Assembly: GCA_036507075.1 (NCBI GenBank)
Contig: DASXQR010000228.1
Location: 1-64,000 of the forward strand
Direction of reading: 5' to 3'
From: Acidobacteriota bacterium
GTDB taxonomy: Bacteria > Acidobacteriota > UBA6911 > JACQSX01
Length of the DNA: 64,000 nt
The translations under genes were made by a program, and so were the position numbers. The notes under the pieces are model-generated. The model was not told the DNA's origin. It saw only the letters and a program-made list of their open reading frames with translations, and made no database searches. Shown here in pieces: positions 1 to 64,000 of the stretch (positions within the stretch are counted from its first letter, which is position 1; the number at the start of each line of letters is the position of its first letter).

Positions 1-45
1 CGAATTCAGGCCATGCGGGAGATGATCGAAATCCTAAATCGCTGA
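1..45 (+). CDS. 3' end of a gene truncated by the window edge (...RIQAMREMIEILNR*)
   Basis: Frame 1 is open from the edge to TGA at 43-45; product cannot be determined. Confidence 0.3.
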   Translation, partial: RIQAMREMIEILNR

Positions 46-100
46 CGGTCCAGCCGGGTCCCGGAGCCAACACAAACACGCACCGAGGCGATGCAAGCAG

Positions 101-340
101 CAGACCGCGAAGCGGTCAAAGAATATAGCCAGGGGCAAGCGCGTGTTTTGCGCGCCGCCCCTGGTGAGCTTCTTTCAAACAACCGCACCCTGAAGGGGTG
201 CCAGAATTGTTTGCAGGATCGCCTTCACCATGTCGCTCTTCGACCCTTCCAGGGTCGCCCTGGTTTGGGGGCGACGGGGGCGGCGCGCAAAACACGCGCT
301 TGCCCCCGGCTATTCTATTTGACGCTTTCAGCGTCCAGAC
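101..340. repeat. REP/REPIN-like nested inverted repeat
   Basis: TAGCCAGGGGCAAGCGCGTGTTTTGCGCGCCGCCCC (~126-161) is mirrored at ~276-312; internal mini-hairpins CCCTGAAGGG and CGACCCTTCCAGGGTCG. Confidence 0.8.
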
Positions 341-511
341 CGAGAATTCAATGCTTTAGACTGGTTCCCTGCAGGAGGTCCTTTTTTGGTTGTGGGTCTG
401 TGGCCACTCCTATAATTTTCGTGCCTCGAACTTCGACTTTCGACCCTCTACTGTCTGACCTCCACCTCCCCACAACAAGGCCTTCGACAATTTTTGATGT
501 AAACCGATTCA

Positions 512-530
512 GATATTGACAATCATTATC
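512..530 (+). promoter_or_regulatory. Fur box overlapping a TTGACA -35 element of feoAB
   Basis: GATATTGACAATCATTATC matches the Fur consensus GATAATGATAATCATTATC at 17/19 positions, 25 nt upstream of feoA; TTGACA at 516-521. Confidence 0.85.
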
Positions 531-554
531 AATTAGAGCTAAATTACTGAAACC

Positions 555-788
555 ATGGAAACAACGCTGGCGGATTTGCAGGCAGGAGAGAGGGGAGTCA
601 TTATCGGTTTCACCCTGCCAATGGAGACACAGCTTCGATTTATGGAGCTGGGTTTTCTGGAGGGACACGAAGTCCGACTGGTGCGCGTTGCGCCCTTAAA
701 GGACCCTCTGGAAGTCGGCGTTCTCAGCTCTAAAATCTCGATACGCCGCGCTGAGGCGAGCGGCATTCGCCTCAAACGTCTTGGATAA
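555..788 (+). CDS. feoA: ferrous iron transport protein A
   Basis: 77 aa with ELGFLEG..V.LVRVAPLKDPLE...SIRRAEA FeoA pattern; directly upstream of feoB. Confidence 0.93.
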   Translation: METTLADLQAGERGVIIGFTLPMETQLRFMELGFLEGHEVRLVRVAPLKDPLEVGVLSSKISIRRAEASGIRLKRLG

Positions 789-2622
789 GATCTTCGCGAT
801 TGCCGGGAATCCAAACTCCGGCAAAACCACCATCTTTAACCACCTGACCGGGCTTCGTCAGAAAGTCGCCAATTATCCTGGTGTCACCGTAGAAAAAGTC
901 GCGGGAAAAGTCAGACTAAACGGCCACGATTGCACCGTAATCGACCTGCCGGGCACCTACAGCGTTCATCCACGCTCGCCCGAAGAGACAATCGCATGTG
1001 AAGTGCTCTGTGGCCTGCGTCCTGAAGTCCCGCCGCCGTCGGGCGTGGTGTGCGTTGTTGACAGCACCAACCTGGAGAGAAATCTTTACCTTGCGCTTCA
1101 GATCAAAGAAATCGGTCTTCCAATGCTGCTGGTCTTGAATATGGCTGACGAAATGAACGCCCGGGGTGGAATGATCGACCGGGGGAAGCTTTCCGAGCAA
1201 CTGGGCATACCCGTAGTTTCATCGGTTGGAAACCGGGGAGTGGGATTGGATGAGATTCGAAAATTCATTTCCCAGCATTCCAACGGATTGAGCGATCGCC
1301 CCGCTCTGAGAATACCCCCTGCAATCCCGAACGCCGATGAAGTGCGAGACCGGTATCGCCAAACCCATCAGATCCTGGCAGCGGCTCGGATTCAGCAACT
1401 CTCGGATTCCAAGGTGCAGCAGGCCGTCGACCGGGTAGTGATGCATCCGCTGTGGGGAACAATTCTCTTTTTCGTCATTGTAATTTTGGTTTTCCAGTCG
1501 ATCTTTTCGTGGTCTACCCCTTTACGGGACGGAATCGCGGTTGGTTTCGCCAACATGGGCGTTTGGGTCAAGAATCATGTGTCCAACGTCATCTTGCGCG
1601 GGTTGATTTCCGATGGCGTGCTTGCCGGTGTGGGATCGGTGCTTACTTTCCTCCCCCAGATTTTCACGCTGTTTTTCTTTATCGCTCTGCTGGAAGACTC
1701 CGGGTACATGGCACGCGCCGCCTTCCTGATGGATCGCGTGATGAAGAAAATCGGGCTGCAAGGGAAAAGTTTCCTGCCCCTGCTCAGTTCCTACGCCTGC
1801 GCGATTCCGGGAATCATGGCCTGCCGCACCATCGAAAACAAGAACGACCGGCTGGCGACGATGATGATTGCCCCCCTGATGACCTGCAGCGCCAGGCTGC
1901 CCGTTTATACGCTGCTGATCGCGGCATTTATTCCTGCCACCCCTGTGCTGGGCAGCTTTATGTCGTTGCCTACACTGGCGCTGCTGGGACTGTATGCGCT
2001 GGGATTGGGAACGGCAATGCTGGTGGCGGCAGTGTTGAAGTCTTCCATCCTGAAATCTAAAGACACACCGTTCATCCTCGAAATTCCCCCTTACCGGCTG
2101 CCCAACGCGCGCACTGTGTTCAACACCATGTGGAATCGCTCCCGTTTGTTCGTGCGGCGCGCGGGTACGGTTATTCTCGGAATTTCACTTGTGCTTTGGG
2201 CACTGGCCAGTTTTCCGCCTAATGCGGACATAAATCACAGCGTGGCGGGGAAAATCGGGCATTTGATCGAGCCGGCGATTCGACCCCTGGGTTTTGACTG
2301 GCGCATCGGAATCGGCCTGATCGCTTCATTTGCCGCGCGCGAAGTGATCGTCAGCAGCCTCTCGACTATCTACAACGTGCAACTGGGAGACAAAGGGATG
2401 AGCCTGGTGGAAACCGTGCGCCAGCAGATGACGCCGTTGACGGCCGTTTCACTGATGGTGTTTTTTGCTCTCGCCTGCCAGTGCATGTCGACGCTGGCCG
2501 TGGTGCGGCGGGAAACCAACGGCTGGCGCTGGCCTGTATTCCTGTTTACCTACATGACTGTCCTTGCCTACGTGTGCTCTCTTCTTGTCTACCAGGGAGG
2601 CCGGCTCCTCGGCTTCTCCTAG
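781..2622 (+). CDS. feoB: ferrous iron transport protein B
   Basis: G-domain motifs GNPNSGKT, NYPGVTVE, DLPGTYS, NMAD followed by a polytopic membrane domain (LEDSGYMARAAF, CSARLPVY); TTG start. Confidence 0.96.
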   Translation: MDKIFAIAGNPNSGKTTIFNHLTGLRQKVANYPGVTVEKVAGKVRLNGHDCTVIDLPGTYSVHPRSPEETIACEVLCGLRPEVPPPSGVVCVVDSTNLERNLYLALQIKEIGLPMLLVLNMADEMNARGGMIDRGKLSEQLGIPVVSSVGNRGVGLDEIRKFISQHSNGLSDRPALRIPPAIPNADEVRDRYRQTHQILAAARIQQLSDSKVQQAVDRVVMHPLWGTILFFVIVILVFQSIFSWSTPLRDGIAVGFANMGVWVKNHVSNVILRGLISDGVLAGVGSVLTFLPQIFTLFFFIALLEDSGYMARAAFLMDRVMKKIGLQGKSFLPLLSSYACAIPGIMACRTIENKNDRLATMMIAPLMTCSARLPVYTLLIAAFIPATPVLGSFMSLPTLALLGLYALGLGTAMLVAAVLKSSILKSKDTPFILEIPPYRLPNARTVFNTMWNRSRLFVRRAGTVILGISLVLWALASFPPNADINHSVAGKIGHLIEPAIRPLGFDWRIGIGLIASFAAREVIVSSLSTIYNVQLGDKGMSLVETVRQQMTPLTAVSLMVFFALACQCMSTLAVVRRETNGWRWPVFLFTYMTVLAYVCSLLVYQGGRLLGFS

Positions 2623-2759
2623 CCCGAAATTATTCACGAAAATCTAACCGCAAAGACCGCCAAGAACGCCAAGACAGCGCCAGGGAAGGGGCCTTGGCGC
2701 TACTCTTAGCGTTCTTGGCGATCTTTGCGGTTAAAATTTCGTGAATAATTTCGGGCTAG
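2619..2759. repeat. palindromic element bounded by CTAG, with nested ACC-GCAAAG/GCCAAG arms
   Basis: CTAGCCCGAAATTATTCACGAAA...TTTCGTGAATAATTTCGGGCTAG; fills the whole gap between two convergent genes. Confidence 0.9.
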
Positions 2760-3442
2760 ACTTTGCGCAGCAGGACGTAGATTGCGCCCGTTCCTCCATC
2801 GCACGGGCGGGCGGACGCGTACGCGAGCACGTAGCGAGACAGCCTCCGGCCGAAAAGCCATTCCTGCAGCCGCGCCTTCAGGATCGGTGTCTTGCTTTGA
2901 GAATTGTTTCCTTTGCCGTGGATAATACGCACGCAGCCCAGGTGCCGGCGGGCGGAATCCTTGATAAAGCGAAGCACTTCATCGCGCGCCTCCTTTTGTG
3001 TCATGCCATGAAGGTCACACTGTGCTCGGACGCTGAATTCGCCGCGACGAAGCTTTCTCATCACTGTCCGGCTCACGGCGGGATGAGAGGCTTCGATATA
3101 TTCGCTCTGGAGGTCTCCCACCACGTTCCAAAGTTCGTTCAGGAGGACGGTTTCGAAGGGATCGCTTTCCGACCTCACGACGACCCGTGGTTTGGAGCCT
3201 GGAACGACCCGCGGGGGGATTTGCTTGACGTCCCGCATGGCCCAACGAAACAGTGCATCTCCCTGGAGGTTTTCCGGCCACGCACCGTTATTCCCGGATG
3301 GCGTGGCTGATTTCACGACAGTTGACAGCGGCTCCTGCAACGATCCGGATACTCGGAGCGTCGATCTTGGTGCGGCTTCTGCTACCTTAAACGATTTCAA
3401 GTCACTCAAACTCTTGGCGCGCAATACAGCCCTTTTGCCCAT
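2756..3442 (-). CDS. Smr/MutS2 C-terminal domain endonuclease (SmrA/SmrB-like)
   Basis: CDLHGMT, IIHGKG and GGTGAIYVLL motifs. Confidence 0.9.
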   Translation of the reverse strand: MGKRAVLRAKSLSDLKSFKVAEAAPRSTLRVSGSLQEPLSTVVKSATPSGNNGAWPENLQGDALFRWAMRDVKQIPPRVVPGSKPRVVVRSESDPFETVLLNELWNVVGDLQSEYIEASHPAVSRTVMRKLRRGEFSVRAQCDLHGMTQKEARDEVLRFIKDSARRHLGCVRIIHGKGNNSQSKTPILKARLQEWLFGRRLSRYVLAYASARPCDGGTGAIYVLLRKV

Positions 3443-3489
3443 GTCCTAAGAGTAACTTTTTGGGCACGAATTTTCACGAATTTTCGTGA

Positions 3490-4875
3490 TCAACTCAGAA
3501 GAAGGATGCGCAGGTCCATCACATTGGTGTTTGTCGGACCGGTGACGATCAGATCATCCAGCTTCTTGAAAAACGAGTAGCTGTCCTGCCGCCGAAGGAA
3601 TGCTTCTCCGTCCATGGCGCGCGCCTTTGCCCGCTGTATCGTGGTTTGGTCTGCGACGGCGCCGGCGGCTTCCGTAGGACCGTCTGTTCCGTCTGTTCCT
3701 GCACTCAGTACGGTATAGCGGCGCCCGCGAAATTCAGGACGCCGCTCCATCAGCAGCGCCGCTGCTAGAGTAAAATGCTGGTTCCTTCCACCCATGCCAT
3801 GCCCCGCCGCCAGCCGGACTGTCGTTTCCCCGCCTGAGATAATGGCGAGCGGATTTCGCTTGCGCCAGGCGGCGGCCGTCGTCACATGCAACTGTGCCGC
3901 CGCTTCGGTGTCGCCCTGAAGCTGCTGCGCCAACACAAGCGTCTGGTATCCGAGAGCCCGTGCAGCCCGGAAGGCGGCCTCCACTGCTTCCCTGCTTGTT
4001 CCCAGCAGAATGGTTTTTTTTCCGCGGAACGAAGCATCTCGACGACGCGGATTCTCTGGAATTTTTCCCCGGGCGCCTGCTGTCAATAATGTTCGGATGG
4101 TTGCGGAAACCGACTTCCAGAGACGGTAATGCTTCAGGACTTCGATGGCGTCGGCAAAGGAACTGTCATCCGGGAATGTGGGCCCGGAGCCTATGGTCGC
4201 CGGATTGTCGCCGCAGACATCCGAAATGATCAGCGAGGCGGATGGCGTCGCGCACGCCACTCGCGCCAGTTGCCCTCCTTTTATCGCGGAAAGATGTTTG
4301 CGCACGGTGTTCAGCTCTCGAATATCGGCCCCCGCATCCATCAGGCGCGACACTGCATCCGTTTTTTCGGGAGCCGAAATTCCGGGGCGCGGCAGAAACA
4401 GAAGCGCAGAAGCCCCACCCGACCAGACAAATAGAATCCGGTCCTCCGGGCCGGCCAGTGAGAGATCGACCAGCAATTTTCGCGTAAATTGGATATTCCG
4501 CTCCGATGGCTGCGGGTGCGTTCCTTCAAAGCAGACCACCCGTTTCAGGGGCATCGAGTGACCGGATTTGGTGATTACCATTCCGCCGCTGATCAAGGTG
4601 CCCAGCTTACGCTCGACTGCTTTGGCCATTACCGCCACAGCCTTACCCGCGCCAAAGACAAAAACCCGGCCCGCCGGACTCAGCGCCGGTAAGGAGGCGC
4701 CGCCGACTCTAATAACATCTTTTGATATCTCCAGCGAATCCTCGACCAGCTTACCGGCATCCACCGCGTTCAGCGCTGCGGTGAAGATCCGGCGGGCGTC
4801 ACGATGAAGGGAATCGCTGCGAAGAGTCACCTCCCGGTAACTCACTTTATCCTTGGGATTGGCTTCAAGATCCAC
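3490..4875 (-). CDS. glycerate 2-kinase (DUF4147/MOFRL family)
   Basis: GAGKA, SGGASAL, RKHLSAIKGG, ISDVCGD, GGETTV, GGRNQ, GTDGTDG, TGPTNTNVMD motifs. Confidence 0.92.
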   Translation of the reverse strand: MDLEANPKDKVSYREVTLRSDSLHRDARRIFTAALNAVDAGKLVEDSLEISKDVIRVGGASLPALSPAGRVFVFGAGKAVAVMAKAVERKLGTLISGGMVITKSGHSMPLKRVVCFEGTHPQPSERNIQFTRKLLVDLSLAGPEDRILFVWSGGASALLFLPRPGISAPEKTDAVSRLMDAGADIRELNTVRKHLSAIKGGQLARVACATPSASLIISDVCGDNPATIGSGPTFPDDSSFADAIEVLKHYRLWKSVSATIRTLLTAGARGKIPENPRRRDASFRGKKTILLGTSREAVEAAFRAARALGYQTLVLAQQLQGDTEAAAQLHVTTAAAWRKRNPLAIISGGETTVRLAAGHGMGGRNQHFTLAAALLMERRPEFRGRRYTVLSAGTDGTDGPTEAAGAVADQTTIQRAKARAMDGEAFLRRQDSYSFFKKLDDLIVTGPTNTNVMDLRILLLS

Positions 4876-4992
4876 GCCTGCAGTAATTTAGCGACGATGT
4901 TATTTTTTTTCGCGACTGAAACTATTTGCTCGATGTACTATCTTACGCTTTGTGTCGTTCTGACACTTTTTATCTTGAGGAGGTTCTCTATC

Positions 4993-5340
4993 ATGCAGAG
5001 GAAGTATTTTTCGTTGTTCGTCCTGATTGTGCTTCTGGTCGCATTGTCCGCTTTTGGTGCCGACAAGAGCTACAGCGGAATGCTGATGGACAAGATGTGT
5101 TCCGCATCTTCCGGGGACGCTGCCAAAGTGGCCAAGCACAGCAAGGCCTGCGCCCTGATGGATTCATGCATCGCCAGCGGCTATGGCATTGTTATAGACG
5201 GCAAATTCATCAAATTTGACGCCAACGGCGACAAGCTTGTATCCGAGTGGCTTGAGAAGACCGACAAAACGCGGGAGCTCAAGATTGAAGTCACCGGAAC
5301 GATGGACGGCGACATTTTGAAAGTTGAAACCCTGAAGTAG
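4993..5340 (+). CDS. small secreted Cys/His-containing hypothetical protein
   Basis: GAGGAGG RBS, signal peptide MQRKYFSLFVLIVLLVALSAFG, DKMC...H.KACALMDSCIASGYG. Confidence 0.8.
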   Translation: MQRKYFSLFVLIVLLVALSAFGADKSYSGMLMDKMCSASSGDAAKVAKHSKACALMDSCIASGYGIVIDGKFIKFDANGDKLVSEWLEKTDKTRELKIEVTGTMDGDILKVETLK

Positions 5341-5341
5341 A

Positions 5342-5463
5342 GCACGAATTACACGAATTTCACGAATCAATTTCCTTACTGGTGAAGCTTGATCGCCAAT
5401 TCTTAAAGTTTAATTCGTGAAATTCGTGTTTAATTCGTATTAATTCGTGAATGAAAATTCGTA
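5342..5463. repeat. CACGAATT/AATTCGTG palindromic repeat element
   Basis: CACGAATT-type units on the left and AATTCGTG-type units on the right; related copies at ~3463-3488, 46695-46720 and 47164-47229. Confidence 0.8.
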
Positions 5464-5469
5464 AACATT

Positions 5470-7782
5470 CTACTGCGGCGGTACATTCGCCAGCGCCGAT
5501 CCGCTGTAGGTTCCAAACAGCTCGAGTGCAAAGATGGGAGCGGAAGCGGCTACTTTTATGAAGCCGCCTGCCATCCCATTGGCAGCCGGAAGCAATTCTG
5601 CTCCCAGCAGGCGAGAGATTTTCTGGTTTGGTCTTAACACCAGTGAAAAGCTGCCCACCGGGCTGCCGTCCGGCCGGAACACTTCTACACTTACGGTCAC
5701 ATCGGCTGCATTAGGGTTAAGGAAAGCCAGGCCGGTGAAAAAGCCCTGCGCTTCGGCCGCGTGCGAGAAATTGTGAGTGACACGGGGCGTCGCTTGTGCA
5801 GCAACCGCTGCGAGCTGCTGGTCATTTCCGTAAGAGACAAACCCCTGGATCTGGCCAAATGACGCCGGCCCGATGCCGATCGGCCCCGGGTCAGCCTGCC
5901 GGTTTGACTCGATCATCAGCCAGCCATCGTTTAGTTCGGCGCCGCCGATTCCAAAAAGAGTCTGCACGCTGGTCAAAAACTCTCCCCTGGCGGGTACCGG
6001 GACGACGCGAGGATTCCCGCCGGCTGCGGTAAACAGAGTTCCGTCGTTACGGTAGGCAAACACTCGGAGTATGATTTCATGGTCTTCAAGATTGACTGCG
6101 CCAATCGTGGTGCCGTAAAGCCCGCCGGAAGCAAACTGGGGGAAGTAAATGCGCGTCCAGCCTTCTGTGATGGACTGAGCATTCAACGCTCCGAGGCGCC
6201 GCGTGTTTCCAAAAACCTCATGCGGGACTAAAGGGCGGTCGGCCGTGATCAGAAGGTAGCCTTCTGTTTTATCCGCCGTTTCCGGCACGATATTCTGAGC
6301 CAGATCGCGCAGCAGCCCGTGCGCGCCGATCACCACCTGCCGGCGCCCCATCAGCGTGCCGTTTGTCGCGTAATAGTCAATCGTCGCGTTTGCGGGGTCC
6401 GAATTGGGATTGACAACGCTGACTTCCGTAAACTGGTCTTGCCCCAGCGAAATTACCGGCAAAATGCTTCGCGTGTACATGCGGTCCGTGGCGTCAGCGC
6501 CGTCGATGAAATTCACCGCCGTATCCGCGAAAAGCGAAAAGCCGCGCACCACGTCGGGCGTGATCACCGACATCCATCCATCCAGGCTTGTCCCCAAACC
6601 CAGAGCTTCGCTCGCGAGACGGGCGAACTGGCGATTCCTGGCTAGTGAAAAGCCTCTCGAAGGAAGCGGCAAGCCTCCGGAAAAGGCAGTCAGCGTCAAG
6701 CTTGTATCGGCGTCCAGATTGGTAAAAGCCAGTCCGGTAAAGGTGGATGCCGACTGGGCTATGCGCGGAAAATTAAGCTGGGTGGGAATCTGAATAATCG
6801 AAATGGAGCCTTCTGACTGTTCGTTGACCACCCAGAACTGGCTTCGACGCGGGTCATACGCGATTCCATAGTACGGATTTCCCTGCACCGGAATGGCTTG
6901 TGTTTCGGTTTTGCCCTGCAAATCAACTACGAATGCCCGATCGCATGTCTCGCACACCGTGAGCGCATATCTGCCGTATGGTTGTGCTTGAACATTGTGA
7001 GCGAAGTCTCCCAGCGCCTGTTCTCCAAGCAGCCGGCCATCTTTCATGTCGAACCGCCGAAAATTCGGTCCGCCCGTGTCAAATGCGACCAGCACCTGAT
7101 TAGGCTGCGCGAGCACCTGCAGGCCGTACGCGCCGGAGAAATCACCTTCAGTAGTCGCCACTTTCTCACCGGATGTGAGATTGATGATGGCAACCTGCCC
7201 GCGGCGGAGCCCGACCGCCGCATGATTGGTCAGGGGATTAAGGTCTACACCTCTGTCGATGTCAGCAACGGGAATGCTGCGTTTCAATGCAAACGTGTTC
7301 AGATCAACCACGTGAAGCACGTTTTTCCCGGAACTCGGAATGAAAGCTTCGTCGGTTACCGGGTTGATCGCGACGTCCGGATTGGAAACACCCTCGAGTC
7401 GGATGCTGGCCACTGCCTTCTTTTGCGCCAGATCGATGATGAAGCAGGCGCGGTTGAACTCGTCGGTCCCCTCGCCCTGCTGACCGACCACCACGGCCAG
7501 CGGCTTTGTGGGATGCACGGCCACACCGCTCGGCCTCAGACCAACGCGTATGCGCGTGCGGATCAGGCGGCTGTTCAAATCGATCAGCGTTGCGATGTAT
7601 TGCTCGGAATTCCCTTCAGAGAGCGCGGTGCTGTGCACCACCACTGCCAGGTCGGTTGTCTCACTGATTGCAATATCATGCGGATTGGACGCCACGTTGA
7701 CGGTGGCAATTACCCTTGCCTGCGAAAAGACCGGAGCAACAAGCAGCACTGCCATCACGGCGCAAACAGCAGGGGTCCTCAT
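5470..7782 (-). CDS. secreted YncE/YVTN-like beta-propeller fused to repeated beta-sandwich-like modules
   Basis: AAGGAG RBS and signal peptide at 7782; YVTN-like blades (VGLRPSGVAV, PDVAINP); about 4 C-terminal modules starting FTGLAFTN/FTEVSVVNP/TTIGAVN/FTGLAFLNP. Confidence 0.75.
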   Translation of the reverse strand: MRTPAVCAVMAVLLVAPVFSQARVIATVNVASNPHDIAISETTDLAVVVHSTALSEGNSEQYIATLIDLNSRLIRTRIRVGLRPSGVAVHPTKPLAVVVGQQGEGTDEFNRACFIIDLAQKKAVASIRLEGVSNPDVAINPVTDEAFIPSSGKNVLHVVDLNTFALKRSIPVADIDRGVDLNPLTNHAAVGLRRGQVAIINLTSGEKVATTEGDFSGAYGLQVLAQPNQVLVAFDTGGPNFRRFDMKDGRLLGEQALGDFAHNVQAQPYGRYALTVCETCDRAFVVDLQGKTETQAIPVQGNPYYGIAYDPRRSQFWVVNEQSEGSISIIQIPTQLNFPRIAQSASTFTGLAFTNLDADTSLTLTAFSGGLPLPSRGFSLARNRQFARLASEALGLGTSLDGWMSVITPDVVRGFSLFADTAVNFIDGADATDRMYTRSILPVISLGQDQFTEVSVVNPNSDPANATIDYYATNGTLMGRRQVVIGAHGLLRDLAQNIVPETADKTEGYLLITADRPLVPHEVFGNTRRLGALNAQSITEGWTRIYFPQFASGGLYGTTIGAVNLEDHEIILRVFAYRNDGTLFTAAGGNPRVVPVPARGEFLTSVQTLFGIGGAELNDGWLMIESNRQADPGPIGIGPASFGQIQGFVSYGNDQQLAAVAAQATPRVTHNFSHAAEAQGFFTGLAFLNPNAADVTVSVEVFRPDGSPVGSFSLVLRPNQKISRLLGAELLPAANGMAGGFIKVAASAPIFALELFGTYSGSALANVPPQ

Positions 7783-7833
7783 GCCCGCTCCTTTTTGTTT
7801 CTCTACCAATCTTACCAAGGAAGGCGACGGAAT

Positions 7834-8052
7834 AAGTCGAAGGTCGAAAGTCGAAGGTCGAAAGTCGAAAGTCGAAAGTCGAAGGTCGAAAGTCGAAGGT
7901 CGAAGATCTCTCGAAACTCGATTTTCGACATTGAACTTTCGACTTTCCAACTTTCGACTTTTGACGTCGACTTTTGCCCTTCCAAATTTTTAGCTTCGGC
8001 TTTCGACTTTCGGACTTTTGACTTTCGACCTTAGACTTTTCATTCGACTTTC
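7834..8052. repeat. inverted heptamer arrays (GTCGAAR)n ... (TTTCGAC)n
   Basis: Visible tandem heptamers; right arm overlaps the hemY stop. Confidence 0.9.
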
Positions 8053-9401
8053 GAAGCCATCGCGGCGGCGACGGCTTTGGCTCTGCCAATACAATCGGGA
8101 ATTCCCACTCCGTAATACGCCGCTCCTGCAAGGTGGACGCCCGGAGCCGACGTCTTCAAGCCGCGTTCCAGACTTGCAATCAGTTTGTTATGACCCACCA
8201 GGTATTGGGGATTGGCTTTGCCCCATCTTATGATCCGTGAAAAGCGGGGCTGGGCGCGAATCCCCAGGATATTCTCCAGCTCCTGGGACACGAGCCGCAG
8301 GAAAGGCTTGTCTTCCATCTCCACGATCGAATCGCCTCCGGCAAAAACGCGCAGCATGCTGAAGCCAGGCGGAACTCTGCCGGCGAATTTTTGGGAGCTG
8401 AACGTGATCGCTCTGATGGAGCGCCTCTCAGATTTGGGAATCAGGACGCCATAGGCTTTGGGAATCGAAACCGGCGAGTCGTAAACCATGATCGCCACGA
8501 TCGACGACGTCGCTTCGAGCCGGCTCAGCTCAGGCAGCAATGTCGGTGGGGAGAGCATTTTCCGCAGGCTGTCCGGATCCACGGTGACCACGACCTGGTC
8601 AGCATGAATCTCATCCCTGCCGGTGTGGAGCCGATAACCGGATTCCATTCTTTCGATCCTATGCACGGCAGTTTCAGAGCAGAGAGCGGCGTCGACCTTT
8701 CTCAACAGCGTTTGCGTCAGGGTCTCCATGCCATCGCTTAAAGTCACAAACAAGCTGCGACCACCGGCGCTCGGAAGTTTTCGCCGGTTGATTCCCTTTG
8801 TAACGCTGCCGTAGCTTCGCTCCAGCTCCACGAGCTGCGGGAAGGTTGCCTGTATGCTGAGACGTTCGGGATCGCCCATGTAAATTCCGGCCAGCAAGGG
8901 TCCACCCAGCAGATCCAGTGCTTCCGACCCAAAGCGTCGCCGCACAAAAGAGGCGATGCTTTCGTCTTCCGAATCTTTTCTGGCGGGCCGAAACCGCTCT
9001 CGCAGCACCTCCACTTTTCCGGAGAATGAAAACAGCGATGATTTCAGAAACGAACCGACGCTCAGCGGGGCAAGCAGGTGAAAATGATCCGGAACGGGCG
9101 CCAGTTTTCCATCGCGCAGGACCAGCGTGCGACTATGCTCTTTTTGAGAAGAGAGCACCTGACCGGACAGGTTCAGTTCCTCGACCAGTTCCAAAGCGCC
9201 CGGCTTGGAGGTAATGAATGCATCCGGTCCCCATTCGATAACGCATCCATCGCGGCGCTCAGTGATGATTTTTCCGCCCCAATAGCGCGAAGCTTCCAGT
9301 ACCGCTATGGATATTTGCGGTTTTAAGCGACGAAGATAATAGGCCGTGGCCAGCCCTGAGATCCCGCCTCCGACGATGGCTACTCCGCAGCGACGAATCA
9401 T
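8040..9401 (-). CDS. hemY: HemY-type copro/protoporphyrinogen oxidase
   Basis: GGGISGL FAD motif, EWGPDAF, LLAGIYMGD, PQYLVGH, GVGIPDCI. Confidence 0.92.
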   Translation of the reverse strand: MIRRCGVAIVGGGISGLATAYYLRRLKPQISIAVLEASRYWGGKIITERRDGCVIEWGPDAFITSKPGALELVEELNLSGQVLSSQKEHSRTLVLRDGKLAPVPDHFHLLAPLSVGSFLKSSLFSFSGKVEVLRERFRPARKDSEDESIASFVRRRFGSEALDLLGGPLLAGIYMGDPERLSIQATFPQLVELERSYGSVTKGINRRKLPSAGGRSLFVTLSDGMETLTQTLLRKVDAALCSETAVHRIERMESGYRLHTGRDEIHADQVVVTVDPDSLRKMLSPPTLLPELSRLEATSSIVAIMVYDSPVSIPKAYGVLIPKSERRSIRAITFSSQKFAGRVPPGFSMLRVFAGGDSIVEMEDKPFLRLVSQELENILGIRAQPRFSRIIRWGKANPQYLVGHNKLIASLERGLKTSAPGVHLAGAAYYGVGIPDCIGRAKAVAAAMASKVE

Positions 9402-9474
9402 TCCGACATTTTACAAGCGTAATGAAGAATCAAAAAACCGAACATCCGAGCGGCCGGGATACTAACCATCCTGA

Positions 9475-9605
9475 GCCACGAAGGCACGAAGACACGAAGG
9501 AGGATGTTTTGTTTAAAGTGCTACTTCTCACAACTCGATCATGGTGCTGCAGAAGTGACACTTCTGACTGAATCATTGCACTTCGTGTCTTCGTGTCTTC
9601 GTGGC
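9475..9605. repeat. MITE-like palindrome with GCCACGAAG(N)CACGAAG arms and AGAAGTGACACTT core
   Basis: Terminal inverted triple CACGAAG; homologous to 15697-15829 and 28762-28893. Confidence 0.85.
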
Positions 9606-9612
9606 AAACCAT

Positions 9613-10524
9613 CTACCATCCCTTCACCTGTGCCAGGACGACCTGAGACAGAGCTTCGATGAATTCAGGTCGGTCATTGCAGGAAGCAACCCTGGCGAAT
9701 TGGAAGCCCAGGCCTTCAGCCTGACGGCGGTAGAGAATGTCACCGTCGTACAGGATCTCGACATGATCGGCCACAAACCCGATGGGATGAATGATCAGTT
9801 TCTCGAACCCTGCAGCCCGCAATCTGGGAATCTCTTCTCCGGCATCCGGACCGAGCCACTCCTCGCTGCTCTGAGCCCGGCTCTGATAGGCAAAGAAGGC
9901 CGCCTTGGGCTTTACAATTTCACACACGGCTGTGACAGTTGCCCGCAATTGTTCCGGGTATGGATCGCCCTCCGACAAGATCCGCTTTGGAAGGCTGTGC
10001 GCTGTGAACAGCACCGCCAGCTTGTCATCTCCTCCCATGGCGGCGATTGACTGTGCCAGGGATCCGGCGCATGCCCGTATGTAAGCCGGCTGAAGATGCC
10101 AGCTCTGCACAAACCGCAGAGCCATTTCCGGGTAAACGGCCTGGCGTGCCGTTTCTGTCTGCTTCATGTAAGCGCCAATGCTCATTGCAGAGAAGTGCGG
10201 CGCCATGCACAAAGCCACTGCCTTCTTAATTTCCGCTGCGGCAATCTCCTGAATCGCCTCTCGAATGTAGGGATGCCAATGCCGCATTCCCACAAAAGTT
10301 TTGTAGTTTTGTCTTTCCAGGTTCAGCCTCCGCTCCAGCGCCTTTGCCTGGCGGCGAGTGATCTCCAGCAGTGGAGACCTGCCTCCAATGAGGCGGTAAC
10401 GTTCCCGTACTTCGTCAAGAAACTCGCGCGAGACCGGTCTCCCGTGCCGGACATCGAGCAGGTAGGGCTCGACATCGTCCAAACTCAACGGCCCGCCGTA
10501 GGCGAGTAGCAACACCGCGATCAT
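9613..10524 (-). CDS. hemH: ferrochelatase (coproporphyrin ferrochelatase-like)
   Basis: LLAYGGP, GGRSPL, GMRHWHPYI, FTAHSLP, GFVADHVEILYD motifs. Confidence 0.95.
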   Translation of the reverse strand: MIAVLLLAYGGPLSLDDVEPYLLDVRHGRPVSREFLDEVRERYRLIGGRSPLLEITRRQAKALERRLNLERQNYKTFVGMRHWHPYIREAIQEIAAAEIKKAVALCMAPHFSAMSIGAYMKQTETARQAVYPEMALRFVQSWHLQPAYIRACAGSLAQSIAAMGGDDKLAVLFTAHSLPKRILSEGDPYPEQLRATVTAVCEIVKPKAAFFAYQSRAQSSEEWLGPDAGEEIPRLRAAGFEKLIIHPIGFVADHVEILYDGDILYRRQAEGLGFQFARVASCNDRPEFIEALSQVVLAQVKGW

Positions 10525-10541
10525 GTCTTAAAATCCCATCC

Positions 10542-10742
10542 AAAGTCTGAAAGTCGACAATCAGTCAGTCACTCAGTCTGTCAGTCTGTCAGTCCGTCAG
10601 TCCGTCAGTCCGTCAGTCTGTCAGTCCCTCCTGGTTTCAATTGGTAACTGATCGACCGACTGACTGACCGACTGATCGACTGATCGACTGACCGACTGAT
10701 TGATCAACTTTTGATTTTTGATTTTCAGCCTTTCGACTTTTG
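10542..10742. repeat. composite palindrome of (TCAG/TCAGTCYG)n and (CTGA)n arms with a unique core
   Basis: Core GGTTTCAATTGGTAACTGATC (10633-10653) recurs inverted at 11912-11932. Confidence 0.88.
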
Positions 10743-11756
10743 GCTATGGACCAATTCGACGATCGCCTGGACACTTTCCACCGGAGTGGCGGGCAGGATT
10801 CCATGTCCGAGATTGAAAATGTAGCCCGGCCCGGACCCAGCCTGCTGCAAGACCTTCTGCGCCTGTAACAACGCGCCCTGGAGCGGTCCAAGCAGGCACA
10901 CGGGGTCCAGGTTGCCCTGCACGGCACGGTCGCGCAGAATTCGTCTTGCACGCGCCAGATCTACGCGCCAGTCAAGCGAGATCACATCTCCACCGCAGTT
11001 GGAAAACTCCTCCAGATATCCGCCGATGCCGGTGGCAAAGTGGACAACAGGCACGCCGGCCGAAGCTACTTCCCTGAGCAGCGCTGACGAATGCGGTTGA
11101 ACAAATGTTCGAAAATCATCCGGCCCCAGAGTCCCCAGCCAACTGTCAAACACCTGCACTGCCGACGCCCCCGCTTCGATCTGGGCCCGCAAGAAGGCAG
11201 CCTGGTGCCGGACCAAAAAGTCCATCAGGCGATGCCAGGCGGGAGGGCTTTCGTACATGAACAACTTGGTGCGCTCAAAGCTGCGGCTTGCTCCGCCTTC
11301 GATCATGTAGCTGGCCAGCGTAAACGGCGCGCCGGCGAAACCAATCAGCGGCACTCTCCCGTTTAGCTCCCTCACCACCAGCCGGATCGTTTCCAATACC
11401 GCTGCCAGTTCCATCTGTGGATCGAACGATCTGAGGCGCTCCACGTCCTGCGCGGAAGCAACAGGATTGAAAATAACCGGCCCTTCTCCCTGCTGGAAAT
11501 CAAAATCAAGTCCCATGGGCTTAAGGGGCAGCAGCAGGTCGGCAAAGAGGATAGCGGCATCCAGGTCGAACCTGCGCAGCGGCTGCAGGGTAACCTGACA
11601 GGCCAGCTCGGGATGGGAACAGATTTCAAGAATGGTGTGGCTTTCACGGATCGCGCGGTACTCGGGCAGGTAGCGTCCTGCCTGCCGCATAAACCAAACC
11701 GGCACGCTTTCTGTGGCCTCACGCCGGCAGGCTCGCAAAAATCTGTCGTTGTCCAT
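10725..11756 (-). CDS. hemE: uroporphyrinogen decarboxylase
   Basis: PVWFMRQAGRYLPEY, GFAGAPFTLASYMIEG, QGNLDP, FNLGHGI signatures. Confidence 0.97.
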   Translation of the reverse strand: MDNDRFLRACRREATESVPVWFMRQAGRYLPEYRAIRESHTILEICSHPELACQVTLQPLRRFDLDAAILFADLLLPLKPMGLDFDFQQGEGPVIFNPVASAQDVERLRSFDPQMELAAVLETIRLVVRELNGRVPLIGFAGAPFTLASYMIEGGASRSFERTKLFMYESPPAWHRLMDFLVRHQAAFLRAQIEAGASAVQVFDSWLGTLGPDDFRTFVQPHSSALLREVASAGVPVVHFATGIGGYLEEFSNCGGDVISLDWRVDLARARRILRDRAVQGNLDPVCLLGPLQGALLQAQKVLQQAGSGPGYIFNLGHGILPATPVESVQAIVELVHSQKSKG

Positions 11757-12090
11757 TGTCCGTGGTCAGTAGTCCGTTGTCACTTCTTCGTGAATGTCGA
11801 AGGTCTGAGTCAAAAGTCGATCAGTCGATCAGTCGGTCAGTCTGTCAGTCGGTCAGTCTGTCTGTCAGTCGGTCAGTCAGTTGGTCACTCAGTTCAGTTG
11901 GTCAGTCAGTTGATCAGTTACCAATTGAAACCCGGGGGGGACTGACAGACTGACAGACTGACTGACTGAAAGACTGACTGACTGAAAGGCTGACAGACTG
12001 AAAGACTGACAGACTGACAGACTGAAAGACAGACTGACTGAAAGACTGACAGACTTAACCACTGACAACTGACCACGGACAACGGACCAT
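11748..12090. repeat. nested palindrome: outer (TTGTCCR)/(YGGACAA) arms, inner (TCAG)n/(CTGA)n arms
   Basis: Visible nested arrays; the hemE ATG lies within the outer arm. Confidence 0.88.
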
Positions 12091-12092
12091 CC

Positions 12093-13202
12093 CTAGAAAT
12101 TCGCTACCGCGCGGGTGAGCTTTTCGTGAATCCGGCGGACACGCTCCACCTGGCCCTTGGCGGGAAACCTTTCATAGAATCCTTCAGCACGGAATTCCTT
12201 TATCATTTCGCTCCAGGGTTGCAGCACCTCTTTGAAGATCTTTGGAGACGGATTCTGAAGATATCGATCCATCAGACGGTGCCTCTCAAGCAGATCGCCC
12301 AGAACCCGGATCAGGGCCTTGATTGTGACATCACGCGTAAAGATGTAGCGGTCATTTTTACCCCAGGCAGCTTCCATTACGTCGCTCACCGCCTTGAGAT
12401 AGTCGCGAATCAGACCATAAGATTTCTCCGCGTTTAATCGTAGCTCCATCTCGAAGAAGTCATGCTTCTCGACCAGCTTGTGCACCTCGTTAAACAGCTC
12501 TGACTGCAGCACCCACTTCTCCTGCCGGCTGCGGCCGCCGAGTCGGTTGATCTTGTAACGCAGGGGAGAATCAGCCTCTTCGTAGAGCAACTTGATGATT
12601 TTGGCGGCAAATTTCTTTTCCGGCGTCTCCCAACTGACGCGTTCATACAGGTCGACAAGGTGGGACTTGTTGATCTTGGTGTGGGTGGAGTTAATAATCA
12701 CGAACATCTCGGTCGCAAAGTCAGCGCTCTTTCCGTCAAACACCATGCACGGTACTTCGATCTGCTCCGTCTGCTCGGGGTAGCGCTGTTTGAAAAAATG
12801 CAATCCCGCCAGTCGGTGCTGCCCGTCGATGACAAGAAACTTTCCCGACGGATTACTCAATCTCCCCACGCCTTTGCTGCCGTCCAGGGGTTCAAAGCGC
12901 AATGTTTCATCAGTGAATAAGAGTATCGCGCCTGGAATGAGGGGCTGTGAAATCGCCGTCTCATAGAAATTCACGATCTGTTTTACCTTGCGACGCGTCA
13001 AAGCACGCTGGAATCCCTTTTCGCTGCGCTCAATGCCGGCGATAAAGCGGGCGACTTCGTCGTCGCCAGCGTCTTCCTCTTCAATCTTGTCGCCTTCAAA
13101 GTAGTACCTGCTGGTAAAGCTAACACGTTCCAGAAGATCCGTCGCCTTGTAGGAAATGAAGTAGAACACGCCTTCTTTCTGTCGAATTCTGGTCGCTAGC
13201 AT
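12093..13202 (-). CDS. DGQHR domain protein (DndB/ParB-Srx-like fold)
   Basis: FQR motif, VIDGQHRLAG, FVIINST; AAGGAGAG RBS before ATG 13202. Confidence 0.9.
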   Translation of the reverse strand: MLATRIRQKEGVFYFISYKATDLLERVSFTSRYYFEGDKIEEEDAGDDEVARFIAGIERSEKGFQRALTRRKVKQIVNFYETAISQPLIPGAILLFTDETLRFEPLDGSKGVGRLSNPSGKFLVIDGQHRLAGLHFFKQRYPEQTEQIEVPCMVFDGKSADFATEMFVIINSTHTKINKSHLVDLYERVSWETPEKKFAAKIIKLLYEEADSPLRYKINRLGGRSRQEKWVLQSELFNEVHKLVEKHDFFEMELRLNAEKSYGLIRDYLKAVSDVMEAAWGKNDRYIFTRDVTIKALIRVLGDLLERHRLMDRYLQNPSPKIFKEVLQPWSEMIKEFRAEGFYERFPAKGQVERVRRIHEKLTRAVANF

Positions 13203-13371
13203 TCTGGCTCTCCTTGTCGTTATATCCGCCGGCTGCAACATTAAACCACAAGGCGTCAGGTCTTCGAAATTCGGCTTTGGTATTTGCGTCCCGATGCGCT
13301 CAAAAACCGAATTCCGAAGACCGGATGCTTATGGTAGGCTCCGAACATCGCATTTTTTCAAGATAGTAAAT

Positions 13372-13551
13372 ATGCTTCCCAGGAAACCAGCAACGCTGGA
13401 GCAATTAATTGAGGTCCTCCGAAAATCAGGCTTTGAAGTTGAAGACGTCGCCACCTTCTTGAATGGAAACGCGGTCAAGAAGCCGCCGGCGCCGGCACCG
13501 CACCCGTCACTGGAAGCCGACGAGCGTCCCAAAAAGATGAAGAAACGCTGA
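13372..13551 (+). CDS. small hypothetical protein
   Basis: 59 aa ORF (MLPRKPATLEQLIEVLRKSGFEVEDV...) just upstream of the TMTC-like gene; weak RBS. Confidence 0.4.
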   Translation: MLPRKPATLEQLIEVLRKSGFEVEDVATFLNGNAVKKPPAPAPHPSLEADERPKKMKKR

Positions 13552-13572
13552 AACAATGGGCGGAGAAGCCAT

Positions 13573-15660
13573 GTGGGAAAGAAGAGCAGCAGGAAGCGCG
13601 ATAGAAGATCAATAGATCCGGGGGGGTCACAGGACGCTTCCGCCAAGGCCGCAGCGATGCGCGCTGGATCTCCAATGGCAAGCCGCGGCAAACCAGAGGC
13701 CGTAAGGAAGGCAAAGCATTCCCTGCCAAAGTTGCGAACTGTGTGGCATCCGTGGATCATCTTCGGTCTGGCGCTGCTGGCATACGCAAATACCGCAATT
13801 TGCGACCTGGTGTCCGACGACGTGGTGGCGATCCGGGGAAATCCCCTGGTCGCGCAGTTCGATGTGCGTCGGATCTTCAGCACTTCGATCTGGTACCCAA
13901 ATCCCAAGTTAAGCGACCTGTATCGCCCGCTGACAGTGCTTTCCTACGCGCTTAACTACGCGGCTGGCGGCTTTGATCCGCTCGGATATCACCTTGTGAA
14001 CATCGTGCTGCATGCGCTCAATTCGCTGCTGGTCTTCCTGCTGCTGAAACGCCTGCTGGAATACCATTATGCCCTTGCGGCCGCGCTGATTTTTGCGCTC
14101 CACCCTCTTCACACGGAAGCGGTGGCATGGGTGACAGGACGCGCCGAACTGCTGGCTTGTTTCTTCATGCTTTTGGCCTGGCTTGCAAGTTTGCCGGGCG
14201 AATCCGGGGAGCCAGGCTGGCGGCGCGCGGTGATTTCCTCTCTGTTTTTTCTGCTGGCGCTGCTTTCCAAGGAAAGCGCGCTGGTTTTGATACCCGTCAT
14301 CTGGTGTTTTCGACTTGTGGCGTCTCAAAGAGAGCGAGGTTCAACCTCGAGGTTCGCAGCCGGCTGGCGTGATCTGTTTCGCGCGCGGGATGCGGGGTTT
14401 GTAGCGGCAGCAGCGGCGATGCTGGCGATGCGCAGGGTGATGCTCGGTCAGATCGGCCCCAAGACGGCCGATACTGTGCCCTTTGTGGAGAACCCTCTGG
14501 TGTTCGCGCAGCCCTGGAATCGTCTGCTTACTTCCATAAAATTGCTGGTGCTCTATCTGTGGAAGATGATCTGGCCTGCGCGGCTTTCCGCCGATTACTC
14601 TTACAATCAGATCCCCGCGTTTTATGCCGCCGATTTCTGGTTTTGGGTCGCGTTGGTATTGATGGGACTGTGCTTCTTGCTCTTCCTTCGCAGTGGGTTT
14701 TCTTCCTGGATTTCGGGCGGCCTGATGGCGACGCTGGCTGCGTTTACGATGACGTCCAACATTCTCTTTCCTACCGGGACCATGTTTGCGGAAAGGCTGG
14801 CTTACTTTCCACTGCTTGGGTTCTCCGTGGCACTGGCCGCCGTGCTTTACCATCCGCGGGTGGCGGAAATACTGCCTGCAGCCGGGACTACAGTGCTGTA
14901 TGCAGTGCTGGCGCTGTTCTTTGTGCGGACCGTGCTGCGGAACCCTGATTGGGCGAGCTCCCGCACTCTGTATCTGTCTATGCCCCGAACGTCACCCCAA
15001 AGCGCAAAGGCCCATGCGCTGGCAGGTGTGGAGGAATCCGACCGCAACCCTGCGAGCGCCCGCGCGCACTTTCAGGAGGCGCTTCGGATTTATCCGAAAT
15101 ACGAGCAGGCCAGGCTGGGACTGGCGCAGGCAGACATCAACATGAAAAACTATTCTGCTGCGGAAAAGACGCTGCGGGACGTTTTGAAACAGAATCCCAG
15201 TTCCATCGAAGCGCTGCAGGCACTCGTGTTTTCTTACCGTGCTGCGGGGAAATACCTGCAGGCGCTCGAAGTCTCCGATCAAATTTTGGCTCGGCAAAAA
15301 GACAACGGGTTTGTACTGGCGCAACGCGCCATGGCTTTGGAAGGATTGAAGCGCAACAGCGAAGCGATCGAGGCATACCAGTCGGCAATCGCCTCAGGCG
15401 CCGACAGCACCGAAGTACGCAACCGCCTCGGCACGCTGTACCTTCAGGCAGGGCAGGTGCAGCCGGCGCTGAAGGAATTTCTGGCCGCGGCGCAACTCGA
15501 ACCTGCAGATCCTCTGACGTATTTCAATCTGGCGAGCGCTTACCACCAACTCGGCGATCGCGCGCAGGAAAAGCAAGCCTATGTGAATTTCCTGCAGTAC
15601 TGGAAAGGAGACCCGAAAATCTCCGCTACCATCCGTGCCCGTCTGAACGCCCTGCAATAA
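13573..15660 (+). CDS. TMTC-like GT-C membrane glycosyltransferase with DUF1736 and C-terminal TPRs
   Basis: SDD, LYRPL, HPLHTEAVAW..GRAELL, SKESA, LSADYS, AERLAYFP, RN.DW, then TPR repeats. Confidence 0.88.
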   Translation: MGKKSSRKRDRRSIDPGGSQDASAKAAAMRAGSPMASRGKPEAVRKAKHSLPKLRTVWHPWIIFGLALLAYANTAICDLVSDDVVAIRGNPLVAQFDVRRIFSTSIWYPNPKLSDLYRPLTVLSYALNYAAGGFDPLGYHLVNIVLHALNSLLVFLLLKRLLEYHYALAAALIFALHPLHTEAVAWVTGRAELLACFFMLLAWLASLPGESGEPGWRRAVISSLFFLLALLSKESALVLIPVIWCFRLVASQRERGSTSRFAAGWRDLFRARDAGFVAAAAAMLAMRRVMLGQIGPKTADTVPFVENPLVFAQPWNRLLTSIKLLVLYLWKMIWPARLSADYSYNQIPAFYAADFWFWVALVLMGLCFLLFLRSGFSSWISGGLMATLAAFTMTSNILFPTGTMFAERLAYFPLLGFSVALAAVLYHPRVAEILPAAGTTVLYAVLALFFVRTVLRNPDWASSRTLYLSMPRTSPQSAKAHALAGVEESDRNPASARAHFQEALRIYPKYEQARLGLAQADINMKNYSAAEKTLRDVLKQNPSSIEALQALVFSYRAAGKYLQALEVSDQILARQKDNGFVLAQRAMALEGLKRNSEAIEAYQSAIASGADSTEVRNRLGTLYLQAGQVQPALKEFLAAAQLEPADPLTYFNLASAYHQLGDRAQEKQAYVNFLQYWKGDPKISATIRARLNALQ

Positions 15661-15696
15661 GCGGCCGCAGGTCGATGTCTGGGCAAATTCGAGATT

Positions 15697-15829
15697 GCCA
15701 CGAAGGCACGAAGCCACGAAGAATCTAAACTGACCTAAAAGTGTCACTTCTCGGAAGACTATCGAGACTTTCGAGAAGTGTCCCCTTCGAGATGAATACC
15801 CAAGCTTCGTGTCTTCGTGGCTTCGTGGC
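15697..15829. repeat. MITE-like palindrome (CACGAAG arms, AAGTGTCACTTCT core)
   Basis: 26 nt at 15731-15756 are identical in reverse complement to 28835-28860. Confidence 0.88.
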
Positions 15830-15906
15830 GAGGTTTGGATCCGGTGTGATTCCTGCCGCAGTGACCGAACATCCAAAATCAGTTATAGTAGCGCCTGCTT
15901 AAACGA

Positions 15907-17643
15907 ATGCCTTTCAAAAGACGAACTCTCCTGTTGGCTCTGGCCGCCTCGATCCTGGCAGGATGCGGAAAGCCCGCCACATCACTGGAAAAAAGCCCCG
16001 ATAAGTATCCGGTTTCACCCGATGCTCTGAAAGTCCCGGCGCAGGGAAAATTCGGGGGCAGGATCGTGTTGCCGCTGCTGCGGCCGCCGCGAACTTTCAA
16101 TCCTCTGGCCGCCATCGATATCGACACGCGCGAAGTCACCGGCCTGCTGCACGCCGGCTTGCTGGAGTTCGATCATGCATCGCTCAAGATCACACCCGGC
16201 CTTGCAGCCGCGTGGAAGGTTGAGGACAGCGGCAAGACCTATCTGCTTCAATTGCGAAAAGGAGTTTACTTTTCCGATGAAAGGCCTTTCGGCGCCGACG
16301 ACGTGATTGCCACCCTGGATGCAATCTACGCCGATAACTCAAACAATGCCCTCCGCGATGACTGGATCCTGCATGACCGAAAGATAAAGTACCGCAAGAT
16401 TTCTCAGGACAGCGTTGAGCTTGCTTTCCCGTTCGTGTACGCGCCGGCCCTGTACCTGATTTCCACGCTTCCTATACTCCCGAAGCATCTTCTTGAATTG
16501 CGCGGCGGCGCGCCGGTGGAATCCATCATGACTCTCGAGTCCAGCCCCGAGCAGTGTGCCGGTCTTGGTCCTTATCGACTCAAAGACTTCAAAAACAAGG
16601 AAACCGTCGTGTTGGAGCCCAATCCCCACTACTGGAAAGTGGATCTTTCCGGACGGCGGCTGCCTTACTTGAGCGAGCTGCTGCTGCCGGTAGTCAGCAG
16701 TAAAGATTCTGCCTTTATACAGTTTCGCTCCGGTTCTGTGGACATGGTGGATCGACTGCGCGTTCAGGATTATTCGGCGCTGGTGGGAAAGCCCGTGAAA
16801 GATCTGGAGGTCCGAAACGCGGGAGCGTCAACCAAGCTGGATATGCTCTGGGTGAATCAGAATTCACAATTCAGATCGCCTAAGGCCGCGTACTTCAAGA
16901 ATCCGAATTTCCGCCAGGCTCTGGCCCGGGCGATCGATCGACAGGCGATCATACGTAATGTCTACAAAGGATACGCGGAAATCTTGTCAGAGCTTTGGCC
17001 GACCTCGCTGCGCGATTGGGCAAGCGATCGGCCGCCTTATCCTTACGATCAAAAGCAGGCATTGGAGCTGTTCGCCAAGGCCGGCCTCAGGCTGGTTGAA
17101 AACAACGGAGCGCGACGAATGGTGGATTCCGCCGGGAACCAATTTTCCCTGCTGCTGTTGACCAATGTTGACCCTGCCAAGGAAGCAATAGCCACGCTTC
17201 TCCAGGAGGATTTTCGGCGCGTCGGCATCAGACTTCAGATCAACGTCAGCGATATGCGAGCGGTCCAGGACCGCTTCCTCACCAAGCGGGATTACGAAAT
17301 GATGCTTTTCAGCAGTGCCTTTCCGGCGGACCCTTCCCAGATCCAGGGTGTGCTCAAATCCCGCGGCCAGCAGCACATGTGGAATCCGGCCCAGTCAAGT
17401 CCTGCCACGCCCTGGGAAGCCGAAATTGACAGGCTGACTGATGAGATGTTGTCGTCGCCGGATTCCAAGACCTATCGCGGGCGTTTTTTGAAAATCCAGC
17501 AGATCCTGATGGAGCAACTGCCCGTCATTCCGCTCGTCTCCGAGCATGTTCTGGTGGGGTTTCGAAAGAACGTGGTCAACGTAAAGCCGAGCGTGCTGCC
17601 GTCCCACCTGCTGTGGAATGCGTGGGAAATTTACACCAACTGA
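15907..17643 (+). CDS. ABC transporter substrate-binding lipoprotein (OppA/DppA family 5)
   Basis: Lipobox LAGC, TFNPL, PGLA..W, LRKGVYFSD, GPYRL, FRQALARAIDR. Confidence 0.92.
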   Translation: MPFKRRTLLLALAASILAGCGKPATSLEKSPDKYPVSPDALKVPAQGKFGGRIVLPLLRPPRTFNPLAAIDIDTREVTGLLHAGLLEFDHASLKITPGLAAAWKVEDSGKTYLLQLRKGVYFSDERPFGADDVIATLDAIYADNSNNALRDDWILHDRKIKYRKISQDSVELAFPFVYAPALYLISTLPILPKHLLELRGGAPVESIMTLESSPEQCAGLGPYRLKDFKNKETVVLEPNPHYWKVDLSGRRLPYLSELLLPVVSSKDSAFIQFRSGSVDMVDRLRVQDYSALVGKPVKDLEVRNAGASTKLDMLWVNQNSQFRSPKAAYFKNPNFRQALARAIDRQAIIRNVYKGYAEILSELWPTSLRDWASDRPPYPYDQKQALELFAKAGLRLVENNGARRMVDSAGNQFSLLLLTNVDPAKEAIATLLQEDFRRVGIRLQINVSDMRAVQDRFLTKRDYEMMLFSSAFPADPSQIQGVLKSRGQQHMWNPAQSSPATPWEAEIDRLTDEMLSSPDSKTYRGRFLKIQQILMEQLPVIPLVSEHVLVGFRKNVVNVKPSVLPSHLLWNAWEIYTN

Positions 17644-18578
17644 TGCCGACTCTGATCTCTCTTCGAATCGCCAGAGCTCTTCTCCTTCTGTTCCTTCTAT
17701 CGGTAGCTGTCTTTTCGTTGAGCCGCGCCATGCCGGGCGATATCTGGACGGAACTGCAGATGGAACCCGGAGTGTCGGCCGAGAGACTTCAAGCTCTCCG
17801 AAGAAGTTACCAGCTCGACCGATCCCTGCCCGCCCAATATGCCGGCTGGCTGAGTCACGTCATTCGCGGTGACTTCGGTTATTCGCCAGTGGAGAGACGT
17901 CCCGTCGCGCCGCTGGTTTCCGCACACCTGTCCCGCACCCTGGGGCTGGCAGTCTTCACGATGACGCTCACCATCACGCTCAGCCTGTTGCTTTCAATCG
18001 CCTTTGCTCCCCGCAAGGGACAGAAGCGGTTGCTTGATGCGGCCTTTCTGCCTCTCGTGCTTTCTGTTCCGCCCGTCCTTACCTCTCTTCTGGTGCGCTG
18101 GATCAAGCTCAATGTCAGCCCCGTTCGTCATTACGAAGTGGACAGCATGTTCTGGCAGCTTGAGAGCTACTTCTGGCCGTCGCTCGCCCTGGCTGTCCCT
18201 CTGGCAGCATACATGGCGAAGCAGCTCCGGCGGGAAATCCGCGGAATACTAGGTCTTCAGTATTACATTACAGCAGAGTCCAAAGGTTTGCAAAAAAGTG
18301 GCTTATCGGTTCACCTGCTGCGACCACTTCTTCCGGTTCTTTTGAATCTCTCGAGTGTACTATTCTCTTCGTTGATCGCGGGCGCCGTGGTAGCTGAAGC
18401 AGTTTTTGACTTCCGCGGGATCGGCATCCTGGCATTGGAGGCCGTCCTCAACCGCGACACTTTCCTGCTCATGGCAGCGTTGCTGGCTGGATGTGGTCTG
18501 GTCATCGCGGTCAATCTCGTCACGGACCTGCTGGTGGTCTGGGCGGATCCCCGCTTAAGGAAATCGACAGTCCCGTGA
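17643..18578 (+). CDS. peptide ABC transporter permease (OppB/DppB-like)
   Basis: MPGD, LDRSLPAQY, GDFGYS, EAVF...GIG, DPR; ATG overlaps the upstream TGA. Confidence 0.88.
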   Translation: MPTLISLRIARALLLLFLLSVAVFSLSRAMPGDIWTELQMEPGVSAERLQALRRSYQLDRSLPAQYAGWLSHVIRGDFGYSPVERRPVAPLVSAHLSRTLGLAVFTMTLTITLSLLLSIAFAPRKGQKRLLDAAFLPLVLSVPPVLTSLLVRWIKLNVSPVRHYEVDSMFWQLESYFWPSLALAVPLAAYMAKQLRREIRGILGLQYYITAESKGLQKSGLSVHLLRPLLPVLLNLSSVLFSSLIAGAVVAEAVFDFRGIGILALEAVLNRDTFLLMAALLAGCGLVIAVNLVTDLLVVWADPRLRKSTVP

Positions 18579-19465
18579 GATCGGCACTCGCTGTCCTGGC
18601 GATCCTTTACCTGCTGGCCATTGCATCACCTTTCATCAGTCCTTACCCTCCCCACTATCAGAACCGCGAAAATGCCTTGAAGCCCCCACTCTATCGGTCC
18701 GAGCCGGCCAGCCGGATTCGCTTCTATTCACTCGGCGTTGACGGCCACCGGCATCTGTTTGGCGTAAATTCCGGAGTTTTTTATCTGCTCGGGAGTGACA
18801 GCTTCGGCCGTGACTTGTTCTCGAGAATCTGTTTTGGCGCCCGCATATCGCTGACGATCGGCCTTCTGGGTGCGCTTTTGACTCTGCTGATGGGCACGGC
18901 AGTCGGTTTACTGGCAGCTTCCTATGGAAAATGGCTCGATGCGATGTGCGTCGAAGCGATCAACTTTGTTCTTTCGCTTCCCAGCCTTTTGGTGGTGCTG
19001 GCCCTGCGCGCCCTTTTTCCGCTGGATGCCGGCGCAACGCTGGTTTATCTGGTAATGGTGTTGATTCTCGCCCTGGTGGCCTGGCCCGACATTGCCAGGG
19101 TAATCCGGTCCAAGATTCTGGTGATGAAATCCGAGGATTTCACGCAGGCAGCCGTTGCCATCGGAGTCCCCACCGGGCGGCTGGTCTTGCGGCACTTTCT
19201 ACCGGCGCTGGTTCCCTATTGGCTAGTGCAGGCCACGCTGCTGATTCCTTCCTTTCTGCTGAACGAAGTCACGCTCTCATTCCTGGGAGCGGGAATTCAA
19301 GAACCCGACGCGAGTTGGGGCAATATCCTGCGCCAGGGACTTTCCGTGACTGTGCTGTCGGGAAGTCCCTGGATTTTGCTCCCCGGACTTTTCATCATCG
19401 CAACTGTGGTAAGTTTCAGCGCCATCGGAGAGCATTTGAGTCGCCGTCTGGAGCCGGGGAATTAG
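18575..19465 (+). CDS. peptide ABC transporter permease (OppC/DppC-like)
   Basis: LGSDSFGRDLFSR..GARISL, ARVIRS, LSFLGAG..EP.ASWG; GTGA overlap. Confidence 0.9.
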   Translation: MRSALAVLAILYLLAIASPFISPYPPHYQNRENALKPPLYRSEPASRIRFYSLGVDGHRHLFGVNSGVFYLLGSDSFGRDLFSRICFGARISLTIGLLGALLTLLMGTAVGLLAASYGKWLDAMCVEAINFVLSLPSLLVVLALRALFPLDAGATLVYLVMVLILALVAWPDIARVIRSKILVMKSEDFTQAAVAIGVPTGRLVLRHFLPALVPYWLVQATLLIPSFLLNEVTLSFLGAGIQEPDASWGNILRQGLSVTVLSGSPWILLPGLFIIATVVSFSAIGEHLSRRLEPGN

Positions 19466-19495
19466 CACCTGGTTATATTCGAGCAGAAACTTTTT

Positions 19496-19642
19496 TCACC
19501 ACAAAGGCACAAACGGCACAAAATCAACCCGGTGCAGGCAGAGGCCGGTCAGTCTAAATCCGCCACTATAGTCGGCAGTCCGTAGCTGACCGGCCTCTAC
19601 CTGCACCGGGTTCGCTTCGTGTTCTTTGTGTCTTTGTGGTGG
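19496..19642. repeat. nested palindrome with ACCACAAAG arms and a 27-bp inner stem
   Basis: Inner stem 19526-19552/19586-19612; lies between convergent genes. Confidence 0.88.
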
Positions 19643-19659
19643 AGATTTCTTGCCCTGAT

Positions 19660-19929
19660 CTAGTTCACACTGCCTGTGGGTTCCAGGGGCCAGCGTTCAT
19701 CCAGAATGCGCTCAAATCGAGGCCTCAAGATCAGGTCGTAGGTGGATTGCTTGTCGGGAAACATCCGCAGAATTGCCTGCTCGGTATTCTTCACCAGTTC
19801 TACTGCCTGCGTGAGCGTCAGGTCCGGATCCTGATACAGGATGCTGGTAGTCAGGTCCACGAGGAACCGAAGACGCCGGAGTTTCTTCTGTTCGTCGCGT
19901 ATGGCGTCCTGTAATTCGGCGTCGCCCAT
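19660..19929 (-). CDS. small helical hypothetical protein
   Basis: 89 aa clean ORF with protein-like composition (LRRLRFLVD...FPDK..TYDLILRPRFERIL). Confidence 0.75.
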   Translation of the reverse strand: MGDAELQDAIRDEQKKLRRLRFLVDLTTSILYQDPDLTLTQAVELVKNTEQAILRMFPDKQSTYDLILRPRFERILDERWPLEPTGSVN

Positions 19930-20034
19930 AATCTGATTCTAACGGACACGCGCGGCTAAATCCAGTGACAACATTCCGCCTGGCAACAGATTCTTCTTAC
20001 TACACAGCGATTTATGGAGTTGACCCGATCCTCA

Positions 20035-20152
20035 AATGCGGATTTCGGAATGCGGAATGCGGAATAAGTTAGTGATTTTCATTTCGGCGTAAGAAACCTG
20101 AATTCGATATATTCCGCATTCCCCATTCCCCATTCCGCATTCCCCATTCCGC
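20035..20152. repeat. inverted heptamer arrays (GGAATGC)n ... (CATTCCS)n
   Basis: Same unit at 37501-37732 and 55871-56058. Confidence 0.88.
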
Positions 20153-20156
20153 CGGC

Positions 20157-20384
20157 TCAGACCGCAACTTTCCTTTCTGACTCCAGAATGGCAACGGCAC
20201 GTTCGATACAGGAGATGCAGTAGCCAAAATGCGCCAGTTCCATGTCGGAAATCTCAAGGCCGCAGTTTCGGCAGGGGTTGGCGTGACGTCCGGATTTTCG
20301 GGCGGCAACTGCTCTTCGAATCAATACCCTGGTGTCTGCATTTTCAAAAATCTTTCCTGCCACTCTGACTCGGTAGCTCTTCAT
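20157..20384 (-). CDS. small CxxC...CxxC putative zinc-binding protein downstream of lexA
   Basis: GGGAGG RBS; 75 aa; CRNC and CISC motifs. Confidence 0.7.
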   Translation of the reverse strand: MKSYRVRVAGKIFENADTRVLIRRAVAARKSGRHANPCRNCGLEISDMELAHFGYCISCIERAVAILESERKVAV

Positions 20385-20513
20385 GAGAATCCTCCCTGTC
20401 ACGATCAGGCCTGGACAGCGGAGCTCAAGCCGAACCCTCCACCAAAGTTCGACTTGAGTTCTCCGCTCCAATGCGGAACCCCGATAAGGGGACCGCAAAG
20501 TGAATGCTCTGCC

Positions 20514-21113
20514 TTATCGGTATTTCCGCATCACGCCGACGACCACGCCCTGAATCTGTACTCTTTCTTCTGCCACCACGATCGGCTTGAACTCCGGATT
20601 GGAAGGCTGCAACCGGATCACCCCGCCTTCGCGGTAAAACTTCTTCAAAGTGGCCCTGTCGTTGTCTACCAGCGCGATCACCATGTCCCCATTATTTGCC
20701 GTTTTGCGCTGCTCGACGATCACCAGATCTCCGTCTTCAATATGCTCGTCGATCATCGAACTGCCCCGCACTTTGAGAACAAAGTTCTTCTGCGTGTGGG
20801 AAACAAAATCCTCGGGGATTGAAATCATCTCGGGGTTCTCAATGGCCTCGACCGGGGCGCCTGCAGCGACGTAGCCGAGCAGCGGAAGTTGAACGCTTTG
20901 AAACCGGTTCAGCAACTGGATCGATCGGGCATGATTGCTGGCGCGATGGATGTAGCCTCTTTTCTCCAGGGCGGCCAGATGTTTGAAGACCGCGTTCACG
21001 GACGCGATGTCAAACCGGGCGGCGATTTCCTCCAGGGAAGGTGAATAGCCCTGGCGCTCGCCGAATTCTTCAATGAATTCCAGTATTTGCTTCTGCCTGG
21101 CGGTCAGGTTCAT
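20514..21113 (-). CDS. lexA: SOS transcriptional repressor LexA
   Basis: LTARQ..IL, YSPSLEEIA wHTH, VAAG cleavage site, GSSM catalytic Ser, ATLKKF catalytic Lys. Confidence 0.97.
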   Translation of the reverse strand: MNLTARQKQILEFIEEFGERQGYSPSLEEIAARFDIASVNAVFKHLAALEKRGYIHRASNHARSIQLLNRFQSVQLPLLGYVAAGAPVEAIENPEMISIPEDFVSHTQKNFVLKVRGSSMIDEHIEDGDLVIVEQRKTANNGDMVIALVDNDRATLKKFYREGGVIRLQPSNPEFKPIVVAEERVQIQGVVVGVMRKYR

Positions 21114-21132
21114 AGCTATCTTTTTCCCTTTT

Positions 21133-21173
21133 TTTCACCTGAAGTATTTTAGTGGAGAAATGGTGAAAGTCAA
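21133..21173 (-). promoter_or_regulatory. lexA sigma70-type promoter with candidate operator
   Basis: Minus strand TTGACT-N16-TAAAAT; inverted TTTCACC/GGTGAAA at 21133-21139/21162-21168. Confidence 0.55.
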
Positions 21174-21229
21174 CGGGAAAATTTGAAAATTCCAAAATTT
21201 AAAATTGAAGAATTGCCGAATGGAGTGTT

Positions 21230-21370
21230 CCACCACAAAGGCACGAAGGACACAAAGTTAGGCCTGGGTGCCGCTGACCGGTTTTGCTTCGTGCCCTTTG
21301 TGCCTTTGTGGTTTAAGTTCGAGTTTCCTCACCCAACTCGAAACTCGTAACCCGGAAACCCGTAACCCGG
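21230..21370. repeat. ACCACAAAG-arm palindrome followed by (AACYCG)-type array
   Basis: Palindrome 21230-21312; degenerate repeats 21318-21370. Confidence 0.8.
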
Positions 21371-21377
21371 AGGAGAC

Positions 21378-22220
21378 TTACATCCGGATGCCTTCGCCGC
21401 GCTGGCGCGCCCTGGGAGGTTCAAGATTGACTTGCGCCGACTGTTTCTGGCCGTTCCGATAAAACTCAATCTGCGCAGAGGTCACATCGCGACGCAGCGC
21501 CTCCTGCAGGTCCTGAGTTTCGTTGACGGCTTTGCCATTGACCGAAACGATTACATCTCCGGCCCTCAGTCCCGCCTTCTGGGCGGCGCTGTTTTCGGTG
21601 ACACCGGCCACCAGCACTCCCGTCTTGCCAGGCACTTTTAGAAACTCCGCCAGTTGTTCGGTCAGATTTTGCACCTGAACGCCCAGGCGGGCCGGGGGTC
21701 GTACCATGGAATTGATGATATTAGGCATCCCGTTCAACTCAATGCGCGGCTCAAAACGAAACTCTCTGCCCGGCGTGCCGGCAAAGACATGGCGCGAGTC
21801 CTCACGCAGCTTCACACTGACCGACTTGCGTTGTCCGCCGCGGACCACAGTCAAATTAACCCCCCGGCCGGCCGGCGTTTCTCTGATCAACCGTCTCAAC
21901 TGGGCCGCGCTGTGGATCATTTCCCCGTCGAATTCGACCACAACATCCTGTTCCTGCAGTCCGGCTTCGGATGCAGGGGTATTGGGTAGAACCTTGTCAA
22001 TTACGGCGCCGCGCTCAGCAGGAAGTTTGAGGCGAGAAACATCATCACTGCGAACTTCACGCACCTGCACACCGAGTTGAGCGCCCCCCTGAAAGAAGAA
22101 ATTCATAAACGGTTCATCGCGCTGCTCCGGCTCCTGGGAATTTGCCCTGAGAAAGGTCACCATTCCGACAACGAGCACTCCGCCGAACAGGGTCGTCAGC
22201 CATACCTTTTTAGTCATCAT
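21378..22220 (-). CDS. exported two-PDZ-domain protein (no protease domain)
   Basis: N-terminal signal/TM; two LGVQV...PA..AGL..GDV PDZ repeats. Confidence 0.88.
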   Translation of the reverse strand: MMTKKVWLTTLFGGVLVVGMVTFLRANSQEPEQRDEPFMNFFFQGGAQLGVQVREVRSDDVSRLKLPAERGAVIDKVLPNTPASEAGLQEQDVVVEFDGEMIHSAAQLRRLIRETPAGRGVNLTVVRGGQRKSVSVKLREDSRHVFAGTPGREFRFEPRIELNGMPNIINSMVRPPARLGVQVQNLTEQLAEFLKVPGKTGVLVAGVTENSAAQKAGLRAGDVIVSVNGKAVNETQDLQEALRRDVTSAQIEFYRNGQKQSAQVNLEPPRARQRGEGIRM

Positions 22221-22313
22221 TTTGAAACCTCCAGACTGAAGAATCGTTAATGTGATCAGCTAGTGCACGGTAATGGTGGAGCGTGCCCATCGGGACACCT
22301 CAACGTTTTCAGG

Positions 22314-22369
22314 CGTAGAGACGCGGCATGCCGCATCAGAGCTCAGACGCGACATGTCGCGTCTCTACG
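22314..22369. repeat. GTAG-type REP doublet
   Basis: CGTAGAGACGCGGCATGCCGCATC...AGACGCGACATGTCGCGTCTCTACG. Confidence 0.8.
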
Positions 22370-22523
22370 GTATCGATGCAAATGGCACCGCACACTATTG
22401 GTTTTCACTTCCAGCATTTGCACGTTAACTGGCTCGACTTCGTTCCAAAAATGTTACGACAAAAGCGGGACGCCTTTGGTATTCTGTAAATCGCTAAGTC
22501 AAAGAATTTGGAGGATTTTTTCA

Positions 22524-23654
22524 ATGAGACTTCGTAATCGCGCGGCAGTGCTTTTATACGTTTTCGTCGCCGCTTGTCTGATGTGCACAGCTTTCGGCCA
22601 GAACGGGGGCCAGGCACCCGCTCCGGAAAAGAAACAGGACAGCAAAAAAGAACAGTCGGGAAAGGAAAATCAGCAAAATACGAATCCCTCGCAGACTCCC
22701 ACTCCGATTGAAGATCCCAATGTAAAACGGGCCGATCTCCCGCCGCCGCCCCCGCCGACGGACAACAATCGACTTCTGACTCTCGATCCCAAGACCGTGA
22801 TTGGAGAAGTGAACGGCCAGCCGGTGCGCCTTGAGGATATCAACCGCATTATCGACTTCGGAAATCCTGATATCAAAGCGCAGCCATGGAATGATGTCAC
22901 GAAAAAAGACCTGTTGCAGAAATATCTGGAATATCAAAGCTTTTATTACGAGGCGCTGGCCAACAAGGTGGATGAAAATCCGGATATTCGCGGCCGGTTG
23001 GAGCTTTTCAGGCAACAGCTCTACGCCAACCATTACCTTTCCCAGGAAGCCAAAAAGATCAAACCGACCGAGGCGGAGTTGAAAAAATACTACGAAGAGC
23101 ACCGCAAGGAATTTGAAACTCCGGAAAACCTCAACGCCAGTCACATCCTGGTCAAAACGGAGGCCGAGGCCAGGGACATAAAAAAGCAGCTTGACGCTGG
23201 CGCCGATTTCGCAACCCTGGCCAAGCAGTACTCGCTCGATACCACCAATAAGGACCGGGGCGGTGAGTTGGGGTTTTTTATGCGAGGGGCCATGCTTCCT
23301 GCCTTCGACGAGGCTGCCTTCAAGCTCAAACCCGGAGTGATCAGCGATCCCGTCCAAACGAGCTTTGGGTGGCATGTCATAAAAGTAACCGAGGTCCGGC
23401 CACGGAGTGTCCAATCTTTTGACGAATCTAAAAAGAACCTGGAGTCCCGGCTTACGGCTCAAATGCAGCAGGACTGGTTTAATAAGAAGCGGGAAGAGCT
23501 GAAAAACAAATATGGAGTGAAGGTTTACGAGCAGTACTTTACGCCTCCAGGCAACCCGCAATCGGCTCCCGCCAACGCGCCGGTGCCCGCTCTCCAGGAC
23601 AAAAAGCCCGGCACGCCGGCCCTGACAAAACCTGTACCTCCAGACGGGAATTGA
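22524..23654 (+). CDS. parvulin-type peptidyl-prolyl isomerase (PrsA/SurA-like)
   Basis: GGAGG RBS, signal peptide, ASHILVKTE, FATLAKQYS.D, GGELG, SDPVQTSFGWHVIK. Confidence 0.92.
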   Translation: MRLRNRAAVLLYVFVAACLMCTAFGQNGGQAPAPEKKQDSKKEQSGKENQQNTNPSQTPTPIEDPNVKRADLPPPPPPTDNNRLLTLDPKTVIGEVNGQPVRLEDINRIIDFGNPDIKAQPWNDVTKKDLLQKYLEYQSFYYEALANKVDENPDIRGRLELFRQQLYANHYLSQEAKKIKPTEAELKKYYEEHRKEFETPENLNASHILVKTEAEARDIKKQLDAGADFATLAKQYSLDTTNKDRGGELGFFMRGAMLPAFDEAAFKLKPGVISDPVQTSFGWHVIKVTEVRPRSVQSFDESKKNLESRLTAQMQQDWFNKKREELKNKYGVKVYEQYFTPPGNPQSAPANAPVPALQDKKPGTPALTKPVPPDGN

Positions 23655-23704
23655 TTTTGCAGTTAAATTCGTGCAACTTTTGAATTCACCGCTTATCACA
23701 CAAA

Positions 23705-24358
23705 GTGAGCGATAACTTACAGAGCGAGGTCGCCCGGTCAAGTCGACAGAAAAAGAGAGACGAATTCGCGCCGGAACAGTTGCAAGTTCTTGTGAGTAAA
23801 GCACAAAACGGCGACGTGGCGGCTTTTCAGGAGCTCTATGGCGGTTACGCCAAAAAAATTCTGAATTACGTTTACCGGATGACCGGCTCGCGCGAGGAAG
23901 CGGAGGATTTGACACAGGATACTTTCATTCTGGCGTTTCGAAACCTGAAAAGCCTGAAAGAGAGTTCCAAGTTCCAGTCCTGGTTGTATCGCATCGCTCA
24001 AAATAACGTTTATCAGAAGTACCGAACCCGATTGCCGCATACGGAATCGATTGAAAGTTCTAATGAAGAATTCGGCATTCTGGAGACACCAGCCGCCGAT
24101 AAGACACCGGAGGGAGAAATCCTTTCCAAAGAGTTGCACGGGGTAGTGCAGAAGGTAATTGACGAGCTCCCCGACAAATACAAGCAGGTTTTTGTGCTTT
24201 CAGCAATTCACAAGTACAGCTATGAAGCGATCGCGGAAATCGTGGGGCGTTCGCTCGCTTCTGTAAAGTCTGACATTCATCGAGCCCGCGTCGAAGTCAG
24301 GGACCGAGTAAAAAAGTATCTGGGTGATAATTATGGAATGTCTGGCATGCAAGGATAA
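23705..24358 (+). CDS. ECF RNA polymerase sigma factor
   Basis: AEDLTQDTF, SWLYRIA, SYEAIAE...SVKS.IHRAR. Confidence 0.93.
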   Translation: MSDNLQSEVARSSRQKKRDEFAPEQLQVLVSKAQNGDVAAFQELYGGYAKKILNYVYRMTGSREEAEDLTQDTFILAFRNLKSLKESSKFQSWLYRIAQNNVYQKYRTRLPHTESIESSNEEFGILETPAADKTPEGEILSKELHGVVQKVIDELPDKYKQVFVLSAIHKYSYEAIAEIVGRSLASVKSDIHRARVEVRDRVKKYLGDNYGMSGMQG

Positions 24359-24950
24359 TCTGACGGCCTATCTGGACGAGGAACTGAGTCCGGAAGAGCA
24401 GGAATCGGTGGAACGCCACCTCGGTCAGTGCGCCCGATGCAACGCCGAATATCTTTCCCTGGCGGAATCGTTCCGGCTGGTGGAGAGCGCGCTCGAAGAA
24501 CTTCCGCTTTCACCCAACATCTGGCAGCACGTACACGCCGGCATCGCTCCGACAGCACGCCCGGAAAGAAAGCGCTGGCAGGAATCCCTGGCGGCTCTCT
24601 TTCGAACACCGACACTCGCCTGGGCCTCGACCTCTCTCGGCCTGTTTTTACTGGCCGGGTCAATGCTTGTGATTTTGCGTTCTCAACAGGTTCAGAGTCC
24701 GGAGCTGGAAGCGCTGCGGGGACGCTTGAACGTGCTCATCGATCAAATGGAACAGCACGAACGCGTGCCGCATAATTTCCTGCACACCACCGACGACGAG
24801 TATTATTTCAACCCCTTTGCCCCGGAGCACAGGACCATCAACGTGAATCCGTTCCGGACAGAGACCCGGGACACTCTTTACAAGCCCAAGGAAACAAGCG
24901 GCGTGACGGGTCTCCCGGTCCAGGTCATGCCAGCGAGTGAAAGAAGATGA
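24333..24950 (+). CDS. zf-HC2 (ZAS) anti-sigma factor
   Basis: C...L.AYLDEELS......HLGQCARC followed by a TM helix. Confidence 0.9.
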   Translation: MECLACKDNLTAYLDEELSPEEQESVERHLGQCARCNAEYLSLAESFRLVESALEELPLSPNIWQHVHAGIAPTARPERKRWQESLAALFRTPTLAWASTSLGLFLLAGSMLVILRSQQVQSPELEALRGRLNVLIDQMEQHERVPHNFLHTTDDEYYFNPFAPEHRTINVNPFRTETRDTLYKPKETSGVTGLPVQVMPASERR

Positions 24951-25387
24951 AAGAGTATCGCTTAATCCCAGCCTTGTTGTGCCTCATGTTTGTTCCTCTG
25001 CTGGCCTCGTCGCAGGATTCGGAATGGGAACAGGTTCGCCGGCAGGCCGAATCCCATCATGAAATTGTCGCGCTTTTAGTGCGCCAGAATAATTTCCGGC
25101 AGGTGCTCCCGGAAATGCGGAAAATCTTCGCGCTCAGGTTTCCGGAAAAATACGAATCCATGCTGAGCCAGGAAATTCAAGTGGTCGCCGACGCGCTGAT
25201 GCACAAGAACCAGCACGATCTGGCTCTGCAGGTCATCGATGAAGGCCTGAAGAGTTTGAAACTCGATTCCAATAAGGCCGATGTATGCAGAAAGAAGGCC
25301 CACATCCTGAAGCGCCAGGGCAAGGAAGACGAGGCTCTCAAGTGCTTCAAGCTTTCTCTGGAGTTAGACGCCCGGAAGTCGCACTAA
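24947..25387 (+). CDS. secreted TPR-like protein
   Basis: Signal peptide; helical TPR-like C-terminus; ATGA overlap. Confidence 0.75.
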   Translation: MKEYRLIPALLCLMFVPLLASSQDSEWEQVRRQAESHHEIVALLVRQNNFRQVLPEMRKIFALRFPEKYESMLSQEIQVVADALMHKNQHDLALQVIDEGLKSLKLDSNKADVCRKKAHILKRQGKEDEALKCFKLSLELDARKSH

Positions 25388-25390
25388 GCT

Positions 25391-25582
25391 CGAGTTTCGG
25401 GCTGACGGGTTACGGGTTTACGAGTTACGGGTTCGGGAATTATTCAGCATCACGTCTGTAGTTTTCGATCTTCAATTTGACAAACTCTCAAACCGCAACT
25501 CACAACCCGCAAACCCGTAACCCGCAAACCCGCAACCCACAAACCCGCAACCCGTAACCCGCAAACCCGAAACTCGCAAACC
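25391..25582. repeat. inverted 7/8-mer arrays (ACGGGTT)n ... (AACCCGY)n
   Basis: Short left arm and long right arm; same unit as 35948-36165. Confidence 0.88.
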
Positions 25583-25651
25583 TGTCGCCGGCCTCCGCTA
25601 ATTGAATTCGCCTCCTCCATCCCTTATCATTCCTTAATTGAAGGTGAGGCA

Positions 25652-27328
25652 ATGAACAAGAGCCGCAGGACGATCTCGGATCTGACCGCCCGCAAGGAGT
25701 GGGAAGAACAAACGCTTTCGCCCGCGCTCGAGAAGATGCCGGAACGCGACGTTCCATTTACAACGGTTTCCGGCCGGCAGATTGAGCGGCTCCACACACC
25801 GGAAGATCTTCAGCATTGGGATCCGCTGCAGGAACTCGGGTTTCCGGGGGAGTTTCCATTTACCCGCGGGATTCATCCCGCTATGTACCGAAGCAAGCTC
25901 TGGACAATGCGCCAGTTCTCGGGCTTCGGCACTCCGGAAGACACAAACCAGAGATTCAAATACCTGCTCTCGCAGGGCCAGACGGGACTTTCCGTCGCGT
26001 TCGACCTGCCGACGCTGATGGGCATCGATTCGGACAGCCCTCTTGCCGAAGGTGAAGTTGGAAAATGCGGAGTTTCAGTGGCGTCACTGGCGGACATGGA
26101 GGCGCTGTTTGATGGAATTCCGCTGGCCGAAGTTACAACATCCATGACCATCAATGCGCCCGCGGCGGTGATCTTTGCAATGTATGTCGCAGTGGCGGAA
26201 AAGCAGGGAGCGGACCTGGCAAAGATTTCCGGCACCATCCAAAACGATATCCTGAAGGAATATATCGCCCAGAAGGAATGGATTTATCCGCCGCGTCCCT
26301 CGATGCGTCTGGTGATCGATTCATTCCGGTTCTGCGCGGACGAAGTGCCCCGCTGGAATTCCATTTCGATATCCGGCTATCACATCCGTGAAGCGGGAAG
26401 CACCGCACTGCAGGAGCTGGCGTTTACTCTGCGCGACGGAATCGAGTACGTCCAATGGGCGATTGATTCAGGCCTGGGGGTGGATGCTTTCGCGCCCCGG
26501 CTCAGTTTCTTTTTCAACTCGCACAATGATTTCTTCGAGGAGATTGCGAAGTTCCGGGCGGCCCGCCGCATCTGGGCCAGAGTGATGCGCGAACGTTTCC
26601 GCGCGCAGGATGCCCGCTCCTGGCTTTGTCGCTTCCATACGCAGACAGCGGGCTGCAGCCTGACGGCCCAGCAGCCGCACAACAACGTGGTGCGCACCGC
26701 CATCCAGGCGCTGGCGGCGGTATTGGGCGGCACCCAGTCGCTGCACACCAATTCCCTCGATGAGGCGCTCGCGCTGCCCACCGAGTCGGCCGCGCAGCTT
26801 GCGCTGCGCACCCAACAGATACTGGCTTACGAGAGCGGAATTGCCAACACGGTCGATCCTCTGGGCGGGTCCTACTTTGTGGAGAAACTGACCAGCGACA
26901 TGGAAGCGGGTGCGTTGGATTATTTCGAACGCATCGACAAAATGGGCGGAATGATCGCCGCCATTGAAAAAGGATTTCCGCAGCGCGAGATTCAGGAAGC
27001 ATCCTATCAGTACCAGAAGGCTCTGGAAGCCGGCAAAAAGGTGGTCGTCGGTATGAACCGGTTTACCGAAAGCGTGGAGCAGCCGGTTGAAATTCTTCAA
27101 ATCGGCGAGAACGTGGCCGCGCATCAAAAGCAGCGCCTCGCACAGGTTCGCGCAAGCCGGAACAACCGCAAAGTGCGAGAGCTGCTCGGCAGCCTGCAAC
27201 AGGCCGCCCGAACAGATCGAAATCTGCTTCCGGCGATGGTAGAGGCCGTGAAAGAGTACGCTACCGTAGGCGAAATCTGTGATTCTCTGAAGGAAGTTTT
27301 TGGGGTGTACGAAGAACCTGCGATTTAG
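25652..27328 (+). CDS. methylmalonyl-CoA mutase, substrate-binding (N-terminal domain) subunit
   Basis: [58 protein letters not shown]. Confidence 0.95.
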
Positions 27329-27378
27329 TTCTAACGACTTTACAATATGAGGGGATGATTCTTTCGCTGTCGAGAACG

Positions 27379-27555
27379 AAAAGCCGTCCACGTGCACGAC
27401 CACGTCAACGTCCACGAACACATAACGACAACGTCTACGTTGGATGCTCGCATCTGGCGGCAAACAGACTGGAGAGGCTAGAGCTCATTTTTCGTCATCG
27501 TGGACCTGGACGCGGTCGTTGACGTGCACGTGGTCGTAGACGTGGACGGCTTTTT
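27379..27555. repeat. hexamer-array palindrome AAAAGCCGTCCACG...CGTGGACGGCTTTT
   Basis: CACGTC/GACCAC-type hexamers; same family as the inner part of 62661-62910. Confidence 0.85.
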
Positions 27556-27599
27556 GATTGCGTTTCTGGCCCCTTCGCACGTCACGTTTTTATGATCCG

Positions 27600-27998
27600 A
27601 TGCGTAAAATCCGCGTTCTGATCGCAAAACCCGGGCTGGACGGCCATGACCGTGGCGCCAAGGTAATCGCGCGCGCGCTTCGGGACGCCGGAATGGAAGT
27701 GATCTACACCGGATTGCGGCAAACGCCCGAGCAGATAGTGAATGCCGCGCTGCAGGAGGACGTCAATGCCATCGGGCTCTCCATACTCTCGGGAGCGCAC
27801 ATGCATCTTTTTGCCCGCGTGCTGGATTTGATGCGGCAGAAGCAGATGGACGATGTGCTGCTTTTCGGCGGCGGCATCATTCCCGATGAAGACATCGAGC
27901 GACTCAAAGAGATGGGCGTGGCAAAAATCTTTTTGCCCGGAACCTCGACCGACGAGGTGATCGAATACCTTCGTCAAACTGTCCAACCCGCTGCGTGA
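27600..27998 (+). CDS. cobalamin-binding subunit of methylmalonyl-CoA mutase
   Basis: [13 protein letters not shown]xHxxG motif, [14 protein letters not shown]. Confidence 0.95.
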
Positions 27999-28703
27999 AT
28001 GAGCAGTGAAGCTTTAACCCGGCTGGCTCAGGAAGTGTACGCGGGGCAGCAGGCGCGCAAGCCGGCACCACCGCTGAGCGCGCAGTTTTATCCTTTTGCC
28101 AGCCTCAACCATACCATCCGCCTTCGCAACGGAAAAATCCTGCTGCGCATCAGTGATTTGATGACGGATGCGCCTGAACCTGCCCTTCGCGCCATCATCG
28201 GCATTCTGCTGCTCAAACTGGACCGCAGGAAAGTTCCCGCGGAACTGGAGGCAATTTACCGCGCCTATGCCCGCGACGCTGACATGCGCGGCAAGGTTCA
28301 CCAGATCCGGAAGCAGAGAGGAAGAAAACTGCTGAACAGCCGGTCGGGCAGGTTTTTTGATCTAGGTTCCAGCTTCGACCGATTGAATCGTGAATATTTC
28401 AACGGAGAGCTGAAAGTGTCAGCCCTCACCTGGAGCCGCTCGAAAACCCGGCGGATTCTGGGGCACTACGACCGGTGCCACGACACGATCGTGATTTCAC
28501 GCAGCCTGGACGCCGAATGGGTGAGCCCGATGCTCTTTCATTACATCCTGTTCCACGAAATGCTTCACGCCAGCATGGACGACCAGTTCCACAACGGAAA
28601 GCGATATGCGCACCATCGGGACTTCAAAACCGCAGAGAAGAAGTTCAAGCACTATCGTGAAGCGCAAAAGTTAATGAAACAGTTTTCCGTGCGGATTCGG
28701 TAA
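27999..28703 (+). CDS. SprT-like/M48-like zinc metallopeptidase
   Basis: FDRLNREYF, LGHYD, YILFHEMLH HExxH, downstream HH..F. Confidence 0.85.
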   Translation: MSSEALTRLAQEVYAGQQARKPAPPLSAQFYPFASLNHTIRLRNGKILLRISDLMTDAPEPALRAIIGILLLKLDRRKVPAELEAIYRAYARDADMRGKVHQIRKQRGRKLLNSRSGRFFDLGSSFDRLNREYFNGELKVSALTWSRSKTRRILGHYDRCHDTIVISRSLDAEWVSPMLFHYILFHEMLHASMDDQFHNGKRYAHHRDFKTAEKKFKHYREAQKLMKQFSVRIR

Positions 28704-28926
28704 CAGTGGTCCGTTGTCAGTGGTCCGTTGTCAGTGGTCAGTTGTCAGTTGTCCGGGGATTGTCACGAAGCCACGAAGACACGAAGCTTTCGGATTGATC
28801 TTGACGGGAACACTTCTGGAAATCCCTGATAATGTTCCGAGAAGTGACACTTTTAGGTCACTTTAGATCTTCGTGTCTTCGTGGCTTCGTGGCAAGTCAC
28901 GGACAACTGACAACGGACCACCGACT
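28704..28926. repeat. nested palindrome: outer (GTCMGTK) heptamer arms around a CACGAAG-arm element
   Basis: Outer arms 28704-28755 and ~28900-28926; inner element 28762-28893. Confidence 0.9.
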
Positions 28927-29899
28927 ATTTCATCGATTCCGCGATTTCTTCCACGCTAGCGGTCGCCGTGCCCAGTTTGGCTACTACAATCCCGGCCGCG
29001 TGATTTGCAATGTCGGCCGCCTGCCAAAAGTCTGCTCCACTGGATAATGCAAGTGACAATGATGCGATTACGGTGTCGCCTGCACCGGTAACATCGAACA
29101 CCTCGCGTGCCGCCGTGGGAATCTGACGTGCTTCTTTTCCGCGCTCAAAAAGTGCCATGCCGGCTCTTCCTCGAGTGACCAAAACCGCTTGCGCCCTCGT
29201 TATCTCCAGCAGCCGGGTCCCGGCCAGTCGCAGAGACTGTTCATCATGTATGTCAATCTGTGCCGCGACTTCCGCTTCGCCCTGGTTGGGAGTGATCACG
29301 GTGGCGTCCTGGTAAAAAGAGAAGTTCTTGATCTTGGGATCCACCACCAGCGTTTTCTGATGACGCCTGCATGCGGCGCTGGCAAGTCTGAAGATGTCGG
29401 CACTGATAAAGCCCTTGGCGTAATCGGAAACCACCACCGCGTCGCAGCCGGAAATCCGCTCTTCCAGAAATGCCGCAACCGCGCGCTGTTCCTGCGCCGC
29501 CAGGGGTGATTTATCTTCATGATCTGCCCGGCAGACCTGCTGCGCGCCGGCAATGATGCGGGTCTTCTTTGTTGTTTTTCGATTTCGCGAGCAAACCACA
29601 CCTGCCGTTTCTATCTGGAGCCGGCCCAGTTCCTCAATCATATGGTCGCCCTCATCATCGGAGCCGATCACTCCGGCGATCAGACACATCCCGCCCAGAG
29701 CTCGGATATTGCGGGCAACATTGGCGGCTCCTCCCAGGCGATAGACCTCTTCGCGAACTTCCACCACGGGAACCGGGGCCTCGGGAGAAATGCGACATAC
29801 TTCGCCAAAAAGAAAAACGTCCAGCATCACGTCGCCGACGACCAGGATTTTTTTACCGGCAAATTCCAGCGCCAGTTTTAGAAACCAGTCCTTCTGCAT
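28925..29899 (-). CDS. rfaE1: D-glycero-D-manno-heptose-7-phosphate kinase (HldE kinase domain only)
   Basis: VVGDVMLD, RISPEAPVPV, GGAANVA, SDYAKG, TPN..EA, DVTGAGDTV. Confidence 0.93.
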   Translation of the reverse strand: MQKDWFLKLALEFAGKKILVVGDVMLDVFLFGEVCRISPEAPVPVVEVREEVYRLGGAANVARNIRALGGMCLIAGVIGSDDEGDHMIEELGRLQIETAGVVCSRNRKTTKKTRIIAGAQQVCRADHEDKSPLAAQEQRAVAAFLEERISGCDAVVVSDYAKGFISADIFRLASAACRRHQKTLVVDPKIKNFSFYQDATVITPNQGEAEVAAQIDIHDEQSLRLAGTRLLEITRAQAVLVTRGRAGMALFERGKEARQIPTAAREVFDVTGAGDTVIASLSLALSSGADFWQAADIANHAAGIVVAKLGTATASVEEIAESMK

Positions 29900-29925
29900 A
29901 ACCAAGAATTCCACCACAAACCGCC

Positions 29926-30013
29926 GAAAGGCGGAAGGCGGAAAGCAGAAGGCAGGAGGCAGGAGGCAGAAGGCAGAAGTCAGGAGGCAGGAGGTAGAAG
30001 GCAGGAAGCAAGG
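29926..30013. repeat. single-arm heptamer array (GGCAGRA)n
   Basis: About 12 degenerate units; related array at 53128-53174. Confidence 0.85.
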
Positions 30014-30050
30014 AGAGGGGGAGGGTCCTCTCACGCCAGCCGAACTGGCC

Positions 30051-31214
30051 TCAGGCAAACGGTCTCATTCGTTCCACGGCATGCAGCACGTGCTCGACTG
30101 AGATGCTTTCAATACATTTGGGTGAGTCAAATTCATAACATCGGTACCCCGGGCAGGGTATGCACGGCAGATCGGCCCGTAGTAACTGGTAATCAACGCC
30201 CCAGGGGTGCCATGCCCGATAATCCGACGATCCCCAAATCACCACAATCTTCCTTTTCAGCGCCGCTGCCACATGCGTCGGGCCGCTGTCATTTCCAATG
30301 AAAAGCCCGCACTGCGATATCCAGCCGATCAGCTCCGGCAATTCCAGATTTTCCAGACCGATCACCGAATCCCCTGCCATTTCTTTCAGGCGCCGCATTT
30401 TCCCGGTCTCAGCAGGACCGGCGGTGGCGATTACCGGCCGGCCATACCTTTCGCGCAGGCGCCCGGCCAACTGCGAGTAGCGTGAAAGCTCCCATTCTTT
30501 GGTGAAGAGAGTGGCAAAGGGATGCATCAGCAGAAATTGTTCCGGCGACAACCCCAGGTCCCGGATCCTGGAGCGGATCTTGTCCAGGACTGCGCCATCG
30601 GGATGCAACTCCAGTTCGATCTTTTCCGGCACAGGAATTCCCAGGTGCATCAGCGGAGAAAGCTGATGTTCGACAGTATGGATCGGCGCCTCCCAGAACG
30701 CTTCGGATGGCGGGACGCGCACGTTGAACTTTCGGGCGTAACGGGCCGATGCGTAGGCAACCCGAACGGCGGCGCCGGAGGCAAGCGCAAACAAACCGGC
30801 CGTTGTTCCGGAATGCATGTTGAACACCAGATCGAACTTCCTTCTGCGGATCGCAGCCATTCGTCGAATCCTGCGTAGTATGTTCTCGCAGCGCGGAATT
30901 GCGAGCACCTCATCCACGCAGGGGTTTCCCTTGAATACTCCGGCAAATGGCTCCTCTATCAAAACCGAAACTTTCGCTCCGGGGCGCCATTGCTTCACGA
31001 TCCGGGGAATGGGCGTCATCAGGACCGAATCTCCCAGCGAGCGGAGTCGCACCAGCAGAATATTGCCGGATTGCCCTATTTGCTGTTCGATTCGCGAGTC
31101 TGAAATCCGACCGGTTGCACCCGCAGAGCCGCGGCCGGAAGGAAGCGGCGCGCCAATGTAAGTCGCGCCGGCAATGCGTACTTCTGTGAGGGACTTAAGA
31201 TTCAGGCTTTTCAA
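30051..31214 (-). CDS. glycosyltransferase family 9 (LPS heptosyltransferase-like)
   Basis: ILLVRLRSLGD, HPFA...KEW, IGNDSGPTHVAAA, C.PC; start uncertain (TTG 31214). Confidence 0.9.
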   Translation of the reverse strand: MKSLNLKSLTEVRIAGATYIGAPLPSGRGSAGATGRISDSRIEQQIGQSGNILLVRLRSLGDSVLMTPIPRIVKQWRPGAKVSVLIEEPFAGVFKGNPCVDEVLAIPRCENILRRIRRMAAIRRRKFDLVFNMHSGTTAGLFALASGAAVRVAYASARYARKFNVRVPPSEAFWEAPIHTVEHQLSPLMHLGIPVPEKIELELHPDGAVLDKIRSRIRDLGLSPEQFLLMHPFATLFTKEWELSRYSQLAGRLRERYGRPVIATAGPAETGKMRRLKEMAGDSVIGLENLELPELIGWISQCGLFIGNDSGPTHVAAALKRKIVVIWGSSDYRAWHPWGVDYQLLRADLPCIPCPGYRCYEFDSPKCIESISVEHVLHAVERMRPFA

Positions 31215-31374
31215 TGCGCGCTTCGTCGATCAGCATCACCGGGATGTCGTCCCGAATAGGATATACGCGGTAGCATTTCACGCACTTCAACCCCTGGCCG
31301 TCCGGGGTGAGCTTGACCTCTTCTTTACACGCAGGACAGGCCAGAATATCAAGCAATTCCTGACTGATCGCCAT
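31195..31374 (-). CDS. Trm112/YcaR family protein (missing from ORF track, 59 aa)
   Basis: MAISQELLDILACPACK...LKCVKCYRVYPIRDDIPVMLIDEA. Confidence 0.92.
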   Translation of the reverse strand: MAISQELLDILACPACKEEVKLTPDGQGLKCVKCYRVYPIRDDIPVMLIDEARIEKPES

Positions 31375-31384
31375 CGATGTTCTC

Positions 31385-31966
31385 CTATGATTTCAAGGTA
31401 AACTTCCGCTCTTCTCCCCTTAGAATCCGGCGAATGTTCGTCCAGTGCTTGGCGATAATCAACATCGAACCGAAGACGCAGATCCAAACAACGTTACGAC
31501 TATAGCCGAATAGAAGCACAAAAACCGGAAACGACGCCGCTGCCGCAATCGATCCCAGTGAAACGTAACGGCTGGCGGAAACAACTATCACAAAGAGGAC
31601 AAACACTGCGATCACGGCGTAAGGGGCCAGCAGCACGAATGCGCCGCATGCGGTGGCTACTCCCTTTCCGCCTCGAAACCGCAAAAACACCGGAAATACG
31701 TGGCCCAGAATCGCCGCTACCGCCGCAATCACCGCAACCTGCGGGTTGGACAACTGCTGCGCAAGCCACACGGCCAGCGCGCCTTTGCCGGCGTCCAGCA
31801 GCAGCGTCAGACTACCGGCCAGTTTGCTGGCGCGCATTGCGTTGGTTGCCCCGATATTCCCGCTCCCGCTGCGTCGAATGTCGTTGCCGGTAAAGATCCG
31901 CACCAGAATATATCCAAACGGAATAGCTCCCAGCAGGTAAGCCGCCACGATTACAGTGATGTTCAT
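31385..31966 (-). CDS. plsY: glycerol-3-phosphate acyltransferase
   Basis: YLLGAIPFG, GSGNIGATN, DAGKG, GHVFPVF..FRGGKGVAT, H..NI.R. Confidence 0.95.
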   Translation of the reverse strand: MNITVIVAAYLLGAIPFGYILVRIFTGNDIRRSGSGNIGATNAMRASKLAGSLTLLLDAGKGALAVWLAQQLSNPQVAVIAAVAAILGHVFPVFLRFRGGKGVATACGAFVLLAPYAVIAVFVLFVIVVSASRYVSLGSIAAAASFPVFVLLFGYSRNVVWICVFGSMLIIAKHWTNIRRILRGEERKFTLKS

Positions 31967-32514
31967 TTGAGCGGGAAGGAAGCCAGCTTTACGTAGTGGG
32001 CGCCGGTTCCTTTCGGTAAGCTCTGGTAAAGATGGAACTCGCTTGCCTGAACATGGCCGGCGTCGAATCTTTCCCGGTGGATTTTAATATAGCCAATCAG
32101 AGGGTCCAATCCTTTTCTCTCCTTTGACCGCGCCAGTGTGAGGTGAGGATGGAATGGGCGATCCTCGCGAATGTTCATCCACACAAGCGCTTCTTCGACA
32201 GAAGCTTGCAGAGGATCGAGAACCTTCTGCGGTCCGATACCGGCCCAGAATACTCTGGGCTGTTTGAGATTGGGGAACGCACCCAGGCAGGAAACTCTGA
32301 AAGTCGCGCGCGCGGCGCTGACGGCGGCCAGGCTTTCCCGCACTCTTCCCAGGATGTCCTCGGAAATGTGGCCAAGGAATTTCAGGGTAACGTGAATGCC
32401 GGCCGGATTGGTGCAGCGAACCGGGGCATTCAATGCCTGCCATTCTTCCTGCAGCCCGCGAATCTTTTCGCGTACTGAAGAGTCAATGTCCACCGCCACA
32501 AAGCATCGAATCAT
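31963..32514 (-). CDS. thpR: RNA 2',3'-cyclic phosphodiesterase (2H family)
   Basis: R.FVAV plus two HxT motifs (HVTLKFLG, HPHLTLAR). Confidence 0.93.
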   Translation of the reverse strand: MIRCFVAVDIDSSVREKIRGLQEEWQALNAPVRCTNPAGIHVTLKFLGHISEDILGRVRESLAAVSAARATFRVSCLGAFPNLKQPRVFWAGIGPQKVLDPLQASVEEALVWMNIREDRPFHPHLTLARSKERKGLDPLIGYIKIHRERFDAGHVQASEFHLYQSLPKGTGAHYVKLASFPLK

Positions 32515-32523
32515 CCGAATATC

Positions 32524-32587
32524 CTTTGTGTTCTTTGTGTCTTTGTGGTCGAAAAGCAGTCACCACAAAGGCACAAAGAACACTAAG
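32524..32587. repeat. tail-to-tail ACAAAG-unit hairpin containing the cinA stop
   Basis: CTTTGTGTTCTTTGTGTCTTTGTGGT...ACCACAAAGGCACAAAGAACACTAAG. Confidence 0.85.
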
Positions 32588-33830
32588 ATCTGTTTCGCTG
32601 CAGTTCTTTGCGCAGCAGGTTCAATGCGGTGCGCACACTCAAAAGCCGCACCAGTGAACGCTCACCCCCTAATTGATATCGATGCGCCGTCGTCTTTGTC
32701 GCATCGCTCAATCCTATGAAAACCGTTCCCACCGGTTTTTCCTCGGTGCCGCCGTCGGGCCCCGCGATTCCGGTGATGGAGAGCGCGAAATCAGAACCGG
32801 TGCGCCTTCGAATTCCCTGCGCCATGGCTTCAGCAGCCGCTCCGCTGACTGCCCCATGCTGTGCCAGGATTTCCGGCGAGACATCCAGCAACTGCTCCTT
32901 GAGCGCGTTACTGTAGGCGAGTACTCCCCCCAGAAAATAAGCCGAACTCCCGGGCGTGCGGGTGATGGTTTCGCCCAGCATGCCGCCGGTGCAGGATTCG
33001 GCCACCGACAAGGTTACGCGGCGGGCCGCCAGCATGCGGCCAACCGCGTCTTCCAGATTGATTTCTTCGGTTGCGAAGACGTTATCGCCCAGCGCGGCCG
33101 CCACCTTTGCCGTAAGCTCTTGAAGTTCGTTTCCATCGTGATCGGCCAGAAAGTAAATCTCGATATCTCCAGGCGACGCCAGGATCGTGCAGCGTATTGT
33201 GGGGTAACGCCGATAGATGGGAGAGATCAACGAATCCGCTTGAGACTCCGGAAGTCCGGCAACCCGAAAGTACCGGCGCGCTCCGGGCCTCAGCCCGAGA
33301 TCCTGCAGCAGTGAAATCAGATGCCTTTCAACGATGGGACGCAATTCCCGGGGCGGACCGGGGAGGAGAAAAATATGACGTCCCTCAAACACCAGATACT
33401 GGCCGGGAGCGGTCCCGTAATTGTTTTCCAAAGCTCTGGCTGTCTCCAAAACGTAGCCCTGGCGGCGGTTGATTTCGGGCATTTTCCGCCCCAGGCGCTG
33501 GAAGCGAGCTTCGATCTCGTCCACTATTTTTGGATGATAGACCAATTCCAAGCCGAGCGCTTCCGATGCCGCTTCCCTTGTGAGGTCGTCTTCGGTCGGG
33601 CCAAGCCCGCCGGTTAGAAAAATGAAGTCCGAGCGCGTGAGCGCGATCGCCAGCGCCTTGCGGATGGTCGCGACGTCGTCGCCTACAATCGTTTTTGCAA
33701 CCAGTGGCACGCCGAAGCGATCGAGATGGGCGGCGATGAAAGATGAGTTTGTGTCGACACGCCCTGCAAAAAGCATTTCAGAGCCGATTGCAATCACTTC
33801 CGCTACCAGCGGCGCCGGCGGCCTGGCCAT
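32583..33830 (-). CDS. cinA: competence/damage-inducible protein A (MoCF-like + NMN deamidase)
   Basis: IAIGSE, DTNS, GGLGPTEDDLT, LPGPPRE, AESCTGG, HGAVS, ITGIAGP.GG. Confidence 0.95.
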   Translation of the reverse strand: MARPPAPLVAEVIAIGSEMLFAGRVDTNSSFIAAHLDRFGVPLVAKTIVGDDVATIRKALAIALTRSDFIFLTGGLGPTEDDLTREAASEALGLELVYHPKIVDEIEARFQRLGRKMPEINRRQGYVLETARALENNYGTAPGQYLVFEGRHIFLLPGPPRELRPIVERHLISLLQDLGLRPGARRYFRVAGLPESQADSLISPIYRRYPTIRCTILASPGDIEIYFLADHDGNELQELTAKVAAALGDNVFATEEINLEDAVGRMLAARRVTLSVAESCTGGMLGETITRTPGSSAYFLGGVLAYSNALKEQLLDVSPEILAQHGAVSGAAAEAMAQGIRRRTGSDFALSITGIAGPDGGTEEKPVGTVFIGLSDATKTTAHRYQLGGERSLVRLLSVRTALNLLRKELQRNRS

Positions 33831-33863
33831 AACAGGTTTAGAATAGTGGAAATCGAGGCACAA

Positions 33864-34096
33864 AAGAACTGGCCGCTGATTTACACGAATTGATACGGAT
33901 AGAAATAGGCCGCCGATTTACACGAATTAACACGGAAGAATAGCGGGGCCGAGGGATGGGCCACGATGCTCAGCGTAACGGACACACAGTGGTAGCAGAG
34001 CCCATCCCTCGGCCCCGATATTAATCAGCGTAATTTGCGTAAATCGGCGGCCTATTTCTATCCGTATCAATTCGCGTAAATCAGCGGCTAGTTCTT
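33864..34096. repeat. 233-bp near-perfect hairpin (GCCGCYGATTTAC arms)
   Basis: Outer 66-bp arms differ by about 4 transitions; inner 18-bp stem; half copy at ~51620-51655. Confidence 0.9.
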
Positions 34097-34193
34097 CCCC
34101 TAAACTCTCACCATTGACACTGTTCAAAACGGACTATAAGCTTTGCAATCACAAGAACCAAAAACCGTAAGAAACCTTACCTGGAGAAGAAAT

Positions 34194-35096
34194 ATGCGCA
34201 AATCTGTCGTCAATCTTGCAGTGCTGGCCCTGATGTTTGGAATTGGCGCGTTGGCACTTCATTCGCAGGAAGCGGAGGTGGGCCCATTGACCATTTGGGT
34301 CGAAAAGCAGTACTCGTCATGGGACAATCCTCTGCAAAGCGAGTTCAGCATCAATGGCAAGATGGTGAACATTTATTCTGCCAGTACTTTCGAGACCGTC
34401 CAGGAGCACTTCAAGCCTGGCTGGAACACGGTTACCGTGAAGACCACCCCGCAGGAGCCCGCTTCAAAGAGCAACGGATTGATTTTCAGACTAGGACCGG
34501 CCACAAAGCAGGATCGCGGCGCCAAAATGACGATGGACCCGGTATTGTGGAAATTCGTCAACAATACAGACTGGAAATTTGCCAATAGCGCCTATTCCCA
34601 TCCCTTGGGTCCCAATGTCAAGGAAGTGACGCTTACCTACAACCTCTACTACGCCGGCATGGCCTATGAGAATCAGCAGCTGAAAGCTGGGGATTTCGTG
34701 CTTGCCGCCAAGCCTACGTACGCCAGTTGGAACAGCCCGGTGACGGCGACCCTCTACGTAAATGGGACGCCTCTGAACTCTTTCACGCTGGCAGAACGCC
34801 AACTCGTCATCACGCCGCTGCTGAAACAGGGAAAGAACGAAATCAAACTCATTTCCCACCGCGTCAAGAACAGCATCGCGGACAATGACGTGGAGTTTCG
34901 CATTCTGGGACCCGCGGAATGGAACGTTTCGCAAGGAAGGTTTGTGCTCACTCCCGTGATTCAGTTCAAAGCCAAACAGGGCTGGACACTCGATTCCAAG
35001 AGCGGCATGCTGATCAACCCGCTCAAGCCGGACTCAGAAACGATTGAACGCGTCATTCCATTCGTCCTGAAAGAAGCGCCCAAAGCGGGAAGCTAG
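34194..35096 (+). CDS. secreted hypothetical protein with two internal beta-rich repeats
   Basis: GGAG RBS, signal peptide; SWDNP..FSING..KPGWNTV vs SWNSP..LYVNG..KQGKNEI. Confidence 0.82.
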   Translation: MRKSVVNLAVLALMFGIGALALHSQEAEVGPLTIWVEKQYSSWDNPLQSEFSINGKMVNIYSASTFETVQEHFKPGWNTVTVKTTPQEPASKSNGLIFRLGPATKQDRGAKMTMDPVLWKFVNNTDWKFANSAYSHPLGPNVKEVTLTYNLYYAGMAYENQQLKAGDFVLAAKPTYASWNSPVTATLYVNGTPLNSFTLAERQLVITPLLKQGKNEIKLISHRVKNSIADNDVEFRILGPAEWNVSQGRFVLTPVIQFKAKQGWTLDSKSGMLINPLKPDSETIERVIPFVLKEAPKAGS

Positions 35097-35100
35097 CATT

Positions 35101-35177
35101 TCTTGTGTCCTTTGTGTCTTTGTGGTCAAAAAGAAATGAACCACCAAGGCTTAGCGCGGCGAAGCCGCAACCAAAAG
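35101..35177. repeat. tail-to-tail ACAAAG/ACCAAG arms plus GCCGCAACCAAA stem-loop module
   Basis: Visible; module shared with 57594 and 62676. Confidence 0.75.
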
Positions 35178-35298
35178 TCAAGGAGGTGTCCTGCCAAGCT
35201 GAGACGGCCCTCAGGCCGTCTCTCGGCTCCCGAATAATTTGCGCAGGCCGCGAAAATTCTCATGGTTAGTAGTACAGAGGCCACAAAGCCTCACTGCA

Positions 35299-35742
35299 CT
35301 AACCGATCCACAAGAGCAGAATTCGATAAGTGGCTGCCGCGTACGCAGCAGCGACCAAATCATCTGCCATCACGCCCCATCCTCCGGGAAGCCGCTCGGC
35401 GCGATTGGCGGGGAATATTTTGGCGATGTCGAAGAATCGAAACAGCAGAAAACTGGCAAGAATATGCCAGGGGCGTGCCGGCGCCAGAGCCGTGACCAGG
35501 AACTGGGCGGCGACTTCGTCAATAACCGCTTCAGACGGATCTTCCTTTTGAAGCCGCCGGCAAATCCAGTTGGACGAGATCACGCCGAGAGCCACCAGGA
35601 TAAATCCTTCCAATACGTAGGCCGCGATGAAACCGCCCGCGGAAAGTCTTTGAACCGGATAGGCGAGCGCCAATCCGAGAAGAGATCCCAATGTGCCGGG
35701 CGCAATCGGCGAAAGTCCCAGGCCCATGCCCGTAGCCAGCAA
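35299..35742 (-). CDS. pgpA: phosphatidylglycerophosphatase A
   Basis: APGTLGS, DPSEAVIDEVA, FRFFDIAK, GGWGVMADDLVA; start uncertain. Confidence 0.93.
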   Translation of the reverse strand: MLATGMGLGLSPIAPGTLGSLLGLALAYPVQRLSAGGFIAAYVLEGFILVALGVISSNWICRRLQKEDPSEAVIDEVAAQFLVTALAPARPWHILASFLLFRFFDIAKIFPANRAERLPGGWGVMADDLVAAAYAAATYRILLLWIG

Positions 35743-35752
35743 GAACCAGGCG

Positions 35753-35944
35753 TTACTTCTGGTCGTCCGGCTTTCTTTTCTGCTCGGGTTGATCGTTTCC
35801 TGGCTGATGCTCGCCGTCCTTTCCGGGCACTACATAATCACCAGACAACCATTTGTCCAGATCAACCAGTTTGCATCGCTCGCTGCAGAAGGGAAAGTAA
35901 GGATCTTCTCTTGAAACTTGTTTTCGGCAGTTCGGGCAGCGCAT
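35753..35944 (-). CDS. yacG: DNA gyrase inhibitor YacG
   Basis: CPNC...[13 protein letters not shown]. Confidence 0.92.
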
Positions 35945-35947
35945 AGC

Positions 35948-36165
35948 CGAGTTCACGGGTTACGGGTTGACGGGTTGACCGGTTACGGGTTCACGGGTTG
36001 CGGGTTTGCGGGTTACGGGTTTGCGAGTTGAACTCGCTTGGTGCCTTGGTGGTTGATCAGTTTTTTTACCACCAAGGCACCAAGCCAGTTCAACTCACCA
36101 ACCCGCAAACCCGTAACCCGTCAACCGGCAACTCGCCAACCCGCCAACACGTAACTCGCCAACCG
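35948..36165. repeat. nested palindrome: (ACGGGTT)n/(AACCCGY)n arms around an ACCAAG-unit hairpin
   Basis: Inner stem 36036-36053/36068-36085; fills the rimO-yacG gap. Confidence 0.9.
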
Positions 36166-36169
36166 CGAT

Positions 36170-37495
36170 CTAAAGAATTCTACCGACAAGATCATACGGA
36201 TGCGCTTCAGTGATTTCGACGCTAACGAAATCGCCGCGCCGCAACGTTCCCTCCGGGGCATCGTTGATCAGTACGGTTCCATCGATATCCGGCGCCTGCC
36301 CTTCCGTGCGACCCTGCCATAACATGTCGGTCTCAACGCTCGGACCGTCCAGCACGACCCGGACGGTCCGGCCGACCCAGCTCTGGTTCTTCTGCAACGA
36401 AATGCTGCGCTGCAGACGCATCAGCGTGTCCCGGCGCTCCCGCGCAGCGACACGGGGGACCTTTTCACCCAACCTGAAGGCGCTGCTGCTTTCTTCGTCG
36501 GAATACAAAAACACACCCAACCGGTCTAGCCGGGCTTCCCTTACAAACTGCTCCAGTTGTGCAAAGTCTTCATCAGTTTCGCCGGGAAATCCGACAATCA
36601 TGGTGCTGCGCAATGTTGCTTCGGGCATGTGACGACGAATTTTCTCTACAATTCGCATCAGGAATGCCGCGTCGCCGCCGCGCTTCATCAATTGCAGAAC
36701 CTTTCCACTGGCGTGCTGGAAGGGAATATCAAAGTATTTGCAGACCTTTCCCAGCCCTGCCACTGTCTCGAGCAATTCCTCGGTTGTACTGTGCGGATAG
36801 CAGTAAAGGAAGCGAATCCATTCAATCCCGTCCACCTGGTTCAGCTCCCGAAGCAATGCCGCCAGCGTGGTACGCGGCTCCAGGTCCCGCCCGTACATGG
36901 TTGTGTCCTGGCCGATCAGATTCAATTCTTTCACGCCCTGTGCGCCAAGCTGGAGCGCTTCGCGCATCACCGATTCGGACCCGCGGCTGCGAAACTTCCC
37001 TCGCAATTGCGGAATGATGCAGAAGCTGCAGGGATGATTGCAGCCTTCGGCCACCTTTATATAAGCGTAATGTTTCAGGGTAGCCCGAACACGGGGCGTC
37101 GTATCGTCATACAGGAACGACGCCTGGGGAACAAAAGGAGCGTAGGCAGGCTGACTGCAGGCGTCGACGATCTGTAAAATCTGGTTGGTGCCTATGACGG
37201 CATCCACTTCAGGAATCTCGCGACGGATCTCGTCCCGGAATTTCTCAACCAGGCAGCCCGCTACGATCAGCTTCTTGCATTTGCCTTCCTCTTTCCACCG
37301 GCCGGCTTCAAGAATGGCGTCGATTGATTCCTTCTGCGCGGCATCGATGAAGGCGCAGGTGTTGACAACCAGGACGTCGGCCTCCCATTCCTGATCAGTG
37401 ATTTCAAATCCGTTCTGTCCCAGCAGCCCCAGCATCACCTCGCTGTCGACGAGATTCTTCGGGCATCCCAGGCTGATGAATCCGACTTTAGGCAT
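36170..37495 (-). CDS. rimO: ribosomal protein S12 methylthiotransferase
   Basis: SLGCPKNLVDSE, NTCAFI, radical SAM C...CSFCIIP, QAPDIDG, TRAM domain. Confidence 0.96.
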   Translation of the reverse strand: MPKVGFISLGCPKNLVDSEVMLGLLGQNGFEITDQEWEADVLVVNTCAFIDAAQKESIDAILEAGRWKEEGKCKKLIVAGCLVEKFRDEIRREIPEVDAVIGTNQILQIVDACSQPAYAPFVPQASFLYDDTTPRVRATLKHYAYIKVAEGCNHPCSFCIIPQLRGKFRSRGSESVMREALQLGAQGVKELNLIGQDTTMYGRDLEPRTTLAALLRELNQVDGIEWIRFLYCYPHSTTEELLETVAGLGKVCKYFDIPFQHASGKVLQLMKRGGDAAFLMRIVEKIRRHMPEATLRSTMIVGFPGETDEDFAQLEQFVREARLDRLGVFLYSDEESSSAFRLGEKVPRVAARERRDTLMRLQRSISLQKNQSWVGRTVRVVLDGPSVETDMLWQGRTEGQAPDIDGTVLINDAPEGTLRRGDFVSVEITEAHPYDLVGRIL

Positions 37496-37500
37496 ATTCT

Positions 37501-37732
37501 AAATGCGAAATGCGGAATGCGAAATGCGGAATAATAACCTTCCAGCAGGTCCGTTGTCCATTGTCCGTTGTCCGTTGTGATCGTACTCGTTCACGTTGTC
37601 GTGCTCGTGAACGTCGTCGTTAATGTGAATGGGCTGACAATCAACCGCCATCAACTGACAACGGACAACTGACAACGGACAGCCCTTCATGCCACATTCC
37701 GCATTCCCCATTCCGCATTCCGAAATCCGCAT
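37501..37732. repeat. triple-nested palindrome: GGAATGC arms > TTGTCCG arms > hexamer array
   Basis: Three repeat families arranged concentrically. Confidence 0.9.
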
Positions 37733-37733
37733 A

Positions 37734-39827
37734 CTAGCCGCGGTCCATGCCTTCGACGGCGGCCACGAATTCCTGAAGGCCGCCATCCAGGCCTGACCGA
37801 AAGCGCAATCGGTAGTAAAGATCGACGATCCTTCGCGAGTGCCCCTGCAATTCGTTTCCGTCAATTCGCGAAACCAGCTCCCAGCCCGTTTCACCCTTGC
37901 GCTTCTTGAAGCCGCGCCTTTCCAACTTTTTCAGAAACTGCAGATAGCAGCGAGCTACCAGGGCGGTCTCCACGCGAGAGGCCCTTTCTCGAGGCAGCAA
38001 CGCCGCCACGGCAGCCATCAGGCTGAGACGAAATCGGATCAAAACCGCCAGCACCAGGATTCCAGCCGCGCCCACCGCCGTCGGCTTCCACGGTACCTGC
38101 CAATGGTCCCACCATTCCCGCGTGATCCAGTGCGTCCACTGCAGCTTCCAGCGGCCGATCCGCCGGTCCAGATTGCCGCTTACCGAGGCGACGTTTTCGC
38201 GAATCGTCCGGAAAAATGACAACTGCTTCCAGTAGTCGTACGTCAGGATTTCAGTGGTCCAAAACATATCGACCGCGTCAAACATGTGCCCCATGGCTGC
38301 CAGCCACCCCTGGCGATCGCTGTCCGGATCGGGGGGAGTGGGATCCAGCTCAACCCATCCGATCCCGGGAAAAAAAGCTTCCACCCAGCTATGCGCGTTT
38401 GATTCCCGGACAATGAAATTGTTTCCCCAATTGTTGAATTCACCTCTTCGGAAACCGTTCACGACGCGGGCGGGAATATTGATCGACCGCAACATGACTG
38501 TTTCTGCGCTGGCGAAAAATTCGCAGTGTCCCGATCGTGATTCGAAAAGAAAGTAAGCCAGCGGATCGGCGCCGCGCGGAATATTGATGTCCAGGGAATA
38601 GCGGTAGTGAGTCTTCAGATAGTCTTCCAGAGCCAGCGCTTTTCGACGGGCATCCGCAAAAGGTCCGGTGACGCTCAGAGTGAGATCACGGACTCTGGGA
38701 TCCAGCTCTGGAAGTGACAAGTAGCGGCGCATCACTGGAGGCGGAACTACTCCCTGCACCGGTAGAGCCAGCAACTGGCCGCGATTGACAAGTTTCGAGA
38801 ACACGGTGTACTTGCTTCCGCTGGGGCGCTTCTTGTAGAAATAATTTTCACCCTCGACCCTTAACTGCTGTACTTCATTTGAAACCGTAAGCAGCCGCGG
38901 CGCGTGAAACAGAACCCCGGGCGCCTGGGGCTCGACGACGAAAACCTGCTTGAGCACTTCGTCGGGGCGGTAACTTTCCCCGCTGAGCTGATAACCACCA
39001 CTGATATTCGGCATAACGGGATGCCCGTCCACATTCAGCCGGTTCCAGGAGGAGCCATCGAAGTTATTGAGACTCATGCCGCGCCACTTAAGGTCGTACG
39101 GTATCTGCTCAATCGGACGGTCGACCTTCACGCGCATCACCACGGTCTGGTTTAACTTGAGACGCCCGATATCTCCAAGGTGGACCTGGTCGCTGAAGCC
39201 CGAAATCGCTCCCCGGACGCTCGAATAACCGAGAAATGTCACGGGGAAGCGGGGCACAACGAAGAAAAACGGAACCGCCAGCACGCATACCAGCAATGCC
39301 AGGCCTGTTGTGTTGAGAAAGAAAACTCTCGGTCCCCAGAAATCCTCCCCCACGCAGCGATCTCCAAAAGCCCGCTTGGATGAATAGATCTCGTACAGAA
39401 TCAGGCATGCGACGCCGAACAGCACGAACAGGAAAACGTTGACCAAAAAGAGGATGTTGATTGTGAACGTGGTGGCGATCAGTAACTGTGCCAGCGAGAA
39501 CAAATAGAGAAACAGATAGTCCCGCGGACCTTTCTGGCTGAAAAGTTTGATAGCCGACACGAAAAACACCAGGTGAACCGTGGCCACGACGGCGCGCGAG
39601 ATATAGATCAGATCGATAAGGTAAAAAGCCAGATACAGAAAGATCAGGACATTCTGCAGGCGCGAAGGAAGGGCGCTTTTGCGTTCGTCCCACCACCAAC
39701 TGCTCACCAGGACCAGGCAGTACAAAACAACACCCGTCAGATCGACCGCCCCGGTGAAAGCGAGAGCCAGAAAACCGTTGGTGAACAGTCCGTATGAAGC
39801 AATTTTGAAGAGCCGTTGAAACCTCAT
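37734..39827 (-). CDS. DUF3488/transglutaminase (TgpA-like) membrane protein
   Basis: N-terminal TMs, SGFSD.V.LG, GHCEFFASA, ARVVNGF, AHSWVE, W.E.DPTP. Confidence 0.92.
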   Translation of the reverse strand: MRFQRLFKIASYGLFTNGFLALAFTGAVDLTGVVLYCLVLVSSWWWDERKSALPSRLQNVLIFLYLAFYLIDLIYISRAVVATVHLVFFVSAIKLFSQKGPRDYLFLYLFSLAQLLIATTFTINILFLVNVFLFVLFGVACLILYEIYSSKRAFGDRCVGEDFWGPRVFFLNTTGLALLVCVLAVPFFFVVPRFPVTFLGYSSVRGAISGFSDQVHLGDIGRLKLNQTVVMRVKVDRPIEQIPYDLKWRGMSLNNFDGSSWNRLNVDGHPVMPNISGGYQLSGESYRPDEVLKQVFVVEPQAPGVLFHAPRLLTVSNEVQQLRVEGENYFYKKRPSGSKYTVFSKLVNRGQLLALPVQGVVPPPVMRRYLSLPELDPRVRDLTLSVTGPFADARRKALALEDYLKTHYRYSLDINIPRGADPLAYFLFESRSGHCEFFASAETVMLRSINIPARVVNGFRRGEFNNWGNNFIVRESNAHSWVEAFFPGIGWVELDPTPPDPDSDRQGWLAAMGHMFDAVDMFWTTEILTYDYWKQLSFFRTIRENVASVSGNLDRRIGRWKLQWTHWITREWWDHWQVPWKPTAVGAAGILVLAVLIRFRLSLMAAVAALLPRERASRVETALVARCYLQFLKKLERRGFKKRKGETGWELVSRIDGNELQGHSRRIVDLYYRLRFRSGLDGGLQEFVAAVEGMDRG

Positions 39828-41182
39828 AATTGATTGAAAAACACCACGTGCGACGTCCGCCAGACGGCTCCCGGCACCGAACCCTGGACAGCCGGAGTAA
39901 TAACAATCTTGAATACTTCGTCCGGGCGCACGTAACCGATATATTTCGGGATCAAGTCCCAGAAGACAGCCTCGGGCGATGCCACTTCAAGACGCGCCAG
40001 CATTTCAAGGATCTCCACCAACTGTTCGCGCCGCGGGCGATCCAAGATGCTCGCCCCGCCGGCGGTCATCAGTTGCACCTGAGCTCCTTCATCGTGAAAA
40101 TGCGACGCGATGCTGGCCGCCAGCGTGATCGCCCGCTCAAACTTTTCGTGAAGCCTGGTGTTGTCAAGGCAGATGCAAACTCTTTTCTCTTCCACTCGTG
40201 AAAAGTCCCGCACCATCAACCGGCCGGTTTTGGCCGTGGACCGCCAGTGAACTTGTCTGATGCCGTCGGTACTCTGGTATTCCCGGATCTGGTATAGTCC
40301 CTCGCCCTGCCCCTTCCTGAATGATTCGAGATCTCCCTGCAGAAATGGAAGCAGGTGCGCAAAGTCATCGATCGGCACAATCTCGGGATAGACCAGGACT
40401 TCGCGCTCCGGATTGAGGACCTTTCCCCTCTGAAAGAATCCGAAGGGAAAGCGCGTCATCAGGTTCACATAGGAAATTCGATAAACACCGCGTGTGGGAA
40501 AGGTGAACTGGATGCCCTGGGATAGAGTCCGCTCTCCATCTAAAAACGGAAAATAAAGCCGCGTTAGATACTCACTTCCGTCCGATCCCTCCAGATGCGT
40601 TTCGGCGCGAAGCGAGAATGTCGGCACCCAGCGTTTCTCGTTGCGCAGTGTCCAGAGGAATTGGCTCGGACGGGAGGCATACACGTAATCGGGAAAGCGA
40701 TAGCCGATGGCCAGCCCGCTCAGCGTCAGTTTGGCGAGGATTCCCGAAATAAGATAAGAGACAAGAAGCGTGGAGACAATCAGGAACAGAAGATTGTTGC
40801 CGGTGTTTACAGCCGCCAGAGTTACAACTACGATCAGGAAAGTGACAAAAACTCCCTGGCCGGTGAAGCTGAACAGTTTTGCCGAACCCAGGAATTCCCA
40901 GCGAATGTTTTCCAGGAGTTTGGGGATCAGCATCAGGGATGACAGCATGGCCAGCACCAGCGCCAGCATCGCCAGCACCGTGGCTGCGAGCGGATTGCCG
41001 CTGCGGGCGGCGGCCGATGAGGCGAGAGCCGCCGTCAGCGCGACCGCCAGAACGATGGAGCCGGGAACAAAGCTTCGCCAGCTCCCGGTTCGATGAATAC
41101 GGGACTCGCGCTTCAGGGTCGCCGTCTTTCGAGCCGGCGGCGCCGGGCGTTCTTCTTCGTCAGAGCGTAGTCCGGATTTCAT
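39824..41182 (-). CDS. DUF58 domain protein
   Basis: AAVNTGNN, RG.Y, FPFG, IREYQ..D..RQVHWRSTAK. Confidence 0.92.
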   Translation of the reverse strand: MKSGLRSDEEERPAPPARKTATLKRESRIHRTGSWRSFVPGSIVLAVALTAALASSAAARSGNPLAATVLAMLALVLAMLSSLMLIPKLLENIRWEFLGSAKLFSFTGQGVFVTFLIVVVTLAAVNTGNNLLFLIVSTLLVSYLISGILAKLTLSGLAIGYRFPDYVYASRPSQFLWTLRNEKRWVPTFSLRAETHLEGSDGSEYLTRLYFPFLDGERTLSQGIQFTFPTRGVYRISYVNLMTRFPFGFFQRGKVLNPEREVLVYPEIVPIDDFAHLLPFLQGDLESFRKGQGEGLYQIREYQSTDGIRQVHWRSTAKTGRLMVRDFSRVEEKRVCICLDNTRLHEKFERAITLAASIASHFHDEGAQVQLMTAGGASILDRPRREQLVEILEMLARLEVASPEAVFWDLIPKYIGYVRPDEVFKIVITPAVQGSVPGAVWRTSHVVFFNQL

Positions 41183-42111
41183 GCAGGCACTTCCACCTCT
41201 TCCAGAATCTGGCCGATGATGCCTTCCGCCTCTTCGCTCTTCTTTAACACCGTGGTGTAGCGAGCGCTGATGACCACGCGATGGGCCAGCACCGGAACGG
41301 CGAGTTTTTTGACGTCATCGGGAACCACATAGTCGCGTCCGTGCAGATATGCCTCTGCCTGTGCGGCGCGATACAACCCCACGCTGCCGCGCGGGCTGAT
41401 TCCAAGACTGAGATATTCGGTGTTGCGGGTACGATTCACGATTGCCATCAGGTAATCTTCCAGCACATCGTTGAATTTGACACGCGCAACCTCCTCCTGG
41501 ACCGCCAGCAATTCATTCCCCGACATGACGGCATTCAAGTCGCGATAACCGCCCGCCGTTTGATCTCGAAGGATCTGTTTTTCGCCGGCTGAATCGGGAT
41601 ATCCCATCCGGATGCGCATCAGGAAGCGGTCAAGCTGCGACTCGGGAAGTGGATATGTCCCGTGATGCTCGATAGGGTTTTGAGTGGCGATAACGATGAA
41701 TGGCTGCGGCAGCGTGTAGGTGTTGCCGTCCACAGTGATCTGCTTCTCGTTCATCGCCTCCAGCAGCGCGCTTTGGGTTTTCGGCGTGGTGCGATTGATT
41801 TCGTCCGCCAGAATCACATGAGCAAACAGCGGCCCGGGCCGAAACTCGAACTCATTCATCTTCGGATTAAATACCGAAACGCCGATCAGGTCGGACGGCA
41901 GCAAGTCGCTGGTGAACTGAATCTTGTGGAAAGTGCAGCCCAGGGACCGTGCCAGAACCTGCGCCAAAGTGGTCTTTCCGACACCCGGCACATCCTCAAT
42001 CAGAAGATGGCCTCCTGCCAGCACACAAGTGAGGGCCAAATCCAGAATATCCGACTTGCCGCGTATTACGGATTCAAGCGAGTGTCTGAGTTTTTCAATC
42101 GAGTTGTACAA
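41179..42111 (-). CDS. MoxR family AAA+ ATPase
   Basis: EDVPGVGKT, QFTSDLLPSD, LADEINR, ATQNP, PESQLDRF, SPRG. Confidence 0.95.
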   Translation of the reverse strand: MYNSIEKLRHSLESVIRGKSDILDLALTCVLAGGHLLIEDVPGVGKTTLAQVLARSLGCTFHKIQFTSDLLPSDLIGVSVFNPKMNEFEFRPGPLFAHVILADEINRTTPKTQSALLEAMNEKQITVDGNTYTLPQPFIVIATQNPIEHHGTYPLPESQLDRFLMRIRMGYPDSAGEKQILRDQTAGGYRDLNAVMSGNELLAVQEEVARVKFNDVLEDYLMAIVNRTRNTEYLSLGISPRGSVGLYRAAQAEAYLHGRDYVVPDDVKKLAVPVLAHRVVISARYTTVLKKSEEAEGIIGQILEEVEVPA

Positions 42112-42222
42112 ATCGCCTACCTCAAGAATGGCTATTTTACCCCAGTGACGGTGTGTTACGGGTTACGAGTTGCGGCAGAGTCGCGACCGTAAGCGTGGAT
42201 TGTCCAACAAAATGAACCGCCA

Positions 42223-42552
42223 AGATGGAGGGACTGAGGGATGGAGGGATGGAGGGATGGAGGGATGGAGGGATGGAGGGATGGAGGGATGGAGGGACGG
42301 AGGGACTGAGGGACGGAGGGATGGAGGGACGGAGGGATGGAGGGACGGAGGGATGGAGGGACGGAGGGATGGAGGGACGGAGGGAGGACTAGCCTGAAAT
42401 CCCCGTGACCCTCTCTATCCCTCTATCTCTTTGTCCCTCTATCCCTCTATCCCTCTATCCCTCTATCCCTCAATCCCTCTATCCCCCTATCCCTCTATCC
42501 CTCTGTCCCTTCCTCTCTCCATCCCTCTCAATAGGGGTCTGTCCCCTTTTTT
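42223..42552. repeat. inverted octamer arrays (GGAGGGAY)~20 ... (ATCCCTCT)n plus GGGGTCTGTCCCC module
   Basis: Visible arrays 42226-42385 and ~42408-42530. Confidence 0.93.
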
Positions 42553-42554
42553 GC

Positions 42555-42938
42555 TCAAACCTCGTATGTCGTAATCTCAATTTGAATCCCGTCAGGGTCC
42601 TGAAAATAGATCGAGTGTGCCATATCGTGGTCTTCGAATTGAAATGGAATTCCTCGGCTGGATAATGCGGCTTGAGCCTGTTGAAAATCCTCACGCGCGG
42701 CTCTGAAGGCGAGATGACGAATGCCTGCTTCGCCCGCGTCCGGGTGTTTCCATTTGGGCGCCTGTGGAGCGCGAAACAAAGCCACGCAGGTGGAACCTGC
42801 GCAAAGCATGACAGGCATTTCCCAGTTTCGGTGGCGTCGCTCCAAACCCAAGACATCCCGGTACCAGGCGACCGACTCCTCCATGTCCGAAACATTGATG
42901 GCAATATGATCAATTCCTTCAAGCTTGAAGGTAGCCAT
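42555..42938 (-). CDS. VOC/glyoxalase family protein
   Basis: IDHIAINVSD....WY..VLGL, HLAF, SIYFQDPDG..IE. Confidence 0.92.
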   Translation of the reverse strand: MATFKLEGIDHIAINVSDMEESVAWYRDVLGLERRHRNWEMPVMLCAGSTCVALFRAPQAPKWKHPDAGEAGIRHLAFRAAREDFQQAQAALSSRGIPFQFEDHDMAHSIYFQDPDGIQIEITTYEV

Positions 42939-42950
42939 GGCAATTCCCTG

Positions 42951-44255
42951 TCAGAGGGCGCAGGTACGAAATCCGGCAAAGACGTCGCGGCGGTCCATGG
43001 TGTAGAAATTACGCCACGTGTTTCGAATCAGCCGCGAGCGGGTCGCCCAGCAACCGCCGCGCAGGACCTTGTAGTCACCGCCAAACCAGGGCTCCGAGTA
43101 TTCTTTGTAGGGATCTGCGACAAAACCCGGATAAGGCTGGAACGCATCGGCTGTCCACTCCCACACGTTGCCGATCATCTGGCGACACCCGAAGGCGCTT
43201 TCCCCCTGCTTGCATGCGCTGACCGGGCTGCAACCGATCCAGTTTGCGTCCAGGGGAGCGAGCTCAGGCGACGGAGGCCGATCTCCCCAGGGGAAGCGTC
43301 GTTTCGTCTGTGAGCAGGCACCAAGGGGCGCAGGTTCTGCCGATGCCGCTTTTTCCCATTCTGCCTCAGTGGGCAGCCGGCGCCCCGCCCAGCGGCAATA
43401 GGCCTGGGCCTCGTGCCAATTCACATGAATCAAGGCGACATCCTTCTCTAGCGGAATTATCTGATTGAAATGGCGCTGCAACCATTTGCCGGATGAATCA
43501 GGAGTCCAGTACAGAGGATGTTGAGCCGCCGCACCCTCCTTCCAAAACCATCCACTGTCACTCCAGTGGCGGCGTTGCCGGTAGCCGCCGTCATTGACAA
43601 AGTCGGTAAACTCGCCGTTGGTCACCGGGGTTCTTGCAATCAAAAATCGGCCGACGTCCACTGGATGGCACCACTTCTCGTTATCAAAAACGAACTCCTC
43701 GCCGCGCTCTGCTCCCAGCAGGAAGGCTCCCTCGGGAATTTCAATATCACGAAAAGGTTTTTCCTCTGAAGTCGATGCAGCAGGCGGCACAACCGCGTCG
43801 TTTGGCCGCGGCGCCGGATATGACAAGGTATGGCGCGTATAGGTGAACGCCTCGCCGTGCATGTCCTCATGCATCACAGCCAGCCAGTGGAAGTAAGCCT
43901 GTTGGTCTGTTGCTTCCTGACGTTCGAGTCCTTCCAGCACGCAGTCCAGAACATCCTGCATATATCTCAGCGTTTCTTTGCGAGAAGGGAGCGAGAGGTC
44001 CCAACGTGTGTCGTGCGCGACGGCGGCGGAATCCCACAATTGATCTGCATCTTTGCGGATCGACGGCAATCCACACAGGTGCCGCAACGCCCATTTCTCC
44101 TGGAACCAGGCAACGTGTCCGAGTTCCCACACTGGAGGATTAATGATAGAAAGAAGGGGAGTCTTCAACTGTTCGTCTGAAAGATCTGCCTGCAGTTCCA
44201 GCGTGCGCTTGCGGGTGTCCTGAAGCATGGAAATCAGTTCCCGCGAACTGAACAC
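42951..44255 (-). CDS. senA: selenoneine synthase-like EgtB homolog (DinB_2 + FGE-sulfatase)
   Basis: NPPVWELGHVAWFQEKW, HEDMHGE metal motif, FDNE, RLPTEAEWE, GNVWEW, WRNFY..DRRDVFAGFRT; next to senB; start could be 44255 or 44291. Confidence 0.8.
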   Translation of the reverse strand: MFSSRELISMLQDTRKRTLELQADLSDEQLKTPLLSIINPPVWELGHVAWFQEKWALRHLCGLPSIRKDADQLWDSAAVAHDTRWDLSLPSRKETLRYMQDVLDCVLEGLERQEATDQQAYFHWLAVMHEDMHGEAFTYTRHTLSYPAPRPNDAVVPPAASTSEEKPFRDIEIPEGAFLLGAERGEEFVFDNEKWCHPVDVGRFLIARTPVTNGEFTDFVNDGGYRQRRHWSDSGWFWKEGAAAQHPLYWTPDSSGKWLQRHFNQIIPLEKDVALIHVNWHEAQAYCRWAGRRLPTEAEWEKAASAEPAPLGACSQTKRRFPWGDRPPSPELAPLDANWIGCSPVSACKQGESAFGCRQMIGNVWEWTADAFQPYPGFVADPYKEYSEPWFGGDYKVLRGGCWATRSRLIRNTWRNFYTMDRRDVFAGFRTCAL

Positions 44256-44341
44256 CTCCCTTTTCCGTGTTGTGCCAGTGTTGATGCTCAAGGAGAATTC
44301 ACCTGTATTGTTTCCGGAAAACATAACATAACCATGACTGT

Positions 44342-45313
44342 ATGAAAATTCGGATGATATCTCCGGCCCCCTCGCGAAGCCTTTACGGAAACAGCATAAC
44401 CAGCCTTCGATGGCAGGGCATTCTGGAAGAGCTGGGACACCGGGTCGAAGTGACGCAGAAGTATGGCGGCGAACCATGCGATCTTCTTGTTGCGCTGCAT
44501 GCCAAGAAGAGCAGCCAGGCAGTATTTCGCTTCAGGGAAGCCTATCACGACAAGCCGATCATTGTTGCCCTTACCGGCACTGACGTTTATCGGGACATGC
44601 GCCTGTCAGCGCGGGCGCGGCGGGCTATCGGCTTGGCAACGCGGTTGATTGTGCTGCAGCCGCTGGCTGTTCAGGAATTGCCGCCGGGCATGCGACGAAA
44701 GGCGCGCGTCATTTTCCAATCTGCTGAAAAAACAGACAACGCGAAGAATCGGAGCAGCCGTTTTTTTGATGTGTGTGTCGTGGGACATTTGCGGGCCGTC
44801 AAGGATCCGTTCCGAGCCGCGTACGCAAGTCGTCTCCTGCCGGCCGGCTCTAAGATTCGAGTATTTCACCTTGGGGACGCGCGAGATAGAGCATTGGCTG
44901 CAAAAGCGAGAACCGAGCAGAATCGCAACCCCCGCTATCGATGGCTGGGCAGCAAATCGCACGCAGAAACTCTTCGCCATATCGCTGCCAGCCGCCTTCT
45001 GGTATTAAGCTCACGCATGGAAGGCGGGGCGAACGTGATTTCGGAAGCCGTCGCAAATCGCGTGCCGATTCTCGCTTCCCGGATCCCCGGCACGCTGGGG
45101 CTGTTGGGCCGCTATTATCCCGGTTACTTTCCGGTGGGGGACACACGCTCGCTCGCTGACCTGCTGTTGAAATCCGAACAAGACAGGGCCTTTTATTCGA
45201 GACTGAAGGCCCACTGCTCGACCCTGGCACCTCTGTTTCGCCCTTCGTATGAAAAGCAAGCATGGATGGAATTGCTCGAGGAATTGAGATTGAAAGCCAG
45301 TCGTGTTGAGTAG
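44342..45313 (+). CDS. senB: selenosugar synthase-like GT-B glycosyltransferase (TIGR04348-type)
   Basis: GN..T..RW, ALHA.KS, LTGTD.YRD, VGHLR.VKDP, SRMEGGANV.SEA, GLLG..YPGYF. Confidence 0.85.
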   Translation: MKIRMISPAPSRSLYGNSITSLRWQGILEELGHRVEVTQKYGGEPCDLLVALHAKKSSQAVFRFREAYHDKPIIVALTGTDVYRDMRLSARARRAIGLATRLIVLQPLAVQELPPGMRRKARVIFQSAEKTDNAKNRSSRFFDVCVVGHLRAVKDPFRAAYASRLLPAGSKIRVFHLGDARDRALAAKARTEQNRNPRYRWLGSKSHAETLRHIAASRLLVLSSRMEGGANVISEAVANRVPILASRIPGTLGLLGRYYPGYFPVGDTRSLADLLLKSEQDRAFYSRLKAHCSTLAPLFRPSYEKQAWMELLEELRLKASRVE

Positions 45314-45338
45314 AGTCTGTGAAGCCGGCCGCGTCTTA

Positions 45339-45433
45339 TTCACCGCCGAGCCGCTGAGTACGCCGAGATCTCGCGGAGGATGGGTTTTGAAGACTCCGCG
45401 AAATCTTGGCGATCTTAGCGGCTCGGCGGTGAA
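45339..45433. repeat. palindrome with TTCACC-GCCGAG arms
   Basis: TTCACCGCCGAGCCGCTGAG...CTTAGCGGCTCGGCGGTGAA. Confidence 0.85.
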
Positions 45434-45617
45434 AGCAGGGTGCCGATTCAAACGGGCCTGGATTCGTGCACGGCGCTCTTACACAACTGGACGGGCTTCC
45501 GGGGGTCTAAATTCGACAAAAAACCAACCATTCGCCTTCCTCAAGGGTCTAAGCCGGTACCAAATCGGCCTTCGGGAATTCCGCGCTTGAGACAAGGCCA
45601 GGAATTGCCCATGAAAT

Positions 45618-45643
45618 TGAACCTTTAAAACGCGGTTTTCGTA
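45618..45643 (+). promoter_or_regulatory. candidate ECF-sigma promoter
   Basis: TGAACC-N16-CGTA, one mismatch to the SigW-type TGAAAC-N16-CGTA, 23 nt before the DUF4097 start. Confidence 0.5.
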
Positions 45644-45666
45644 TCAAACCGGAGTGGAGGTGGTAA

Positions 45667-46692
45667 ATGAAACTGACATTGAAGTCTGGCTTGTTCTTGT
45701 CTCTGCTGCTCGCGGGCGCCTGCTCGTGGGAAAGCGCCGCCCTCGAAGCGATGGGGTGGGAAGGAATAGATCGCACCGTAAATCGCACATTTCAGGTCAG
45801 GCCGGGGGGGAAACTCACCGTCGAATCCGATCTCGGCTCCATCCAGGTCAAGTCAACCAGCTCGGACCGGGTTGACGTCGAAGTGATCCGAAAGGTCAAC
45901 GCGCGCGATGATGCGGAAGCGGATAAGATCTTAAGAGACCTGGACTTGCAGATCACCCAGTCGGGAAGTGATGTTCAGGTTCGCGCCAAGCTGCCTAGAC
46001 ATTTTGGCTGGGACAATTGGGGCAGGCATTTGCGACTGGCCTTCAATATTAATGTTCCGCGGAGCTTCAACGTCGACCTCCAGACTTCCGGCGGATCAAT
46101 CGGAGTTGACGATCTGCAGGGAGAAGTACGAAGCAAGACCTCAGGCGGCAGTTTGAGATTTGGGCATATTCAGGGCCCCGTTCATGGAAGGACGTCCGGG
46201 GGAAGCATTCACCTGGATTCCTGCAACGGCAATGCCGACGTGGAGACATCAGGCGGCAGCATCCAGATGGGAGACGTCGAAGGTGATGTCAGAGCGGACA
46301 CATCGGGCGGCTCGATCCGAATCGCCCGAGTTCAAGGGACCGTAAAGGCGGAAACGTCCGGCGGCAGTATTGACGTGGAAGAAGTGATGGGCCAGATTCA
46401 GGCAAGCACTTCGGGTGGGGGAGTTTCGGCAAGTATTTCGCGCCAGCCGCGCGGCGATTGCCGGCTCTCTACTTCCGGCGGCTCGATCAACGTCAACCTG
46501 GCCGACAGAATCGCGGTCGACCTTGATGCCGAAACCAGCGGAGGACATGTACGGGTGGATTTTCCCGTCACGATTCAAGGCGCTATCAGCAAAACCGAAC
46601 TTCGAACACCGCTGAATGGAGGCGGCCCAAAACTGTTTTTGCGCACCTCGGGGGGAAACGTCAACGTTCGCCGCTTGGGCGCCGACAAGTAG
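45667..46692 (+). CDS. DUF4097 beta-strand repeat protein
   Basis: Signal peptide; about 10 TSGGSI repeats; GGAGG RBS. Confidence 0.92.
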   Translation: MKLTLKSGLFLSLLLAGACSWESAALEAMGWEGIDRTVNRTFQVRPGGKLTVESDLGSIQVKSTSSDRVDVEVIRKVNARDDAEADKILRDLDLQITQSGSDVQVRAKLPRHFGWDNWGRHLRLAFNINVPRSFNVDLQTSGGSIGVDDLQGEVRSKTSGGSLRFGHIQGPVHGRTSGGSIHLDSCNGNADVETSGGSIQMGDVEGDVRADTSGGSIRIARVQGTVKAETSGGSIDVEEVMGQIQASTSGGGVSASISRQPRGDCRLSTSGGSINVNLADRIAVDLDAETSGGHVRVDFPVTIQGAISKTELRTPLNGGGPKLFLRTSGGNVNVRRLGADK

Positions 46693-46694
46693 GA

Positions 46695-46720
46695 GTTGAG
46701 CACGAAAATTCGTGCTCAAC
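46695..46720 (+). terminator. 12-bp hairpin just after the stop (terminator-like; CACGAA repeat family)
   Basis: GTTGAGCACGAA-AA-TTCGTGCTCAAC; no U-tract. Confidence 0.45.
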
Positions 46721-46874
46721 CCCCACACCGTAAACTCTGCGCCCGGACAGCAAAATCTTCCGGTTGAGCCCGGCTTACCCCTACCTCCTTTCCTCGATTT
46801 ACACCTCTTATTTCGTCGAATTAAGCCGTGAAAATGGGCCTTCCATCAAAAGGTTTAAGACGATTAACCCGAGT

Positions 46875-46890
46875 TGGCATCTCTTTTGCT
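46875..46890 (+). promoter_or_regulatory. sigma54 (-24/-12) promoter
   Basis: TGGCAT-CTCTT-TTGCT fits TGGCAC-N5-TTGCW. Confidence 0.7.
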
Positions 46891-46981
46891 TAACCAAGCC
46901 ATAGAAGTTTGAAGGATAGCAGTCATGGAAGCTGAGACAAGGGTCTCTGGAGAAAATCAGATAAGGCTTTAGGAGAGAGTC

Positions 46982-47155
46982 ATGTACGACATTTTGGGAA
47001 TTCTTTTTCTGGTTTCGATCAGTGCAATTTTCCTCTTAATTCCGCTCGCTGTTGGGGCGATGCTGGTGTGGATCTTCGATCGATTGGTTCCGTTATTTAA
47101 TTCTCGCCGCAGCACATTTTCATTCCACAGAAAGCCCACCGGAGTTGAACGCTGA
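46982..47155 (+). CDS. small membrane protein, 57 aa (missing from ORF track)
   Basis: AGGAGA RBS; MYDILGILFLVSISAIFLLIPLAVGAMLVWIFDR...; downstream of the sigma54 motif. Confidence 0.6.
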   Translation: MYDILGILFLVSISAIFLLIPLAVGAMLVWIFDRLVPLFNSRRSTFSFHRKPTGVER

Positions 47156-47163
47156 TTTCCATT

Positions 47164-47229
47164 AACACGAATTTCACGAATCTTTTGAATGACTTCGTGA
47201 AATTCGTGTCCATTCGTGAGAATTCGTGA
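47164..47229. repeat. CACGAATT/AATTCGTG palindromic element
   Basis: Same family as 5342-5463. Confidence 0.8.
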
Positions 47230-47230
47230 C

Positions 47231-48460
47231 TTACCAGTTTGTTATCGATCCATCCGGCCGGCGGAACATCGGAATCGGCCGGGAAACCTGTGTCACCTCC
47301 ACAACTTTAGTTGCGCGCTCCGGATTAAATTCCACACCCAGACCAGGACGTTCATTGGGCCATAACTTGCCGTTCCTGAAATCAAAATGCGCCGGCAAAT
47401 GAGCTTCGTTACGAGGCCCTGCGCCAGTCATCTCCATCAGAACGGGAACAGATGCTGCTCCGCACGCATGGACGAGAGCCGCCGTGGATACCGGCCCGGT
47501 AAAATGCGGTATTAGTCCCACGTAATGCGTCTCGCATAATGCGGCCAGTTTCATGAATTCGGTCAAGCCTCCCACATTGGGTATGGTGACCCGCGAAAAG
47601 TCGATCAATTGCTGTTCTACCAGTTCGTTGACCTGCCATTTATCTCCATAGTGTTCGCCCACGGCTATCGGGACTTTCACCTGCTGTCGCAGCGTTCGAT
47701 ATACCCCGGCATTTTCCGAGCGAACCAGATCTTCCGTAAAAAACGGCTCAAGATCCTCAATCAGGCTGCTTAGTCGCACCGCATCGGCAAAATCAAGACG
47801 GGTGTGGTAGTCAATCGCCCAATCGCCGTCTGGACCCACTCCCTCGCGAATTTCTTTGCAGTTTTCGTGAGTCTTTCTCACCATACGCTTGGAATCGAAA
47901 GGGTTATCACGGCCCGGATCCGCGACCGACGTTCGGAAGGCGCGAAAGCCGGCTTCCATGCAGGCGCGCGCGGTTTCCTTCAGACTTCCCTTGCTCGGAA
48001 AACCGGTGGCATAACATTCCACATAGTCACGCGTCAGGCCACCCAGCAGTTGATGAACCGGCAGCCCCAGCGCTTTCCCTTTAATGTCCCACAAAGCGAG
48101 ATCGAATGCCCCAAGCGCGTGAAGTTTTTCTCTTCCCGGCGGATAAAAATAACCACGATACATCAACTGCCAGAGATGCTCGATGCGGGCAGGATCTTCG
48201 CCGATGACCATTCCGGCGAGCTGTTCGATGGTGTCCCTGGACCCTCCCTCTCCTATGCCGGTAATACCTTGATCTGTTTCGACAGTCACGATACCGGTGC
48301 TTTGGTTGAAAGTGGGCCGTTGATTGGGAACCTGATAATATCGAACCCGGACAATCTTCATTTTCTGCAGGGCTGCAGACAGCAAGGTGCTGCATTTCTG
48401 CGCAACCAGCATCGAGCCGGCCGCGTACATCATCGATTTCAGGAACTGGCGCTTGTTCAT
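47231..48460 (-). CDS. mandelate racemase/muconate lactonising family dehydratase (galactonate dehydratase-like)
   Basis: GGAGG RBS, GITGIGE, AFDLALWDIKGK, DYHTR, ED, GE, PH, PGLGVE. Confidence 0.9.
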   Translation of the reverse strand: MNKRQFLKSMMYAAGSMLVAQKCSTLLSAALQKMKIVRVRYYQVPNQRPTFNQSTGIVTVETDQGITGIGEGGSRDTIEQLAGMVIGEDPARIEHLWQLMYRGYFYPPGREKLHALGAFDLALWDIKGKALGLPVHQLLGGLTRDYVECYATGFPSKGSLKETARACMEAGFRAFRTSVADPGRDNPFDSKRMVRKTHENCKEIREGVGPDGDWAIDYHTRLDFADAVRLSSLIEDLEPFFTEDLVRSENAGVYRTLRQQVKVPIAVGEHYGDKWQVNELVEQQLIDFSRVTIPNVGGLTEFMKLAALCETHYVGLIPHFTGPVSTAALVHACGAASVPVLMEMTGAGPRNEAHLPAHFDFRNGKLWPNERPGLGVEFNPERATKVVEVTQVSRPIPMFRRPDGSITNW

Positions 48461-48551
48461 GGAGTTCCTCCCGGTTTTCTGCAACTTCCAATTCTCGTCG
48501 CAACAGAACAGAAGGTGCAAGAAACAATATTGGAAATGATAAATTGCAGGT

Positions 48552-49379
48552 ATGAAAAGGACTTTTTCACTACAAAGACACAAAAGAAGACGAGGGGCAG
48601 GCGGAATCCGGTCAATTTCGATAATACCGGGAAAGTACACACTTTCCCTGACCGGATTCCGCCTGCCCCTCGTCTTCTTTTGTGTCCTTGGTGTCTTTGT
48701 GGTGAAGATTTCCCCGCAGGCGCCCGCCAATCCAACAGCGGAACAGATTCTTGAAAAGTACGTCCAGGCCTGCGGCGGGCGCGCGGCAATCGGCGGCCTC
48801 ATCAGTCGCGTATCCAAGGGCCGCAGGATGTATTCGAACGGATCCGTCGAATGGTTCGAGCTTTACTTGAAGGCTCCCGACAAATGGCTGGCCATCTACA
48901 AGACCGATAAGAGCATGGAACGGTATGGTTTTGACGGGAGCCGCGGATGGTTTGATGCTCATTGGCCGGACATTTCCAAGCTTCCCCGCGAGGTTGATCT
49001 TTACACCCCACTCAGGCTCAGAGAATGGTATCCGGATATGAAATTCGTGGGTATTGCAAGAGTCGAGGACAGGACGACATATGTGACCGAAGGAAGCTGG
49101 TCCGGGCGCCCGCCCGATCGCTATTACTTTGATGCTGAAACGGGGCTGTTGCTGCGGCAGGATGACAGAGCGCGCACCACCGTCTCCCGCGGCTCAGATT
49201 CGAAGACTCAAGAGACTGCAAACAAGCCGGTCGAGTATTACTTCAGCCAATATCGAAGTGTGAAAGGCGTCAAGTTGCCCTTTGTCGTCAGACGCAAAGA
49301 CAGCAGCGGAGTTCGCACCGAGATTTTCCATGAGATCCGGCACGACGTGCCGATACCGGATTCGAAGTTCTGGCGTTAA
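48552..49379 (+). CDS. exported LolA-fold/lipoprotein-sorting-like hypothetical protein
   Basis: PTAEQILEKYV.A.GG, YYFD.ETGLL.R, Y.SV.GVKLPF; N-terminus is encoded by a palindromic element. Confidence 0.75.
   Translation: MKRTFSLQRHKRRRGAGGIRSISIIPGKYTLSLTGFRLPLVFFCVLGVFVVKISPQAPANPTAEQILEKYVQACGGRAAIGGLISRVSKGRRMYSNGSVEWFELYLKAPDKWLAIYKTDKSMERYGFDGSRGWFDAHWPDISKLPREVDLYTPLRLREWYPDMKFVGIARVEDRTTYVTEGSWSGRPPDRYYFDAETGLLLRQDDRARTTVSRGSDSKTQETANKPVEYYFSQYRSVKGVKLPFVVRRKDSSGVRTEIFHEIRHDVPIPDSKFWR
48566..48706. repeat. palindrome with ACAAAG arms and a perfect 38-bp stem, inside a CDS
   Basis: 48577-48614 is the exact reverse complement of 48649-48686. Confidence 0.92.
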
Positions 49380-49424
49380 AAAACCTCTCGCCTGCCAAGC
49401 TAGAATCAAAGCAGGGGAGATAAC

Positions 49425-49868
49425 ATGCTTCGCAAACTGATCGAAACAGATGATAGCCTCGCTGGTTTTGTGCTGAGAATAATGTTGGGAATTGTCTTCT
49501 TTCCTCATGGCGCCCAGAAGATGCTCGGATGGTATGGCGGTCAAGGCCTCCAAACCACCATCGCGGGCTTCGGCTCCCAGGGAATACCTGCATTCCTGGC
49601 CTACCTTGTCGTCTTCGCGGAATTCTTCGGCTCGCTGGGCCTCGTCCTGGGCCTGCTGACCAGAATCGCGGCACTAGGTATCGCAGTGATCATGGCAGTG
49701 GCAATTTTCATGGTTCATATCCGCTTCGGATTTTTCATGAACTGGGTTGGCAATCAGCCCGGTGAAGGGTTTGAATACCACTTGCTGGCAATAGCGATCG
49801 CCGTGGCTTTACTGATCCGTGGCGGCGAGCGGTGGTCCATCGATGGCTGGCTCGCCCGCCGCAGCTAG
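49425..49868 (+). CDS. DoxX family membrane protein
   Basis: LRIMLG..FFPHGAQK..GWYGG, AEF.G, LLTRIAA, GEGFEYHLL. Confidence 0.93.
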   Translation: MLRKLIETDDSLAGFVLRIMLGIVFFPHGAQKMLGWYGGQGLQTTIAGFGSQGIPAFLAYLVVFAEFFGSLGLVLGLLTRIAALGIAVIMAVAIFMVHIRFGFFMNWVGNQPGEGFEYHLLAIAIAVALLIRGGERWSIDGWLARRS

Positions 49869-49875
49869 ACGCCCT

Positions 49876-49928
49876 GAATTGGGGGACAGTCCCCTTTTTG
49901 AATTGAATTGGGGGACAGTCCCCTTTTT
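49876..49928. repeat. tandem GAATTGGGGGACAGTCCCCTTTTT doublet
   Basis: Two 24-nt copies; related to GGGGTCTGTCCCCTTTTT at ~42534. Confidence 0.85.
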
Positions 49929-49954
49929 TCCCCAATTAGGCGCCAGAATAAGGG

Positions 49955-51592
49955 ATGAGGCAAGAGGCTGTCTCTCGATGGATTCTCACCTTGGCTACAC
50001 TGGGGAGCGGCCTGATCACGCTTTTTTCTCTAATGAAACCTCCCCTTCCGGCCCGCGCCGCCTTGCTGCATAGCGTATTCCCTCTGGAGTTTCTGCAACT
50101 GTCCCGTTTTTCGACGCTGTTGACCGGTTTTGCCCTCGTGATCTCCTCGGTCAACATTTACAGGCGTAAACGGCGTGCCTACCAGATCGTCCTGGTGCTG
50201 TCGATGCTGTCGATCCTCTTCCACCTCACTAAGGGACTTGACTATGAAGAAGCCCTGTTTTCTCTTCTTTTGCTTTGCCTCCTGCTCTGCACGCGCAGGA
50301 GCTTTACGGTAAGCAGCAGCTTGCCGGATTTGCGTTCAGAATTGATCCGGCTGGGTATTGCCGCGATCGTTGCTTTTGGCTACGGCGTGGGTGGTTTCTG
50401 GCTTCTTGACCGGCGTGAGTTTGGCGTCAATTTCACACTTGCAGATTCCATTCATCGAACGCTCCTGTTTCTCGCCTTGATCGGAGATCCGCATATCGCT
50501 CCTCATACGCGTCATGCCCGGTGGTTTTTGGAATCGCTCTATCTGATCACCATCACCGCCTCCGGGTATTCCGTCTTCGCCCTTTTTCGGCCCGCTCTTT
50601 ACCGCTTTACTACTCTTCCCAGAGAACGCGCGACTGCGACCGCGATCTTGCGCCAGCACGGACGTTCGGCTTTGGACTACTTCAAAAACTGGCCGGATAA
50701 GTCTTTTTTCTTTTCGGATTCAGAAAAGTCCTTTATCGCCTATTCGGTGGGGTCAAATTTCGCCGTGGTGCTGGGAGACCCGGTGGGCCCGGAAGAGGAA
50801 ATGGAGCTTGTAATTCGCAGGTTTTCGACGTTTTGCAGAGAAAACGACTGGCGCCTGGCCTTTCATGCGACGCTGCCCGACTTTCTTCCGATCTACCGCA
50901 GGTTGGGCTTCAAGAAACTAAAAGTGGGAGACGATGCCGTCGTGGACTTGGCGCAATTCGATCTGGCTGGAAAATCCATGAAAAAAATACGCCATACTAT
51001 TCGTTCGATTGAGAATGAGAGGGTTCGCACTATCCGGCACGAGCCGCCCATTCCGGATTCTATTCTGGCAGAAGTGAAGGCGGTGTCCGATGAATGGCTC
51101 AAGATTCCCGGGCGCCGGGAGCGCAGATTCTCCCTGGGCATGTTTGATCCCGGCTACCTTAGATCAACACCATTGTTCACCGCCGAGCGGGAGGATGGCC
51201 GCGTGCTGGCATTCGTAAACATCATCCCGTCCTACCGAAAGGGTGAGGCGACCGTGGATTTGATGAGACGACGCACCGATGCGCCCAACGGGATCATGGA
51301 TTTTCTCTTCATCAAGCTCTTCCTCCACTTCAAACAAAGCGGCTTCGAACGTTTCAACCTGGGAATGGCGCCGATGGCGGGTTTTCAAGCCCGGGAAGAA
51401 GCGTCAGTCGAGGAGCGCGCAGTGCACTTTTTCTTCCAGAGAATGAATTTTCTTTTCAGTTATCGTGGGTTGCACGAATATAAAGCGAAATTTGCAACTC
51501 ACTGGGAGCCGCGCTACGAAATTTATCGCAGGGCGCTTGATCTGCCCCGCCTTGCCATCGCGCTCGGAAAAATCGCCGAAGTTGGTCGCTAG
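49955..51592 (+). CDS. aminoacyl-phosphatidylglycerol synthase domain protein (MprF/LysX DUF2156)
   Basis: TM region with KGLDYEEA; DKSFFF, LGDPVGP, KVGDDA, DLMRR...PNGIMDFLF, LGMAP, KAKF...WEPRY. Confidence 0.9.
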   Translation: MRQEAVSRWILTLATLGSGLITLFSLMKPPLPARAALLHSVFPLEFLQLSRFSTLLTGFALVISSVNIYRRKRRAYQIVLVLSMLSILFHLTKGLDYEEALFSLLLLCLLLCTRRSFTVSSSLPDLRSELIRLGIAAIVAFGYGVGGFWLLDRREFGVNFTLADSIHRTLLFLALIGDPHIAPHTRHARWFLESLYLITITASGYSVFALFRPALYRFTTLPRERATATAILRQHGRSALDYFKNWPDKSFFFSDSEKSFIAYSVGSNFAVVLGDPVGPEEEMELVIRRFSTFCRENDWRLAFHATLPDFLPIYRRLGFKKLKVGDDAVVDLAQFDLAGKSMKKIRHTIRSIENERVRTIRHEPPIPDSILAEVKAVSDEWLKIPGRRERRFSLGMFDPGYLRSTPLFTAEREDGRVLAFVNIIPSYRKGEATVDLMRRRTDAPNGIMDFLFIKLFLHFKQSGFERFNLGMAPMAGFQAREEASVEERAVHFFFQRMNFLFSYRGLHEYKAKFATHWEPRYEIYRRALDLPRLAIALGKIAEVGR

Positions 51593-51654
51593 TACCCAAT
51601 ACTGTAAATTCGCGTAGGATTTCTGGCCGCTGATTTACACAAACAACACAGATC

Positions 51655-52650
51655 TTGAAACTCACCATCCCACCGACACGCTGGCTGAGAATGCTTCTAA
51701 GTTATTTTCTAGCCCTGGTCTGTCTGGTCTGGGTTTTTCACGACGTTCAGATAAGGGTCTTCCTGGGCAGCTTCCGGCGCATTCGATGGGTATGGATGAT
51801 GGCGGCGATTCTACTGGACATCCTGAGTTACGTTTGCCAAGGGATGCGCTGGGAGCGCCTGCTGCGACCGGTGGGGGCAATATCGTGGCGGCGCGCAACT
51901 CAGGCCATTTATGCGGGACTTTTTACCAGCGAAATACTTCCCATGCGTCCGGGAGAATGGATCCGGGCTTACCTGGTCTCTCACTGGCTAGGCTGCCGGT
52001 TTGCAGCCGTTCTTCCATCGCTTGCTACCGAGCGCCTGATCGACGGCTTCTGGCTGGCAATCGCCTTCGGATTAACCGCCATGTTGTATCCACTTCCCAA
52101 AAACATTCTTCGCGCGGGCGATGTCCTTGGAGGGCTGGTCCTTGTGGGAACCGGCCTGATCGGCTACATTATCTTCAGAAAAAGAAACGCACCGGAGACG
52201 GGCGGCGATGCGGCGAAAGCGGAGCCGGGCTTCTTTACCCAGCTGGCTGACGGGCTCAACAGCATTGGCACATCCCGTTTTTTATTATCCGCGTCGGCGT
52301 TTTCACTGTTATTGCTCGTATTTCAGGCGCTGGCTTTTTTCACAGTGCTGCGAGGGTGTCGACTGCAGATCTCCTTGTGGCCTGCGGCGGTGGTTTTCCT
52401 GATCGTGCATTTAGGAACCGCGGTTCCCAACGCGCCGGGAAACGTCGGTACATACCAGTTCTTCTGTGTGACCGGCCTGCAGCTCTTTGGCGTGGATAAA
52501 AACCTGGCCGCCGGTTTTTCTGTGATCGTATTCGTAATCCTGACACTGCCGCTCTTGGCTATCGGCTACTTTGCTCTGGCACGCAGCGGGATGAGCATGG
52601 CAATAATTCGAAATACGGTCACAAAGAGAGCGCGTCAGCCCCATCCTTGA
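51655..52650 (+). CDS. lysylphosphatidylglycerol synthase TM/flippase-like (UPF0104) protein
   Basis: RW..LL, LPMRPGE..R, ERL.D, PNAPGNVG; start may be 51691. Confidence 0.88.
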   Translation: MKLTIPPTRWLRMLLSYFLALVCLVWVFHDVQIRVFLGSFRRIRWVWMMAAILLDILSYVCQGMRWERLLRPVGAISWRRATQAIYAGLFTSEILPMRPGEWIRAYLVSHWLGCRFAAVLPSLATERLIDGFWLAIAFGLTAMLYPLPKNILRAGDVLGGLVLVGTGLIGYIIFRKRNAPETGGDAAKAEPGFFTQLADGLNSIGTSRFLLSASAFSLLLLVFQALAFFTVLRGCRLQISLWPAAVVFLIVHLGTAVPNAPGNVGTYQFFCVTGLQLFGVDKNLAAGFSVIVFVILTLPLLAIGYFALARSGMSMAIIRNTVTKRARQPHP

Positions 52651-52683
52651 CGACTTTCGGCCTGACAGGTAACCTTACTCCTG

Positions 52684-53205
52684 ATGAAGTGGATAACCCG
52701 CAGCAACGTGAAAGTGGACCGGGTCGCTTGCCCCTGGCTGATTCTCCGGTTCATCGATCCGGACGCCAAATTCATTTTCGTAAAGGAAGACGAGTTGCTG
52801 GAATCAGCTCGCCGGGAGAGCGCCATCCCGTTTGATGCAAACCGATTCACCGAAGTGAAACTGAACCACCGGGGAGACCATTGCACTTTTGAGACCATCG
52901 TTGAAGAGTTCAAGTTAACTGAGCCGGCACTGACCCGGCTTGGATTTATCATCCGCGCGGCCGACATCAAAGGGCAGGAACACGTGGCTCCCGAGGGACG
53001 GGGCTTGCGAGCCGTGGCAGAAGGCTTTGCGCGGCTCGGAATCAGCGATGAAGAAAGATTGGTCTGTCAGTTTCCGATCTATGACGCTCTCCTGGCTTAC
53101 GTGAAAGGCATCGGGGCCTCTGAGACGGGAAGTGGAAGGCGGAAGGCGGAAAGCGGAAGGCGGAAGGGGCGGAATTCTTTGCCGCCGTCAGAACCGCGGG
53201 CGTAA
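52684..53205 (+). CDS. chromate resistance ChrB C-terminal domain protein
   Basis: MKWITR...VDR.ACPWLI.RFIDP.A.F.FV, PFD, H.GD.CTFE, YDAL. Confidence 0.9.
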   Translation: MKWITRSNVKVDRVACPWLILRFIDPDAKFIFVKEDELLESARRESAIPFDANRFTEVKLNHRGDHCTFETIVEEFKLTEPALTRLGFIIRAADIKGQEHVAPEGRGLRAVAEGFARLGISDEERLVCQFPIYDALLAYVKGIGASETGSGRRKAESGRRKGRNSLPPSEPRA

Positions 53206-53218
53206 GAACATGGGAAGA

Positions 53219-53256
53219 AATCGACGCCACCGGGGCAAAGCCCGGTGGCGTCGATT
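53219..53256. terminator. 16-bp hairpin between convergent genes (REP-like/terminator)
   Basis: AATCGACGCCACCGGG...CCCGGTGGCGTCGATT. Confidence 0.7.
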
Positions 53257-53264
53257 GTTTCACA

Positions 53265-55829
53265 TCATTCATGCCTTAAAACTACCAGCGGCTTGCGATT
53301 CAGGATGGGAATACAGGCCAACCAACCCGTCAGCGTGGTCAGCGCGGCGGTCCCAAATACGGCTGCCGCCAACGGGATCCATTGGAAGTGATACTCGGCC
53401 TCCAGTAGATATTCCATCAGGAATTTGGCCAGCAGCGCCGATAAGATGCTGCCGGCAAGCCCTCCGGCTAAGCCGAGCACGCAAAATTCCATCGCCAGTA
53501 TTAAAGAGACTTTCCCCCGTGTGGCCCCGAGAATTTTCAACAGGGCGGTCTCATGTTCGCGCCGATAGCGCGACGCAATAATGCTGGAAACGAGAATGGC
53601 GCTCCCCGTCACCAGTACAAAAGCCGCCACGAATTGAATCAGCGTCGAGATACGATTCACAAAAGCTTGAATGATTGCCAGGATTTCGGAAATGTTGATC
53701 GACGTGACAGTGGGGAGCTTTTCAAACAGCCTGCTTTGCAGCTTCGCTATCTTGTCCGGATAAGCCCGGACATTCCCCACATAGGTCACGGGCAGGCCGC
53801 GCAGTGCTTCCGGGCTGAAAATGAACTGATTGTTGGCTCCCGGACGGATTGACTCGGTCTCCCTCACGCTGGTGGCAATTCCCTGCACCACCTGGCCGCC
53901 CGCGCGAAACTCCAAAACGTCACCCAACCGGATGCCCAGAGACCGGGCGGCGAATTGTCCCACCGAGATCTCGGCTTTTGGCGGTTGCCCTTTCCACCAA
54001 CGCCCTGAAATTAAATTATTGTGAGTCGGAATGTCTTTGGCGGAGGTCAGCGAGAACTCGATGCGCGCAAAACGCTTTCCGTCTTCGTCCAGATCTTTTA
54101 CCTGGATTTCTTTGCCATTGATAGAAGTCAGCCTCGCCGGGACGGCGGCGATGGGCTGCCCGGCATCGATTACCTCCGGAGAGGAGCGAAGAAACTCCCA
54201 CAACGGAGGGCGTTGCTGCTCGCTGATACCGATGAGAATCAGGTTGGGAAAATCAGCAGGAGCGCTTCTCACAAACTGCCGCACCAGAGAGACCTGCAGC
54301 AAGTGGATTGTCAGCGTGAGCATTACACCCAGCGCAATCACAGCGAAAATCAAATGGGCCTGGCTGCCGGGCCTGTGCAGATTGGCCATCCCGTAACGCA
54401 AAGCCTTCGATTTGCCTGCAGGTAGAACTGCAAAACGGAACAGCAATTTCCCGAGCGCTGTCAGCAGCGTGTAGATCAATACCAGCCCGCCGACGAACCC
54501 GAAACCCCGGCGCCAGGAATGTGACAGCCAGGCAGCGATCGCTCCGATAACAATCAGATTCACCAGAAGAATCACAAGCGGCAGCCATAGTTTCGAGGTC
54601 CTTGCTCTCTCCGACTGCACATGACGTCTGAAGATTTGCGCTGCCTTGACGTGCCTGATCGTGAGCAGCGAAGGAAGCACCATCACCGTGGTGCTCAACA
54701 GGCCGATAGCGAATCCCTGCGCCAGAATCGCAGCATGCAGTTCCGGTTTCGTGCGCAGATCCAGAAGCCCCCGCAAAAGTGTTGGAAAAAGCAATTGAAC
54801 CGCCGCTCCGGCCGCCAGGCCCAGCACGCCGCCGCCGGCTGCGATCAGCAGTGTCTGCGTGAGATAAACGCGGAGCAACTGCCCCGAGCGCGCCCCCAGA
54901 CTTTTCATGATTGCGATGGTGTCCAACTTCTGTTGCAGATACGCATGCATCGCCATGGTTACGCCGAGACCTCCCACCAACAGCGCCATCAGTCCGGTAA
55001 GACTGAGAAAAATGGTCACACGCTCCAGTCCGCGACTGAGATTGGGATTGGGATCGCGGTAATCGGTGACGCGAAAACGGGGAGAACGCGCACCTTTCAG
55101 AATTCGAAGCGCCTCATCCAGATCAAGGCCGCGAACAGGAAGGCGCACCATGTAGCTGTGGCCCGCGCGACTGCCGAATCCCAACAGCGCAGCCTTTCTC
55201 AAGGACTGATGCGAGAGCAGGACACGCGGTCCAAATTCCAGTCCTGAGGCAAGGCGGTCAGGTTCCTTCACCAGAACGGCAGCTATGGGAAGTTCGGTGT
55301 TGCCGATCCGAACCTGGTCTCCCACTCTGGCCTTCAAACGAATCAGCAGATCACGCGACACCACAACGGTGTCCTGAAGCATCGGCAACAGCGGAACGTT
55401 CGGCTCCAGTTGCAGCGTGCCAAAGAATGGATATCCAGGCTCGACCGCCTTCAGTGAAGCAAGAACCGGGGCGCCCGGGAATTGTTGCCCTCCCTCTGCG
55501 GCGGCAGACGGGTCAAAAGCCCCGCGGCGTTTTGAAATCCCCACCATTGAGACCGTCTCGATAGCATGCGAGATTTCAGCTCCGCGCCCGCTCAACTGTT
55601 CGATCACTCTCTGCTCGCCGGCTTCCAGCGGCGTGCTGGTGCGGATTCGAATATCGCCTCCGATTAACTGGCGACCTTCTCGCAGCAACGATTGGTGCAG
55701 AGCACGACTGAAGCCCTGGACACCCGTGACCGCACCCACTCCTAGAGCTGCGCCCACAATGGCGACCAGGAATTTCCGCCACGACGCTTTAAATTCGCGT
55801 CGGGCCATTTTGAGAACAAACATAATCAC
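53265..55829 (-). CDS. YbbP-like FtsX/MacB-family ABC permease
   Basis: LIGGD, LKAV..GYPF.G, GPR, A.MKSLGA and LKILGA duplicated FtsX units. Confidence 0.9.
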   Translation of the reverse strand: MIMFVLKMARREFKASWRKFLVAIVGAALGVGAVTGVQGFSRALHQSLLREGRQLIGGDIRIRTSTPLEAGEQRVIEQLSGRGAEISHAIETVSMVGISKRRGAFDPSAAAEGGQQFPGAPVLASLKAVEPGYPFFGTLQLEPNVPLLPMLQDTVVVSRDLLIRLKARVGDQVRIGNTELPIAAVLVKEPDRLASGLEFGPRVLLSHQSLRKAALLGFGSRAGHSYMVRLPVRGLDLDEALRILKGARSPRFRVTDYRDPNPNLSRGLERVTIFLSLTGLMALLVGGLGVTMAMHAYLQQKLDTIAIMKSLGARSGQLLRVYLTQTLLIAAGGGVLGLAAGAAVQLLFPTLLRGLLDLRTKPELHAAILAQGFAIGLLSTTVMVLPSLLTIRHVKAAQIFRRHVQSERARTSKLWLPLVILLVNLIVIGAIAAWLSHSWRRGFGFVGGLVLIYTLLTALGKLLFRFAVLPAGKSKALRYGMANLHRPGSQAHLIFAVIALGVMLTLTIHLLQVSLVRQFVRSAPADFPNLILIGISEQQRPPLWEFLRSSPEVIDAGQPIAAVPARLTSINGKEIQVKDLDEDGKRFARIEFSLTSAKDIPTHNNLISGRWWKGQPPKAEISVGQFAARSLGIRLGDVLEFRAGGQVVQGIATSVRETESIRPGANNQFIFSPEALRGLPVTYVGNVRAYPDKIAKLQSRLFEKLPTVTSINISEILAIIQAFVNRISTLIQFVAAFVLVTGSAILVSSIIASRYRREHETALLKILGATRGKVSLILAMEFCVLGLAGGLAGSILSALLAKFLMEYLLEAEYHFQWIPLAAAVFGTAALTTLTGWLACIPILNRKPLVVLRHE

Positions 55830-55870
55830 CAGTCAGCCATGAAGGTTCCTCGGTCGTGTTGCTCTGGGAC

Positions 55871-56058
55871 CGGAATGCGGAATGGGGAATGGGGAATGCG
55901 GAATGCGGCTCTCCATGTTGCACTTCTGCATTGCTCCCGGTGGTATTTGCAAGATCGAGGGTCCGCTTGCTTACGCACGCGGTTCTGATGGTGGTGTGGA
56001 GAAGTCCGCCCTTTCCGCATTCTCCATTCCGCATTCCGCATTCCCCATTCCGCATTCC
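55871..56058. repeat. (GGAATGS)n/(CATTCCS)n palindrome enclosing a REP-like unit
   Basis: Inner CCGCTTGCTTACGCACGCGGTTCTG at 55963-55987. Confidence 0.88.
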
Positions 56059-56062
56059 AAGC

Positions 56063-56731
56063 CTAATTCGTCTTCACTATCAAACCGTCCTTCATGTAAA
56101 TCTTGCGGTCCACTGATTCAATCAGCACCGCGTCGTGAGTGACGACTACCAGTGTGCTTCCTTCCTGCCTATTCAGCTTCAGCAGCAAATCGAGAACCAT
56201 CTGCCCGTTAACGCTGTCCAGGTTTCCAGTCGGCTCGTCGGCCAGTAAAATCGGGGGGCGGGCCACAAATGCGCGCGCCAGCGCCACGCGCTGCTGTTCG
56301 CCGCCCGACAACTGCACCGGATAATGCTGCCTGCGATCACCTAACCCGACCTCGTCGAGCAGCCCACGAGCCCGCTTCTGCGCCGAGTTTGTATCTCCCA
56401 GGAGCTCCAGCGGCAGAATCACGTTTTCTTCGGCTGTCAGCGTGGGAATCAGGTTGTAGGACTGAAAAACAAAACCGAGGGTTCGGGCTCGCAGCAGAGC
56501 CAGCTCGTCTTCATTCAACCGGGTAATGTCACGCCCGTCCAGGAGAACAGTTCCGGAGGTGGGCGAGTCCAGTCCGGCGATCAACCCCAGCAACGTGCTC
56601 TTCCCGCTTCCAGACGGGCCGACGATAACAATCGCTTCGCCACGTTTCACATGCAGGTCGATTCCCCGGAGAATTTCCACGGGTTTGTCGCCTGAAAAGA
56701 GGGTCTTTGTTAATTTTTCGATTTTGATCAT
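56063..56731 (-). CDS. YbbA/LolD-like ABC ATP-binding protein
   Basis: [33 protein letters not shown]. Confidence 0.95.
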
Positions 56732-56735
56732 AACT

Positions 56736-56875
56736 AACCGCGAAGGCGCGAAGACGCGAAAGCAAACGTTGCCCTAGTCTTTGCTGAGTGGCCAGAACGC
56801 AGACATTTCAGTACTTAATCCCATTTGAGTAGCCGAGCAATCTCACTGATTTAGCGCTTTCGTGCCTTCGCGGTT
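56736..56875. repeat. palindrome with AACC-GCGAAG arms in a divergent promoter region
   Basis: AACCGCGAAGGCGCGAAG...TTTCGTGCCTTCGCGGTT. Confidence 0.8.
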
Positions 56876-56903
56876 TCCCTCGCATTTATATAATAGGCAG
56901 GAC

Positions 56904-57644
56904 ATGCGAAACGTCTTTTTCTGTTTCTGGATGTGTTTCCTGCTGGCATGCCACGGCGCCAACACCGATATTCCAGCAAAGGAAACCAGGACTCAAGTCC
57001 TCGAGGCTCCGCCCTCGGAATCCGGTTCCGATCGGCTGATTGTGGCCTTCGGCGACAGCCTGACAGCCGGCTCAGGGGTCCCGCAGGATCTGAGTTATCC
57101 CGCAGCACTACAGCGATTGCTCAAAGACCGCTCGCCATCCTGCCGCGTTATCAATGCGGGCATCGGCGGAGAAACATCCTCTGAAGCCTTGAGCCGACTT
57201 CAAAGCATCATCGAGATGAAACCGCGCATCGTGATTCTCGAGCTGGGAGCCAATGACGGACTGCGCGGTGTGCCGTTGGCGATGATCCGCAAGAACCTGG
57301 ATGCGATGATTACAAGACTTCAGACGGCGGGCATTCAAGTGGTGTTGGCGGGAATGCGCATCCCTCCCAACTATGGAACGGAGTATACGCAGGGCTTTCA
57401 CCAGATTTATGTCGACCTGGCCAGCGAGCACCATCTCGTCCTGATTCCATTTTTTCTCGAGAACGTAGCCGGAATACCGGAGTTGAATCTCGAGGACGGA
57501 ATTCACCCCACTCCCGAAGGTTATCGCATCATCGCAAAACAAGTGCTGCAGGTAATCGAGCCGCTGCTGGGATTATCTTCACCACAAAGACACAGCGCGG
57601 CAGAGCCGCAACCAAGAATAAGATGTTTCCGCTTGGCAGCGTGA
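56904..57644 (+). CDS. TesA-like SGNH/GDSL arylesterase (lipoprotein)
   Basis: LLAC lipobox, GDSLTAG, NAGIGGE, LGANDG, DGIHP; divergent from ybbA/ybbP-like genes as in E. coli. Confidence 0.93.
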   Translation: MRNVFFCFWMCFLLACHGANTDIPAKETRTQVLEAPPSESGSDRLIVAFGDSLTAGSGVPQDLSYPAALQRLLKDRSPSCRVINAGIGGETSSEALSRLQSIIEMKPRIVILELGANDGLRGVPLAMIRKNLDAMITRLQTAGIQVVLAGMRIPPNYGTEYTQGFHQIYVDLASEHHLVLIPFFLENVAGIPELNLEDGIHPTPEGYRIIAKQVLQVIEPLLGLSSPQRHSAAEPQPRIRCFRLAA

Positions 57645-57670
57645 TCGTCATATGCTGATGTGGAAAGTCA

Positions 57671-57765
57671 CATTCCTTCACCGCAGAGGCGCAGAAAACG
57701 CAGAGGTTGCGCAGAGACATGTAAACGAAACTCTGCGTCCTCTGCGCCTCTGCGGTGAAGGAATG
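57671..57765. repeat. palindrome with TTCACC-GCAGAG arms
   Basis: CATTCCTTCACCGCAGAGGCGCAGA...TCTGCGCCTCTGCGGTGAAGGAATG. Confidence 0.88.
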
Positions 57766-57813
57766 AACGTGCCAGACAAAACTTTGTTAAAAAAAGCGAG
57801 AAGTGGCCCCGAA

Positions 57814-59157
57814 TTACCGGCTGGCGGTTGATTCCGAAATCCCGAACACGTGGTGCTGGCCGCGAAGGATAATCATGCCTTCGGAAATCGCCGGAGTTGC
57901 CATGCAAACTTCGCCTACAGGATTGGTCGCTATCAGTTGGTATTCGGGTCCAGCCTTCACCACATGGACGTCTCCGTCCTCGCTCGCAAAATAAATCCTT
58001 CCGTCTGCGGCAACAGGGGAAGCGCTGTACGCGCCGCCCTGGCCAATGCGCTGCTGGTATACGCGCTCTCCGGTCTGCAGCTTGTAACAGGTCAAAATGC
58101 CGCTGTTGCCGCATACGTAAAGATAATCCCCATAGGCAAGCGGCGTCGGCATGTAGGGGCCGCCGCGCTTCTTGCTCCAGGCAATCGATTGGCTGGATTC
58201 TTGATTCTCTTTGAGAGAAATGTCTCCATTGCCTCCGGGTCGAATCGCATAAATCGGTTGGATGGGCGCGTAGCCATTCGCGATGAAAATCAAATCTTGA
58301 GCGATGATCGGGGTCGTAGCCGTGATTTCCGGGTTGGGCGTCAGCCTCCAGAGCTCTTTCCCCGTGGCCGGATCATAGCCGCGCACAAACTTGGTCGCAT
58401 TTGTGATCAGCTCAGAGCGTGTTTTACCTTCATAAACCGTAGGAGTTCCCCAGGAAGGAAGCTCTTCGCGCGACGTCCGCCAGACCTGCTTTCCATTCTT
58501 AATATCAAAAGCGGCGATGAAGGAATCCTTCTGGACATCGCACTGGACGATCACCAGATCCTTAAAAATAATCGGCGAGCTGGCTGTTCCCCACTGATAG
58601 TCGGGATCGTAAAACCATCCGCCGTCCAGAACCCCAAGGTCTTGCTGCCAAAGCAGCCCGCCGTCAAAGTTGTAGCAGTACAATCCCTCCGAGCCAAAAA
58701 AGGCGACAACGTGTTTCCCGTCAACAGCCGGAGTAGCTGACGAAAAACTCGACTTTGGGTGCCTCTTCGTCTTGGGGATTCCTTCGCGCGCTGTTTTCTC
58801 CCACAGGGTTTTTCCAGTTTTCTTATCCAGACAATACACCCGCCAGGAATGCCGTGACACGTCGCCGGCCGGCTTTACGTCTCCATAGAGTCCATGGCGA
58901 AACTCCGAATTCGGGTCGCTGCTGACTGCCGACGTGACAAATACGCGCTCGCCCCACACCACCGGGCTCGAATGCGCCAATCCGGGAATGGCGGTCTTCC
59001 ATCGGATGTTCAGTGACTTGCCTGCATCCCAGACTGCGGGCGGATTCTGGCCATCCGCCACGCCGGAGGCCTGCTTTCCCCGAAAAGAGGGCCAGTTCTG
59101 AGCATGGAGACCAACCGCGAGTGCGATACAGGTTATAAGCGAGATAATAGTTTTCAT
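57814..59157 (-). CDS. secreted PQQ-like (BamB-type) beta-propeller protein
   Basis: Signal peptide, NWPSFRG, W...PG..HSSP, repeated GK..W and TP motifs. Confidence 0.9.
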   Translation of the reverse strand: MKTIISLITCIALAVGLHAQNWPSFRGKQASGVADGQNPPAVWDAGKSLNIRWKTAIPGLAHSSPVVWGERVFVTSAVSSDPNSEFRHGLYGDVKPAGDVSRHSWRVYCLDKKTGKTLWEKTAREGIPKTKRHPKSSFSSATPAVDGKHVVAFFGSEGLYCYNFDGGLLWQQDLGVLDGGWFYDPDYQWGTASSPIIFKDLVIVQCDVQKDSFIAAFDIKNGKQVWRTSREELPSWGTPTVYEGKTRSELITNATKFVRGYDPATGKELWRLTPNPEITATTPIIAQDLIFIANGYAPIQPIYAIRPGGNGDISLKENQESSQSIAWSKKRGGPYMPTPLAYGDYLYVCGNSGILTCYKLQTGERVYQQRIGQGGAYSASPVAADGRIYFASEDGDVHVVKAGPEYQLIATNPVGEVCMATPAISEGMIILRGQHHVFGISESTASR

Positions 59158-59951
59158 TTTTCCACTTTTTGATAAACAGTGCTGTTGGTTCCTTGCTTTA
59201 CAACACATCCCACGACCTTTCCATTCTCCAGGTTGAAAGTCAGGCTGAGGCCGTCAAAAGCCGATGGCCGAAAAGTGACTTTATCCAGGGCTTCCAGTTC
59301 GAACGGCGCACCAAACCCGGCGAAGACAAGCTTTCCATCTTTTAACGAAAATGAGAGTTCGGTTCCCTGCTGGTTCCTGTAGGCGCCCGTGTACACCTTG
59401 AGAATTTCCGGGTCGAGCGAAATGGCCTCTGCCGGAGGAACGGCTCCCGCCTTTTTCAGCACTTCGATGACTTCGTTGCGCCCTCTCCTCCTGGCCGCGC
59501 TCCAGGCGGCCGTAAGTATCTCAGGCTTGATTCCGCCTTTGTCGACAATTGCCTGCACCACTTCTGTCAAGCCGGATGATGCGGCGTTCGACAGCACTGA
59601 AGCTCCATCAGCTCCCTTTTCCACCAGAGCGCGCGCAACTTCGGAATGGTCATTGGAAACGGCCCAGGAAAGCGGGGTGAACCGATAGAAAGTGTCTTTG
59701 ACGTTTGGATCGGCTCCGTGCTCAAGCAGAATTTTGACTACTTCCAAGTGTCCCCGGTCGCAGGCATAAGAAAGGGATGTTGCGCCGTAGCGTCCTTTGG
59801 CGTTAACGTCGGCTCCTTTGCTGAGCAGTTCACGCACAGCCGTGGCATCACCCTTTTTGGCGGCTGCCATGAGATCCGAATTCAGATCCTCAGCCACAAT
59901 TCCGGCCACTAAGAAAACGGTTATCAAAATGAGCATTGATATGGCGCGCAT
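59154..59951 (-). CDS. secreted ankyrin repeat protein
   Basis: GGAGG RBS, signal peptide, GADVNAK...T.L..A...GH.EVV..LL..GADPN; ATGA coupling to the downstream gene. Confidence 0.88.
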   Translation of the reverse strand: MRAISMLILITVFLVAGIVAEDLNSDLMAAAKKGDATAVRELLSKGADVNAKGRYGATSLSYACDRGHLEVVKILLEHGADPNVKDTFYRFTPLSWAVSNDHSEVARALVEKGADGASVLSNAASSGLTEVVQAIVDKGGIKPEILTAAWSAARRRGRNEVIEVLKKAGAVPPAEAISLDPEILKVYTGAYRNQQGTELSFSLKDGKLVFAGFGAPFELEALDKVTFRPSAFDGLSLTFNLENGKVVGCVVKQGTNSTVYQKVEK

Positions 59952-59971
59952 GATGGTTCCTCCGGTTGGGC

Positions 59972-60032
59972 CGGCCTGACATGGCCGCCCGAAGTGAACA
60001 CAGGCGGCAACACGGGCGTTCATGTCAGGCCG
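59972..60032. repeat. intergenic hairpin
   Basis: CGGCCTGACATG...CATGTCAGGCCG. Confidence 0.65.
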
Positions 60033-60049
60033 CCCCGCTCACCCCTGCG

Positions 60050-62551
60050 TCATTTTGATGACGCGATCATTTCCCCGCGTGGCCCGGCGTTTTTCACGTA
60101 CTTGTCCATCCAGTTGATCATCTCGGCCAGAGTGTGCAGAACCGACTCGCGCGCGGCGTAGCCATGGGCTTCATGCGGAAGCGTCACGTACCGCACCGTG
60201 GCGCCGTGGCCTTTGAGAGCCATGTAGAGCCGCTCGGATTGAATCGGGAACGTACCCGAGTTGTCGTCTGCCTCGCCGTGAATCAGCAGGATCGGCTCAT
60301 TGATCCTGTTTGCGTACCAGAACGGCGACATCCTGGCATAGATATCCGGCACTTCCCAGAACGTGCGCCGCTCGTTCTGGAATCCGAAAGGCGTGAGCGT
60401 GCGGTTGTAGGCGCCGCTGCGCGCGATGCCGGCGCGGAACAGGTCCGAGTGCGCAAGCAGGTTGGCCGTCATGAAAGCGCCATAGCTGTGGCCGCCGATC
60501 CCAATGTGATCGCGGTCCGCCACGCCCATCTCGACGACCTTATTGATCGCGGCCTCTGCGCTGGCGACAAGCTGTTCAACATAAGTATTGTTCGCCGTCT
60601 CGCCCGGTCCTACGATCGGCATGGTCGGATTATCGAAGATCGCGTAACCCTGGGTCAGCAGAAACAGATGGGACGTGCCGCCCACTCTGATGAACCGATA
60701 CGGCGATCCTGAGACCTGGCTTGCGTCGTTCACATCGGTGAACTCGCGCGGGTACGCCCACATCAACATCGGCAATCGCTCGCCCTTCTTGTAGCCAGGC
60801 GGGAGGTACAACGTACCGGATAGCTTCACGCCGTCTTTTCGCTGGTAAGTGACAAACTGCTTTTCGACTCCGGTGAGCTGAGGGCCAGGATCTTTGAACT
60901 GGGTAATGGGACGCTTGGTGCCGGCGGCAAGATCGCGCACGTAGTAGTTCGCCGGCTCCAACGGCGTCTCGTACTGCGTGAACAGTGCCCTGGCCTGGTC
61001 ATCCAGCGGCGCCACCACCGATTCGTATGTTTTTTCCGCAGAGCGGAAAAGACGGTCTGTCTTGAGCGTCTTGAGGTTGAGCCTGTCGAGGAAAGGCCGA
61101 TCGCCATCCGGTGAGGAACCCTGCCCGCTCAAGTAAATGTAATCACCATACTGCAGGATCAATCTTCCCCCACCAAAGGCTCCGCCGCCGAATCCTCCTC
61201 CACGCCCACCTCCGCCGCCGTCGCCGCCGCCGTCTCTCCTCACTACAGGTAAACCGGGGTTGCTATATGCGTCCTGTCGTTTGCGCTCCCAAAGCTTGCG
61301 CGGCTGGGTGCCCTCTTCAAGAATCCAGGTCCGGGTACGCCGCGTCGCGCGGTCAGATTCGCTGAGCAGCATGACGCCCTTCTCTGTATAGGAGAGGCTG
61401 TCGAATCGCCATTCCGTTTTGCCAACTTCGCCGGCCTCCGCGGAGAACGGCGCCGCGAGTGCGACGATCCTGTCGCGGAATGGCACGCTGTTTTTCGGAT
61501 TTCCTTCATCCAGGGCCGCCACCCAGGTGATTGTCGCCGGTTGATCCGGACGCCAGCGATGGCCGCGCGGCCCCGACGGTACGCCGTTGATCGGCGTGCC
61601 TTCGCTCGACGGCAGGTCGGCAAGTTTTTTGACAACCTCGCCGCGCCGGTTCCAGATCTCCACATCTTTGGGAAATCCGCTCATCGGTACCAGGCGCGAG
61701 AAGGGTCGTTTGATCCGGGATACCAGGATGTAATCGCCGCTCGGCGACGCCGCTGCATTCTCCAGGATTCCGGGACGGCCGATCAGCGTCTTGCGACCGG
61801 TGCCGCTGTCAATGGTCGCGAGCTGGCTGGTGAAGTAATATTCAAACAGGGTCTCGTCATGGTTGGTCTTGATCAGATCCTCGAAAGTCGGAGCGGGCGC
61901 AGCTTTGCCGTAGTTTTCCTGGATATTGGGACGCGACGGCACAATCGGCTCGGCGGGGGCCGGTCCGCGGCCGGACGGCACCAATTGGCATAGCAGCGTG
62001 ACACCGTCTTTCAGCCAGTCACAGGCATCGCCTGCCGTCGCGTTCAGCCGGTCGGTCCCGCTCACCAGATTCGATTGTCCCGTGGCAGTGTCGGCGACCC
62101 ACAGCTCGATGCCGTTTTCCCTTGTATGGGTAAAGGAAAGCCGCTCGCCGCCGGGGGAAAAGCTGATATCGCCGAGGTTCGGATTGGACGGGAGAGTGAC
62201 CTTCTTCTCCGTGCCGTCTACGATTGATTTCAGCGTGATGGCGGTGACTCCGCCTCCGCGCTGCTGCCGCCCGTTCGTTTTCGGATTGATACGCATGCCG
62301 GCGATGCGATGGATCGGCTGGGACAACTCGGCAATCGTCGGCATGCTGCGCCGGCCGAGCAGGGCGATCGTGCGACGGTTTGGCGCAACGATCACGCCCG
62401 GTGTGGGCGGCGTCGCCAGAATATCAACGATGACTTTTGGCGGCGTCAGGTAACCCGTGTCCGTGGCAGGCTGCCGGCGTGTCTGTCCGTATTGCGCTGC
62501 CGACCCGACGATGACGAGCACGGCGGCAAACGCGAGCCTTTTTGTCCGCAT
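60050..62551 (-). CDS. S9 family peptidase (glutamyl endopeptidase-like)
   Basis: GGHSYGAF nucleophile, ARSGAYNR, DDNSGT, EAHGY; signal peptide. Confidence 0.93.
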   Translation of the reverse strand: MRTKRLAFAAVLVIVGSAAQYGQTRRQPATDTGYLTPPKVIVDILATPPTPGVIVAPNRRTIALLGRRSMPTIAELSQPIHRIAGMRINPKTNGRQQRGGGVTAITLKSIVDGTEKKVTLPSNPNLGDISFSPGGERLSFTHTRENGIELWVADTATGQSNLVSGTDRLNATAGDACDWLKDGVTLLCQLVPSGRGPAPAEPIVPSRPNIQENYGKAAPAPTFEDLIKTNHDETLFEYYFTSQLATIDSGTGRKTLIGRPGILENAAASPSGDYILVSRIKRPFSRLVPMSGFPKDVEIWNRRGEVVKKLADLPSSEGTPINGVPSGPRGHRWRPDQPATITWVAALDEGNPKNSVPFRDRIVALAAPFSAEAGEVGKTEWRFDSLSYTEKGVMLLSESDRATRRTRTWILEEGTQPRKLWERKRQDAYSNPGLPVVRRDGGGDGGGGGRGGGFGGGAFGGGRLILQYGDYIYLSGQGSSPDGDRPFLDRLNLKTLKTDRLFRSAEKTYESVVAPLDDQARALFTQYETPLEPANYYVRDLAAGTKRPITQFKDPGPQLTGVEKQFVTYQRKDGVKLSGTLYLPPGYKKGERLPMLMWAYPREFTDVNDASQVSGSPYRFIRVGGTSHLFLLTQGYAIFDNPTMPIVGPGETANNTYVEQLVASAEAAINKVVEMGVADRDHIGIGGHSYGAFMTANLLAHSDLFRAGIARSGAYNRTLTPFGFQNERRTFWEVPDIYARMSPFWYANRINEPILLIHGEADDNSGTFPIQSERLYMALKGHGATVRYVTLPHEAHGYAARESVLHTLAEMINWMDKYVKNAGPRGEMIASSK

Positions 62552-62660
62552 GGCAAACCTCCTGCTTCAGTTGGGCTGTTCTCGGGAAAGTCATATTCTA
62601 GCAGCAGACGCGCATGTCTTGCGGCAGGAATTCTGCCTTTTCAGCCCGCCAGCAAGGACT

Positions 62661-62910
62661 TCACCACAGAGGCACAGCCCGGCCGTAGGCCGCAACCAAA
62701 AAGCCGTCCACGTTCGCGAGTACTTCCACGTCAACGACCACGTCTCAGGTCCACGAACACCACAAAATACAGACAGCCCCTCGATTCTGCGCAGTCTCTG
62801 ACCAACCGAGGGAAGTCGTAAACGTAATCGTGGACGTTGACGTGAACGTGCTCGTGAACGTGGACGGCTTTTTGGTTGCGGCCTACGGCCGGGTTGTGCC
62901 TCTGTGGTGA
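62661..62910. repeat. triple-nested palindrome: ACC-ACAGAG end > GCCGCAACCAAA module > hexamer array
   Basis: About 55-bp near-perfect terminal inverted repeats. Confidence 0.92.
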
Positions 62911-63009
62911 GTTCTTTTTCTCGATGCCAGTCAAACTAGAGCACTACCGGAATTTGATCTCGTTTGACACGCTAATCTATGATAGCGAACGGATCGAACC
63001 AAGAAGCGT

Positions 63010-63447
63010 ATGAATTCTGCGCGAGTAGAGACCCGCGTGCCTCAGCATTACCACGGCAAGCCGATCGTATTTTTTGACGGCGTATGCGGAATGTGTAATA
63101 CGTTCGTGAACTTGCTTCTCAGGGTTGACCGAAAAGAGAAGTTTCTTTTTGCTCCCCTTCAGGGCGGCACAGCTCGCGAGTTGCTTCCTCCGCTTTCGGC
63201 GAACCCTCAAGATTGGTCGATGATCTATCTCGATGAGAATGGCATTCACGATCAATCCGATGCATCGCTGGAGGTGTACCGCCGTCTCGGAGGTATTTGG
63301 TGGTTTCTCAGCCTCGCGCGCCACATTCCACGGGCGATTCGTACACCTCTTTATCGCATCATCGCGCGCAATCGGTATCGCTGGTTCGGACGGAGGGATC
63401 AGTGCCGGGTTCCGACCGCGCGTGAAAAGGCGCGTTTTCTTCCTTAG
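63010..63447 (+). CDS. DCC1-like thiol-disulfide oxidoreductase (DUF393)
   Basis: FDGVCGMCN, FAPLQ, Y..IARNRYRWFG...C. Confidence 0.93.
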   Translation: MNSARVETRVPQHYHGKPIVFFDGVCGMCNTFVNLLLRVDRKEKFLFAPLQGGTARELLPPLSANPQDWSMIYLDENGIHDQSDASLEVYRRLGGIWWFLSLARHIPRAIRTPLYRIIARNRYRWFGRRDQCRVPTAREKARFLP

Positions 63448-63528
63448 TTCTCGCCGGATGGGGCAGCCGACAGAGCTGCTGCTAGAATGGTCTCAAGGAT
63501 GTCTGCGTTTGATTAAGTGGAGAAGCAT

Positions 63529-64000
63529 ATGTCAATAAGCCAGGCGCTACTGCCCGAGTTTGACCACGAGATGGTTAACACACGTAAGACTCTGGAACGA
63601 GTTCCGGATGACAGGTTGAGTTGGAAGCCTCATCAGAAATCGTTTTCATTAGGAGATCTGGCAACCCATCTCGCCAATCTTCCAAACTGGGCGTTGATCA
63701 CGATCAAGGAGGACTCATTTGATGTGGCTCCGCAAGGCCGGCCTGTTCGAGCTTCGCCAGCGAATTCGCGGAAAGAGATGCTTGTGATTTTCGACAAGAA
63801 TATCACGGCTGCACGCGCGGCAATCGCCGGGGCAAGCGATGAGCACCTACTCAAGCCCTGGTCGCTTTTGTCCGGGGGAAAAACGGTCCTTACACTGCCT
63901 CGAGTCGCGGTGTTGCGTAGTTCTGTGATGAACCATATCATCCACCATCGCGCGCAGCTCGGCGTTTACCTGCGTCTCAACGACATTGCGGTTCCCGCAA
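63529..64000 (+). CDS. DinB family protein (truncated at window end)
   Basis: MSISQALLPEFDHE...TR..LERVP...WKPH.KS..LG.LA.H...NH.IHHRAQLGVYLR. Confidence 0.9.
   Translation, partial: MSISQALLPEFDHEMVNTRKTLERVPDDRLSWKPHQKSFSLGDLATHLANLPNWALITIKEDSFDVAPQGRPVRASPANSRKEMLVIFDKNITAARAAIAGASDEHLLKPWSLLSGGKTVLTLPRVAVLRSSVMNHIIHHRAQLGVYLRLNDIAVPA

Follow-up and report, generated by a model that had tools for sequence, protein, structure and literature searches.

We detected 790 paired tandem-unit hairpin elements in this Acidobacteriota genome, and the best reading of them is a cassette system much like RAYT/REP or Ssn/NTS. Four-helix-bundle and GxxExxY genes elsewhere in the genome are enclosed by the same arm families as the hairpins, and Y1/RAYT genes lie in long palindromes, an association that the first-pass annotation had mentioned for other genomes and that holds in this one. 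Since a promoter-like motif is common to these cargo genes and to DNA-uptake genes, the elements probably spread, or are active, during uptake of foreign DNA by the cell, and the cargo proteins are likely made during natural competence.

The genome-wide census, proposed in the first-pass annotation and carried out as a tandem-repeat scan with pairing of arms, gave 3215 tandem rows of period 6-10 vs 126 in a single shuffled genome, and the elements fall into 19 families. Arrays of these families are intergenic in 2704 of 2805 cases, family 0 being the most abundant (422 arrays). The arms are tandem arrays of 4-10-nt units of variable length (median 35 nt), and in 56% of the 790 elements one arm exceeds the other by more than 7 nt, confirming the unequal arm lengths first described. 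The claim of a constant arm order holds overall (786 one way vs 28 reversed, genome-wide), but not in family 3, where the reversed order is common (21 of 55 close pairs), or in family 13 (3 to 5). Likewise, elements hug the upstream stop codon (median distance 12.5 nt), but the proposed filling of gaps from stop to start is incomplete, as a median of 55 nt separates the element end from the next called start and the median share of the gap occupied is 67%.

In the window, i.e., the whole 64-kb stretch of DNA analyzed, there are 35 called gaps of at least 60 nt, and 24 of them contain arrays of the 19 families. Together with a few further palindromes without tandem units, identified by eye, this comes near the 30-35 intergenic loci claimed at first, and the scan recovered the tandem arrays at the positions described. 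No transposase was present among the 52 ORFs scanned of the 155 listed, as had been noted, and no Rfam families were matched in the window. The features are the following (folds in kcal/mol, vs shuffles):

101-330: long non-tandem palindrome; 10 genomic copies, six of which were compared and are 83-86% alike; resembles by eye the inverted ends of a Y1 gene on contig C85
2620-2760: composite of family 5 (9-nt-unit) arms within short outer arms, with convergent genes on either side
5343-5460: family 1 hairpin of 9-10-nt units in a convergent gap; left arm from TRF, right arm by eye
7834-8054: family 11 hairpin of 7-nt units, downstream of hemY
9475-9605: family 1 hairpin of 8-nt units in the hemH/hemY gap; 8 genomic copies with sharp ends, the best at 94%
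10540-10740: family 16 hairpin of 4/8-nt units within degenerate heptamer arms, in the hemE/hemH gap
11748-12090: nested, family 16 within family 4, upstream of hemE; fold -101.5 vs -47.4
15697-15829: family 1 hairpin of 8-nt units; a run X2 contig spans it with no differences
19495-19640: family 3 hairpin of 8-9-nt units with an inner palindrome
20035-20150: family 0 hairpin of 7-nt units
21177-21371: mixed arms upstream of lexA; a run X2 contig spans them with no differences
25391-25582: family 2 hairpin of 7-8-nt units
27385-27548: family 9 hairpin of 6-nt units between two methylmalonyl-CoA mutase genes
28704-28926: nested, family 1 within family 4; folded
29928-30004: lone arm of family 6, which also encloses the four-helix gene of contig C199
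32524-32580: family 3 arms in the opposite order
33864-34085: long hairpin in a divergent gap, its arms repeating with a 37-nt period; 3 genomic copies at 87-90%
35948-36165: nested, 8-nt-unit arms in reversed order within family 2, after rimO; folded
37501-37732: nested, family 4 within family 0, plus a single 6-nt-unit array, in the tgpA/rimO gap; folded
42224-42528: family 7 hairpin of 8-nt units with long unequal arms
55871-56058: family 0 hairpin between ABC ATPase and permease genes; folded
62661-62910: three-layer composite with family 9 inner arms; 14 genomic copies; fold -108.3 vs -39.7; by eye, its ends match the cassette that holds the four-helix gene of contig C37
62764-62795, minus strand: possible decayed competence-type promoter within the loop of the preceding composite; a weak site of 9.0 bits

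All six loci first described as nested are long hairpins, with DNA-parameter folds of -57 to -108 kcal/mol vs -26 to -47 kcal/mol for shuffles, but the layering was partly misread: at 37501-37732 the third layer consists of one unpaired array, and what lies inside 55871-56058 is not built of tandem units. Besides, the translation of the gene after rimO, initially named yacG, reads like pgpA.

The proposal of several non-autonomous copied families is borne out by dispersed copies with sharp ends and near-identical loops. A near-identical twin elsewhere was found for 106 of 615 loops at ≥90% and for 57 at ≥95%, some composites being copied as units. In relatives, the orthologous gaps either lack an element or contain a different one, and the contrast of empty and filled sites suggested as a check was indeed observed in the hem gaps of three genomes (G002, G003, and G005): the hemH/hemY gap measures 215 nt here vs ~28 nt in G003 (between protein matches), the hemE/hemH gap contains other inserts in all three, and the gap corresponding to 11748-12090 is 3 nt in G002 and has an unrelated insert in G003. 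Among the 15 joints listed of 158 for positions 7600-27599, no clean empty site was seen; joints at arms in that interval have short sides and are probably from other copies. In the outer flanks, direct repeats of 4, 5, 7, and 8 nt were near chance and those of 6 nt numbered 28 vs 16, and the target-site duplication that is the hallmark of a MITE of a DDE transposon was not found there. Two elements sharing one gap were nested in 32 cases and apart in 2, vs a random expectation of 17.9 ± 4.3 nested and 128 apart, the inner element mostly occupying the entire loop. The idea that elements insert into one another's loops is thus favored by their almost never lying apart, but nesting itself is only 1.8 times chance.

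The cargo genes comprise seven four-helix loci (PF05635, TIGR02436), two of them frameshifted, six GxxExxY loci (PF13366 PDDEXK_3), two of them truncated or broken, and 12 Y1 matches (PF01797), none of which lies within paired tandem arms and most of which are in long non-tandem palindromes. The four-helix genes of contigs C199, C73, and C231 are inside paired arms; this protein family has a solved relative (2gsc). GxxExxY matches TIGR04256 with 141 bits, and its D and E-x-K positions, presumably the PD-(D/E)XK core residues, are present in four of five aligned proteins, the fifth being truncated. For one four-helix gene, 80 close relatives from several phyla were compared, of which 69 retain the same arm family; farther afield, 11 loci could be scored for a match of repeat unit to protein, and just 4 showed it. 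We also found one clear deletion derivative. The loops contained no cargo protein remnants beyond the known cassettes.

The motif lies upstream of six of the seven four-helix, five of the six GxxExxY, and 10 of the 12 Y1/RAYT genes. Its matrix was trained on 19 cargo-gene upstream regions picked by eye and gave leave-one-out scores of 24.7-54.8 bits; above 22 bits, the genome contains 57 sites vs 0 in each of five column-permuted matrices, and a site lies upstream of just 39 among the 4388 called genes. Sites outside the training set precede comEA, comEC, comF, comM, dprA, radC, ssb, and recA, as well as genes for a ComGD/GspH-like pilin, recQ, recG, pcrA/uvrD, and an ERCC4 nuclease. The first-pass interpretation did not include this motif shared by cargo and uptake genes. 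Late-competence promoters are read by ComX/SigX and resemble the present sites in having a two-part motif just before comEA, comEC, comF, dprA, radC, ssb, recA, and pilus genes, whereas the motif here is of another sequence, in another lineage, and with a putative factor. As the regulon includes repair genes, DNA damage could be its trigger. Among 34 matches to sigma-70 region 2 in the genome, none was singled out as regulator; an ECF gene on contig C17 was considered and rejected, the neighboring site lying inside its coding end and possibly being due to chance. None of the three GIY-YIG matches in the genome has a listed promoter site. A competence link of such cassettes was not found in the published literature searched, and the available part of PMC12378983 does not mention them.

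Genomes of the same family contain 63, 46, 9, and 1 sites, with 0 in controls, and these precede comF, comEC, radA, recA, uvrD, four-helix, Y1, and integron-integrase genes (recA and uvrD being named from the N-terminus only). Variants of the motif precede uptake and cargo genes in two genomes of another family. In G013, 12 sites (0 in the control) include dprA, comM, radC, and pilT, along with one GxxExxY and one four-helix gene, both with arms, and a weak match to RAYT. In G021, 18 sites (0 in the control) include dprA, comM, comEC, ssb, pilM, and a pilin, along with two genes of the GxxExxY type and a four-helix fragment with arms that was identified by eye. The patterns for both genomes were built from the very comM, dprA, and GxxExxY upstream regions that they later recovered, and only the other hits are therefore independent. 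G011 has the motif at comM and dprA but not at two tested GxxExxY genes, and G006 at comM only. In other classes and phyla, no convincing matrix site was found before comM, dprA, or cargo genes. The exact pattern of this genome had one match across 150 other genomes of the phylum, which does not show absence because the motif drifts; a loose version gave counts near the control and was set aside. In Blastocatellia, a candidate chosen by eye was no commoner than its control and was rejected, and motif discovery mostly returned ends of upstream genes.

We propose a scheme in which the hairpins are gene-less copies of cassettes with a competence-type promoter, whose proteins would bind or cut the arms on single-stranded DNA; judged from sequence, we see about an even chance that this is correct. 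The four-helix-bundle, GxxExxY, or Y1/RAYT genes of the cassettes, behind the motif of DNA-uptake genes, would be transcribed by a putative alternative sigma factor reading that motif. On incoming or displaced single strands the arms would pair, each protein subfamily would read its own repeat unit, and a PD-(D/E)XK-type GxxExxY protein or an HUH enzyme would nick the DNA. The hairpin could then be pasted or swapped with the help of host DprA, RecA, and ComM, preferably at an existing hairpin just after a stop codon, a preference that would result in nesting. Slippage may subsequently alter the arm lengths, and the position between conserved genes may allow elements to travel by ordinary homologous recombination. 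A far-reaching form, in which competence gates a transposase-free copying system, each four-helix/GxxExxY subfamily has its own 6-10-nt single-strand code, and DprA/RecA/ComM do the pasting, is tentative and we rather doubt it. If true, the four-helix, GxxExxY, RAYT, and integron-integrase genes would together make up a guild that processes single-strand hairpins and is turned on along with DNA uptake; a job and a substrate would also be assigned to two very large families of proteins whose function is unknown.

The cargo proteins could alternatively be a domesticated filter made during competence that cuts or blocks incoming single-stranded DNA bearing the arms, the hairpins marking such DNA for restriction and their spread being a by-product. 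The available part of PMC11893778 gives a precedent, as loss of ssnA led to ~five-fold more transformation by repeat-bearing DNA. Cargo genes behind the same promoter as uptake genes, and GxxExxY genes matching PDDEXK_3, are also consistent with a filter. We nevertheless regard it as unlikely, given that the frameshifted four-helix and the truncated or broken GxxExxY loci fit the turnover of selfish cassettes, that the 57 loops with twins at ≥95% point to recent copying, and that the four-helix family is not known to have a catalytic role. Alternatively, cassettes of this class might have captured a competence promoter locally and move without DNA uptake, e.g., by Y1/RAYT acting in trans on lagging strands. 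This promoter precedes just 5 of the 80 close four-helix relatives, many of which abut an arm without room for one, leaving 75 without it; the 12 Y1 matches, the missing target duplication (as in HUH-type movement), and family 0, the largest, which has no cargo gene in this genome, point the same way. However, 10 of those Y1 matches are themselves behind the motif, they sit in non-tandem palindromes rather than tandem arms, and the motif, in altered form, has been retained ahead of three unrelated families of cargo genes in two families of genomes, making local capture a slim prospect.

An RNA-level origin like that of 23S rRNA intervening sequences, in which transcript arms pair, RNase III excises or processes them, and spread occurs via RNA, is improbable. 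It would agree with the four-helix proteins being the IVS family (PF05635; PMC4990558, available part), with the element start close behind the stop codon, and with family 2, whose sense strand folds better in 43 of 60 cases. Over all elements, however, the better fold shows no strand bias (189 sense vs 177), and elements are present in 105 of 637 divergent gaps (426 of 1895 co-directional, 150 of 566 convergent). These same counts do not bear out a role as hairpins tolerated in mRNA as the main point, which the first-pass annotation had put forward. Moreover, no reverse transcriptase occurs among the genes between paired arms, and one examined of two matches looks like a group II intron enzyme, so that a reverse transcriptase was rejected as mobiliser. 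Local slippage or an assembly artefact, to which the freely varying arm lengths and a 233-contig assembly without long-read support might point, is largely refuted and very improbable: unique loops are common to unrelated loci (the 106 of 615 above), arm order is fixed, contigs of run X2, from a sample and study other than those of the possible source, span 15697-15829 and 21177-21371 without differences, and homologous genes in other phyla are flanked by the same arms.

Judging from the available parts of the sources cited, REP/REPIN/BIME elements with RAYT share with the present system hundreds of intergenic hairpins just past stops, a small repeat-flanked gene, and the lack of target duplication (PMC3733652), and an E. 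coli RAYT was reported to rise on competence induction (PMC5581495, citing Sinha 2009). They differ in that arms here are arrays of a variable number of 4-10-nt units, not 20-40-nt palindromes, that these tandem arms hold four-helix/GxxExxY genes, not HUH enzymes, and that three unrelated families and uptake genes share one promoter. TIRtrons with TIRYT may have counterparts in 101-330 with its copies and in Y1 genes with long inverted flanks, the match between the two being by eye only. Ssn with NTS/SRM likewise has a small gene lying between copies of its own hairpin repeat, plus many gene-less copies, and SsnA cuts single-stranded DNA at that repeat and modulates transformation (PMC11893778). 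Ssn is, however, a GIY-YIG protein with single hairpins of 20-50 nt, whereas the cargo here belongs to PF05635, PF13366, and PF01797; action on single-stranded DNA was shown for Ssn and is proposed for the cargo proteins here. In the 23S rRNA IVS, the loop of a long stem encodes a member of the same protein family (S23p four-helix ORF; PMC4990558), but cassettes here lie between protein genes and have tandem-unit arms and their own promoter; the flanks inspected are other than rRNA and mostly protein-coding by eye. Intergenic short-unit arrays, often inverted pairs with variable spacing, are also known as paired tandem 7/8-mers of Geobacter metallireducens (PMC2700814) and as heptamer repeats of Xanthomonas/Nostoc (PMC4692102) and Beggiatoaceae (PMC4679880). 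They were read as regulator sites, quadruplexes, or translation signals and, in the available parts of these papers, are not tied to four-helix, GxxExxY, or competence.

These results bear on the spread of short-unit intergenic repeats and on the roles of four-helix-bundle (IVS-type) and GxxExxY proteins, the shared promoter pointing to DNA uptake as the condition and to single-stranded DNA of the cognate arm as the substrate. If each protein is a specific reader of its unit, Ssn and RAYT would be joined by a code of binders or nucleases specific for single strands. In addition, a likely competence regulon of this Acidobacteriota lineage is outlined by the motif.

Promoter remnants were found in 15 of 615 loops vs 3.2 expected, and with so modest an enrichment most loops are not traceable to a cassette. 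In the window, the site at 62764-62795 is placed with respect to the arm just as the one of the C37 cassette is, which is at most suggestive of a decayed copy of the competence-type promoter.

The repeat elements are real. Tandem Repeats Finder confirmed the arrays that the first-pass annotation had placed in the window, and DNA-parameter folds of the hairpins at the six loci it named lie far below those of their shuffles. The genome (6.1 Mb, 233 contigs) contains 3215 tandem rows of period 6-10, compared with 126 in one shuffled genome. Clustering by word content grouped 3806 arrays into 320 clusters, of which we retained 19 families, i.e., the larger clusters with short, mostly 6-10-nt periods (2805 arrays); the excluded clusters were mostly small, low-complexity or mixed. 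As had been proposed, the arrays are intergenic (2704 of the 2805 family arrays fall outside our 4388 called genes) and the arms are often unequal: the 19 families form 790 left-right pairs (median loop 70 nt), and in 56% of these the difference in arm length exceeds 7 nt. The constant arm order also described holds genome-wide by 786 to 28, with the exceptions mostly in families 3 and 13. In 426 co-directional gaps the elements start a median of 12.5 nt past the stop codon, and among gaps of at least 60 nt they occupy 105 of 637 divergent and 150 of 566 convergent ones.

Families 3 and 13 additionally occur as right-then-left junctions with arms 8-14 nt apart (window 32524-32580, 35090-35150 and 36030-36090), which resemble a circle or tandem junction; a GxxExxY gene on contig C37 is followed by this arrangement as well. 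A short purine/pyrimidine palindrome, present in two direct copies at window 49870-49930, is by eye of the type found at the ends of the Y1 gene on contig C163.

Genome-wide, 36 pairs of elements are nested, none crossed, and one lies side by side within 150 nt. Inside called gaps, 32 pairs are nested and 2 apart, while random placement (200 runs) gave 17.9 +/- 4.3 nested (maximum 33) and 128 apart. Nesting thus exceeds chance modestly in number, but it is almost the only arrangement in which one gap contains two elements. Inner elements usually occupy the loop with about 15 nt or less to spare per side, and certain linkers are found at several loci, so some composites have been copied whole.

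The elements are copied. For 106 of 615 loops of at least 30 nt, a near-full-length twin of at least 90% identity exists elsewhere; for 57 the identity is at least 95%. Of the window elements, the one at 9475-9605 occurs in 8 sharp-ended copies genome-wide, that at 101-330 in 10 and that at 62655-62915 in 14; no second copy was found for two other tested window elements. Mobility, as first suggested, implies presence and absence among relatives, and this was observed: the hemH-hemY gap measures 215 nt here and about 28 nt in the same-family genome G003 (between protein matches), the gap upstream of hemE measures 340 nt here and 3 nt in G002, also of the family, and between hemE and hemH other inserts are present in G002, G003 and the further genome G005. 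No target duplication was detected at element flanks, apart from a weak excess at 6 nt. Directly upstream of hemE lies a weak DndB-like gene (PF14072; window 12093-13241), also found there in G002 and G003 (69-86% identical).

The genome carries 7 four-helix-bundle loci (PF05635), 6 GxxExxY loci (PF13366) and 12 Y1 matches. The suggestion that similar repeats flank such genes was borne out for four-helix genes, which are inside or next to arms from families 2, 4, 6, 8, 9 and 12, and for GxxExxY genes, which adjoin 8-9-nt arms from families 1, 3 and 5 (and, by eye, family 13); Y1 genes do lie inside long palindromes, but these are non-tandem. No cargo gene occurs in family 0 arms in this genome. 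A short element on contig C82 matches the C231 cassette in its arms, promoter and initial ~70 bases of coding sequence, with the remainder missing. Family-6 arms accompany at least one side in 69 of 80 close relatives of the C199 four-helix protein (both sides in 44), taken from records titled Blastocatellia, Anaerolineales, Bacteroidota groups, Scalindua, Nitrospira and others. Of 23 more distant loci with a hit, 11 had a scorable arm, and its family matched the nearest protein of our genome in 4. In two GxxExxY cassettes (L083, L086) the start codon falls where the left arm begins and the promoter is external to that arm, unlike in the four-helix cassettes, where the promoter is inside the arm.

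One two-part motif lies directly upstream of genes from all three cargo families. The matrix was trained on 19 upstream regions picked by eye (6 of 7 four-helix, 5 of 6 GxxExxY, 8 of 12 Y1), with leave-one-out scores of 24.7-54.8 bits. Above 22 bits it found 57 sites, against none with 5 permuted matrices, and recovered two further Y1 genes; the four cargo loci left without it are fragments or at a contig edge. A 17-nt interval separates the motif's two conserved blocks, the second of which often stops ~5 nt ahead of a start codon, suggesting a sigma-type promoter with leaderless transcripts. A scan of 39 downstream ORFs not used for training found comEA, comEC, comF, comM, dprA, radC, ssb, recA, a pilin, recQ, recG, pcrA/uvrD, an ERCC4 nuclease and three RAYT-like genes, with roughly half of the 39 having no family or an unrelated one. 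A search for the motif's regulator identified none. Within the window no score exceeds 13 bits; the loop at 62764-62795 contains a weak remnant scoring 9.0 bits.

A strict pattern found 63, 46, 9 and 1 sites in the same-family genomes, and none in a same-order genome or in controls. Those read (ten apiece from G001 and G003, the full nine from G002, the single one from G004) precede comF, comEC, radA, four-helix, Y1 and integron-integrase genes, the last, or fragments of them, directly at L055, L057, L071 and L074 (G004, G003, G002). In another family of the class, a drifted motif has 12 sites in G013 and 18 in G021, against none in controls, preceding both uptake genes and armed cargo genes. 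G025 has 5 sites, among which are those of dprA, comEC and yraN. As these patterns were built from comM, dprA and GxxExxY upstreams, independent evidence comes only from the remaining hits, namely radC, pilT, pilM, a pilin, comEC, ssb and four-helix genes. A GxxExxY gene at L205 (G050) is preceded by a 9-nt arm unit similar to the motif's upstream half, possibly by chance.

Folded single strands are the substrate of both Y1/HUH enzymes and integron integrases, and genes for both stand under the motif in this family. Transforming DNA arrives single-stranded (PMC11893778), the state in which these arms can pair. The cassettes are therefore taken to work like RAYT/REP or Ssn/NTS, although the elements fall outside the defining tests of REP/RAYT and Ssn, and of rRNA IVS and MITEs. 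We consider it about an even chance that, in tandem-armed cassettes, the cargo protein is made at competence and would read its unit on the single-stranded hairpin, with host recombination pasting or swapping the element. Against this reading, two GxxExxY genes in G011 lack the motif though comM and dprA have it, other classes and phyla examined gave no convincing site (a Blastocatellia candidate was dropped after failing its control), and only 5 of the 80 close C199 relatives carry the promoter.

A domesticated filter on incoming DNA is unlikely, and local promoter capture, with movement independent of DNA uptake, is slightly more so. RNA-level elements appear improbable; genome-wide, the transcribed strand is not preferred for folding overall (189 to 177), family 2 being the exception (43 to 17). 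Slippage or artefact is very improbable, and contigs of a run from another sample and study (X2) span two window elements with zero differences. Paired short-unit arrays have been published for Geobacter, Xanthomonas, Nostoc and Beggiatoaceae. In mostly open literature, with larger result sets partly covered, we found no paper connecting arms of this kind with four-helix genes, GxxExxY genes or a competence promoter.

Other loci adjoin the motif. L010 (C28:94-2707) has three sites ahead of two paralogous 120-aa family-less proteins and an ERCC4/helix-hairpin-helix nuclease. L025:398-2159 encodes an XRE regulator, an ECF sigma factor preceded by a family-0 hairpin, and zinc-finger/TPR anti-sigma genes, with two sites nearby, and at L391:2962-4170 a group II intron-like reverse transcriptase adjoins an opposite-strand site. 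A protein family without Pfam/NCBIfam match follows the motif at L008:418-1299 in our genome and L345:644-1474 in G021 (30% identical), and is a candidate new competence gene.
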